Notes: generated from the letters alone by a model not told the origin. 63,546 nt of DNA, filler included, from Lenisia limosa (GCA_001655205.1; 12 parts of 12 records of this genome joined end to end with filler, not necessarily neighbours in it); one strand, 5' to 3'; counted from the first letter of the whole stretch, positions 1-63,546 are shown. Translations and numbers: made by a program.

Positions 1-150
1 TTACCGACACGATGTTCCTAAAACCCTCTTACCGACACGATGTTCCTAAAACCCTCTTACTGACACGATGTTCCTAAAACCCTCTTACCGACACGATGTT
101 CCTAAAACCCTCTTACCGACACGATGTTCCTAAAACCCTCTTACTGACCC
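1..150 (+). repeat. 28-bp minisatellite, 5 full copies plus a partial, no spacers
   Basis: Unit TTACCGACACGATGTTCCTAAAACCCTC at 1, 29, 57, 85, 113 and partial at 141; it runs into an acceptor-like CTTACCGACAG at 159-169. Confidence 0.95.
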
Positions 151-747
151 AAAACCCCCTTACCGACAGGAGGCACCCTTTGGACCCAGTCGCCAATTAC
201 GCCAAAGTCACCCTGGATAAATGAGGCTTCTTCATAAGCACTGCTATAATACTCATAATAAAAGAGATTAAAAATATACTAATTTGCAGTAGCCTTCCAG
301 GTATTTGACTACAATAAACAGTTCGACTTAAAAAGTTTTTGGATGGATATAAACCAAGATAGTAATTTTATTTCCTCCCAAAACATCCATTGAATTTCTT
401 CACATCCCACATCATCCATTGTGTGATTGAAAGCAGCAGCCTGTAAACTGAATGCGTCTATCAAAGTAGCCTAAACATTGGTTATTATTTGAGTAATATG
501 TATCATATATGGTAATATACACACTAATTTTGATACAGCTACCATTTTAAAATAATACAAATTTGGTACGTGACAGAAATCAGAATAGAATTAAACAAAC
601 TCATTGACAAGAGTATGCCAGGCATCATTTTGAACATATGGTGATTCATAACAAATACAATGCTAACCAAAAAAACATATTTTCCTTGGGAAAACAAATA
701 TCAAATTGATCAAGAGACTGTGTTCACTATAACACAAAATAACCAAG

Positions 748-3700
748 CTTACCGAAGGGGCAAGTCCGGGGCATTGAGTCTTGACCCATCTGATAATGTC
801 GTAATTGTTATGTTCGGGCCCGATATCTTCGTAGATCGATATCAAACCATTGGAAGCCGTGACACCAGAGTCGAGAACCGTGAATCCTTTGCCTGGTTTA
901 GTCAATTACTGGAGCCACACAAAAGGGATGCTGATTAAGGTTGCAATTTGGATTGTAAATAGGTTGATATGATAGGTACAGAATAATAGAAACTACTCTC
1001 TTCTTCAATGTAGTGTTTTAATTAGGAAACAGGTTGAAAGCCTCACTTGTTGGTTTTGGTTGCTTCATAATTTGATACGGACATCCACCAAGGGGAGACC
1101 CGGTCATATCCTCAACTCGGACTGTGGCCTAAAATATCACAATGAAACCATCTAAATGATTTAATAAATCCTCGACAATCGATATTTAGGTTGTGTAGCA
1201 ACACCCCAGGGGCAGAAATAATGACATACATTGATCCAAGAGGCCTACCGTATATGGGGTTAGAAGAGTAGTAGGATAAGCCCCGCTGTTGTCAACATCA
1301 AGTTGCAGAAATCTGCGAGTTACATATGAAAAGAAATTGAAACATGGAATCAAGATAATAAGAGTGTGATATGACAACCACCAGCTTACTTGGTCATAAT
1401 GCGAATTGACATGGATGAAAATTTGGCGTTAAAGGGGGTAACAGAAGCTGAAATGTGAAGTTATATGCTATTTTGACCTCAAACTAAGGCTTCACTTCGG
1501 GTAGGGAAAATATCGATAGTTTTCAAAGATTTATCGAGAAATACAGTCTTTTTTCGAACCAAAGTAAAGCCCTAGGAATATATTATTTGGCCTCTGGTCA
1601 TCAATATCTTAATAATATTTACAGCCTACTGTGCATTGGCTCCCTCCGGAAAATCTTTGAGAGTCTCTACAGCGATAAAACAAAACACTTATAACTGTCA
1701 CATGAAACGCTTCAGATATCCAAGTCATTGAATCATACTTCAGATTTCTCAAGAAGGGAGGAAATGATGGCAATTATCTAATTTGGAAGTATTCACATAT
1801 GGCCCAAGCATAGTTATTCCGCCCAATCTCACTGCAAATACTTCGCCGCCATAATTAACCGCAATTGCCAAGTTTCTTTCTGGAGGAAAGACAGGACCGG
1901 ATCTATCAAAATGTCCGATAAGATTGTAGTACTGAAGTAGTGAGAACTGCAATAGGGGATACAAACTAATCAATTAACGGAACAAATACACCCCTGGAAA
2001 CAGAAGCAAATACACCTGGGGAAATATTCCCAAAATTAACCTACATTAATCCCAATACAAACCTCTCCGGTACCCAGCCCGAGTAAGTGCCCAAATTCAT
2101 GAACAATTGTGTTAATCTGAAGAGAATAAGGATAGACGTGTAAGCAGTAGTTGTTATACCATTCACTGTTGAAGTGCTATTTGCAATCACTCCCACCTGT
2201 CTGCTAATGCCATCACCATATTCAGGACCATCATGATCACCAGCCAAGTCCAAGTCGTATACCTGTAATGTAATGTGAGACCTTCTGGTAAGATGAGAGT
2301 GGTAAGATCATTGCTATATTTAATATTAATTTCAAAATGTCCTTCAAAATTCAAAATCAATTTAAGAAATATTTTTTTCAAGTTACATAATGATAACAAT
2401 ATTACAACAAACATCGGAGTTATAGTCTGTGACATTATTGCAGTATAGACTTTGATCTCAACTTCTTGAAGGTATATGATTTTTGATATACTATACACAT
2501 GATAAATGCACACTCCATTTTCCATTAGAATACAAAGGTTAATCCCTCAAACCATAGGCCAATTCATGTTTCCACACCAAATATCATTACCTGAAAAATG
2601 AAGGCAAAAGGCAGTGCGAATATTGAAAAAGAGTATCGAACTATTGCCAAGGTATTTTTAAAATTTCAAGGATACAATAGAACTGATTAGACAAAGCTCC
2701 AAGAAAGGCATAAAAAAAAAAAACAAAGGCAACAGATATTGGCATACCAGGGTAGATGTTGCAGTAGCCGTTTCCACTGTAAGAATAGCCCGAGGTTGAG
2801 TGTGCCAACAAAATACCAAGTCCTATAAAGGTCGGTAGACATGTGAAAGTGTATTTATTATGCTTGTTCAAACTTTGATTGGAAAAAAATAAACCAACAG
2901 AGCACCAAGATTCAACTCCCTTGATTCACTGTACTGCCTTGATCAACAACCAAGCACCAACCGAAATCGGGATAGAGAGTAGTGCAAGATCCTCCCTAAC
3001 GAAAGTTAATGAAATCAAGAAATTGCAAAGAGTGGGCGCATACACAACACCAAAAATTACATACCGATAAATCATGTCCCAAAGTGGTTGCTTCACTCCC
3101 AATTGGGCCACTATTCACCAGTAAATAATTGTCAATGTGCGTGCTTTATCTGCCCACTCTATATTATTGACCCACAGGTGAAAAATATTTTCTTTGCGCT
3201 TACATGTAAAATGGCGTCAACTTGAATGACATCATAGGGATTGTAAGTGAAGGTCACATCAAGCCCACTGGACTTGAAAACGCGTTCTATATAAGGCAAG
3301 TACTTGGCAAGCCTTATTCGGACCTATTTTGTGAGAGTAAGAATGACAAACTCATTAAATAAAACCTGGGGAAACAATGACCTCATGTGGTAGTGTTGTT
3401 TGATTCTAACCTTATACATTTGTCAGGAGGTGATTGTCAATCTGGTATGTATGAAGCTATCTCCTCACCCTACAGTGAATACACATTGAATTATCAACAT
3501 TATTCAAAATTAACAAGCCACCTGCATTAACAAGCTACCTACATTAAAAAGTCCGCCTGAAGCCGTAACGAGGTCGGGCTCTAGTTTAGCCTTGAATGGG
3601 ATATTCCATGATTGGGCCTGATGCGTTAATTCAATGCGAATAAAGAATCATGATTCCACCTCCTCCTGTATTAAGACAGTATGGCTTCCCATGATTCAGA

Positions 3701-4348
3701 TAAAAACCAAAGAAGATATTCTATGGTAGGTGGCAACAAATCTAATACTACTACACATGAGCGAGAACAATGTCTTGTTGAAACAGCGGGATAAACTTAA
3801 AATAACAAACACAGTATTGGATGTACTCAGCTTCTTAATCTTCAAAAAAAATATAAAATTAAGCGACCATGCTGAGGAAAAAGGTCACCGAACAGTTATC
3901 AAGGGTGAGGCTTGGGAAGGGGGAGAAGCAATCTTGATTACTTCCCAGTTCCCAATAAGCAGAGTCGCTGAGAAAGCATTCCACTCGATATTGACCACAC
4001 AGCATAATACAGATACAATTGAAACAACTGTCCTTTCGAAAATCAGTCATTCAATGACGTGTCATAGCAATCACCAATTCAGCCGACAAATACGAAGGGT
4101 GGTTTAAGAAAGGAGAAAGCGGAGGTGCATCGGAAATAAACAAAAAAACAATATATAACGTAAATAAACATCATAATAGAAGGGTAAGCACGAAAAGGGC
4201 ATGGTTGTCTATCCGCCAGTATGACATAATCGAGGCGGGAGAGAAATGAGGAATTGAAGGTAAGGTTAGGGCATATCCCACTCACAATTCCAATTACAGA
4301 CACCAGTAGTAGTAAAACAATTGTGTAGTCCCACGAGAAGAGTCTCAT
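748..4348 (-). CDS. Multi-exon secreted zinc metalloprotease-like protein (HExxH); could be two genes
   Basis: Signal-peptide-like MRLFSWDYTIVLLLLVSVIGI from 4348. Several short GT-AG-bounded open exons (e.g. VRIRLAKYLPYIERVF, VYDLDLAGDHDGPEYGDGISRQ). Exon ~2116-2050 reads INTIVHEFGHLLGLG. Exon chaining done by eye. Confidence 0.55.
1485..1574 (-). mobile_element. hAT-type MITE family A (A1)
   Basis: TAAGGCTTCACTTCGG...CCAAAGTAAAGCCCTA termini with the shared TCGA core; no TSD evident. Confidence 0.85.
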
Positions 4349-5130
4349 CTTATGGAATCAGTAGTGGTCTCCAGAATTACAAGAGCTTTTTGGTATCTAC
4401 TGCCTGTTTTATATTTTATACATGTAATGGAGCGTATTAAAAATAACAACAATTAATCACTAGCCCTCAATTGGCTGAAATTCCACAAATTTTGCCCAAA
4501 GGCTCGGTTAATATTCTAGAATATTCCTCACGGTTACATACAGTAGATATCCATCAAAAGCATCTATTTCCAATAATGTTAAGAGGTTATGAAGGCGATT
4601 ATTTATTTTAAATTATATATTTTTGTTACTACAATTCTAAAACTCCAGTCTAAGAAAAATATGATTTAAAATAGTGGCTTCATGTCCAACTATCCGTCAA
4701 ATCAACTCACTTTTTCCACATGCTGCATTTGTGAACATTTATTATTATTTTTATTAAGTTATTGTTTTTAGAAGGTTATATAGCAGCGGTAGTGCCATAT
4801 TTGTTGTCCGATAGTTGGGGGGCAGCAGGGACATAGGATAGGGACATTCTTTCGACTGATCGCTCATCACCTTCAATCAGGTTGGCCGAAGAAAACATTA
4901 CTGATAGCTTGTCGTATTAGAGTATATGTGGGTATTAATTGATTAATTAATAGAACTGCAAACTTGTTACAAACTATTATCAATTTTGATATATTTCTCT
5001 ATTATGACAATTTTTGGAGAAGACGGAGAGGGGGGGGGGGGGAGGAGTCTGCTTTCCATAGCATTGTTGTTGATGAAAGGGGTGGTTTTTAACGTGATTT
5101 TCAGATTCAGTGCAGTTCTAAGGATTCAAT

Positions 5131-8100
5131 ATGGCTGACAAAAAGGTGTCAAAATGGCAAGGTAGGCACACTCAACCTACATGTTGGAGCTTATCATCAC
5201 TCCCCCACCCACCCAATATGTCATATTAAATCTTATGAATCTCCTATTCCCCCAGAACATACACAATATAATAACAACACGCCATTCCATTGTGCAAAAT
5301 AGAACCCAGACCAAAATCAAGGGGTCAATCGCTTTTATTCATCATATGATTTTTTCAAAACTCAACGATAAAATTTGGTTAATTGACACTTATAATTGCT
5401 TAATTGAGACGAGTTGCTTATTTAACCGTGACAGATTGCTTATTACTTTGACAGAGTGCTTATTTATCCAAGACAGATTGTTTATTTACCCAGACATTTG
5501 CTAATTTACCAGGTACGGAGCCGCACGTGTCGCATCCCGGACTCCGTACGGCAACCCTCCTTTTGGTCTCGACCCTCGCCGTCATGGCTGGCGCTCTGGT
5601 GTCGCCAGCCCTCCCCAAGATAAAAGATCACTTTGAGGATGACGTAGAGGTTGGCGTCGATAAGTTTAGGGTTGACCCTCCCCCCCACTCAATGTACATA
5701 ATACATATATACTAGATGTACACCTCCAGATATTGTATACTACATACTATACCATTCACCCTTTTTTCACCCTTCACCTACAGAACTCAGACTTTCTTGT
5801 CCGACTGATCATCACCCTTCCTTCGCTTGCCATTGCCTTTACTGCGCCTCTGTTCGGGTAGGCTCAGAGATGGAGGTCTGGATAGAGAGGTAGTAGATAT
5901 ATCATAATTAGGGCTATTGTTGTATATACAGTTGTGATATTGTTGTATATACAGTTGGGATATCATAATAACGGGCTGTTGTTGCAAAGGTATCATAAAA
6001 AAGGGATAGGGTTATTGTTGATATAATGAGACATTTTCCATACTCTCTTTGTACTTCGGCTAAATTTGATTTCATCAAGCTTGTTACTCTTGACTATATA
6101 GGCTTCTTTCCGATAAAATAGGAAGACGTCCGGTTCTGTTGTTTTCTGTAGTTCTCTTCGGACTAGGTAGGTATTGGCTCAACGCTCGACTTCGAGATGA
6201 TGTGTCCCTCTCATTTTATCACCCCCACCAACCTTTTCAATCTTGGCATCTATTTCAATTCGATACATCACAATAACGTGTCTGTGATAACTTCGTTTTA
6301 TGTTACTTTTTTATTATCTCGCAGCTGGTGGAATATGCGCGGCCATGACCAATATTTACGCCATTCTGTTCTTCAGGTATTTGGGGTGATATGTGTTTTT
6401 ATGTTGAATGTCTTGAACAGCAAGAGTCAATAGATTTGTCTTATCCATAAACCACCAACATTTTCTCATAATTACAGGCTTTGGCTTGGCGTTGCCTGTG
6501 GAGGCCTCACCCCCACTACTGGTATGGTACGGGCTTCGGCGCATAGGAATGCATTTTTTTAGATTGGGAATCTTGCTGGTATTATATCATATTTCATATA
6601 CTATGTTGCAGTTTACATGTACATGTATATCATCATCATATATTATAGCTACATATACTACGGGCGGTGCTTTCAAGGAATACATGGGAATGGTGCTGAA
6701 ACATACGTATGATATGATATGCTATGTGTATATGTATGAGCATGGAGGGGGGGGGGGCTAATCACAGTTTNNNNNNNNNNNNNNNNNNNNNNNNNNNNNN
6801 NNNNNNNNNNNNNNNNNNNNNNNNNNNNNNNNNNNNNNNNNNNATGTTTGTCTCAGAATTATCATGGCTTTGTACATGCACACATTATACGCATTGCTAT
6901 TTCCAATATTTCCAAAACCTACCAAATTAACTACCATTTGTAAGTAACAATCCAGTGGCTCTCTTAGCTGACTACTTCTACCCGAATCAAAGGGCGCGAG
7001 TAATGGGTGGGTCAAGATAGTGATACCATCTATTTCCTCAGGTACCAGATCCTCTTTTGGGTTTATTCATGTGTTTACGGCAATCAAGTTGATTTTGGAT
7101 TATTTTTGTTTCATACTACTCAACCCCCCACCTCGTGTGTGTTTTTTGAGTTTTAGAGTTTTAGATTATTCAGTTCGTGATTAGTACCTTTATACCAGTA
7201 GTCTTCATCACATTCCTTCGTTTCACCCCCCAGGCCTTCAATCAGCAACAATGTCAAGTGGTGGCTTTGTGTATCTTCTTCTCAGCGGCTTTCTGACCTC
7301 TTTCGGATGGCAGTACCCCTTTCTTATCTACTTTGTTGCCTGGCGTGGGGGGGGGGTGACATTGTCTTTCTTTACGTATGGGTATCTTTTTCGTTTTTGT
7401 TTCTATGAGACTAAAACTGCTTCATTATTTGATTTTTGCTTGGGGTGCGTGGGTATCTCAGTTTTATTTCTTTGGTATCTGTTTGATTTTGTCACCACCA
7501 CCTCTCTCACGAAACCAGTGTTCTTCATTCCCGCCTGCCTGTTCATAAATGAGCCCCCAAGACAGAAGAAACCGCAGCTCATGGCGGTATCCATCCAGGT
7601 CCGTTGGAAGATTGCCTTCATAATACTCGAGTCTGTTGGAAGATATGGTGAAGTGGTGCCTTCATGACAAAAACGTGTTGGCTTTTGATGTACCGGGGAT
7701 TTGGGGATATAAATAGTACATGTATTCTCTTTTTGAATATTGGAATCTTTTATCACGCTTCCTGTTATACTGCAACCCGTTTTACACAGTTTGAGTTCAT
7801 CTCACCACTAGGGCGTCACTTCGGTTTGATAAAATGTCGATAGTTTTCGAGGATATATCGAGAGAAAAAGTCTTTTTTCTCACCACCCTACCCCAGAATC
7901 CGTCAGAAGGTACTGAACCGTGTGATAAGCTTGCTGTTAAGGGCGAGAGCGGGGACGGGAGTGATGTGAGAGAGGTGGAGCTTAGCCCTGTCAGTGATGG
8001 GGAGGAAGATGGCACTGTGGAGGAAGAGAAAGAGGATGAAAAGGAAGAGAAGAAAGAAGATGTAAAGGAAGAGAAAGGAGATGTAAAGGAAGAGAAGAAA

Positions 8101-10750
8101 TATGAAGACGATGAAGATGGAAAGAAGGGTTTGGAAGTGGGCAAGCAAGAAGTGTCTACAACGGCTCCAGTGGAGGACTCTCTTATCGAAACCGAAACGA
8201 GGGAAGAGCCTGTCTCACCTGCACCAGCAATTGGTAAGTTGGGAAACAACGTTTTACCAATAACACTATTGTTCGATCGGTATCTTTTATTGTATTGGAA
8301 TCCTAAGCCTTGAATAAGCATGAGGAATTTTGCTATGTTTCTTAATTTGTAATCGTTTTTTGAATTTGACCTACACCCTTATAGTGGCTCCTGCGCCTAC
8401 CGCATGTCAAACTACTACTCTCTGGGTATGACTTGGGATCTAAATATTCGCTATGTGGGGTGAAGAATCCATATTTTTGTGTCTGAATATACGATATCAA
8501 AGTCCTTCATCACTTTTAACAGAGATATTGAATAGGAATAGTGGAGGATATTCATTACCCAACGTTTTACCTTACTACAGTAGAAAAATTTTGGTAATAG
8601 TATAATATCAGACTTTATTATTCTAATTCTGTGACACATTTACATATTTCTCAGCAACCTGGTAGTTTTTGTTGTGTGTTTACAAAGTAGGCGATCTTTT
8701 TGGTGTATTTCATTGTTTTCTGCTCGCAGACATTGTTCTACTGGTACATTGTTGAGGTAGGCTATCAAGGCTCTTTTGCAATGAAACTGAGTGATTCGGC
8801 TTATGATCATATGATCTGAGTAGGGCTTCACGTCAATTCGAAAAAAGGCTGAATTTCTCGATAAATCCTCGAAAACTATCGATGTTTACCGGTCTTTTTC
8901 GAACCGAAGTGAAGCCCTAGATCTGATGTAAACATTTGGCTTATGACCATATGATCTGATGTTCATATTCTTTCCGAGCTCATATTCGAAGCGTCATGTT
9001 TGTCCTCCTCTCCCATCATCATTTTCCCATTTACTCTCATCATTTACCCTCCAGGTATCCTTCTTTTTAGAGGACCATATTGAGTCTGACAGTTCCGTAA
9101 TGAACGCCATTGCTATCGGTAGGAGGGGGAAATGGAGGAGAAATGATGTTGTTTGTCGTAAAGAGACTCAGGGTTTTTGATTCTAAACTTATCAAATTGT
9201 AACCCCCTAATGTTGTAGCTTTGGTGGCTGTTTCGGGGGTTTCTACGTCACTCCAGGTCAAGAGAATGGTCAAAGTCGTTAGGTATGTTTGGCTAATCGT
9301 TATTTTGAGTAGTAGAATTAATTCTTCCTTGCGGTCCGAAAATACCTGTCAAATGTCTATTGAGGATTTATCGGGAAATTCAGTCTTTTTTTGGGACCGC
9401 AGGGAAGCCCTCAGTGCAGTATTTGGAGTTTGTTAAGATCTTTGGGGCACCATGAATCCTCGTATTTGCGTTTACGTGGAGTCTTAAATCTTAGTTTCTG
9501 ACCCTTTAGACCACACACTGTTCCGATGCTGGCCTTCTTCTTCTTCTCTGTTTCCTACTTGCTGATGTGGCAAGCACAGGCGTATTGGCATGTTGCCTTG
9601 GCTATGCTTCTCTTCGGTAAGATATGGATCGTAAGGTATTGAGAGTATTCGGCAATCGTGATAAAATGTCAGTCTGAAGGTTACTCCTGTTCTTATTTTT
9701 ATATCATATCATATGTGTGTTGTGTGATGATATACTAATACATATGATGTACTAGCTATATGTTATACGTAGGGCTTCCCTATGGTCCCAAAAAAGACTG
9801 AAGTTCTCGATAAATCCTCGATAAATATCGATATTTGACCGTTATTTTTCTGACCTAGGGAAGCCCAAGTTATATGATCTACAATACGCCTTATTTTGTT
9901 CCCTTCAAATGCCTTATCTTTACTTCGATCTCTTAGGGATGGGCCTCGGTATCCAAAGACCGCTTGCATCGATCCTTGTTGCAGCCCACTCTTCACCTAG
10001 TGTTCGCGGACGTTCGATGGGCGGCATGTCAAGTGCCATGTATCTTGCTAGGGTGGGGCAGGTACAAAAAACATGCATTACATTAGTTGCATTTTTTGAC
10101 CCTTAGGGGGAGGGACGGAATTGATGATTGGAGGAAGCTTCCTCTAAATATGACTATTTCTCATATTGAAGTCATTTGCTGCCCCAAAACCCAGTTGCTC
10201 TCTCACTAAGGCTTCACTTCGGTTCGAAAAATATTAGTAAAATATCAATAATTCTCGAGGATTTATCTAGAGATTAAGTCTTTTTTTTTCGAAACGAAGT
10301 GAAGCCAAAACCCTGTTGTGGATATTGTAATGCCCTCACGCCCACCAATACTCATCCCTATTGGAATGTTAAGTATAACATATAGGTTGATTCTTCTTTC
10401 ATATTCGCCAATCACCCCTCCCCCCCAGTTGCAGAAGCTGCTGCTCTGGGCTTTGTTTGTTTTTGTTGTCAACCCTCGTGTATTATCAGCCAACAGAGTT
10501 GATTTTGGGATTATTTTGTTTCATGAATTTTCCAGTTTTACCAGTTTTACNNNNNNNNNNNNNNNNNNNNNNNNNNNNNNNNNNNNNNNNNNNNNNNNNN
10601 NNNNNNNNNNNNNNNNNNNNNNNNNNNNNNNNNNNNNNNNNNNNNNNNNNNNNNNNNNNNNGACGTCCGTTTGGTGTGGAGCGTCGGTTTCGCCCTCGCC
10701 ATTTTCCTGTTTATTGTGGGTTTTTTTGCGGTGCGGATGGCTCTTCTTTT
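5131..10750 (+). CDS. Multi-exon major facilitator superfamily (MFS_1-type) transporter with a long acidic central loop
   Basis: ATG 5131 exon joins in frame (intron 5162-5512) to TATLLLVSTLAVMAGALVSPALPKIKDHF. Later exons read AGGICAAMTNIYAILFFR, GLQSATMSSGGFVYLLLSGFLTSFGWQYPFLIYF and GMGLGIQRPLASILVAAHSSPSVRGRSMGGMSSAMYLA, typical MFS helices. Glu/Lys-rich exon ~7930-8232. 3' end uncertain. Confidence 0.8.
5404..5512 (+). repeat. Imperfect 20-22-nt tandem repeat (5 units) ending exactly at an intron acceptor
   Basis: Units approximate GACAGATTGCTTATTTACCCA; the last unit GACATTTGCTAATTTACCAG carries the CTAAT branch-like motif and the AG used by MFS exon 2. Confidence 0.8.
7040..7130 (+). 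repeat. Repeat B (acceptor-associated), degenerate
   Basis: AAGTTGATTTTGGATTATTTTTGTTTCATA...ACCCCCCA; immediately followed by repeat C. Confidence 0.7.
7131..7233 (+). repeat. Repeat C (acceptor-associated)
   Basis: ...GTTCGTGATTAGTACCTTTA...TTCATC..TTCCTTCGTTTCACCCCCCAG; ends at the AG of the MFS exon GLQSATM. Confidence 0.85.
7809..7878 (-). mobile_element. MITE A1, right terminus missing but perfect 8-bp TSD
   Basis: CTCACCAC at 7801-7808 and 7879-7886; intronic in the MFS gene. Confidence 0.8.
8821..8919 (+). mobile_element. MITE A1, full length
   Basis: TAGGGCTTCAC...GTGAAGCCCTA; TSD GATCTGAG / GATCTGAT (7 of 8). Confidence 0.95.
9319..9412 (-). mobile_element. MITE A2, degenerate
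   Basis: Right end GGGACCGCAGGGAAGCCCT plus core; TSD decayed (5 of 8). Confidence 0.8.
9770..9868 (+). mobile_element. MITE A2, full length
   Basis: TAGGGCTTCCCTATGGTCCC...TAGGGAAGCCCAA; TSD GTTATACG / GTTATATG (7 of 8). Confidence 0.95.
10207..10309 (-). mobile_element. MITE A1
   Basis: TAAGGCTTCACTTCGGTTCGAAAA...CGAAGTGAAGCC termini. Confidence 0.9.
10429..10550 (+). repeat. Repeat B
   Basis: GCAGAAGC..CTGGGCTTTGTTTGTTTTTGTTGTCAACCCTCGTG..CAGCCAACAGAGTTGATTTTGGG..TTTCATGAATTTTCCAGTTTTAC; then a gap, then the last MFS exon. Confidence 0.9.
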
Positions 10751-10810
10751 TGAGGGGGCTCAAATTGTTCCATTTGGCTTGCATAATGATATTGATATCT
10801 GTACTTCAGA

Positions 10811-10907
10811 AAAGGCTTCACTTTGGTTCGAAAAGACCGGTAAAATATAGATAGTTTTCGAGGATTTATCGAAATTCAGTCTTTTTTTGAACCGAAGTGA
10901 AGCCCTA
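10811..10907 (-). mobile_element. MITE A1
   Basis: TIRs and core intact; possible decayed TSD TACTTCAG / TACATCAA. Confidence 0.9.
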
Positions 10908-11039
10908 TACATCAATATGTTATAATCATATTATCATATGATACTACGTACATATCATTGTATACAAAATATACGCTGGTCTACTATGTCTAAATTTCCA
11001 GGGGGCAGCCCTCTTCTCGCTAGTGGCCAAAATCAGGCG

Positions 11040-12240
11040 GAACTCCTCCCCGGTGAAGAATGGTATTTAGAGCGTTTTAAGTGTATTAACGTTATTCATG
11101 GTAGATCGTGGAGGAATAGAGTCTCAAAGTTAAATTTATTTTTATTTTTGAGATTTGGGGGAAGAAATTGAAGTACTCCATCTATTGTTGCGAAAGTGCA
11201 GGAAAATGAATAATGCTTGAAATAAAGTTCCTTGACCAGGTGTTAGGGGTTCCACTGAATTTTTCGATAAATCCTCGATAAATATCGATATTTGACCGGT
11301 CTTTTTCGGACCATGGAAGCCCTAGGTGCAATTACTACAAACATACATAACTACGAGAAAAAGAGAAAACAGCAACACTACTTACATACCGACCACACAC
11401 GAAACATCTACATATCCCACCAGACATCGAGTGTCACACTTGACCCGTACCACTCCTTCGCAGAGCCGTATCGGTATTTTGAATCCTTGTGGAATAATGG
11501 CATGGTCACTGTTTGACGGGCAGCGCTGAGACAGAGCTGGGGGAAAGTGAAAAGGGGGGGACAAGAGAAGGAGTTGAAAGAAGACAAAGAAGACAAAGAA
11601 GACACCCACCTGGTTGACAGGGATGCGGGTGAAGGCCTTCGAGGTTTGCTGCTTTGGAGTCGGGCCCACTGTCTTTAAGTCCACAATGATGCCTCCAACT
11701 GTGGGAGGGTGGGGGAAAAGTGAAACTGGAGAATATATGAAACAAAAAAAAGCCCAAAATCAACTCCGTTGGCTGACAACACAAGAGGGTGGATAACAAC
11801 ANNNNNNNNNNNNNNNNNNNNNNNNNNNNNNNNNNNNNNNNNNNNNNNNNNNNNNNNNNNNNNNNNNNNNNNNNNNNNNNNNNNNNNNNNNNNNNNNNNN
11901 NNNNNNNNNNNNNNNNNNNNNNNNNNNNNNNNNNNNNNNNNNNNGCAATTGTTGCATTTGGGTAACACAAAAGGGCTGATAACGCACCCAGACAAGCATC
12001 CTCATAACGCATGTCATATCATACATACCCCCGCATACGAACGTCAGCCATGAGAGCTTGTTTGGTGTAGGGGGTCTTGAGAGAAGAGGCGAAGATGAGT
12101 TCGTTCTTCGTATCATTCCTTCTGCCATTTGCTGCCAGTTCTTTGGGACTTACGGGGATGGTATTGTTTGATTCTGAGTGGAGTGAGGAATGCCAAGAGA
12201 GTGCTTAACACGCCCATGAGCTGTTTGGGTATTACACAGA
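11040..12240 (-). CDS. Fragment of a multi-exon gene of unknown function
   Basis: GT-AG-bounded open exons such as GGIIVDLKTVGPTPKQQTSKAFTRIPVNQ (from 11698) and LCLSAARQTVTMPLFHKDSKYRYGSAKEWYG; no family recognised. Confidence 0.4.
11244..11324 (+). mobile_element. MITE A2 with internal deletion
   Basis: TAGGGGTTCC...CGGACCATGGAAGCCCTA with core. Confidence 0.85.
11711..11801 (-). repeat. Repeat B
   Basis: Reverse complement of the consensus; its C-rich end runs into the acceptor CCCACAG (AG at 11700-11699). Confidence 0.9.
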
Positions 12241-12242
12241 GA

Positions 12243-12342
12243 NNNNNNNNNNNNNNNNNNNNNNNNNNNNNNNNNNNNNNNNNNNNTTAATTAATTAANN
12301 NNNNNNNNNNNNNNNNNNNNNNNNNNNNNNNNNNNNNNNNNN
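12243..12342. other. Artificial contig-joining spacer (first of 11)
   Basis: 44 N + TTAATTAATTAA + 44 N; the 12-mer starts at 12287, 21318, 25203, 35302, 36499, 38117, 43102, 45592, 58038, 59897 and 61938; it gives stops in all six frames. Confidence 0.97.
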
Positions 12343-12430
12343 AAAAAATGAAAAAGTGCCCACACTCATGTGGGTGCCCACACTCATGTGCCTCCACCTA
12401 TAGCAATGAGAAATAAACATAAAGATACAT

Positions 12431-12535
12431 CTGGCCCGAAACCGTCCACACCATCACGCTTATATGAAATATTGGAATATAGTAGAAAATTATTTCACCC
12501 AATTTGCCTTAACTCTGTGCACACAGCTTTCAGCG
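12431..12535 (+). repeat. Dispersed repeat family D
   Basis: GGCCCGAAACCGTCCACACCATCACGCTTAT...ATATTGG...AACTCTGTGCACACAGCT; related pieces at 34668-34765, 41115-41156, 61273-61310 and 63034-63068 (minus). Confidence 0.75.
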
Positions 12536-15069
12536 TTCATATGGGGTAAACTTATCATCGTGCCATCAGATCACAGCTTTGTTTGGGTCGATACAACACG
12601 TGTAATTTACAATAAAAAAAGAAAATAGAGTGGTCATATGCAGTGAATCCCAATAACCAGAATTTCGACATCGTGAAGATAGGTAACAACAGTCAATGGA
12701 TCATTAAGGGCCCACTTCCAAATCTGATGATGTTAGGCACGATTCACAGATACTTATCGAGAATCTAATCAACCTAATGGAAACATAAAACAGTTCTGAC
12801 CTGTTATCAAAGTTTTGTACAGTTTTTCAAAGTTGAAAAACTTTAATAACAGCTCTGCAAAGGGTGATTACACAACAGAGATACTCACCCAAAGGAGCAT
12901 GACATTATTTTTTTTCCAACACTCACTTTAAAGCAAATTTGAAAAGGGATCCATGTTAGACTGTCCTACACGAAAGTTAAACATTTAGTTATTTTAGACT
13001 TTTCTCCTAGAAGAAAGTGAAATATTTCGTTGTATCCATTTTAGACTTTCCGAGATTAGTTGTTCTTATTTCCATGTCCTGGGGAGCACCTCAATCAGAA
13101 AACAAATTGGAGTTAATTCACAAAAAAATATATGAGACAAAGAAATGCTGAAAAAAAATTAAACTGTCATTCCCAATCAGCCCACCTGAAGTTTAGTCAG
13201 GATATCGCGAAGTAGAGAGGGCGTCGGCTGAGCTATCGATAGCGCCCGGGGAAGACCATTCTAGGTGTAAATTATCAAGTATTTTGACATTCTGAAACTC
13301 TAAATGAACATTAGAGAAAGAGAGACCCGATAATATAATAGGGAGATGGATGCTGGGTACAGGGTATCTAAACTGTACCCAAAAGAGAGCAAGCAACCTC
13401 CACCAACACCAACTGCTACTGACTACAATATTGGTAGACAGGCACCAGCAGACCCCTGAACAACAATACACATCATCCTGCATGCCTTTTTGATGGAAGG
13501 TCCACGAGGTCTTGGTAAGATCGCCGGATAATGAAAACGGAGGTCCATCTTTGGTCAAAGATCAAAAACACCCATGTGAACGACCCGACCCGTCTGTCAA
13601 GCAGAATGTTCTGAGCCCGCTCTTATCTTTTTAAATTAATAACAACTATCAAATAAGCGCCTTAAGCAAGCAATATTGGGGAAGAGTTGACTGGCCGCAA
13701 AACAATTACACCGAAAATGTCTTATGTGGAGGTATACTTCTACTTTTTCATAAATAATTAAATAATACAATATAGTTACTTTTTTATTTAGTAATAATCA
13801 GGGGGAACTAAATTAAAGCTAGGATGTGTGTGTATATCATACACCTACACTTCCGCCTGAGTTGGGATCAACGTGTTCTACTACCCCATGCTTGTTGGTC
13901 TCTTTCGCCACCATACCTTAAGCCTTTGCTTAAATAGTATTTCAGAGTTTCTAAGACTCTGCAGAGAGTTATAGTTTAAGAAGAAGGTATACTTGGATGT
14001 GAAATGTTTGTTGTTTGTTCCATGAACCTAGGCTGATCTTGCCCCCTTCTCCTCGTTTATTAGGAATAATTAGCCACTTTCTTGATATTAGCAATGGGAA
14101 ATATGGTGTTTAGACCTTCCTCGTTGGCGCCTTTTCTTGTTGTCCTAATTCTACTCACAACTTTCTCTGAGCCGTACCGATATCTTGTTTATTTCTCTGT
14201 TTTGGAGCTGTAATCAAATATTTAGATCTTAGAGAGGACGTTGAGCCACTGCATAGTTATAGTTTGGAAGGTATGCTTCTCGGGGATTTTACTGGGGATG
14301 ATTTGCTCGGGGTGTTGTACCAATCTATGATCGAAGTCACAGTAAAGGATACTTGGGCACCAATCGGACAGCGAGACGCAACCCAGCAAGGAAAGAAGAC
14401 AAGAAGAAAGAAAGAGAAATCGTCAAATCCGTTTTAAAGTTTGAGATTATGAAGAGCAGATCCTTCCTCCTTTCCCCCTTCTCCACTCCTGTTAAATCGC
14501 GTGCGTCGCTTTGCTTTGGACCAGATCTCCTCATAGCATCAGTGCCAAAGCAAAGGTCCTCCCTTTGACCTAAAGCCTCACCAAGCGGACCTTTTATAGA
14601 CAAGAGTACATGAACCTGTTCAGTGATCTCTAACTTCAGAAAATCACTCTCAACCAAATGTCTTTTTTGTTTATAAGCCCATGACGGAAGCTGATCAAAG
14701 AGCACCATTGGGGCTTGTTAACAACCTGAAAAATACTTGGTAATGAAGCTGAAGACTTAAGCTAATTGATCAGCAAAAAAAATATCACTTTTTATCACTA
14801 AAATCTAAAACAAAAAGGGAGGGGTTCAGAAAAAAACGGAAATAAAGAAACTGGGTTACCTAGTACAGTCAGAATTCGTTGAGTACTTAGTTTTGAATAA
14901 AAACTGTGATTTGTGGGGTCCTCAGAAAAAAAAGGTACNNNNNNNNNNATCCTTGGTTAAATGTGCTGTGATTCAACTCATATACCTGATTCAACTCAGG
15001 TACAGTGACTTATGCCCTAGAGGTAAGATACTCCAGTATTTCAGCACAATTTATAATAAACAGCGTCTG

Positions 15070-15700
15070 TTCGGGTTTTCAGACAATCTTGAAGTTGAAT
15101 TCTCTCAAAAAGTGGCAGAAACCACAGAAGTACCTTGCATGACAAAGTTTTTATTATTATTTTTTTGAAAAATTTTAACCTTAAGATCAAAAAATTTCCT
15201 GGCTAACGTTTAAAAAATTGTTTTTTTTTTTTGTGTTTATGCCCGTTCCACTCGGTTTAGTTTCGAATGAAGTCTTTTTCTGAAACCGCAGACTTCTAAA
15301 ACCTATGGATTCATGCAGCTTTCGTCAAAAAATATTTTGAAAGATATCCACATTCTTATCAATAATTGACTAATATTTCGGACACAAGGTTGCAAATATG
15401 CCTTGAACTGGACCTACCAGTGTTATATCTCAAGCCTATCCAAAAAAATTGATGAAAACTGCATGAATCCATTGATTTTAGAGGTCTGCGGTTTCAGAAA
15501 AAGGCTTTATTCGAAACTAAACCGAGTGGAACGGGCATAAACACAAAAAAATCAATTTTTTAAAGGTTAGCCAGGAAATTTTTTGATATTAAGGTCAAAA
15601 ATTTTCAAAATAATAAAAAAAACTTTGTCATGCAAGATCCTTCTGTGGTATCTGCCACTTTTTGAAAGAATTCAACATCAAGATTGTCTGGAAACCCGAA
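15070..15700. mobile_element. Foldback-type element: about 260-bp inverted arms with about 110-bp spacer
   Basis: Arm 15070-15333 is the reverse complement of about 15442-15700, e.g. TTTATGCCCGTTCCACTCGGTTTAGTTTCGAAT vs ATTCGAAACTAAACCGAGTGGAACGGGCATAAA; no TSD found. Confidence 0.9.
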
Positions 15701-16039
15701 TTGTCAAAAAAAAACCGGAATTTTGAACGGAACACATTGATATTGTTGTTTCCTCATTATAAGCTCTATTATCTCAATCCACTCTTCATAGTCTTAAAAG
15801 AGGATATTTTTGCCCAGTTTGAAGTGTAATAGTTTTATTGACAAAAGAAAGGAATGAAAAGAAACACAAATTAAAAAATGAAATGGCATTAATTCGAATT
15901 CCTGAATCAATTGAGGACCTTGAGATTCATTTTGCTTGTTTGTTGCGTGACTTGTGATGTGGCTCTAGTTTGTTGTAGATATCATATAGTGTCCTTGTTT
16001 TTGTATTCCTTTTCAATAACCTTTTATTTGTAACAATAG

Positions 16040-17072
16040 GTAAACCCTCTACTCCAAGCGGCCAAATATGGACATTGTCAGTTTCTTCGAGATGCATTGG
16101 CTTTTATGGAGCTCAAAGAAGAGTACTTCGTTTTACAGGTAAGTGTAAATAATCTGTCTACGCGGGAGGAGGTTTAATTCAGTTATTTTTAAAAAAACAG
16201 TTGGGATCATTGAGAAGGTAGTTTTCTAGTCTGACTTGGTTTTGGGATGATCATCCAATACATATATACGTATATGTTTCCCCTGGGGGAGGGGGTCGCA
16301 CCAGCGACCGAATAATATATTTACACAATATACATATACACCCATGGGCACGGGGTCATGGGGTCAGCGGGTCAGATATATATTTATTATATTATAATCT
16401 TATTACATATATATATTATTTTTTTACTATGTTATAATATATATATATATGTATATGTATATTGCTATCTGGAGTTTTGAAATTCATACACAGTGACCGG
16501 GATACGATTTGACCGATTTTCGTGAGGTTATTACATAGCAAATCGGTCTGGACTTATCCCAGTCACTGTATATTGTCAACGCATGGCAATATAAACTCCT
16601 TAACTGATAGCAACCAAGAGGATATGGATATATTGAGTTGTAATTCAGCCTGAATGTTAATGAAGAGGGATGGGAAAGGCTAACTAGAGGAAGCAGGTGG
16701 AGACGAAAGTACTCAAAGATTAATTGAATGATTGAATTAGTTTTTCCAGATTTCCCGCACATTTCTCACTTCTAGGATGAAGTTAACGCCTGTCACCTTG
16801 CTGCAAAATTTGGAAACTTTAAAGGTATTTTGGGACTATCGTACAGAATCATTTTATGATATTACTGTAACCTTTCTGGCCTCGGATTTGTAATGTCTCT
16901 ATCAAAGACACAATTTCATTGTTGAATCTCTGGTCGGGAGTCACGCCGAATTATTAGAAACATTTTGGTATCTTCAAACAGTGATTTTTTCAGGTGTTCA
17001 TTTCCTGAAAAACGAAAACATTTGTTCTCCCGAATTCTTTGACAAAGAGATCACTGTTGAAAAGGTATTGTA
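16040..17072 (+). CDS. Possible ankyrin-repeat protein fragment
   Basis: Exon-like pieces QAAKYGHCQFLRDAL (~16053) and DEVNACHLAAKFGNFK (~16776) resemble the ankyrin LHxAAxxGH motif; donors GTAAGT and GTATT. Confidence 0.4.
16489..16570. mobile_element. Tc1/pogo-type MITE family F (82 bp)
   Basis: TA|CACAGTGACCGGGATA...TATCCCAGTCACTGTA|TA; about 29-bp imperfect TIRs. Confidence 0.85.
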
Positions 17073-19453
17073 TTGGATTGGAGGGAGAACTTTTCCGATT
17101 GTATGTATATGTATGCTCGTGCGCCAAAACCCCGTTGTTTTTGGGATATCCCATCACTTTTGAATTTTGGAGAAATAAACTTGAAATTGCTTTTTTTTTA
17201 TGCCTCATATATGTTGTTAACAGTAGTTAATGAGTAATTTAGGCAAACAAGTGCCAGGTAACCGTAACAGATAATAGATAATAACAGAATATATGTATTG
17301 ATTTAATAAAATAAACGCCTTTTCTTCTTTTGAGGTTTCTTTTTCTCCTTTTGTCTGCACATAAGCTTGGTATGACGTTGGTGATAGGAACAAGATACCT
17401 CCTTGGTTGTCGTTGCAGGGTCTCTTGCGGTTAGGCTTGAGCTCCTCAGTATTTTCGATAATGTTGGAAATGAAATATCTTCGACTTACTTGTCCTGGGT
17501 GTAGAATAGTATTTTTTTCTCACTTTATCTTCCAAAAGGGTACTTCAGGTGGTAAAACTTGTGAATTAACTTCCACCATATCTACGAAGATCAGTCACTA
17601 AAAATCCAAATAGAGCAAAATAAACAAATATACAAATATTTTGGTGTTTTACATATTTTGTTTCCAAATAGTAAACAAAAACATCACTTTTTGGTCATTT
17701 TCACACGTGCACTATCATTTTCGACACAGTCTGATACATTGGAATGAACCTTCGTGATATATCCGTTATCATTTCTACCCGTGAGTCGGTCAAATGAATA
17801 TTTCACAAGTGGATATGGGTCAGTATTTATAAGAAATATCATATTTTCTCTTAATCGGAGAAATTTTTGAACAACCCAATGAATAATTGGTTGAAAATTG
17901 TAGTGAAACATAGAATCAAATGGCTCTTATCATATAGAGAGAAGAAAGGACCATTATTGCCCCATATGGTCGATATAAACACCCACAAATCAATTTACGC
18001 TTTTTCGGCAATCTTTCAAAACTTGTTCAAATGAGACAGTTGAATTGGAAACTCTGAGTCTATTGTCATAAATTGAGACTTCATAAAGCAAACCTTTTGT
18101 GCTGGTTAGAATAGTAGAATAGTGGATTCTTGAGGTCTTATAGCGCCATTTATTCAAAAGTGAGGACAACCATGTTGGACGGTAGTACCCATGTTGAAGG
18201 TCTAAAGAGCAAAACATCAGCCCACCATGGAGCCCTATTGTCTTTTTATATCATAACAAGTTAAAAACAAGTTAGGGAATGTGGAGGGAGGGGCTCAAAA
18301 ATTTGACAATAGAGGAGTGAATGCAGAAAGTATAAATCAAAACAGGGTGACTTGGATAATCCGTGAATTGATTTTTTGAAGTAAGGGTAAACCTTATTTC
18401 TTATCGGTTATTTCTGTACCCAAACCATTGTTAATCACGCTTCTGCATTTATAACTTTTGTTATTTCGTAATATTACTTCACAAAACGGGTTGACTTCTC
18501 CAGGAAATATTAAAGCCTCTTGATATCGCACTTTGGTTTAAACAGTATGGATTTGCGTCTCGATTCCAAGAAGAATTCAAAATCGAGGTGAGAAGATCTG
18601 TGAGTTACGATTAATAACACATTCACAACAAATTTACTCTCTCTCAGGTCAAAGGCCATTTTCCTTATCTATGTATTCTGCACCAGGCACGTCGAGTTCC
18701 TAAACGAAATTTTGTTAAAGTTGGTTTGAAAAGAGAATTTCAATATATGCTGGAGCGCCAAAACTCCGAATATTATAATATAACTCGAATTTTATTTTTC
18801 CAACAACGCACAAATAAGTTCATACTTCATGAAAACAAAGAAAAAATGTACATAAAACATAAAATGAAGACAATAGAATACTGTTTTTTTCACAAAATTG
18901 GATCACTTTTTTTTTGCTGATCTTGCCTTGATCTTGAAAAAAAAAATTTCTCTGAAACGTCATTTTCTCTCGTTTCCGCGTATTTATTGATATTTTTGTA
19001 ATATATTTTCATTTTCGAGTGGAAAGGTGCAGGAGGGCGCTTTAAAGAGGACTTTTTGGACTTTTTTTTATTACTTTGGGTGTTTATACACCTCCAGAAT
19101 ACAATTTTTTTTGAAATTTTCTTCTTCTACCAAAAGGCTCTTGAAGATATAATATACGAAATAGTTCATAGATAAAATCAGCAAAAGNNNNNNNNNNNNN
19201 NNNNNNNNNNNNNNNNNNNNNNNNNNNNNNNNNNNNNNNNNNNNNNNNNNNNNNNNNNNNNNNNNNNNNNNNNNNNNNNNNNNNNNNNNNNNNNNNNNNN
19301 NNNNNNNNNNNNNNNNNNNNNNNNNNNNNNNNNNNNNNNNNNNNNNNNNNNNNNNNNNNNNNNNNNNNNNNNNNNNNNNNNNNNNNNNNNNNNNNNNNNN
19401 NNNNNNNNNNNNNNNNNNNNNNNNNNNNNNNNNNAAATGGAGGTAAGGGATAT

Positions 19454-21260
19454 TTGGGAGTAAAACCAAATATCCTGACAAACATGGAAAAAGATCGTAT
19501 TCTCAAGGAGATTGCTGAGCTGATAGTGAATCTGCCACCTGATTCAATCTATGACCAGGCTTCGTGCTGCATGTACCCAATGGCAAGTGGCTACGCAATC
19601 AAAGTTCCCAAAAGCCAAATTTATGAATCATTTAAGAGTTTGATGAAGAAGCAGGCTGATCCAAGTAACACAGAACANNNNNNNNNNNNNNNNNNNNNNN
19701 NNNNNNNNNNNNNNNNNNNNNNNNNNNNNNNNNNNNNNNNNNNNNNNNNNNNNNNNNNNNNNNNNNNNNNNNNNNNNNNNNNNNNNNNNNNNNNNNNNNN
19801 NNNNNNNNNNNNNNNNNNNNNNNNNNNNNNNNNNNNNNNNNNNNNNNNNNNNNNNNNNNNNNNNNNNNNNNNNNNNNNNNNAGAAATGAGAAAAAGTACT
19901 AACACAACAATCATTATCATATCATTTCACCAATTATATCTCATGTAAACTCTGAGCTCCCCAATGCCTTCATTGATTGATTATGCTTGTGACTTGTTCT
20001 CACCACATTCAGCCGGAAAATGTTCTGCAAATGGCGCGGTTATGGAATGCTAGTCAGCGTATTTGGTCACACTGCAAGAGTGTAGCTGCCTCATCTAAGA
20101 CCAAAAACCCAGATACCCTCAACAAACTTGGAGTACAGTCCTATCATACTGCCTTGACTATTGAACTTCTGGTTGCACGTTTGGTTACCGCATGTAGAGA
20201 ATCGATGGACGGAAACTTTNNNNNNNNNNTAAAGAGTTTTACCAGGCCTATCAAAAGAAGGCAACAACGATGCTTGGAAAAAAGTTCTCTGCTCTGGAAA
20301 AATCATGCGAAATGGTTAGTTTCTTCGTTCACCGTTTTGATTTTGTCAACGATAAACAGCTCTTATCCATCGGGGGGGGGGGGTTATCATATTCTGTTGA
20401 GGTAGACGTCACTGAATAGTTTGAAAAGTGTTGTTACTTATGTTTGATGCATTTTTACATTTTAGAAAATAAAGGCCTCAAGTCGTGACACCTATCCCAT
20501 CATTGAACACGCTGTTGATGTTCTTGATACCGTCACCCCGGATTACCAGTGCCCCTGCTCTCGAGTGTTCTTTGGTGATGAAATCGCATGGATGAAGTCC
20601 TATTGGAGGGATGTAAAGGGTGAATGCTTGGTTTCTGCTATATCAATGACCAACCTGGAAGGATTGGTGGTTGAGTCTTCCATTGTGGTTGGAGGAGAGT
20701 TGATCTACAAGAAAGCAGTGGCAAGATCAGAGGCAGCTAAGAAGAAAGGAAGAAAGGCAAGGCCAAAGATTCGAAAGACAGGTGTGAAAGAAGTTGACGA
20801 AGTTGCGGATTGGGTAAACCAGAACCCTTTTGAAGAAACCCTCAGGATGAAGGAGCCCAGTAAAAAGTCCCATGCAGCCGCCAAAAAGTACTCAATGAAC
20901 GTTATTGGCATTAATTCGAGTACTTTCTTCAATACAGAGGCTGTAATGCTAACTATGGAGAAACTTCACATCAATATGAACTCTACTGCTGGTAACCCTA
21001 TTATTGTGGTTGTGGACGGAGCGAGACCACATATCACTCCAGAGGTTCGTGACTTGATAACTACCCAATATTTCCTAATATCTACCTAGCTTTGGCAACT
21101 TATATCATCTAACTTTTTCAGATGTCTGCTTCTATATTCCTTGAATTCTTCATCAGTTTGGTGGCAGAACCGGCCTTTACGTCGCATTTTATGCAGGTAT
21201 GGGAGAATGGTATATTGGCCTGGTGTATTCCATACGACTAGCACTTTTTTTTCTATTGTC
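19454..21260 (+). mobile_element. Degenerate pogo/Tc1-mariner-type DDE transposase gene (DDE_1-like), interrupted by gaps and a probable frameshift
   Basis: RVFFGDE (first Asp region, ~20562-20581) and PIIVVVDGARPHITPEVRDL (second Asp region, ~20997-21057). Downstream YLPSFGNLYHLTFSDV lies in a shifted frame. N-terminal KPNILTNMEKDRILKEIAEL resembles an HTH start. TIRs not located. Confidence 0.6.
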
Positions 21261-21895
21261 AATATTGATTGTCNNNNNNNNNNNNNNNNNNNNNNNNNNN
21301 NNNNNNNNNNNNNNNNNTTAATTAATTAANNNNNNNNNNNNNNNNNNNNNNNNNNNNNNNNNNNNNNNNNNNNGGGGGGGGGGGTATATAATTATATCAT
21401 TCTGCTATAATACGGTGGAATATAGTGTGGAGTTGATATTGGTTTTTTATTTAGCCATTTTGTGTATGAGGGTGAGAGGGTATACTTTGTTTGAGCGCCT
21501 TTTGGTCTTGCTTCTTCTTTTCCAACAGGTTTTTTTTGTTTTGCCTCCCTCTCAACCTGTCATCATCAGACCTTATGGAAGATAATGTATCACCCCCCCC
21601 CCCNNNNNNNNNNNNNNNNNNNNNNNNNNNNNNNNNNNNNNNNNNNNNNNNNNNNNNNNNNNNNNNNNNNNNNNNNNNNNNNNNNNNNNNNNNNNNNNNN
21701 NNNNNNNNNNNNNNNNNNNNNNNNNNNNNNNNNNNNNNNNNNNNNNNNNNNNNNNNNNNNNNNNNNNNNNNNNNNNNNNNNNNNNNNNNNNNNNNNNNNN
21801 NNNNNNNNNNNNNNNNNNNNNNNNNNNNNNNNNNNNNNNNNNNNNNNNNNNNNNNNNNNNNNNNNNNNNNNNNNNNNNNNNNNNNNNNNNNNNNN

Positions 21896-21959
21896 AGGAG
21901 GGAAGGAGTCGGCACTACTTTTGTATCGAGGACCCCTTCGAACTGACTCACAACCTGGG
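21896..21959 (+). CDS. Exon of a Cid1/TUTase-family non-canonical poly(A)/poly(U) polymerase (PAP-associated motif)
   Basis: Reads GRSRHYFCIEDPFELTHNLG followed by donor GTGGGT; IEDPFxxxxNLG is the hallmark PAP-associated nucleotide-recognition motif. The rest of the gene is mostly in N gaps. Confidence 0.6.
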
Positions 21960-21984
21960 GTGGGTATATGGCCTGATACACAAC

Positions 21985-22066
21985 TAGGGCTTCACTTCGG
22001 TAAATTATCGATAGTTGAAGATTTATCGAGAAACTCGGTCTTTTTTTGAACCGAAGTGAAGCACCA
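21985..22066 (-). mobile_element. MITE A1 in the intron after the TUTase-motif exon
   Basis: TAGGGCTTCACTTCGG...CCGAAGTGAAGCACCA. Confidence 0.9.
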
Positions 22067-22147
22067 CTCACAACCTGGGGTAGGTATATGGTGGGGGGTA
22101 CAATATTAGGAGAGTAGCTATCATTGCAGAGGGAGGAGGGTACTGCG

Positions 22148-22224
22148 TGAATCGTCAGCCAACAGTGTCGATTTTGGGCTTTTTTTTTTGTTTCATAAAT
22201 TTTCCTATTTTACCCCCCCCCCCC
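22148..22224 (+). repeat. Repeat B, 5'-truncated, ending in poly-C at a gap
   Basis: GTCAGCCAACAGTGTCGATTTTGGGCTTTT..TTTCATAAATTTTCCTATTTTACCCC; same strand as the TUTase-motif exon. Confidence 0.9.
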
Positions 22225-22397
22225 NNNNNNNNNNNNNNNNNNNNNNNNNNNNNNNNNNNNNNNNNNNNNNNNNNNNNNNNNNNNNNNNNNNNNNNNNNNN
22301 NNNNNNNNNNNNNNNNNNNNNNNNNNNNNNNNNNNNNNNNNNNNNNNNNNNNNNNNNNNNNNNNNNNNNNNNNNNNNNNNNNNNNNNNNNNNNNNNA

Positions 22398-22580
22398 TTT
22401 ATGAAACAAAAAAAAGCCCGAAATCAACTCCGGTGACTAGCGACCACACAGGGGGCGGGGGGGAAGTAATTTCGATGAAGAATATTGGCGTAAAGGTACT
22501 AATCACGAACCGAATAATGTGAAACTCCAAACGAACAGAAAACAAAAAACAAAAAACAAGCATACACACGAGCAACCAAC
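22398..22580 (-). repeat. Tandem repeat C followed by repeat B
   Basis: On the minus strand: C (about 22580-22456), C-run, then B (about 22455-22398) into the gap. Confidence 0.85.
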
Positions 22581-25158
22581 GATAAAACCAGATGACAAAA
22601 AACACAAAAAAAACAAGGGATATGCGTGTTATTCGACATTTTGTCATTCAGCTTCTCTAACACACTAGGAGGAACTACTCAAAGAACGACAACTTCCTCC
22701 TCCAAAGGAAAGAGTGGGAGGGGGGGGNNNNNNNNNNNNNNNNNNNNNNNNNNNNNNNNNNNNNNNNNNNNNNNNNNNNNNNNNNNNNNNNNNNNNNNNN
22801 NNNNNNNNNNNNNNNNNNNNNNNNNNNNNNNNNNNNNNNNNNNNNNNNNNNNNNNNNNNNNNNNNNNNNNNNNNNNNNNNNNNNACTGATACTTCTGCTG
22901 AAGAAAACTGATTTGATATTTTAATGTATTTTGATAGAGTTTACAAATATTGGCTTCTTCTAACCTGTTCAGCAAAACCCTAATAGCGCGTCACACTGAT
23001 GTCTCAATTATCAATGAGTATGACATGAAGTTGTACAGACATCTTCACCGCTATCGATTCGAGGCCGGTTAGTTCAGAATCTTCACTATCTCCCCTTCCC
23101 CGCTCTTGGCTATCAGTGTTTTTCGCGAACCTTCAAAAGTGTCCCTGAAAACATCGATGTATATGTGGCCAAAATGTAATTGCTTTTGATTGCAATTATC
23201 TCCTTCCTTTCACTAACTTTCCGTTTTGCTCGAGTTTATCGATGAGGGTATCATTATTCGAGGATTAATCAAGAAATTCGGGTTCCATCGTTTTTCAGAG
23301 ATGACAAACATCAAGCGGATAATTCTAGATAGCCTCGATAAAACTTCAAAAAACCTAGAACCTGTATTTTACCACCCCTTTTCGGGTGGTATGGAAGCCT
23401 TATCACCATGTGATTTTGACCCGAAATGTTTCAATAGGGAAGATACATAGCTAAACCTAAACCTCATAGGGGAAATCTCTATATCGGGGAAAATCTCGGG
23501 CTGGGGGAGGGGGCGATCTTGACATCCCTACGCATGGCGAGCAGCAGAGATGGACATGGCTCGGATGTCAGCCTCGAGATCCTCTAGATCCTTTTGGACC
23601 TTACGCTGGATTGCTGCCTGGAGGGTCGATTGGTAAAAATGAGGAGGTGAAAACGAAGGGAATTTCAATGAAAAATATTGGCGTAAAGGTACTAATCACG
23701 AACCGAATCATCTGATACCCAACACAAAACAAAAAACAAGCAATAACAAAGGGTGGTATATAATGGTTACAATGGAATTTTATGGGGGGGCAATTTATGA
23801 GGGGATTTCTATGAATATACTACATAGAGGGTTTGTGTAGACAATACCAGATGAACTGAAGAAAATCTATCCCCCGGGCACCTCATCCACCGAAAGAGGG
23901 GTGACGCTCATACGATCCATTTCATGTCTGAGCATGTCCACAGTCACAATCGAATCCTCCAGGGCCTGAAGCGCCTCTTCCCTATGGGGTTATTTAGCAT
24001 CCTTCAATATGGCTTCCCTATGTTCTCGATAAATACTCGATAAATATCGATATTTTTAGGGTCTTTTTCAACTGTAGGGAAGCCCCATTTAGTACCCTAA
24101 TAAACAACGTGATTAGTCGCAAGTGGTCCCCTACGGTCACCCAAAAAGATAAAGAGAACTGAAATAAGCTCGCATAAAGGTTCAAATGAGAAGTCTGGCC
24201 AATGCCTTCCACAATAAGAGTTATATCATGGTACTCACTTTGCAGCAAGGTTCTTTGAGTGGAACGTTTCCTAGAAAGTCAAAATCCATACAAAGTTTGA
24301 ATATTCTTCTTTTAAACTTTCTTGTTCTTAAGGGGCTAAAAACAAAAAGACCGACATTTTCATCATATGCAGTATATCAATATAGCATAGTTAAGCCACA
24401 TCAAACAGTACCCCACCTCTACGGGAAATTCGTTTTCGCTGTTTTGGTCCTGCTGGGGAGGTTCTACAAAAGTGGGGGGGGGGGGAGNNNNNNNNNNNNN
24501 NNNNNNNNNNNNNNNNNNNNNNNNNNNNNNNNNNNNNNNNNNNNNNNNNNNATGAAATCAGCTCTAGGAAGCCCCTGGGACCTCTTGAGGGTACCGAGCT
24601 GCACTGAGACATCCCATCAGAGGGCCTAAAGAGGTTAGTTCAGGAATCCCTGTATTTTTGGTGTTTTTTTTAAAGAAATTATTTGACAAAACGTGAGAAG
24701 AAAAGAAGAAAAAAAAACAAAAAGAGGAAAAAAGGAGTAAACAAAAAAAAAAGGGGGGGGGGGNNNNNNNNNNNNNNNNNNNNNNNNNNNNNNNNNNNNN
24801 NNNNNNNNCTCGAGAACAGCAAGAAAACAACACGAGAGAGAATAGAAGAAGCCAAGGACATACATAGCGGTACGGTCTGGGGTGGCAGCAGCTGGCTGGC
24901 TCGGATATAAGCCAATACTAGCGGGGGTGAGGACACTGGGGGGTATAGATAACCGTTATATCAGCCTTTTTCGTTATATACTATATGTACCTATCTATGT
25001 ATATTATTTGATATGTATGATAAAAGATATAGTATCATATAGTATTTGCAAATACTCAGCAAACCTGGGGGGCACTTCGACCTGGTTCTGGTCACATAAA
25101 TCCAGGAGAGCGGCAATCATAGCCTCCGCCTGGGCTCTTTTCCTCGATTCGGCTCGTA
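22400..25158 (-). CDS. Multi-exon coiled-coil protein fragment, function unknown
   Basis: Splice-bounded open exons RAESRKRAQAEAMIAALL, EEALQALEDSIVTVDMLRHEMDRM and AAIQRKVQKDLEDLEADIRAMS (exon from 23617). Confidence 0.45.
23640..23750 (-). repeat. Repeat C
   Basis: TTCGGTTCGTGATTAGTACCTTTACGCCAATATTTTTCATTGAAATTCCCTTCGTTTTCACCTCC on minus; predicted AG at 23619-23618. Confidence 0.9.
24008..24087 (+). mobile_element. MITE A2 with internal deletion
   Basis: TATGGCTTCCCTA...TGTAGGGAAGCCCCA with core. Confidence 0.85.
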
Positions 25159-28100
25159 NNNNNNNNNNNNNNNNNNNNNNNNNNNNNNNNNNNNNNNNNN
25201 NNTTAATTAATTAANNNNNNNNNNNNNNNNNNNNNNNNNNNNNNNNNNNNNNNNNNNNTCAAATAAATCTCTTTTATACTATCTGGAACATCCTTCCATT
25301 CCTTGAACTTGCCACACGGTTGATCCAAGAGAGCCGTAGCTGGCATAAGGTTCACTAAGAAGTTAAGCAGCATAACTCACCAGAAACGGTTTCAGCGAGC
25401 AATTTTGCGTTTCTAAAGGTGGTACTATAATTTTGCTTAAGTTGCATCTATGATGGTAAATCAGCGTAAGCCTTTGAAAAGGGGTTGTCAAAAAAAAGCC
25501 ACAAAGTTTAATAGGTGACCAAAGTACAGTTCATTTTCAAAAAGTTACGAAATTAGGTTTTTTAAAAATTAGTTTTCCCTCAACTTTTTTTTTTTTTCAA
25601 AAACAAACAGAAATACCGAAAAAACCAGAATTTTGAACGGACGTGTATGGTTTTTTTATCGGTTGCTTGTGTAGGGATATCACTTGATTATAAATCCAAT
25701 CGTCAGTTTCTCAAAATTTTTGATCATCATTTGCCTCTTACCATTTCATTTGTTTCATTTCTTTTTTTTTTTATGAACACCATCAAGATTGAGAATTCTC
25801 TCAAAATAAGCTTGTATTTCAGATTTAATTGAAGTTTTAGCAAACGTTTTCTTATTATTACTTTCTTCACTCTCAGGTAATTCCTTTTAGATACAGCAGG
25901 CGATATGGCGATATGTTTACTCTTCGGATGTCATCTCTGTCCTTAACCTATGTAAGAAAAATCATGGGAGCTGTAAATGTGGACACTGTATTAGCGTATG
26001 TCATCAAGGTGGTTCAGTCCTTTTGTTTTTGATTTTGCCAAAAAAAATGACATGTAATTCTTAATTCCGCAGTGTAGTTTTCCATATGAAATAACAAAAA
26101 CAATTAAAATGCCCATTTTCCCGACTTAAGTGGGGTTTCCAAATTTGGAGGTTTTTGAGTTTCGATTTTTTCCAACTTTTTGGGGTTTAAACATAATACT
26201 ACCTCATAAAGCCGCGGTTAGTGGCCATTTTTACAAATTTGGACTGTTTTTGGATTGTGTAATATATTTGAACTGAATAATTTATTTTTCAACTCTACAT
26301 CTTCTGCCTCCTCCCCATCTAATATGATATGATACTTACTGAAATGATTCTGACTTATCTAGTTATTGTTGTCAAAAAGTGCACTTTCGAGGCAGTTCAA
26401 GTGCTCAAGTCATCAATCAAAGTTGGCTTGATTTAATGGAACATTTCATTTTTTTTTTTTCTTTTCAATCTTGTTTCTTCACATTCCCTTAGAGCCCGGA
26501 CTCGTCTACTCTGAAGCTAGTTAAGCAAATTGACCAAGTTCTTTTGGAACTCAACACACCCTTGTCAGAGTTGAGCGCTGATCCCAGTAATGTCCGCTCT
26601 ATTAATCATAAGACTCTAGATGTCTTCTATGTTTTTGAAGGGGATCTGTTGAATACTCAAGCAGAGCATTTGTGATAAAACAACTCATTTTTATTAGAGA
26701 TCAATTATTGTGTAATACATGTAGACCAACCAGAGAGTTGCTTTTGAACTACACCAGCTCTCTATTCTCTACAAGCACCTTTCAAAGAAACAACGAACAA
26801 CACCTGAAGTATGTGAAGATGCTTGACTGCATGAAGATGAATGATTCTCCAGATTTTTATATCATAATTCAAATTTATATTTTTCATCTTCTCAAACACA
26901 CCAATAACATTTTTCATAAAGCCGTTATACGCATCGCATATGAGATCATAATATAGTTAATGATATTTTTGGACATACATACATGCATGTATACAACATA
27001 TCGTATCATTGGTATTTTTGCCAGTTATCTTCTAGGTGACCAATTGCGTGAATCTCATATCTTTTCTTTACAAGTCAAGACTCAGTATGCAACTCTAAGA
27101 ATGAATAATATTTTTTAAAATACTAAATAGACTTGGTTGTTTCGAAGATTTCTTCGTAATGTTCCTTTGAAATACTGATCACAATCCTCATTATACCAAC
27201 ACGATCAATGAGTTGGTTGCGTAAAAAGAGACAGCAGTCTTATTTTTGAAATTTCCAATTCAGCTTTCGTTTGATAATGAAAAATAGAAAGCCAATTTCT
27301 ACTACATATTTTCAGGCCTTTTGTGATACGCCATAATATTTTGATGGATTTAGTGAATTTGAGGCTGAGAAGTCAAACACCAATATCCGTGGAGGAGGCC
27401 ACTCGGATCTTCAATGGCATTTTGGAGGACAAGCGTAACTCAAGCCATTTCCAAAACAAAAAAGCCCACACGTACGTTTTGAATTTAGAAAATAGCGATC
27501 TTGTCTTTTACTCTTTTTTGTAGTGATGTTTGCAATGCAAATATTACACATACTACTACAATATAGTAGATAAACAGAGTGCACTATTATCGTGGCATTT
27601 TGCATGTGGGGAATTCTGTGGCATCCTGGGTGGTTACTCGGCATGAGTTGAATATGAATATCATTTGAAACGGGTATTCGCGAATAAATTCTCATTCTCT
27701 ATCGCCTTTGTATACAAAAAAAATCTGCCAGTGCTTGACTATGTAGTTGGCTGCAGTGGTGCTTTATGAAGGGATCGATTGTACTCAACGCTTCGCTTTC
27801 TTTGGAGGTATGATAGCAATTTGAACTTATTTTCATTCATAGAAGATGTGTTATTGTTGAATGAGAATTATTTTCTGAGGTTTTTTACACGATCATCTTC
27901 TTCTTAGTGTTTTGAAATGAAAAAATAATATAGTTTTTTTAAAAATAATAATACAGCTCATTTAGTGGCATATATACGAATGCATTAACGTCGGATCATT
28001 TTGAACCCTGGAAAAATTCCCTTATTGATGGTACAGGAAATACCGTTTGCCATTGAAGCTCTAACGGAATTGAATTTACAGCTGAAATTTGAGACGGTAT

Positions 28101-31100
28101 CAATGAGCAATGTTGGGGGTTTTCTGGAAAATACGGTATATTATTATCAAGGGCTTTCTGTATATTTCTATACCTTTCTTTTTTCACTTTCCTTTTGCAT
28201 ATTCATTATTTTGCTAAATACCACTTTTTTGTGGTAATTGTGTCGCGTCGTTGTGTTGTCAAGAGTATTTCATCTTTTATGTTAGTTGTATACAATCCAA
28301 ATCAGAAGCATCCTTGATCACAACTCAAAAAGTTGATGATAATAATACCAACTTTGATGCTATTTGATCTACCTTTGATTCCAAACATCGATTTATTATA
28401 ATGAAACAATCGTTAAGACCGAAGCAACACTAACGCCATTATGATCCTAAGTCTCCAACGGAGGTGACTTTCGAATTCCTGGGGCTTCGAGACGCATTCT
28501 CTTCTGGGCAGATGGGGGCCCATTGGCAGTTTCCCGAAGCATCCAATCTCTGCATGGAATGGAATGACAATTCTCGACACAAACTTAGTCAAAATAGTTA
28601 TCAAACGAACCGACGGCTTCACAATCTACCAAAAAATGTACATAATTCAAACAGACCAATCACGTCAATATTCTCATCATCGTGAGGATTGAAGTTGATA
28701 TCGTTAGGTACATTTTCAGAGTGACACTGAGTGTCCAGCCGACCTTGGGGGCAGTTCAATAATATCATTAAAGTCAAGAGAGCAACTAGTACTTTAAGGC
28801 GTGGCACTGAGAACAATGGGGTCAGAAGTACCGATGAAATGCAGCAATGGTGCCGTAAATGGCGCTAGCCTAAATCGTCATCCGGTTCAATGTACGAGAA
28901 GAATGCAGGAAATACAAACATGTCCAACCTCTTGAATATCAAGAAACGGGATGACACCATAAAATTGTCACTCTGGACTAACCATTGATGCTTTCAAATT
29001 GTGTTCATAGTGATGTAAAAGTGCCTGCTCGACATCTTGCTTGGGAATTTTTATTTTATAGTCGTCAATAGACTTCATCACGATTTGAATCTCTGATCAT
29101 TGCTAAACTATTATAAACCAGATACGTACCTGTGGTATCAGTATGAGGTGACTTGTTCAATGAGAGATTTTGTATATTATATGTATATAGCTATATATAA
29201 TACATAAAAATAAAAGACCGCCCCCACATACTTGGGAGGATGAAATAGGAAAAATATTACGAAAGGACTCAGAGGGTACAAATTATTGCGCTGACTGGTT
29301 TCGAACCCCGATAAATTGGAGAAGCTAAACAATGACAACAGGATACAATCAGATACAGATGAGAATGACTCAAAGGTTTGGACTTCTGAGACACTCTGTC
29401 GGGGAACTGAAAGTTGTACAAGTGTGAAATTGTTTTACTGTAAAAGGTTATGTGAGACCTACTTTTCGTCCTGTCTTGTTACAACAATTCGGTGTCTTAA
29501 AATAGAACTTGATTAGCAATCAATCTCAACAGCAAAATTGGTGTATTTTTTGCCCTGGGGAGATAAAAATATTTTAAAAGAATAACACGGACTATAATCA
29601 AATATTAAACACTAACCAGGCTTGAGCCCTTCTTTTCAGAGAATGCCAGGAATTCTATTCTGAGAGTTGATTTCGAGTAGATACACTCTTTTAACACAAT
29701 CAATGTCAAATTTGTACGAGGATACCAGCGGAGAAGCACTGTCGAAAAAGTTCATCCTCCAAAACGAAGATTCTGCTCCCCTTCTCTAATTTTCCTTGTT
29801 CTATTATCAATAAAAAAGGCAACAAACGTATATTGAGCCAGTTTTTGTTTCAATTTCGAGTTTCTTCCACAAATCACCTTCTTCAACCTAATGGCAACAT
29901 CTCACTACTGGGTACATTAACACGAGTTTCTAATTTCAGGGACTGTTTTGCAGAGGGGGGAAAAAAGCATTATTTTCCAGTCATTTATCGACATTTAGCA
30001 ACGAATTTTTATAATCGACCAGGGGCTCCGCAAGCGTCGCTCGGAGCACCCTGACAGGGTGACCCTGTACCCTCCAGAGCAATGATATATTCTGTAATCA
30101 GGGGGGTGGGGCAAGGGACGTTAAGAGACAATCTGACGAAGGTGGATATACTTAACTAGGAAGACGATTTTAGGCCGGAAAGTTTTATTAAGTAACAAAA
30201 ATACGATTCTTCGTAGACGTGATACTCGTCAATCACTCTCAAAGCAATATTCTCATGAGGGTGGTATCAAAAGATACATGTCCTCCAGCAAGCATAAACG
30301 CATTCAGAAGTGTTGGCATGCATTTCATAGCAGCAACCTTGAAAGCAAATTAAAAATAACAAGAAACAATCGTATGGGAGCCCATCAAGCTTCTTGAAAA
30401 ATGAACTCGGGGGTTGTTATAACTCGCCCTTAGTGGGTTTCACATTGACTTCATTTACATGGGCATCTTCCAAATCAATAGCAGTTTGTAGGTTTGCTCA
30501 GCAGTCTTATATTCACTGATTTGAGAAAAATGAAAGCTACACACGCACGCCATATATTCCCGGCGTCACACAGCTATGTTTTTTTTTTAAACCTAATCAC
30601 GTATGTGTGACCCGAGTCTCAATGCTCATCATTTTTATTGTCATTACGTTGCTTCCCTTTATTCTATTTATCTTTTTTTTTTCTCATTTATTATTATAGC
30701 ACATTCATCATCCTTTTCTCTCCATATTTATATCAGTGTTCTCTTTATTCTCTCTGTTTATCATCAAACTCTTTTCTCTCCATATTCATCGGTTTAGTCT
30801 CTCTGCTCTTCACCCGAAGACGTCAAGCCCAGTTTCGATTCGCTTTCTACTGAACTTCAGTAATTTCCCCTTCCCTTATATACCTGCTTCCTTATCATTA
30901 ATCAATCAGCCCTATTACCTTTACAGGCTATTTGTGCATCTTTCTCAGTCACCTAAAATTTTTTAAAAAAAGCTGTTTAACTGTTACCTTCCTCTTTGTT
31001 GTTCTTTAAAAATGTTTTGTCACTATCATAGGGATCTCTACAGTTTATCCATTCTTCTTGAAACCAACTTCAAAACTGATCTCCATCCGGAACCTGCCCC

Positions 31101-32961
31101 TGTTACTGTAGGATAGATGATTCAGAAAATAAGTGAATTTCTTGATACATTGTTGATACATTTCGATAGTTTACCGATATTTTTTTTACCAGAGTGAAGT
31201 CCTAAGGACAGGCCTGGTACACTTCGGGTGGATATCTAGTTGGATTTTTACTTTATTTGTTAATGAAATTCTTGTGAGCATGTTTTTACAAAATGGACCA
31301 CTCAATGATTCATTATTTTTCTTGAGAGCTTTCACTTATGAAATATCAATTGCATCTAGACTATATCGAAAATTCGGGTTATTTATAAACACGAAAGTGG
31401 AGTTCTGATATCCTTAGACCGACGAAGCCAGTTTCGACTTCCTTTCCCCGGCATTTGGTTCAGCAATTTTTAGCCTTGATCCTGTCAATGAATCACAATG
31501 TGTGTCTATTGATTGTTACTGTACCATCTCTTTTTGCGAAAGATTCGCTGTTCTGTCTGATATTGCCTTTCTTCTTTTTGGATAGCTTTTTGTTGGTTGT
31601 TTTGCTCACTCTTTTACCTTATCTTCCCTTCTTTTCAATGTTATTTGAACCTACCCTTCTCATCTTACTGAATATCTAGCGTCATATGTTCCAAGTGACG
31701 ACTCCTACACCTCCACAAACGACACCCCCTTGAACGTCCAGGTTAATTTCGGGTCTAAATCAAGGGATATTGGGACCTACTTAGCAAACTGATTTAATAA
31801 TCGACTATAAGCTCTATCATGTCCGAATGACATACCAGGTTTTGTTTTTTTTTTTGTTCAAAACACAATGACAGTAATTTCACAGCATTTTGATTTTATG
31901 TACATACTGTATCGCCTAACTGTAATTGTTTAACCTCTCTAGACTTTTATTGAATCCCATACTGGCGAAGACTTCTTGACATGCCTCATTTCACTCGAAA
32001 ACAACGATGACGTTGCAAGCTGGATGATAAACGTTGGCAGATAATCCACTTAAGATGCCCGCCTTTGCGTTTTCACCACTTTTTATCGTACATAGTATTC
32101 TCCCTACTCTTGACTTGATATTTATTTATGGATGTGTGCGCGCGTGTGTGTCTGTAATATACATGTAGTATATATATAATGGGTCTATGTTGTGTATGTT
32201 TATGCATGATTGATGCTGACTGCCCCCTCCTCCACAGGCCTCTCCAGAATCCTTGAAATTGGCTCTCACGCCCAATCTTCCATCGTACAACGCTGTTCCT
32301 AACACCCTCGAACCTGTTAATTCGACCCTGTGCTTTGCAGTGTTCTGCTACCTGCTTTCGAATTCGGAGGAACCTTCCCGTTTGGCTGAGAGTCTCAACA
32401 AGCACACCTCTGATCACCTGTGGGTTTGAGAGTCTAAGTGATCGTGATAAGTCCCCACACGATTGACTCGTGTTTTATTTCTTCTCTGTTCATTTGAGTG
32501 TGATGGTGTGGNNNNNNNNNNNNNNNNNNNNNNNATATCATGATATGTATCAGATGATCTTTTATATTAATATTTTCCCATTGTAAAAGATAGTCTGTAC
32601 GACTCTACTTGTTATATGCCTCTTTTCTTCGAGTCAGGTTGCCTACTAATCTCCTCATCTCAGACTACCCCACCTTGCTATCGCGATTATCTTCTGCGAA
32701 ATATCTAAAGAGCACTCAAATCAAAGCACCGCATATCTTCGATGTTCAATGGTTTGCCAGGATTAAGACTTCCCACTTCTAAATATAGCTCCCCTTTTAG
32801 CTTGGAATGGTGACTAATATATCATATGTTATGAAAACATTTGGGAAGAATAGGAAGATCAATACAGATGCGAGGCCTCTATTTTTGATAAAATAGGTAA
32901 TCCTGCATACATTTGAAGACAAATACAATTCAATCATGATAATGACTTCCAAAAACAAATA

Positions 32962-33042
32962 TTGGGATTCACTTAATTTCTCGATAAATCCTCGAAAACT
33001 GTTGATACTTTTTGGTCTTTTTCGAACCGAAGTGAAGCCTAA
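32962..33042 (+). mobile_element. MITE A1 with internal deletion
   Basis: Core TTTCTCGATAAATCCTCGAAAACT and right end TTCGAACCGAAGTGAAGCCT. Confidence 0.85.
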
Positions 33043-34200
33043 TTACTCTACTCCATCCCTTAGAACATTTGGAACCACACTTAATTTGTCAATAGACTTA
33101 AAACCGATAATCCCCGATAATACAACTTTACGCTAACATGGAGAAGCCTCTCAAACCAAGTTGCTGTTCCACTAACCCATCAAGGGACGTGTCCCAGAAG
33201 AATTGGTTCCTTTTGCTCTTATCAACTCCTCCCTTCCAACCAAAGACGACCAAGAGTTAGCTGAACAATGCATGCCCATCATCTTAGTTGACATTTGTAT
33301 CTCTGTTCAACATAACCCCCCAGCAAAAACCTTCTGTCTCCATCTAAGCGCTCAAAAAGGTCCCCAGAAGTCACCTCGACTTCAGCCAAATACACGGGGT
33401 TGTTGCAGAATAGTGAGAGGGTTTCTATTGCATGTGTTCTCATCTCATCTGCATGAATAACGTTTTTCTGTTTGTTGATTGCATAATTACAATTCTGGGA
33501 AACAAATATATACACGGGATACCATAAATATATTTTCTCTAGCCATCTTTGACTCTTCACCAAAAATTCTTTCAATTTCTTTATTTTTAATCAAGGACAA
33601 AGCCTGGCTGTTCTTGAAGGAATTTCCCTCTTCAAATGCTCAAAGGTGAGTTGCTTTCTGGGGGCTCTTCCTGATATACAAATAATGAATATCAGATTCA
33701 TAATGTTGAGTTTGAAAACAACGTCATGATTGATTCATAAATTACGGGATAACTCTGAATTAGGTAGTTGAAAAAAACAACCTTATTCATTTTCCTGATT
33801 TATTTTTAGCAAATCAAGCAGCGCCACCCTGACCTTTGCCAGTACTTATGTTAATTGTCTAATTGTTCATTATTAGGTTCCAATCCGTACGTATTTTTTT
33901 TTTTTTTGCTGTAAAGGAATATTGATTCAAGTTATCTCAAATTTCAAGAATCCAATTATTTCCCCTTTTCATCTCAAGGGGTGAAATTCTTAAGAAGCTG
34001 TTACTCTTGCATGTATCGGGGTTCTAAACACCTGCTTCAGGGATTAAGGTCATAGAAGAGTCATTGAAATGGATTTTTACGAAAAAAAAGTTGCCACTTT
34101 TGCTAAGTTGAACACAGGGGCCAACAACCAAACATATTTTGTTTCAACGTCTATTTCCATTGTACAATTAAATAACTCAACAAGACATAACAGCACAGAA

Positions 34201-35257
34201 CTACTGCTGCTTCAAAGATAACGGTCGCGAGTAGTGGATGCCATCATGCAAAATCTTGCCCTCCTCAACCATTGACGTGAGCGTAACACTCAGGGCTGAG
34301 ACCGGTTTGATGAAAGGCGGGTCGGTAATGATGACTTTCCTAAATTGTCATCAAGAAATGAGTTGAGTCAAAATCACAAATTCGAAAGGATTAGGTTGAG
34401 AAAACAACTTCGCTCACACAAAGTGAAGAAAAAAGAAACTGAAATTCAAATGTGCATCCTTTGTGTTAAGTGCGAAAGAATAAAAGAAAACAAAGCTCAC
34501 AAGAGGGTGTGTAGTCGTTCGATTGTCATCTTTCCGGAGTTTCTCAAAAGCCCAATGATAAAAGGCTCAATATCTTCCTCTTCCTCCTCTTCATACAAAG
34601 CTTCCTCATCCTAAAGGTGTTATTATTAGCGTTTCCCTACGGTCCCCAAAAAGAGTTGTACCTGGTACACGCCGTTAACATCATCGCTTATAAGAGATAT
34701 TGGATTATAGTATAAATAAGTCACCCAATTATTTGCATTACAACTCTGTACACACAGCTTCTGCATGCCATTAGGTATCCAAAGACCAACTTACGTCAAC
34801 AATTTCAGAGGTGATATCTTGGGGGAACTAAAACGTAAAATGGAATAATTCAGAGAAAAAAACAACACAAAACTAGCACTATCAGTTGTTCTACATATTA
34901 GTATATTACATCATATAGTAGGATATAAGTATATAATGTATATAACATTTCTTTCAGTCATAGAATGGTAAGTAATCCAATATATAATCTGATATGAACA
35001 TATAATTATCACATAATCGTTCATAGGGCAATGGAGTAGAATGGATCATAAAATAAAGCCGCAATTCGACTCCGTTTTAACTGAGATACGAATTGGGTAT
35101 TTTGAAGTGGGATTTACTATTATAACCGGGACTCCATTTGAGCCTCTTTTATTTCAATACACGGAGAACAGATGATAAGCCAACCGGAGCAGGTTTGAAG
35201 ACTGTTGGGTTCTGCGACATTTGCAGTACTCCGAGAGACACCCAGTAGACCAGACGC
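34201..35257 (-). CDS. APC2: 3' exons of anaphase-promoting complex subunit 2 (C-terminal winged-helix); 5' part lost at the assembly spacer
   Basis: RLVYWVSLGVLQ..., then DEEALYEEEEEEDIEPFIIGLLRNSGKMTIERLHTLL spliced in frame to KVIITDPPFIKPVSALSVTLTSMVEEGKILHDGIHYSRP..stop at 34201; resembles the APC2 C-terminus as I recall it. Confidence 0.7.
34668..34765 (+). repeat. Dispersed repeat family D
   Basis: CATCATCGCTTATAAGAGATATTGGATTATAG...CACCCAATT...AACTCTGTACACACAGCTT. Confidence 0.7.
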
Positions 35258-35585
35258 NNNNNNNNNNNNNNNNNNNNNNNNNNNNNNNNNNNNNNNNNNN
35301 NTTAATTAATTAANNNNNNNNNNNNNNNNNNNNNNNNNNNNNNNNNNNNNNNNNNNNCCCGCCATCCACTCCCGCCATCCACTCCCGCCATCCACATCAT
35401 AATCTTCACGATATCTGTGGCTATTCCTGCTTCGGTCAGATACTACCTGTTTTGTATTCTATATTACTCTCTTTTCCCCTCCATCTTTTTCTTTCTGAGG
35501 AGTGTCTAATTCCATTTTGGTGTAATTGAGACCATGTGGGCAGGATGAGGACTTCGGCCACATACTCCAAAGTTAACTTTGTCAG

Positions 35586-36446
35586 GGTGGAGCTACCTGA
35601 TCAGATTGGAAGGGAGGAAATATTCCAGGTTTGTTTTTGGTCAATAGAAGTTCTCATTTTTGCTGTTTTTTTTTTTCATCCGTTCTTGTTTTGTTGTGGT
35701 CATGAGTGACGGCTTTGGCCAAAATACAACCCATTTTTGCCATCTCTACCAACATATTACTCACAGTCATTTTAAAATTTGACATCGTATGGATTTTGTT
35801 TACCATTCTTACTTATATGCCTCCCCTCACCCTGAATGCGGTGCTGCAGAAGCAACTGGCCNNNNNNNNNNNNNNNNNNNNNNNNNNNNNNNNNNNNNNN
35901 NNNNNNNNNNNNNNNNNNNNNNCTCGTGTGTTGTCAGCCAACAGAGTTGATTCTGGGCTTTTTTTTTCTCATAAATTGTCCAATTTTCTCCCTCACTCTG
36001 AAGGTTCACCTCCCAAAAGTGGTACTCACAGACGACATGGCCGCCGTCTCCCACCGCCTTGCCTGTCTAACGCCTGGCTTCAGCGGAGCGGACATCCGAA
36101 ACCTTGTTAACGAAGCTGCAATTATTGCGGGGCGGCGGAATGCGGAATCGGTTGATATTGACGACTTTGAGGTTGGAAGGGGGGTGAGTGAATAATTATT
36201 AGTTTATGACTCTCTTGTTTCTTAGACAATATTATTATCATGAAATATAGCAATATCCTCAAATATCCATTTTGTGAATGTTCATATGCAATCTCAGGAC
36301 TTGTGATATGCAAACTCAAGGACCTGTGAATGTTGATATGCAAACCCAGGACTTGTGAATAACTCAAGGACTCACTGACGGTTCAGACGGCCATCGAGAG
36401 AGTTCAGCTTGGCGTGGCTCAAGACTCTCAAGTTCTTTCACCTGCT
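35586..36446 (+). CDS. Internal exons of an FtsH/AFG3/paraplegin-family AAA metalloprotease
   Basis: VELPDQIGREEIFQ | VHLPKVVLTDDMAAVSHRLACLTPGFSGADIRNLVNEAAIIAGRRNAESVDIDDFE | TAIERVQLG; GFSGADIxNLVNEAA is diagnostic of the FtsH AAA lid. Confidence 0.9.
35834..35987 (+). repeat. Repeat B spanning a gap, flanked by a TSD-like acceptor duplication
   Basis: 5' GAATGCGGTGCTGCAGAAGC, 3' consensus end; CTCCCCTCACCCTGAA at 35821-35836 vs CTCCCTCACTCTGAA at 35988-36002; FtsH acceptor AG at 36002-36003. Confidence 0.9.
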
Positions 36447-36699
36447 GTATGGGGNNNNNNNNNNNNNNNNNNNNNNNNNNNNNNNNNNNNNNNNNNNNTT
36501 AATTAATTAANNNNNNNNNNNNNNNNNNNNNNNNNNNNNNNNNNNNNNNNNNNNAAAAAAAAAAAAAAAACTTAGGAATTCCATGAAACAAAAACAGCAT
36601 ACTCTTCTTCTCGGTTCAAGTAGCCTGAATACTAACATTATTACAGTTCTCATCTAACCATTGGAAGAATGCACTGAACCCATTGGATTATATTGAGGG

Positions 36700-37974
36700 A
36701 GTAAAGCCTTGATAATGTACAATGCTGAGGGTTCATCATCAGCCCACCTTCATGATTTGCTCCTCACCCTCGCGAATTCTCTCCTTCTCAAGGTGCATTT
36801 CCAGCAACTTCTTATCGTTTTCTGTTTCCTTTTGTTGCTGCAGATGGTGAATTCAAGTTGGTGGATGGGTGACAGAAAAGTAATGCAAATTTGTTGCTGA
36901 TAAACATTGGTAAATGTACAGGAGTTTTAACTTTGTGGAACTAACAAAGACAAGATTCAGCAGAATAATGAGAAAAGGATCGCTATGGGTGTGAATGCTT
37001 GAAATAAAAGAAAGTAATGAATTTTATTTAAAGAGGAAAATATTACTTGCCAAACCTCTACCCTCCTCTGGGAAACAAGGATTTTATTGTAATGCTCCAT
37101 TTCCTCGCGAGCACGTAGCCTGCGACATGAAACATCTTACAAACATAATCGTTGCATCTCGTCTCTATGAACTAGAGAACAATTGAAAAAAAAAAACAAA
37201 AAAAAACACTATCCATTGAATCAGAAAAACAAGATAAACACAAACCACAAATATAGTCAAGCTTTAGTGCCATTTCAACGAGACTATTGGCAGCCAACCT
37301 GCCAGCTTTCTCGTACTCCTCAACCATCTTCTCCTCAGTCTGCATCTCGTCCCAGCGAGCTGTTATGTCCCGCAGCTCGGCTTCCTTGGCCTTCCGTTCT
37401 TCCTCTCGCATGATCCGGAGTTCATTCATCTAGGTTGTTGTTAGGGTGATGACTTTGTTGCAAGAAAAACTTCGATTTTGAGGAAATTTTGGTTGTTGTA
37501 CCCAGTCTGTTTTGGATTTTTCAATACACTTATTTATTACCCCCCCCCCCTNNNNNNNNNNNNNNNNNNNNNNNNNNNNNNNNNNNNNNNNNNNNNNNNN
37601 NNNNNNNNNNNNNNNNNNNGCGCTTCTTCTCCTTAAGTTCCCTCTCCAGCTTGCGCTCCATATCTTCAAGGGCCGCCTTGTCATAAGACTCTTTTTCTAG
37701 GCGAATTAGGGGAAGGTGAAATTCAGAAATATTAGCAAAGAGCTATAGTTAGTATATGATGTGTTTTAGACCGCCCTCAAAACATCACTAGTACTTATCT
37801 AAGGTCCCAAAAGATCGGTGAATATCAATATCTCTCAAGGATTTTCCCGGAAATCCAGTTTTTGAAAAGTTAGGAAGCCCTAATCATCACCATACCAGCT
37901 TTGGCCTGGGCAGCTCTCCTTTCTCGCTCTTCCAACTGGTCCTCTCTTTGGCTGTATACTTGTCGAGATAACGC
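36700..37974 (-). CDS. Charged coiled-coil protein, TPH/trichoplein (CFAP53/CFAP45-like) character, partial
   Basis: Exons ALSRQVYSQREDQLEERERRAAQAKA, AALEDMERKLERELKEKKR, MNELRIMREEERKAKEAELRDITARWDEMQ and QQKETENDKKLLEMHLEKERIREGEEQIMK; family assignment from composition only. Confidence 0.5.
37789..37882 (-). mobile_element. MITE A2, degenerate
   Basis: TSD AACATCAC / ATCATCAC (7 of 8); right end TAGGAAGCCCTA. Confidence 0.8.
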
Positions 37975-37979
37975 CTGAG

Positions 37980-38072
37980 GGAGGGGAGGGGGGTGAAACG
38001 AAGGAAATTTCGATGAAGAATATTGGGGTAAAGGTACAGATTACGAACAAAACACAAAAAAACAATCCCAAT
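37980..38072 (-). repeat. Repeat C
   Basis: Ends TTCCTTCGTTTCACCCCCCTCCCCTCCCTCAG on minus, directly into an exon of the coiled-coil gene. Confidence 0.9.
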
Positions 38073-39210
38073 NNNNNNNNNNNNNNNNNNNNNNNNNNNN
38101 NNNNNNNNNNNNNNNNTTAATTAATTAANNNNNNNNNNNNNNNNNNNNNNNNNNNNNNNNNNNNNNNNNNNNTACGGTCGCCAAATCAGCTATTCCCCTT
38201 CAAAAAGGTAATATATTTCTGAGATATACACAATTAATTTGTTTATGAAGGAAAACAAAAAAAAAATATAACCTTTCAAAATTTTTCTGATTTTTTTGCA
38301 AGATCAGCACTTTATCGTGGAAATTTAATTTTTTTTAGCGCCACGCTCGCGCAATTTTTTTTNNNNNNNNNNNNNNNNNNNNNNNNNNNNNNNNNNNNNN
38401 NNNNNNNNNNNNNNNNNNNNNNNNNNNNNNNNNNNNNNNNNNNNNNNNNNNNNNNNNNNNNNNNNNNNNNNNNNNNNNNNNNNNNNNNNNNNNNNNNNNN
38501 NNNNNNNNNNNNNNNNNNNNNNNNNNNNNNNNNNNNNNNNNNNNNNNNNNNNNNNNNNNGGTAAGGGCGACAGCATAATAAATATGACATAGTATACATA
38601 TCGATATCGATATATGATATTTAAAAATGAGAAATAGCATCAGAAAAAAAATAGCAAGGTACCAAAGAAATTCAATGGTTTCTCCAGATGTTACCAAACC
38701 TTAATAAAGCGCTTGCGGTCCATTTCACTCGTTTTGGTCTTGATCTACAGAGGTTAATTCTGCCAATAAAAATAATTTTTGCAGTAATGTCTCTATTGAA
38801 ACTAGAATCATAAACATTCGACAGGGACTGTACTTGATTATACTGCGACATCGAAAAGCCCTGACACGATTGACAAAAATAAACTCAATATATGACTTGT
38901 CATGGTCGACGTAGGTATACAAAGCCACTCATAAACTGCCACACTATTAAACCAGTCCCAACTAGGGTTTCGATGCGAAAAAAAGGCGAAAAAACCTCCA
39001 AGACTATTGATAGTTGTTTAAATGTCTGTTTCCTAGATTTCTCATGTATATTATTTCTCTTGTTTCAAAATAAAAACTGTTTCGGACCGAAGTGATTCCC
39101 AGGGTCCCAAGTTAGCGGATCCTACCCCAAAAACCAAGGATCCGGATCCAATTTCAAGGTGGATCAGGATCTGGGAATATAGGGGAGCAGGCTAAAATGG
39201 ACTAAAAATG

Positions 39211-39252
39211 GTTGCTCACCCACAAAAACCAAATTATTTGTGGGTGAGCAAC
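39211..39252. repeat. Perfect 16-bp inverted repeat with 10-nt loop
   Basis: GTTGCTCACCCACAAA / TTTGTGGGTGAGCAAC. Confidence 0.9.
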
Positions 39253-39764
39253 TACTGACGGAATATAGCCCTAGTTCCAACCCACTTCGCCAATACAGTC
39301 GCAAATGAAATCGATCCAATTCTTGGCTACAAAGTAAGAGTGCTGGGCTGTTCACTAAGGAATACATCATTGGAAGAGTTATGGGCTGAATTTTGTAAAT
39401 TGGATCCTTAAATAAGGTGTTGCAAACATATCTCAGAGTATAAAATTGTGGCTTATTGGTTTGGTATGGGAGTGGGTTCTACGAGGAATCCTCCATAAAT
39501 ACAGTGTTTGTTGTAAAGAAATGCATCCGGTAGTTCAAATCACTCCCACAGTTCGGTTCACAGTTCGGTTCACCCCCCACAGTTCAGTTCACCAGCCTGG
39601 AGCATAACGGAGCCGTAGTTGCGCTGGTGGGCCCAGGTTGCTGCCTCGATAATCTATAAACAAATTACCATGCCGCTTTAAAAGGCTAAAATCCCAAAGT
39701 ATTATTTGTTTCCTAGATGGTAAATGTTTGATATGATCAATATTTCTTGCTCAATAACAATCCC

Positions 39765-39941
39765 AATTCTCGCTAGATCCTCGAAAAGCTATCGATATTT
39801 TACCAATCGTTTTGGTACCGAAGTAGGACTTCACTTTGGTCAGAAAAAGACCGGTAAATTATCGAAAGTTTTCGAGGATTTATCGAGAAATTCAGTCTTT
39901 TTTCGAATCGAAGTGAATACCTCTACCGAAGCGAAGTTCTA
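39765..39941 (+). mobile_element. Older MITE A1 interrupted by a nested MITE A1
   Basis: Core from 39765; its right TIR is split at TACCGAAG and resumes as CGAAGTTCTA at 39932-39941. Confidence 0.75.
39834..39923 (-). mobile_element. MITE A1 nested in another A1 copy
   Basis: Perfect 8-bp TSD TACCGAAG at 39826-39833 and 39924-39931. Confidence 0.9.
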
Positions 39942-40549
39942 ATAAAGACCCGGGTACAAACCTCGTTTCGAGACATTGTGAACCGCTCAACATCTGATGA
40001 CGCTCTAAATCGTAAAAGCAGGGTGGTCATACAAAACATTGTCACGGATGCTGTTAGAAAATTGTTCTAAGACGCCTTCTTTGAAACGAATTACTAATTT
40101 GTTAATAACTACCCGTTACTTCAGATTGAAAGGCGTAAATCACGTTCAATATGCGCCAATCTTAGCGAAAATTGAACGAAAATCCGAGCCAATTTTTTGA
40201 ATTACCACCCTGCTTTAATGGTTGAACTAAAACGATAATTACACGAGTTGAAGATCTACTACTAGCAGTTGCAATGAAACAAAACCCCTCAAAATTTCCC
40301 TTCCTTTGCCTTATTATATTCTTGTTCCAGAGCGCAAATAACACTAAGGTTTCTTGTTGATGTTAAATACGTACAAACCCTTGGATATTTACCAAAAAAA
40401 CTCAGGTGAACCGAACTTTTCTCACAGCGGATATGCGAGAAGTGCCTGTTTTAAACACCAATTACCTTAAGTTACAATAGTTGCAGTCTTTGAGGCAGCT
40501 ATTGGACACTTCAATAAGGCCGCGGAAGAATACCCTAGAGATCTGGTGA

Positions 40550-40628
40550 GGACTATTCACTGAAATTCTCGTTAAATCACCGAAAACTATCGATATTTTC
40601 CTGGTTTTCGGACCAAAGTGACGCCCTT
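40550..40628 (+). mobile_element. MITE A1, degenerate
   Basis: Core variant plus right end CGGACCAAAGTGACGCCCT. Confidence 0.75.
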
Positions 40629-40859
40629 GTGAGCTCAACTTACTCCCTCGGGGATCATGAAGATTTATCAGGAATTTATCAATATTCTCAGTATTTCTGT
40701 GAGACCCCCCCCCCCNNNNNNNNNNNNNNNNNNNNNNNNNNNNNNNNNNNNNNNNNNNNNNNNNNNNNNNNNNNNNNNNNNNNNNNNNNNNNNNNNNNNN
40801 NNNNNNNNNNNNNNNNNNNNNNNNNNNNNNNNNNNNNNNGAGACCCCCCCCCCCATCTA

Positions 40860-42400
40860 ATACAAACCCCTCCAACTTGTTGCCGTAGAAGTGCTCCGTG
40901 ACGGAATTGGCATGGGCGAAGACAGCAGTGGCCATGGCCTCGTCTGCCGTGTCGATCAGCTCTGCCATCTGAACGTCGGAGAGAGATAATACGTCACCTG
41001 ATGATTGGTGAAGATGACGATGATTATGGGTAATAAAACAAGTCTAAGAGATATTGGATGACAGTACATTTTGTAGGAGATATTGGTGAAGAAGATGATG
41101 ATGATAAAAGGTGGGATCACCATCACGCTTATAATTATAAGAGATATTGGATTATATAGGATTCCGTGCAAAAAAAAATTTGTTGAGGAAATTAATTGAC
41201 AAAATTTGAAATTATAGCGACTAAAATTGAGTTTACAATACAATATGTCTCATTTCAAATTTTGCAATTATTTTTTCAATTCATTGCACGGAGCCCTAAT
41301 AATGACTCTGATGACTGATAAAGATGCTGACTGAAGATATTTTATGATGGTATAGTATTATTGTCTCCTAAAGATATGTAAAGATGAGGATGAGAAATAA
41401 AACAAGTATACAGGGACCAGGATAAGTCTTGACCTATTTTCCTATAAGAAAACGCCGAGTTTGCGAAGCGAACAGAAAACCGAGTAACAAAAAGAAGACA
41501 ACCACTCCCAGGAAAAAAAACGAGGGGGAATTCAATTGGAAAAGACTTGAGTCGGGATTTTCCCCACTTTTTCAGTGGTTTTCCTGAAAAAATACAGAAA
41601 ATTTTCTGGAAAAAGTTTTTTCCTGAGAAAACCACGAAACCACATAGCAAATCCGTCAAGACTTATTCTGGTCACTGGATAATGAATTATAGAAAAATAG
41701 TAATGTCTGCTGATATGTAAAGTTGGGATAAAACAAGGTGAGATCTGGCTGTTACAAGTATGAGAGATATTGAGTTATTGTATAATATTAATACGAGAGC
41801 GAGAAAGGAGCTCCAAATGTTGGTATTATTAATAAACTAAGAAACAAGTGAAATATCGCTTTGTTTACTCTCAGCAATTTTCAAGAGTACGTCAGTAATT
41901 TTCATGGAAATCAGCAAAAATAATCATCAGCAAAAATCATAAGCCCGTGCCCACCCACCTGGTTGGAAGTTGATCCCAAGGAACTTTTTGAGGGGAACTG
42001 TGATGGTTAGAAGGGTCGGAAGGGCAAATGGTCCAAAATATTCATGTGAAAAGGTACTATACAATGCATTTTCCAAGGAGGAAGGGGCCTTGTAGCTCAC
42101 CTGTATCTGATTCGTGATGATAAGCTGCATTTTCAGGGCCTGATTCACAAGTGTCACAGTGAAGTTCTTCCAAATGCCGTTCTTTTTCGAGCATTGCTTC
42201 TGTAAACAGTGAGAAAATTCAGTCTTCAAGATCACGAACCGTGATGTTCAGGATCCACTCCCTCCAAGATAGAGCTGGAGTGGTTTCTAATTTGAGGAGC
42301 TGCAAGCGGGGAGCTTAATCGAAAAACATTGCGAAGAGAGAACACCCCAAGGCGTTGCAGAGACAGCATCTCAATGTATGCCAACGAAATAAGGTTAGAT
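40860..42400 (-). CDS. Multi-exon gene fragment of unknown function
   Basis: Open splice-bounded exons LLKLETTPALSWREWILNITV, KQCSKKNGIWKNFTVTLVNQALKMQLIITNQIQ and VTYYLSDVQMAELIDTADEAMATAVFAHANSVTEHFYG. Confidence 0.4.
41157..41298. mobile_element. MITE family E (TAGGGCTCCGTGCAA-type TIR, hAT-like ends)
   Basis: TAGGATTCCGTGCAA...TTGCACGGAGCCCTA; internal similarity to 58884-59007; no TSD seen. Confidence 0.75.
41409..41679. mobile_element. Longer (about 270 bp) member of MITE family F
   Basis: TATACAGGGACCAGGATAAGTCTTGACC...ACATAGCAAATCCGTCAAGACTTATTCTGGTCACTG; shares ACATAGCAAATC with the short copy. Confidence 0.8.
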
Positions 42401-43304
42401 AAGTAAAACACAGACAACTACGCAATCTAAAACCCTATTTTAACGCTATTTCTAAAATAATTGGACAAAAAGTGAAGGCTCGGAGGACCTTCACAAGATC
42501 CCTTTCGTTCCGATCATATCCCCTTTCATTTCATAGTTTATTTGATTCCCAGTCAATTCCCATGGTGCAAGTTGGTTTCTACGAGGCAACATAAGGAGAG
42601 AAGGGAGACATCTGGAGTACAACTGGAGTACGCGTGGCTGCTTTCGTTTAATTTCGTCAATTATTCAGCAATTCAGCTATTTATGCCTCCTCGATGCTAT
42701 TTTTTGTCTCTGCATTCGCATTCCAGTACAATTAGAAAATAATTCCTACTTTGTCTGACGGAATCTAGCAGTTATATCATATATTATATCTCACCAATAT
42801 TATCAGGAGGCATATCTATTCTTTGTCTATTCTGAGACATAAATGCCTCATTGATGTTACTGCATATCAGTTAGTACTCTGTTGTAATCTCCAACTGCAT
42901 AAAATAAAATCATATTAAAAAAAATTAAATAACGCTATGACGAATAATACGGGGCCCTTGTTCAGGGGAAGTTGTAGAGGGTGTGAAACATGTACTTCCA
43001 GCTCGACGACGTGTTTGGAGTATTACCTGTCTCACAACGACAGGTTCCGAGTGCAGCNNNNNNNNNNNNNNNNNNNNNNNNNNNNNNNNNNNNNNNNNNN
43101 NTTAATTAATTAANNNNNNNNNNNNNNNNNNNNNNNNNNNNNNNNNNNNNNNNNNNNTTTGAGAATCTGTTGTATTTCGAGTCCTTTTCGAGGTTATTGA
43201 TCAGGATAATGTGGGGGTCCGTCAGATCAAAACGCAGTTCCTAGATCGTGAGATCATAATATGAACACTGGTTTGTTTAACACCAATAGTTGAAAAACTT
43301 TCAA

Positions 43305-45520
43305 TTATCCACCAACACTGGGGCTCTGTGCGAGGGAGGCGATAACCGACGTGTAGTCTGCGGGAGGGAACTGGATTTGACCCAGGCTTTCGGCTACTGA
43401 CGCTTCACGACGGAGAAACGGCAGGACGCTGAAATGGGTGACAAGAGGGGTAAAATTTGAAAATTTGTGAAACAAAAAAGCCCAAATCAACTTAGTTGGC
43501 TGACAACACACGAAGGGTTGATAACAACAAAACAGGGAGGTAAACATTCCGCTCCTTCCATAGCCACCCCATATGCCCTCTCCCACCTCCCTAAAATATA
43601 CATCATATACTACTTATACCATATACATCATAGCTATATCGTCATAGTATAATATTAATCCACACATCAAGCCCTTCAGCTTCGAATCCCACACACCTAT
43701 ACACATCAAGCCCTTCAGCTTCGAATCCCACCCCGTTGATGCTGATCATATTCTGGCCCTCTTGCACCAATTCTTTCAAACCTGCGACATAATTATAGAG
43801 GATGAAAGAGCGAAGCGATCCTTAGATTTTTACACCTTTTGTTTTTGAAAATTCTGTATAAATAAAGACCATTATTCGTACATTCCTAAAAGTGCGTTGC
43901 CCCCCCCCCCCCCNNNNNNNNNNNNNNNNNNNNNNNNNNNNNNNNNNNNNNNNNNNNNNNNNNNNNNNNNNNNNNNNNNNNNNNNNNNNNNNNNNNNNNN
44001 NNNNNNNNNNNNGTGGCTTGGGAACGAGTGTGACAGGTCAATAAGCTGGAATGCGTAATGTAGCAAAATATAGATTCAATATATTATAGAGAGAGATAAT
44101 GAGCAAATAGTCATAACTAGTGATCGTACCTTCTGGAGAGGGCTATCGGATCTGATGATATCGAGAGATGCCTTCATGCCCAGTTCTGGAGAAGAATTAA
44201 ACACTCATTTTGAAGGAAACAAAAGCAGCAACGCCTCAGCAAAACCCTGTGGAATGATGTGTGTGATGATGATAATAAAGGAGAGGCAAGGTGGAGTGTT
44301 CTGTGGTGATAGCACTATATCCTTGGGAAGCCCTAATATATCCTTGAAAAGCCACGCACTTTCGACATCAGATTTCTTCAAGGCTTTGGGGTCGGAAAGT
44401 TCAGTTCCCTCTGACTCATCCTCCTCCACTGTTTCATCTTGGAGGTCAAATATAATGCATCAGGGAGAAGACAGAAAATGTAAACAAGAAAGAAAAAATC
44501 CAATAAAAACTTGCTGGCAAACATTTGACACATATGGGATGACAGCAACAAAAAACCAAGCCCAGGGATATGTAGATGGACAAAGAAAAAGGTGAGCTGG
44601 TAGGAACCTTCCATTTTCGTGGATGATGCCCCCTACTTGTGCTCCCGTTAATAAAAGAAAGCACGGCTCAATATTATCTTCCCCGCCATTCTCATCCTCA
44701 CTAGCATCAGCCCTAGCATCAGCCCTACCATTCTCATCCTCACTAGCATCAGCAGTGCCCTCGTCAATCACACGGTACTCTGTGGACTTCATCATCAGCT
44801 CAACTTGGAATCCTGGATGGGAGGTGAGTAAATAAATATAAATATGAAATACAATAAAAGCCCAAATCTGCTGGCAAGCAACACATGAGGTTGAAAACAA
44901 CAAAACAAACAAAGCTATTATGAGTGTATCTTAACATTAATAATATTTCATGGGGGACACAAAAAGCAATAATTACCTTGAACAGATGCTCCCTCCTCCG
45001 ACTCGCCAAGAAGACTAAACAATGTGACTCCAGGAACATAATATTATTCATTGAGCGCAGGGGCTTCATCTCAGCCTAAAAAGGAATGGTGTATAATGAC
45101 ATATTCAGTCTATTTGGCTGCAAAGTATAACCCCCCCTCTCAGCCGACAATTCATCTGACGGCTGATGACGCACAACAACAGAAACATCTTGGGCGGACA
45201 ACGCAGTGAGCCATTTGCAGGAATCAGCAGTGCCAACTAAATGGTCACTATTGCATCTTCATCCACTCCTTATCATGTCAATACCAAGAAAGCATTTCAT
45301 TTTTTCGTTTTATGTCTACTATGCAATTCCTTCCTCAAAACCATTTATTATTCTCTCCATTCCAGATTGGCAGCAAATTAGATTTTCAATATCATGTATT
45401 TGCTGCTCGACCAAAAAAAAAGTGTGTGTTGATATCGAAATACAACAACGCTTCCAATTCTATCTGCAGTTTAGTGTGAACATGAAGATGATAACAACTC
45501 CAGCCAAAAACATACAGCAT
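43305..45520 (-). CDS. Multi-exon gene fragment of unknown function with acidic exons
   Basis: Exons from 44812 (GFQVELMMKSTEYRVIDEGTADASEDENG), from 44437 (DETVEEDESEGTELSDPKALKKSDVESAWLF) and from 43428; reading frames of the last exons are ambiguous. Confidence 0.45.
43455..43533 (-). repeat. Repeat B
   Basis: Consensus match; flanks TTTACCTCCCT (43544-43534) and TTTACCCCTCT (43454-43444); predicted AG at 43430-43429. Confidence 0.9.
43662..43733. repeat. About 40-bp tandem duplication
   Basis: ACACATCAAGCCCTTCAGCTTCGAATCCCAC occurs twice; on minus it begins at a GTGGGA donor-like site. Confidence 0.9.
44450..44580 (-). repeat. Repeat B, old and degenerate
   Basis: CTGGGCTTGGTTTTTTGTTGCTGTC..GCCAGCAAG.. 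on minus; predicted AG at 44439-44438. Confidence 0.55.
44820..44915 (-). repeat. Repeat B
   Basis: GCTTTGTTTGTTTTGTTG..CAACCTCATGTGTTG..GATTTGGGCTTTT..TTTACTCACCTCCCATCCAG on minus. Confidence 0.8.
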
Positions 45521-45949
45521 TGTGAACCTGTAAAATCCCCCCCCCCCNNNNNNNNNNNNNNNNNNNNNNNNNNNNNNNNNNNNNNNNNNNNTTAATTAAT
45601 TAANNNNNNNNNNNNNNNNNNNNNNNNNNNNNNNNNNNNNNNNNNNNTTTCCCAAGTGGCCATGAGCCAAGTCGGCTTCACAGTCCATAGATTCGTTCTC
45701 ACGGGGGCATCTAAAATGAATAATGGGGATGACGAGTGACTATGAGTAGTATATCAAAGTTGAAACCATGGAGAGCTGTATATTACTTGTTGTTAACTGT
45801 TACAGAGCCCCATTTACATCGAAGTATCCTGAGACACCTCCATATTGCAAGTAATGTGATCCACACCAAGTGGACAGTGGCAGCCTGGAAAATTACGTAT
45901 AACCATTTTCTGACTTTTCCGCAGAATAGTCCATTTGCCTACCTTCAGG

Positions 45950-47800
45950 GCTAACCGCCCCCGTGCGGCAGCGTGAGACATCAAAGTCCACCGAGACTAT
46001 GCTGTAGTCGTCCATGGTTGTCTATTTTGAGTGAGTTGGCAAAAAGCAAGGGGGAGGGGGAGGGACGAAAATACAACCCGAAGAAGGAGTTCAGCATCCT
46101 ACATTTGACCATGCAGCAACAAGGAGTTTGCAGGGAACTGAGTCCAAGCAGTGGAAGGCTGACTTGTCGCCCTCGTTGTAGTATGCACTTTGTAGGGGCA
46201 GGGTGTCTGACATAGTGAAACAAACATTCAAAGGAATCAAAAGACCCGCAGAACATGAGCTTTGGGTGAACTACCCCCCCTCCAACTCGGCTTTCTGAAG
46301 CCATATCGAAGGATGTCCCCCATGTCCAGCCTGTCACTGGTGGAATCGAATGCGGAGGCAGCGATTGTGACGGTTGGTACCATGTACTTCGTGCTTTCTC
46401 CGGACCAAATCACAGCCGGTTGCTGAGTCAGTCGGTTCAGGTTTGCAATGCACAATCCGGGCCACGTGTCAGTCCACTTATTGGTTGATCCGATGAGTAT
46501 GGAGTTGTTTTCCGAAACTGCAGTGAAAGCCTCTTCAGGAGTCGCCACTTCCAAACTTGTGGCTTGGCACAGTTGGAATATCTGCAGGACGAGCGCAATT
46601 GTAAATGTCTCTGTTGCCCTAAGATATAAGCATCCTGACTTGTTCTAAGCATCGCCCACTCAGTGAACTTCAGGTGGTATGACACAGGATGATGTTTGAC
46701 AGGTAGAAGGGGTCCAATTATGTGCAGTCCCGGTTCTGAAGAGAATAAGAGTGTTAAAGAGCAAACTTTGAAACAGAAAACAAAAGATAATACTATGGCT
46801 CAATTTTGATTTCCCCATCTTTTTTACTCTTATTTTTTCTGTGGAATGACGTCACTAAGGCCCAAGGGATACATAATGAGGATACTCGTGAGTAGAGGTA
46901 CTTGCATACCAACTGTCTCTAATGGGAATGAGTACAACATGTTATACGTCCTTTCTCCTGTGTATGCGCTACAATAGTAAGAGCTTATCAATTTTTTTAA
47001 AAAAACGTTGCCAGAGATTCCAAACAAGAAAAAGCACAAGAGAATGAATGATTGTGTTCGTGTGTAGAAGTATTTTCAACAACATCACCCCCCCCCCNNN
47101 NNNNNNNNNNNNNNNNNNNNNNNNNNNNNNNNNNNNNNNNNNNNNNNNNNNNNNNNNNNNNNNNNNNNNNNNNNNNNNNNNNNNNNNNNNNNNNNNNNNN
47201 NNNNNNNNNNNNNNNNNNNNNNNNNNNNNNNNNNNNNNNNNNNNTGACAAGTTTAGAAATTCCCTTGTCCTGATGGAATTAGACAACACAAAATCACTCA
47301 CCCCGAGGTATTCATTGAGAACGACTTTGACATGAAATTTGGCCGGAAGGGGTGGCAAATCGTAAGTTTGGCCGAATTCAAGTAGCAAGGGCTCTCTACA
47401 CGTCATGTAAATGCATGAAGCACGGATTCTCACTGTTGAATTGAGTTAATAAGGACCGCAGACGGCCTGCCAGATAGCAATGCAACCACACTGAGTTCAA
47501 CCATGTCCTTGCACAACAGGATCCCTGAAAATGTCAACTTCTGCACCCCCCCCCCCNNNNNNNNNNNNNNNNNNNNNNNNNNNNNNNNNNNNNNNNNNNN
47601 NNNNNNNNNNNNNNNNNNNNNNNNNNNNNNNNNNNNNNNNNNNCGAAGTGCACAATGGATGTAGTTGGGTCAATGAAGATAAAGAGCTGGTCGCACTCCA
47701 GCTCAAAGTCATATTGCGCGGCCCCACAACCTAGTTGGAGCCTCACTGATTCCTGCATGGTCAGAGGTGATCAGAAATCTGGCACCAACATACCACCGTT
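45950..47800 (-). CDS. Possible multi-exon gene, unassigned
   Basis: Long open stretch 46620-46237 (TIALVLQIFQLCQATSLEVATPEEAF...) plus upstream open pieces; no family recognised. Confidence 0.3.
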
Positions 47801-49778
47801 GTTGTTGACAGCTCTTGCCGCCTGCCGTTGAGGTTTACTGGATATGGTCCCCTGGGGTATGATCAAAATAAGTAACGTATCAAAATCACGCATGGGAAAA
47901 AGTCCACACGAAGATTATTATTACCACGTACTGTCACAATCTCTAGGACCAACTTGAGAGTTTACCCAACATACTCTAAAGGACTAAAATCCAGTTGTTG
48001 ACCAGGGTGCAAAATGAACTCATCGGGTGAGTACTCTGGTTATAAGAAAGAGCCAAAATGAAAGAGATACTCACCCTTATGCGCTATTACGACCGGTTTG
48101 AGTGTAACCATTCCTCCATCAAATTGGGTACAGACTGGTCCTAAATCGTAAGTTCTGTCAATTGTGAGATTCAGGCCCCACCAAGATAAATATACTTGAC
48201 CTCATTATCTCGCACTGAAGGTCCATACGCGTTTTGCATCTTTTGAATTACAAAGGGGGTCTTAAGATCTGGTGTAAAGACGGCAGTGTCCAATGTCTCG
48301 GTTTTCATAAGCATCTAAATGGTCAACATTGTCGCAGGAAGGAGTTCAATTGGAAGCTCGGAACAGGACACACACTTGTATATACTATATACTGTGTATT
48401 ACTATATTATAATAGCCCCACCTGGTAGTGGTTCTTTGGTGACCCAGTGATCTGATAGAGAATAGGTCCGTACGACAAATCCACCGCTGTTTCGGTCTCC
48501 GCAGCTGGATTTGTCAAACTGTCCCATCAAAGAATGAAATCCCCCCAAGTCATTATTTGAGACCAGCACAACAGGAAGAACTTGCTTACATATTACTGTT
48601 GGTTTGTCAATAGTGAAATCAAATTTGGCAGTACCTCTTTCAATGAATATGACTCTTAAAGGTTAACAGCAATCCTGTCACAATCGACTCACATGTTACT
48701 ATCAGGAATGAGCTCCACATGATATCCCATTCCGCGTTCAGCAACCGCATCTGGGTCTGCGTCGTGAAAAAAGAGAGAAACATATTCGCACACACCAGTG
48801 TATAGCCGAGTCATTTCAGCATTTCAACTCCCGTACCCGGTGTGAATACCAACACTCTCAAAAAATAACCCCAAAATACCATCCTTCACGGGGTAAAGCA
48901 CGATTGGAGATGAGCATGGGATGGCTGACACGTCATGTCGGCGTAAGCACGCGACATTGGAGAATCCCGTTGTGCCTGGTGGTCAGTTGTATCGCATCAG
49001 AGTTGAATTGAATATACACCATTACGAGAAGAATATTTGATAAGAGAAGGTATAGATTTGCCATTTGCGTACTATTTTTGAACTCAAGCAGCGCACTGTA
49101 GCCCACAACGGACGTATAGCTTGCGAGGGGAATCTCGATCGGCCCTGTGAACCATGTCTACAAGGTGACAAAGGAAACCTTTGAATGTGTTAAATACTAT
49201 TGCCAATCTGAATAACCATAAATGACGATGACATTCATAATTCAGAAAAAAACCTTTGAAAACTTCATGTTCTTGCCATAAATGCAACTCCCAAACCATC
49301 TAACCGAAAGAGCAGGTCCTGTGATAAAACAAAATATCAGCGCGATCAGCTGCGTAACTTGCGTTATGGATGTCATAGGCTGGCCGTCGGGCCATCAGGC
49401 TATCATTTTGGTACCAGGAACAAAACTGAAGAGAAAATACAACAGCCTGTTTGGAAACTGGCAAGGAACTGGTCGTTCTAAAGACAAGAAAGTCGGTTTG
49501 CTACGTATATTCTTAATACAAGTTTACCAGCTAATTAAATTCAACACGAAGAGTAGATGGAAGAGGGGAAAGGTGAAATTCGTGAATTCGTAAATAGAAA
49601 AAGCCATGATGCTTCTAGAATATTCGAAAGTTCAGTTCTTTAAATCTTTTCACCAAATCTTTTCACATTTTTTGCCTCTATCTCTTGTGATTATAAGGTA
49701 TACATTGTGTGATGTAATTTTATATTTAAGTTGAACCTTCACTCGTTTTGTCGGTTTTGTGAGTTTCACTATTTTAGA

Positions 49779-51818
49779 ATGACTAAGGTTGCCGGTCTTC
49801 GTGTTCGTCCTTTCAAGGGTCTTTGCCCCCGTCCTAACATTGTTGAGAAGCTCTGTGGTCCTCCTTACGATGTCCTCAACACCGAGGAGGCTCGTAAGAT
49901 GGCTGAAGGCAATGAATTCTCTATTCTCCACATCAACAAGGCTCAGATTGACCTCGATGCCTCGGTTGACCAGTACTCTCAACAGGTTTGACATGAAAAG
50001 ATTTATTTTCGTTTCTGACTGTTTAGGTGTACGATCTTGCTCGTGACAACCTCAAGAAGTTCATTGACGAGGGACACATGCAGAGAGATGAGATGGAGTG
50101 TCTTTACATCTACAAGCAACACATGGCTGGCCTCCACCCTCAATATGGTGTCATGGGAGTTGTCCCTACTGAGCAGTACAACGCTGGCTTGATCAAGGTT
50201 TGATAGATTTCACAAATCAGTCTTCAGTCTTCTCCTTCTTCTCTTCTTCTTTGTGGCTCTAATTCTTTAATATTGTCTCCGATACTCGTAACTATAAGCA
50301 GAGGACTTCCGCTAATGCCCCTCTCCTCAACATTGTTCACTTTTCAGCGTCACGAGAAGACCCGCAAGGCAAAGGAAGATGACCGTACCAAGACTGTCAA
50401 CATCCAGAATGCCAACGTTGGACCCGTTTTCCTTACCTACCCGTGAGCCTGGACTGACTTGAGTTCTGAAGCTTCACTTCTTTCCCTTTCTTCCTAATTT
50501 ACCCCTTCCTTTCCAGTCCTCAGGAGCGCATCAACGAGCTTGTTTCCCGCATCACCTCTGAGAAGGCCGACTACGACTTCAAGGCTACCTACGAGCCAGT
50601 CCAGCACACCCTTTGGAAGGTTCGACCTTCGCTTCCTCTCTTTTCTTGTGGTCTTCTTGGGGACATTTCTGACGATGTAGGTTAAGGACGCCGGTATGCA
50701 GAAGGCCCTCATCAGCGCTTTCGACGAGCTTGTCCCCGCCGCCTACGTCGCTGACGGCCACCACCGTGCTGGTGAGAGTTTCTTCTTGAAACCTATTGTA
50801 CTGCCTTGAATTTCTTATCATCAACCGCTAATCACGACAGCTTCCGCCGCCCGTGTTGGAGACATCCGCCGCAAGAAGGCCGAGGCCGAAGGCAAGGTCG
50901 TCACTGGTAGGCACCTCGGGGCGTGTAGTTATTCTATCTGCATCCTTACTCCATTCTTCATTATACACGCTTCAACTAAAGTATGTAGGTGAGGAGTGCT
51001 TCAACTACTTCCTTGCTGTGATCTTCCCCGGAGACCAGCTCAACGTTCTTGACTACAACCGCGTTGTCAAAGACCTTAACGGCCTTAAGCCCGCTGAGTT
51101 CATCACTAAGGTCGAGGAGCACTTCGCTGTCGAGAAGGTCAAGGGTAAGCATGACTTCTGGTTGATTCTATGGTGGTTTCTTCTTTCAAACCTTCGTCTG
51201 ACACCCGTTTAGACCACGTTGAGGCTAAGAACCTCTCCAAGAACGTTTTCTCCATGTACATTGAGAAGCAGTGGTACAAGCTCACGCTTAAGGCCGTAAG
51301 CTCATCACCTTTGTCACACCATTATCAGCTGAAGCCCCGTTGACCCTTTAGAACGAGCAGCCCGAGGACATCGTTGACAAGCTTGACGTTTCCATCCTCA
51401 CCCATACTGTCCTCGAGCCCATCCTCGCTATTGGCGGTAAGCCTGGTTATTGAAATCTTGTGTGGTGATGCTCTTTCGTCCTTTTATTCAGAGTGCAAGT
51501 ACCAGTTTAACGCAATAGACCTCCGTACCGACTCGCGCATCGACTTTGTTGGTGGCATCCGCGGTTACCCCGAGCTCGAGAAGCACGTTGACTCCGGCAA
51601 CATGGCCGTTGCCTTCGGTGTGTTCCCCGTCGACATCAACGACCTCATGGCTATCTCGTATGTTGGGCTCTCTTTTTATTTTATCTGCATGTTTCCTCTC
51701 CTGACTCCCCAGTGAAGCTGATCGTCTTATGCCCCCCAAGTCCACCTGGTTCGAGCCTAAGCTCGCTTCCGGCATGGTTGTCCGCACTATTGATGAGGGA
51801 TGTGTCCCCGAGTTCTAA
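49779..51818 (+). CDS. DUF1015 family protein, complete, 11 exons
   Basis: Exons 49779-49985, 50027-50197, 50348-50442, 50517-50619, 50681-50771, 50841-50906, 50989-51144, 51213-51295, 51352-51436, 51519-51657, 51713-51818 splice in frame. Motifs RPFKGL, PPYDV, RHEKTR, YVADGHHRAASA, YNRVVKDLNG, DFVGGIRG, MPPKSTWFEPKL. Strong codon bias. Confidence 0.95.
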
Positions 51819-52172
51819 AATGTTTTTCCTGTTCTTTTCTTTGTACACTATGTAGTTTCTTTCCCCCCATGTCATTTGGTCTTGTCTCTTGGTGGTCAAT
51901 ATTATCGTCGATCTTCATCGGGAGACACATCATATTCTGAAGCACTTCGGACAATCGGGAAAAATTCTGTCCTGCAATGGGTAAGAGCATTTACGGTAGA
52001 GTGCACCCCCAGGGTTTTTTTTCTTAAATGCCATCCTTCTCCAAACACCCAAAAAGCCTCCAAATTGGTTCTTGATGGCATCATTTTTAATTTAATTGTG
52101 CAAGAAGAAATATAACATTGGAGAAAAGAGTCAAATTGTTTCTGTTAGAGTTGCTAGTCATCATCAGGTGCC

Positions 52173-55100
52173 ATGTGGCGCATTAAGAAGCAGCGGCAGG
52201 AGATATCAACAAAAATTGGCTCTCCTGGAGCGCCTAGACAGTCACTTGGGGAAAGGTATGGGCGGAATTGATGAGTGTTGCTGCTAAGATCTCCTCTTCA
52301 ACGGTTGCCATCTCGTCTCTGTTCTTGTTTTAGCTATTTTTTGATAGCCCAGCGTACGTAGGCAGCAAGAGACCAACCCCCATCGGCTGGCCCTTGACGC
52401 ACAGATCGCAGAGAAGAAATCGACAAACGCGTTCGACCAGTTGGGGGTGTCCATGATTTTGCTAAAGCAATTGAGAGAAAATTTTTCGACTAGGCAATAT
52501 GGGATTTGAGGCAAGTTATCTTGTGGATGGTTGTGAGTATATCGAAATATGAGAGATTGCAATGATATGAACTTGCATAGAGATAAGTAGGTGAACTTGT
52601 AATTATACTCTGATAAATATTTCTTTATAAAGTGATGGTGTGGATGGTTTCGGCTAAGTAACACGTCTTGTGATTTTTCATTTCCACAAACAATAGAGAA
52701 GTATTTGATTCATCACTGCTGGTCATAACACAGTAGTGGCGGGCCTCCCTCGTCAGCAGTCAACAGAGGAGGAGGGTTTGTTATGGACAGGATGTATAAC
52801 TCTATAAATACAAGTGGAATGGTTATTTTTCTGCTTCAACTTCTTTTTATACCAGCTATCTCTGACACGGGCTATTGATAGCGTTTCATGAATTATCATA
52901 CCTCGTTGTGTATTTAAGTGGGAAGTTGTACTCTCACCACTTTCCTCATTTGACCCCCCCCCCCCNNNNNNNNNNNNNNNNNNNNNNNNNNNNNNNNNNN
53001 NNNNNNNNNNNNNNNNNNNNNNNNNNNNNNNNNNNNNNNNNNNNNNCCCGGCACCCGGGAAGCTGGACGAGACAGACCAGGCCGCGAATCTGCAGCACCA
53101 TCAGCTCGGGTGGAGGTCAATGAAAGTGTGTGGAGTAGTGCTGCAAGAGTGATATTGTATCTTCATTCGAAAGATGCGATTGATAACCTTATACGTTCTC
53201 TGTCGATTACCTTAGTTTTAATGTCCAGGCGCGGTTGAGAGTTTGCGTGATAGGCGTCGTAGGGCGCGAGAAGATGAGCGGAGGAACAAAACGTGGGTAT
53301 CAAATCAGGGCGTTAAAGGGCAACTCTTTTGATATGATCCATATCATTTCTATTGTAATAGCTAGTCTTTGACCCTCCAGCAAGCCGCCCGATACCATGC
53401 GAACAATAGACACTGGTCCTTCTTCTTCAAGGTAGCCACAGCTTCTGTGTTCCATGAATAGCGTATCAGGAAATCTCAATAGGGAAGACTTAGTTCACTT
53501 GAAAAAGTGGATTACACTTCTCATCATTCAGACGATCTCCACCACGCCGACGCGAAAGCCCCCCACGCCGACACGAAAGCCCCCCACGCCGACGTGATCC
53601 TGAGCCGAGACGGGGAGAGCCATCCCCGGCCCGCGAGCCAGTGAGCAGAAGAGACGCCGCGATTGAGGCCAAACGCCGGGCCAGGTGGGAGGGGGGTATG
53701 AGTTGTTCAATTTTCCAGTCAATGATTATTCAATTCACTGAGTAGGCAAACGCGTGAGCAGGACAAAACACGGCAAAAAGAGGGACGTGACGCCTCACCC
53801 CCTACTAGGTACTGCAGATGTGAGTGAAAGTTACTCCGTTACTAATAATTTAACTTATTGTATTACTTGCTCTCTAGAAGGCATGAATCCCCAAGAAGAA
53901 GACAGGCGTCACCACCAAGAAGACGGCAAGAATCTCCACCAAGAAGACGGCAAGAATCTCCACCAAGAAGACGGCAAGAATCTCCCCCAAGAAGACAGCA
54001 AGAATCTCCACCAAGAAAAAGGCAAGAATCTCCACCAAGAAGACGGCAAGAATCTCCACCAAGGTACAAGGAGGTCTCATTATCAACTCAACAAAAGCAC
54101 TGTTTATTCAGTACTATGGGAGGTCTTGACAGTAGGGATAGACAAGACCAGTCACTGATGAATAATTGTAAAATGCTGAATGCCTTGTGTACAATACCAT
54201 CATCCATTTATCCCATTTCCCAATTTACTGACACAGGCGACCAAAGTCCCCACAACGTGGCCCGCCATCCCCACAGGTATCCACCTCCCCGTATCATATA
54301 CAACCATGTACTGGTGCTACACAGAAAGCTCTGTCTGAATAATGTGATGGTGTGAACGGCTGCGGCCCCAATACCCTTTTAGTATCTCATATCCACATAC
54401 CGAATTCATACTGGATAGTGATACTGTATTTTACAATTATTAGCACTGATTTACCGACGTTGTAGACCGGAATGCAGTTCGGAGCTGAGGGTGACCGCAT
54501 TAGGGCGCAGTCCAAACGTGACGCTAAGGACCAGTTCATGCGTGCACAGGAAGAGGGTCTGAGACGTGGGGGGGGGGGGCAATTCAGTCCCAAAAAGTGA
54601 CATTATGAAATGCCAGCTACTTTCCGGCCACTTTATAAATAAATGGTATTGACTTCTTTAGAAGCAAGTCAGTCACAAAGAAAAGCGTCCAACGCTGGGA
54701 CCGGATTAATGGTTTGTTGAAAGGGCAGATATATTTGATGCAGTAAAGAAGGTTGCTACATACCTCTTATTACCACACAGACCTCCGGCATGATGGAACA
54801 GGCCGGGCCGGGACAGAACAGCCGTTTTGGTCCGCGTCGAGGCCAGTCCAAAGAGGAGTACGCTCGTGACCTTCAGCAGCAAATGCAGGCGTCAGGGCAG
54901 GGCAGAAGAGTGGGTTCGGCAAGAATATCCAGGCATTCTATTATCACCCAACTTTGCAGTCATTTGATTTTGCCCATTAACCTCTGCAGAGAATCGGACG
55001 AGCCCAGTCGCCACCAACACACAAAATTGGACAACCTGTCGGTGACCCTCGGGCAAGATCTGCCGAGAGGCAACGGGTGAGCCATTCATTTGTTGTCTTC

Positions 55101-57892
55101 TTTTGTTCATGTGTTTACGGAGCTGTAAGTTGCAGAACATGTCATCTGGTTAGTAGAATATGCTCTGTTTCCTTGTAAGTGATTCTTGTTCACATTTTAG
55201 TCATATGAGCCGCAGTCTCTCCAGCCCAACTATAGAGGCTACCAAAATGAGGCACCCTGTGGTTACCCTGACCAATCCCGGGCACCATCGCAGTACCAGC
55301 AGGATCCTCGAGGGTGCGTTACTGCATTAGGCATTTTTATGCGTTTTCTGACCAAACAGCGGGTATCCGGAGCAACATTCCGAGCCGGGTCGCGGCTACC
55401 AAAACGACACGTATAGGCGTCCACCCCAAGAACAATATGACTCATACTCTCAGCCCGGCCGCGTGGGAGGAGTGGGGGTTTGAAGGTTTATTATTCTCAG
55501 AGACACATCAATACCATTACCTATTCTTGTCTCACTTTGTTACTTTTGGTGTCTTTTCAATCTGTTTTAATTCCCCAGGGACCCCAAGGATACTCCCAAC
55601 CAGGTAGCCTCCAGGCACCCCCGGGACAAAGACAATTCGGCTACAGGGCTCCGGATAGCAAAGACGCGTACAGGTGAGCTGGTAATAGCTATTTGGTGGT
55701 GCATGTGCACCTCTTTTACCGGTTTAGGAGGGAATTAGAGGAGCAGGCAGCAGCGAAGAAGATGAGAGATCAGCATGAGAAAGTGGGGCGCTGGCCTGAA
55801 ATATACATATATTATATAAACATGAACAGTACCTCTACGTAATTGTGCTGCTGTGTACTTTTACGCAATAATTTCTGGAGTCCTTGTGGATTATCATCAT
55901 GGCTTCCAGATGCTTGATAAAGGAGATCCTTACGCAAGCTATGCAAACGGACCACAGCCACGAGCTTATGAACGGTTAGTTTCATTTCATGCCATTGTAA
56001 AATTTGTAGTTCGTAGACAATAATATACGTAATGATGGGTTTAATTTGGTTATTCTTGAACCTCTTATTTGTATGACCGTACCCCTAGGTCTCCAAGAGG
56101 ACTTCCTCCCCCGAGGGAAGCCCCAATGGAAAGAGTAGGATTATGGCGCTCTTCTATATTTCAATTTTTTTATAATTATATTTGGACTTTTTTGATTTAG
56201 ATCTATTTGTTACTGAGATTTGGGTCTATATGATATATTACGGATTTTGGGGTCAATATACGGTACTTGTGTATTATATTTGCTGATTTATCAGTCACGC
56301 GTCCCACCACAAATGGAGTATTCGCCACCTGCACAGACGTCTCCTCTTGCAAATGTAGGCTCCTTTGGGATAGGCCTCCAATGCTATTGTACCCTTTACG
56401 CGTTACACTGCTCCCTTTCTTTTCCAATGTATTGACGATATTTTAGAGCGGCAAAGGTGCAGCGTATGTTCAGGCAATGGGACTAGGCACTAACCCTATC
56501 CTGGGTGCTTCAGCGTCGTGGGTTGTGTTTGTTTTGGGTATTGTACATAGTATTGCCCGTACTAACCAAGAAAATTTGATCTTCTCACAAATAATTCACC
56601 TCAGGCCTGCCACTGGAGTGATAGGGTTGCAGAATGACCCAGCAGCTATGGCGCAACGAGAGAAGCAGAGAAAGTTCCAAGTGGGTGAAGTAATGGAGTC
56701 AATTCTAAGTCACCATTCCTGACTGCTTCAGCAAGATCTGGAGAATCAGCGACAGGAAGCTTTGATGAGGAAGAAGAATGAAAAAGTTGGGGCACTTCCT
56801 GAGGGATCCAAGAGACACAACAAGACAACACTCCTTGAAGACTGTCCATAGTAGCGGAAGCAGTCCATTAAATTTAGTGTTTAGACCAAGGCAGATGGTT
56901 AAGATGATGGGGTAACCGATTTAGATGCGTGAGCACCAGGAGGAAGTCAATGCTATGGAAAGAGCGATAAAAGAAAATAGAGAGGTAGGGTGCTTCCTCA
57001 TATGCCTTTCCCTTGCCTGTCAACTAAACATCACCTCTTAGTTGGAGATGAAGCAGAAGGAGGAAAGAGACCAGGAAGTTGCTAAGAAAGAGGCAGCAAT
57101 GGCTGGTCCCCCTAAAGTCGGAAGGGTGGTATTCTTCTCTTCCCATACAATATCAACCATTACCAGACCAAACTGTTGAGGAACAGCAGGTTTAAGCTTT
57201 CCTCAGTATATCAATGGATATCGCCTGCTATGTTATAACTTGTTTGTTTGTATTGATGGTGAAGGCTGGTGGAGGCCTCATAGCCGGCGGCGGCGCAGCT
57301 CTCCAGCAAAGTGTCGACGAGCAGAGGAAGAACGCTCATTTGAAGCACCAAGATGACCTTGCTAAGCAGATCGAAGGTGGGACAATGGCGCGTTGGACTT
57401 AATAACACTCTAGAACGTAAGAATGCAAAGGCAATGGAGGAGAAGAAGATCAAAGATCAAGAAGCCAAGGAAGCGGCTAGATTGGAACGAGACGCGAAGG
57501 TAAAGGGGCGGTTTTGACGAAACCATTGACCCCCCCCCCCCTTCCCGTTTCATTTGACCTAAAAGGAGCTTGAGAGGCGAAAGAAGATCGAAGATGGTGT
57601 GCCGCCGACACCCACACCTTCCGAAAGGGGCCGAAGGTATCGTGGGAGACGAAGTTGTTCATTTTATAGACACGAACTCAATCCTTGATATCACTTTTTT
57701 TAGGAACCCTCCTGGCACCGGGAGGACCAGACCGGGTACCACTACTTCCACCCGGGGAGCTGCTGTGGCCAGGGTGAGGGGGCTGAGGGACTCTCGTTTG
57801 TTGACGGTTTGATGCCCGAACGTTCATCATATCTAGGTAAACGTCAGAGCTGGTAGACGGAAACAGTCGCCGCCACCAAGCCCCATTGACCA
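52173..57892 (+). CDS. Long multi-exon Arg/Pro/Gln-rich protein with repeated short coiled-coil motifs (CSPP1/CCDC66-like character)
   Basis: Many GT-AG-bounded exons. Recurrent motifs SKEEYARDLQQQM, SKDAYRRELEEQ, AHLKHQDDLAKQIE and SPPRRRQE repeats. Start and end uncertain, possibly cut at the 57993 spacer. Confidence 0.55.
53885..54063 (+). repeat. 24-nt coding tandem repeat encoding SPPRRRQE about 7 times
   Basis: Unit approximates GAATCTCCACCAAGAAGACGGCAA; related ESPPRRR units at 53530-53600. Confidence 0.9.
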
Positions 57893-58196
57893 GTATGAAA
57901 ACACTTTTTCTTAATTAGCAAAACTGATCACCCCTTTTATACAAAGCCTCAGGTGTGTCAAAATATTTCTTGTTGATGTCTTGATGTCCCCCCNNNNNNN
58001 NNNNNNNNNNNNNNNNNNNNNNNNNNNNNNNNNNNNNTTAATTAATTAANNNNNNNNNNNNNNNNNNNNNNNNNNNNNNNNNNNNNNNNNNNNAAATTGA
58101 ATATTTGAAATAATAAGATCAAATTGAATTGGCTAAATGGGTTACTTGGGCTACATTGAGATTAAGTTATCATACATACATACTATTGATATCTAT

Positions 58197-58335
58197 TAGG
58201 CTACCTTGCAATTAAATGCAAGTATCTTGGAAAATAAACGCAGCATTTAATTATAATTATTATCCACAATCAAAGAATAGCTCAGAAAATAAATTGTAAT
58301 TAATTGTACCTGTCAATATATTGCACGGAACCCTA
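58197..58335. mobile_element. MITE family E relative
   Basis: TAGGCTACCTTGCAA...TTGCACGGAACCCTA termini, different interior. Confidence 0.55.
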
Positions 58336-58883
58336 CATTATATTCCAGAGTTACCATGATTGTACCCAAAGAACATACTCAATGTACTAATATATGATAT
58401 CATATATTTTCTGGTTTTTAACAAAGTAAGACCCAAGCATGTTTTTGTTGTACCAAGACCCTCCGCATACTACTTGACTCCTTATTACTCGTGAACTTGG
58501 CCTCAAGCTTAATCTGCGTTTCCCTTGCTCTTGAGTTGGAGTGGTGCATTCGCGATCGATCTGGGGGGGGGGGGGNNNNNNNNNNNNNNNNNNNNNNNNN
58601 NNNNNNNNNNNNNNNNNNNNNNNNNNNNNNNNNNNNNNNNNNNNNNNNNNNNNNNNNNNATATTAATTACATGATATCATATATGATATGATATTATGTA
58701 TATAATACTATATTGCTCTGTAAAAAAAACAAACCTCCCAAAGTTGGTTCAGTAACGGTATGGGAAGCCGGCGTGCTTGTATTGGACCGATCTAAGATCT
58801 ATTAGTGGGTGGAAGTATTGGACCGATAATATGGCTGACAATGGAGAGTATGAAAACTTGACCCCGTTCGTCTTGGGAGATAT

Positions 58884-59007
58884 TAGGGCTCCGTCCAATT
58901 AATTGGTTGAAGAAATTGACAAAGTTTGAAAATAAAGTGTCTGAAATGGGGTTCATGACCCACTTCAATTTTTGCAACTATTTTTCAATCAATTGCATGG
59001 AGGCCTG
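58884..59007. mobile_element. MITE family E
   Basis: TAGGGCTCCGTCCAA...TTGCATGGAGGCCTG; internal AATTGACAAAGTTTGAA and TTTTGCAACTATTTTTCAAT shared with the 41157 copy. Confidence 0.7.
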
Positions 59008-59034
59008 GTAATTATATATTTTCTTAGTAACACC

Positions 59035-59134
59035 TATGGCTTCCCTACAGTCCGAAAAAGACCGTTAAAATATCGATATTTATCGAGGATTTATCGAGAA
59101 ATTCAGTCTTTAATGGGACCGTAGGGAAGCCCTA
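59035..59134 (-). mobile_element. MITE A2, full length
   Basis: TATGGCTTCCCTACAGTCCG...GGGACCGTAGGGAAGCCCTA. Confidence 0.95.
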
Positions 59135-59498
59135 GCATAATAATAATACCCCTTATATCCCCCCCCCCCACCGCTCAGTGCCTGTGCCCGGGCCGAGAAC
59201 TTCAACTGTCCGTGTTTCTGTTGAGTCAGAAAGGAATTCTGAGTTAAATACTGCACTTTCGGTTCCAAAAGACTGGCAAAATATATATTTACAAATATGT
59301 GAAAAAATGAGACAAAAGGTGATACGATCGTTGAGTAATCCTATACTATCGAGCATCATATCCAAGGAAGGATCGTAATAAAAAGAATATTCATGGGGAC
59401 GCGCCACTTACTCTTGACATAGAATCCGGCCTGTCGGCACTGGAATATTTGCGCGGTGATTCTAAGAAGTCACAACATGGAGGTTTAAATGCAATTAA

Positions 59499-59596
59499 TT
59501 GCGCTTCCCTTCGCTCCCAAAAAAGACCGAATCTCCCAATAAATCCTCGATAAATATACTTTTTGACGGTCTTTTTCGGACCGCAGGGAAGCCCAC
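59499..59596 (+). mobile_element. MITE A2
   Basis: GCTTCCCTTCGCTCCCAAAAAAGAC...CGGACCGCAGGGAAGCCC. Confidence 0.9.
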
Positions 59597-59633
59597 AACA
59601 TAGCAAAAAGGGAATCTCGGAATTCTGCTAACG

Positions 59634-59728
59634 TAGGGCTTCACGTTGGTTCGACAAAAGACTGAATTTCTCGATAAATCCTCGAAAACTATCGATATTT
59701 TCCCAGTGTTTTTCGAACTGAAGCCCTA
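59634..59728 (+). mobile_element. MITE A1
   Basis: TAGGGCTTCAC...GAAGCCCTA with intact core; no TSD evident. Confidence 0.9.
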
Positions 59729-59952
59729 GTTATACATAAGTCTGAAAACTCAATAAGTATAAAATCTATGCCAGTCTTTTCCAGTATAAAGAAAGCCTTA
59801 AAGAATCATCATCCCCCAATATGCACTTTTCACCCCCTCCCCCCAATTTCAANNNNNNNNNNNNNNNNNNNNNNNNNNNNNNNNNNNNNNNNNNNNTTAA
59901 TTAATTAANNNNNNNNNNNNNNNNNNNNNNNNNNNNNNNNNNNNNNNNNNNN

Positions 59953-60019
59953 GTTTCTAGCCGACAGAGTTGATCTTGGGCTTTTTTATATTTCATAAAT
60001 TTCCCATTTTACTCCCTAG
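59953..60019 (+). repeat. Repeat B, 3' part
   Basis: AGCCGACAGAGTTGATCTTGGGCTTTT..TTTCATAAATTTCCCATTTTACTCCCTAG; ends at the AG. Confidence 0.9.
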
Positions 60020-61800
60020 GGCTGCCCACATCCCTGACGACCCCCTTGGTCACTCAGTTCACGAGTTCTTCCGATATCACGTGTCAGGCTTTGCAACCGG
60101 CGGGAACGTCGCCCCCATGTTTACCGGAAGTATGGGGACATTATTGGGTGGTGTTTACCGGAAGCAGATCTCAAGATCTGGCAGAATTTGAAGAAAGATC
60201 TGGTAATATTTTGAAGATCCGGTTGAAGATCTGAGAAAATATTCCAGATGAACATTTTACCCGGATCTGCAGCCCCTTGACCGGAAATATGGGGCACTAC
60301 GGGGTTGTAATGTTTACCAGGGTATTATGGAATTTCAATAAAGAATAGCGCAGAGTGGGATCCCGAACTGCCAAGTTTCCCAACCGTCCAAGATGGCGTG
60401 GTGATTTTTTTACATGGGTGGGTGGTGATGTTAACTGGAGGTATGAGTTCGATTAGCGGTCTTCACCTATTCTTGAGAAAAGTCGTCGAACTATTCCAGT
60501 TCTAACATTTCAAACCACCTGCGGCCAAGTACAGCCAGGATAACGTGAACGGAGAATCGGTGTACGGAACACTCGGCCTGTTGTTGGTAGCGATTGACTG
60601 TGGCGCATGGAGACACTACGGGGGATGTATACAATTAACACCCATGAGCATGTTTATTAGAGGGTGTTGATGTTATTCTCATTTTCTCTCTGACCGCTTA
60701 GCTTACGCGAAAAAAGCACCTGTTTTCCTGGAAGGTTAGCCTATCTTGTTTTGATATCTTCACCAAAGTAATTGTTTGACACCGTTACCACAGTGGTTGC
60801 TTTTGACATCTTTACCACAATGATTTGACATCTTAACCTAAGGGGCTGTTATGACATCTTATCCTAAGGGGCATTTTTGAAAGAAAGAAGCCTCATTAAG
60901 TGGTGACGTTTTCTCACAATGTAGCACACTCCCACTACGTGACCCAAAGCGTCATGGCAATTTGCCAAGACTACTTCAACATGTACACTGGGAAAAAGGT
61001 TGGCGGATCTGAATCGCATCCATTATTTGTTTGTATTTTTATCTATTTTCTTGCTAATGGCGATGAAAAAGACTATATCGTCAACATTGGCGATGACAAA
61101 GACTATATCGTCAACAATAGCGATGACAAAGACTATATCGTCAACAATGGCGATGACAAAGATATCGTCAACAATTCAGTTGACATTTCCGTTTTGTTCT
61201 TTGCAATACAGCAAGGGATTATTGCTACTTCATAAAGCTGTCCATGCATAGGGGACGTTGACTATATTATCTGGCCGAAACCATCCACACCATCACGTTT
61301 ACAAGAGGAATAGATAATATCACGTTGACAAGGGGAATCGATAACAAGAGGTATTGATAATATCACGCTCACAAGAGGTATTGACATTATTTAGGACCGG
61401 GATATAGACCAGGAGTTTGTGGGGTGGGCATGTCATCCGGACTATCACCCCATGGAGGACCCTTATGGCCTGGCCAATGGCGGGCCTTACTCGATTAGTG
61501 GGGGGAGGGTGTGGAAGAAGTTTGTTTTTACGTTCCCCAGATTAACTTAGTTTATATGTTCAACCCCCAGATAAGCATGTTCATGTGTATCTGTCTAATC
61601 CCCCCCCCCCTTACCCTACGCTGGAGTGATAGAATGAGGTGCTACAGAAGCGTTGCTAGCCAATAGAGTTGATTTGGGCTTTTTTTCTTTGACATAAATT
61701 TTCCAATTTCACTCCCCCAGATAAGCGGTGTATAACAGGCCGCAATGTTCACCACTTTGGGTTTGACCAAATTGAGGGCTTCACGCGGGCGCATGTCGGG
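60020..61800 (+). CDS. Multi-exon gene fragment, unassigned
   Basis: Open exons after AG at 60019 (AAHIPDDPLGHSVHEFFRYHVSGFATGG), ~61430 (HPDYHPMEDPYGLANGGPYSI) and after AG at 61720 (KRCITGRNVHHFGFDQIEGFTRAHVG). Confidence 0.5.
61056..61174 (+). repeat. 30-bp tandem repeat, about 4 units
   Basis: AATGGCGATGACAAAGACTATATCGTCAAC units; last unit has a 3-nt deletion. Confidence 0.9.
61623..61720 (+). repeat. Repeat B with internal deletion
   Basis: GGAGTGATAGAATGAGGTGCTACAGAAGC..AGCCAATAGAGTTGATTTGGGC..CATAAATTTTCCAATTTCACTCCCCCAG; ends at the AG. Confidence 0.9.
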
Positions 61801-61830
61801 GTACCACGAGCGTCATTATGTGGGGGGTAT

Positions 61831-61893
61831 TACGGCTTCACTTCGGTTCGAAAAAAGACTGAATTTCTCGATAAATCCTCGAAAACTATCTAT
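61831..61893 (+). mobile_element. MITE A1 cut by the assembly spacer
   Basis: Near-consensus left TIR and core up to the N run. Confidence 0.9.
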
Positions 61894-61993
61894 NNNNNNN
61901 NNNNNNNNNNNNNNNNNNNNNNNNNNNNNNNNNNNNNTTAATTAATTAANNNNNNNNNNNNNNNNNNNNNNNNNNNNNNNNNNNNNNNNNNNN

Positions 61994-62865
61994 AGTGTCT
62001 CTGACAGCTCTTGGGACCCTTGTTACAGAGGCGGATTTGGACGAAGACGGCCAGCTGAGCCCGGCGGAATTCAAGGGACTCCTGTCGTCTCTTGGCATCG
62101 TGCTACCGGAAGAGTATGGGTTGTTTTGATAGAAGAGTATGGGTTGCCCCCATTTTACTCCCCTCAACGTTGTTTTATTCTCTATTATATATAGGGCTTC
62201 CCTTTTTTTTAACAAGAGAAATAATATACATTAGAAATATAGGGAAACCTGTATCTCACATCGCTACAGTGAAATGAGCGAGCTCGCCATGGGACTTGGG
62301 GCGGACAGCAACGGGTTCATAGACAACGCCGCTATCCTGGCAGGGCTCTCTTCCTGGGTGTCTGCTGGCGGCATGGTGGGGAGAGGTATTAGGTAATATG
62401 ATAATAAAAAGATGGTGTAGATTTGATAAGATAATGATAAAGGGGATGGAAGGAGATTATTAGGGCTTCCCTACGGTCAGGTATAACAGAACTCCTTTTG
62501 TGCAGTATCAACTTTGTTATTAATACTGACTATTAAGGCTTCACTTGGGTTTGGGAAAATATCGATAGTTTTCGAGGATTTATCGAGAAATTCAGTCTTT
62601 TTTCGAACCGAAGTGAAACGCTACTGACTATATCCTATTCCTCTGCTATTTATTGAACCTTTTCTCTTTTCACTTTTTAGCAATTTGGCGGGCAAGAAGA
62701 CACCCAAAGTCAAAGGTGGGTAAACAGCATAGCATAAATCACATAATAAGAGAATTTCGTAGTGGGGTTTTTGTTGCATAAATTTTCCAATTTTACATAC
62801 CACCCCCTGAATGTTAACAACCCCTTATTGTTTAGAATGATGACGTTCCTGTCTTCAACATTGGT
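61994..62865 (+). CDS. EF-hand calcium-binding protein fragment
   Basis: TLVTEADLDEDGQLSPAEFKGLL contains a canonical EF-hand loop; second exon GADSNGFIDNAAIL; further short exons at ~62689-62715 and 62836-62865. Confidence 0.7.
62534..62623 (-). mobile_element. MITE A1
   Basis: Perfect 8-bp TSD CTGACTAT at 62526-62533 and 62624-62631. Confidence 0.95.
62750..62810 (+). repeat. Repeat B, short 3' fragment
   Basis: GGGGTTTTTGTTGCATAAATTTTCCAATTTTAC; AG at 62834-62835 of an EF-hand gene exon. Confidence 0.7.
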
Positions 62866-62949
62866 GGCACCACAGGTGAGGCTCAGGCAAACCCTCACAT
62901 TTCAAGATATTCATATTCCTAGTATTCCAAAATATCATGCATATGTATA

Positions 62950-63031
62950 CACAGTGATCGGGATACGTCTTGACCGATTTACTATGTAATTTCCCAATGA
63001 AAATTGGTCAAGACTTATCCCGGTCACTGTA
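62950..63031. mobile_element. MITE family F (82 bp)
   Basis: Same ends and TA flanks as the 16489 copy. Confidence 0.85.
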
Positions 63032-63502
63032 TATTATAAGCGTGCTGGTGTGGACGGTTTCGGTCAGATACAACCAGTTTTTAGTTGATATCAACTTGAC
63101 ATATTCATGAATTACAACTAATTATCACATTACTTCTCTTGGAAGATTTCATGCAATTACCAGTTTCACTATTTAGCAGAGTATTCTTGAGCCAGTTTCA
63201 GCGGATTCTCCCAACAACTCCGCTCGTAAGCCCTGGTGCTACCTTATCTGGAAATACTGGCTCCACTCCAGTAAACCAAAGATCAGTGAACAGTTTTCTA
63301 GGATTTTTGTTAGATTTTCAGGCTTTTATATTTCGAAGGTGTAGCTCTAACTGCTGGAAGGTTTTTCCGTTCCATGAGATTCTAACCCCCCCCCCCTCCA
63401 CCCTCCATTAGACGCTTATAGAGTTGATTGATGGCTTTTGTTTCAAATGTTACCCCAGCAGCTTTGTTTTTTATTTGTAAAGTTTCTAATTTTACAAAAC
63501 AT

Positions 63503-63546
63503 TGGAGTGATGGGATGCTCTGGCCTGGCCTGTGCTTTGTTTGTTT
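63503..63546 (+). repeat. Repeat B, 5' part, cut by the window end
   Basis: TGGAGTGATGGGATGCTCTGGCCTGGCCTGTGCTTTGTTTGTTT matches the 5' parts of the copies at 61623 and 10429. Confidence 0.6.

Follow-up and report, generated by a model that had tools for sequence, protein, structure and literature searches.

Two dispersed repeats in the sense orientation at intron 3′ ends of a Lenisia limosa genome window: candidate short retroposons kept mainly at splice acceptors

How do two short dispersed repeats, B and C, come to lie on the coding strand at the 3′ ends of introns in unrelated genes? The question arises in a window of 63,546 nt, the whole stretch of DNA analyzed, which joins 12 short scaffolds with artificial linkers and belongs to an intron-rich single-celled eukaryote. 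The nearest protein to a DUF1015 gene exon in the window, at 98% identity, is a EukProt protein labeled Lenisia limosa, a breviate. All positional counts for B, C, and a third repeat, MITE A, refer to this single window. Its assembly gaps coincide with long C/G runs, and the RNA run contains a small share of the DNA words only, so missing RNA cover counts as no evidence.

The Lenisia protein delimits 10 ordinary introns of 41 to 150 nt in the DUF1015 gene (49899-51815). This gene has at least 10 short spliceosomal introns, and its relatives below the top match are bacterial where named, among the matches listed; an old lateral transfer is possible on this sequence pattern. Elsewhere in the window, a 28-nt tandem repeat at a scaffold start (1-148) reads as a satellite or chromosome-end repeat, an imperfect longer inverted-repeat structure recognized by eye (15047-15750) is probably another DNA element, and an intron-free open frame of 207 aa (20466-21086) has acidic motifs reminiscent of a DDE transposase remnant and no Pfam match.

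The first-pass annotation had counted about 12 copies of B and 4 of C, and both families are real. With up to 3 mismatches allowed, the B core motif matched five times and the C motif four times, and 100 shuffles of each gave none. A B profile trained on eight copies returned 11 matches at E ≤ 2.1e-4, all eight training copies among them, and two weak ones, at 35048-35076, which we left unassigned, and 63418-63451. The C profile found its four training copies and one match at chance level. A degenerate B at 44479-44567 and the fragments at 63460-63546 were added by eye and are not profile matches. Pairwise identity is 79 to 89% among B cores and 83 to 94% among C cores, from which both families would date from an old burst. 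B is up to about 135 nt long; the copies at 35836, 61622, and 63503 retain the 5′ part, as does an RNA contig derived from a different locus. When summed, DNA-contig depth amounts to 128,000 to 281,000 over B versus about 35 on unique DNA, a value that is not itself a copy count and that points to thousands of copies in the genome. Divergence among the copies is star-like; their common 3′ end is sharp and fixed, and the ragged 5′ ends stop at many positions. As first described, terminal inverted repeats (TIRs) are absent, with 0 to 5 of the 12 terminal bases complementary in 11 B/C copies. The alternative that B and C are the arms of a TIR element fails on the same count; moreover, in the two copies that face each other at 22213/22397, the fixed ends point toward one another.

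The idea that the repeats are SINE-like did not survive in its strict sense. A Pol III A box is absent from all 11 copies and a B box was found in a single one of them, on one strand, so that neither is consistent; Rfam returned no tRNA, 5S, or 7SL head, nor any family above chance, at E ≤ 1; and there is no poly(A) or simple-repeat 3′ tail, the fixed end being TTYAC set against host C-rich DNA. The A-rich stretches on the opposite strand of B are internal, not terminal. The hammerhead core motif and the C box were each detected once among 11 copies, in either case on the antisense strand, and folding of six copies was no better than that of shuffles (z-scores of −0.8 to +1.0), with no stable hairpin. 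With no Rfam match and no folding signal, we rejected a structured RNA, snoRNA, retrozyme, or 5.8S origin. No direct terminal repeat was found in B, and one of the four C copies has an internal one, by eye. B and C also look alike by eye in their tails, but the best of 12 comparisons was reached by 7 of 500 shuffles, and a shared recognition tail was thus rejected as not significant. Exact B or C motifs had no match in metagenome, viral, and prokaryote collections. A search of the 137 window open reading frames of at least 78 aa for a mobilizing partner (reverse transcriptase, GIY-YIG, or other) found none.

Thirteen copies in 12 introns have an assignable host strand, and every one lies in sense at the intron 3′ end. 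The strand was read from RNA contigs for two of them (10429 and 11720), from Pfam matches of an exon for five (MFS twice, FtsH, Cid1, and EF-hand), and from reading frames only for six. RNA supports two host introns only. A B copy at 11720-11801 (−) ends 21 nt before acceptor 11699, a predicted site now confirmed by RNA contigs that splice 12039 to 11698, with a continuous frame. The near full-length B at 10429-10550 (+) stands directly after an acceptor-like C-run and AG, downstream of an exon matching MFS_1 (E = 0.011), and enters a gap with the next exon. Since another RNA contig skips 10053-10550, without 96 nt that fit the gap behind B, this copy lies within an intron that does not use the AG at 10428 as its acceptor.

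The host genes recognized earlier from protein motifs (MFS, FtsH, and EF-hand) were upheld by Pfam. MFS intron 7007-7233 contains a B-then-C tandem, consisting of a degenerate B at 7055-7123 (+; profile match at 7070-7115, E = 7.7e-5, and alignment) and a C at 7131-7226 (+; motif and profile), 7 nt before acceptor 7233 and with its terminal A at −9; the frame is continuous, and the next exon matches MFS_1 (E = 0.006). In intron 35629-36003 of an FtsH/AAA protease gene, a B with its 5′ part (35836-35989, +; profile) is interrupted by a gap and followed, in continuous frame, by an exon matching AAA_lid_3 (E = 1e-13). An intron of a Cid1-family gene, whose upstream exon matches PAP_assoc (E = 7e-4), bears a B with an internal deletion that ends in a C-run at a gap (22126-22213, +; profile). 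The EF-hand gene (exon E = 2e-4) carries a short 3′ piece of B at 62762-62796 (+; profile E = 2.4e-5), 39 nt before predicted acceptor 62835, a site that keeps the frame.

Six copies were assigned by frame. Two are C copies found by motif and profile: one at 23647-23750 (−), 29 nt before predicted acceptor 23618, with a continuous frame across intron 23618-23881, and one at 37993-38072 (−), 18 nt before predicted acceptor 37975, with a scaffold break on its 5′ side. The others are a 5′-truncated B at 43450-43535 (−; profile), 21 nt before predicted acceptor 43429; the degenerate B at 44479-44567 (−), which was aligned by eye with a motif match, about 41 nt before predicted acceptor 44438; a degenerate B at 44828-44915 (−; profile E = 2.1e-4), 15 nt before predicted acceptor 44813; and a B with a 5′ end and an internal deletion at 61622-61712 (+; profile), with its terminal A at −10. 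The frame stayed open across all nine GT-AG introns tested; this test is not blind, because exon bounds were set by eye, with three of them later adjusted and a choice between two donors at 43429. Pfam recognized no family in the exons downstream of 60019, 61720, 43429, 23618, and 11699, and transcript-protein comparison gave no useful match for acceptors 44813, 43429, and 60019, a set in which intron made up over half of one query. At 44686-44753 and 43662-43731, an exon end and donor are tandemly duplicated over 42 and 39 nt, respectively, a possible source of alternative donors.

Six further copies or fragments have no assignable host strand. A C-then-B tandem combines the longest C copy (22464-22620, −; motif and profile) with a 5′-truncated B downstream (22397-22455, −; profile) that enters a gap. 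At a scaffold start, a B at 59953-60012 (+; profile) ends 7 nt before predicted acceptor 60019, with its terminal A at −9 and an open frame after the AG for which no homologue was found. Three degenerate B pieces lie head to tail at 63415-63546 (+; by eye and by a weak profile match, E = 0.094), the last cut by the window end. Besides these head-to-tail pieces and the mixed B/C tandems at 7055 and 22397, a contig joint of 11772 to 10446 shows two B pieces, either in tandem or inverted, 17 nt apart at another locus.

MITE A, a repeat of about 100 nt with terminal inverted repeats, occurs at 8820-8918 and some 18 other places, in both orientations as first reported, and its summed contig depth reaches 471,000 versus 35. 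It lies on the gene's strand in 5 of 13 cases versus 13 of 13 for B and C (Fisher p = 8e-4, with host strands read by the analyst), which bears out the strand bias claimed in the first-pass annotation. We conclude that the placement pattern of B and C is real and unusual. The same annotation had the elements ending 0 to 35 nt before an AG, a figure that held in part: the AG lies 7 to 41 nt from the terminal TTYAC and within 35 nt in 9 of 11 cases, but an AG follows within 40 nt of 88% of random positions, and the mean distance is equal for B/C, MITE A, and random positions. Distance to the next AG was thus discarded as evidence for acceptor placement.

What follows the elements is more telling. 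Across 12 element ends, C-richness before the AG exceeds chance (p < 1e-4), as does coding-like sequence after it (p = 0.002, or 0.015 against CCC-start positions), with one end (63454) devoid of coding-like sequence. At least four C residues occur in the next 8 nt at 13 of 16 element ends versus 8% of the background (p = 2e-12), several tracts being C-rich rather than pure runs. Acceptor-like sequence marks 7 of 10 occupied C-rich starts versus 187 of 825 unoccupied ones (p = 0.002 with a post hoc threshold; p = 0.047 in a rank test). No B or C copy lies at the C-runs of gene-poor scaffolds in the window, where splicing selection should not act. The preference for C-runs is clear and the extra signal for acceptors moderate; C-run preference alone does not explain the pattern, because occupied C-rich starts are more acceptor-like and gene-poor C-runs are empty. 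Nine of 11 host introns carry GGG, a C-run on the other strand, no farther than 12 nt from the donor, and none of these sites is occupied. On the opposite strand, the fixed junction reads G/TRAA (the slash marks the junction), which is donor-like, in 13 of 17 ends and RG/T in 11 of 17, the latter expected anyway from G-rich flanks.

Such a donor G-run distinguishes B/C-bearing introns (9 of 11; e.g., 7007-7233, 11699-12038, and 61498-61720) from ordinary ones (2 of 12, 10 of these 12 from one gene; p = 0.003). The long introns may make up a group of their own, G-rich at the 5′ end and C-rich at the 3′ end, and the two ends could pair.

An insertion in front of an acceptor would displace the branch point, and the elements had been proposed to supply both branch point and acceptor. 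Of 12 ordinary introns, 10 have a branch-like A between −9 and −12. Among 11 host introns, the element's terminal A sits at −9, −9, and −10 with no other candidate in three and is the sole candidate at −20 to −23 in another three, and a host rival is present in five. These positions fit the prediction that the element can supply the branch point. The element does not, by contrast, contribute the acceptor AG, which belongs to the host sequence or to a duplicate of it.

Flanking duplications of 12 to 13 nt that start at the C-run were found in 2 of the 11 copies with both flanks visible. In the FtsH intron, the upstream copy (35824-35835, +) recurs with one mismatch behind the element (35990-36003, +) together with the acceptor AG and a branch-like motif at −9. 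At the second locus, an exact 13-nt duplication covers the AG and six exon bases: the upstream copy (61564-61576, +) holds the former acceptor, the AG of which, at 61570, would run into a stop if used, and the downstream copy (61714-61726, +) holds predicted acceptor 61720 in continuous frame. Within the intervening insertion, 61577-61713, B is preceded by 45 foreign nucleotides of acceptor-like character. Among 559 CCC starts, the corresponding null comparison gave no exact and one near match. The other 9 of 11 copies show no clear duplication. At 21946-22092, an exon end and donor are duplicated on either side of a MITE A copy and 13 additional bases, exactly over 16 nt and nearly so over about 26 nt, an arrangement that differs from an ordinary short target duplication; flanking duplications are therefore not diagnostic here.

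The reading we favor, at about an even chance, is that B and C are short nonautonomous retroposons that were target primed at C-rich tracts and kept mainly at acceptors by splicing selection. The target-primed, copy-and-paste insertion at C-rich acceptor tracts proposed at first pass fits the data. A nick on the G-rich strand would prime cDNA at the element's 3′ end, thereby fixing orientation relative to the C-run and sometimes duplicating 12 to 13 nt of the acceptor, and incomplete copying would leave the ragged 5′ ends. At an acceptor, the element's TTYAC behind a U-rich tract would replace the displaced branch point, the downstream copy of the AG being used; it is by virtue of this ending that insertion there would be tolerated. 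Elsewhere in a short-intron gene, insertions would be harmful and purged, since a sense copy would act as a cryptic acceptor and an antisense copy, which begins with the donor-like GTRAAA, as a donor.

The strongest competitor, which we hold possible but distinctly less probable, is active acceptor targeting, i.e., integration machinery guided to 3′ splice sites by sequence context or a tie to the spliceosome. Under this alternative, the elements would be transcribed as the tail of a host intron and would need no promoter, because splicing makes their RNA end, in keeping with the inconsistent Pol III boxes. It would also account for the sense placement of all 13 copies at acceptors, the vacant donor-side C-runs in 9 of 11 host introns, the absence of copies from gene-poor scaffolds, and the 45 foreign nucleotides at 61577-61713, as expected from source-intron read-through. 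Nevertheless, the copies are old (79 to 94% pairwise), and selection has thus had long enough to operate; the vacancy of donor sites would be explained by the resemblance of the antisense junction to a donor; and in several cases a host branch motif lies in the 18 to 41 nt that separate the end of the copy from the AG. Moreover, a joint of 9392 to 11723 places a B end, 40 nt, and then MITE A in sequence that is not obviously exon, and a discrete B RNA is not evident from the RNA data. Equally tentative is the bolder form of this proposal, in which B and C would be splice-acceptor parasites whose RNA end comes from splicing and which are reverse transcribed into other acceptors, replacing branch points. 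If so, thousands of genes would splice through a mobile half-intron.

A DNA-level copy-and-paste by an HUH (Replitron-like) transposase, in which, on the strand opposite to the gene, insertion after RG would set the fixed left end and leave the other end fuzzy, seems unlikely. The RG/T junction in 11 of 17 ends speaks for it, and Replitron-1, for which the passages available describe orientation-specific insertion after RG, variable duplications, and parental flank at the other end, resembles the locus at 61564-61726 (PMC10288648). However, RG is expected from G-richness anyway, the variable end is heavily truncated, B lacks a direct terminal repeat and C has an internal one in one of four copies (by eye), and no stable hairpin emerged from the six copies folded (z-scores of −0.8 to +1.0). 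Furthermore, the same passages report Replitrons only from green, stramenopile, cryptist, and haptist lineages.

Slightly less credible still is that B and C are not transposons but two acceptor modules spread by gene conversion, breaks at long G/C runs being repaired from another intron's 3′ end via C-run microhomology. The coincidence of assembly gaps with such runs, the MITE A copy at which an exon end and donor are duplicated as if by repair, and inserts that include foreign flank would suit this explanation, but the sharp common 3′ end, star-like divergence, and thousands of apparent copies better fit an enzyme-driven burst. Least probable, by a wide margin from the favored reading, is that B and C are introners that created introns which later grew 5′ ends: the elements can supply a branch point and, in the passages available, protists have commonly gained introns en masse from elements (PMC11282704), but B and C occupy no more than the 3′ part of their introns, neither is related to the 11 host donors, and at 10428 and 61570 a former acceptor immediately precedes the element, so that the intron is older than the element.

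Known mobile elements make whole introns (introners) or new exons, whereas B and C appear to swap the 3′ signals of existing introns at scale. Such a swap would be a route for branch-point turnover and acceptor duplication and would also amount to a new safe harbor inside genes. If placement reflects active targeting, retrotransposition would be tied to splicing; the conservative reading still provides a natural many-copy test of the intron positions that tolerate insertion. The mostly open-access literature searched holds no description of these repeats or of acceptor-targeted elements, and the breviate preprint passages available have nothing on introns or repeats.

B and C share with SINEs and truncated LINE 3′ ends, such as intronic Alu, their shortness, lack of coding sequence, and fixed 3′ end and perhaps, in some copies, a variable-length duplication. 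Unlike SINEs, they have no Pol III boxes, tRNA/5S/7SL head, or poly(A). Alu supplies acceptors mostly in antisense and makes new exons, whereas B and C lie in sense and serve an existing exon. Introners and introner-like elements (Micromonas IE, Amoebophrya, and Polarella) are likewise many-copy intronic repeats with splice signals, and their AG comes from the duplicated target in the passages available (PMC11282704). They span the whole intron, enter exons, and mostly have TIRs, whereas B and C lack TIRs and insert into the 3′ ends of introns already present. Likeness to Replitron-1 and Replitron-N1, as described in part of the source, may extend to RG insertion, variable duplication, and one fuzzy end (PMC10288648), but the direct terminal repeats and terminal hairpin of those elements are not seen in B and C, which are far shorter and truncated.

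In behavior, the closest counterparts of B and C would be Chlamys-type Penelope-like elements. The passages available describe insertion at (C)n, 5′ truncation, and nonautonomous members (PMC8557442) and report that de novo Chlamys insertions in Chlamydomonas, of median 128 bp, are all intronic (PMC9977147). The nonautonomous representatives (Chlamys-N4_cRei with Chlamys-9_cRei, and MRC1) resemble B and C in that they insert at (C)n, are fixed at the 3′ end but strongly truncated at the 5′ end, give very short insertions in introns, and lack a hammerhead; their partial tandems may also have a counterpart in the B and B/C tandems (PMC8557442, PMC9977147). Insertion at (C)n with 5′ truncation and intronic placement is therefore not new, as it has been described for these elements. 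The same passages treat the target as a microsatellite and, unlike the situation of B and C, do not connect insertion with acceptors, gene strand, or branch points; they list green algae, spike mosses, and a slime mold, not breviates, and no Chlamys-type partner was seen in the window open reading frames. Lastly, safe-harbor retrotransposons such as TRE5-A and Ty1/Ty3 at tRNA genes are like B and C in that their placement spares genes in a dense genome. The harbors differ: those elements use Pol III genes, outside coding genes, whereas the site of B and C is inside genes, at the acceptor.
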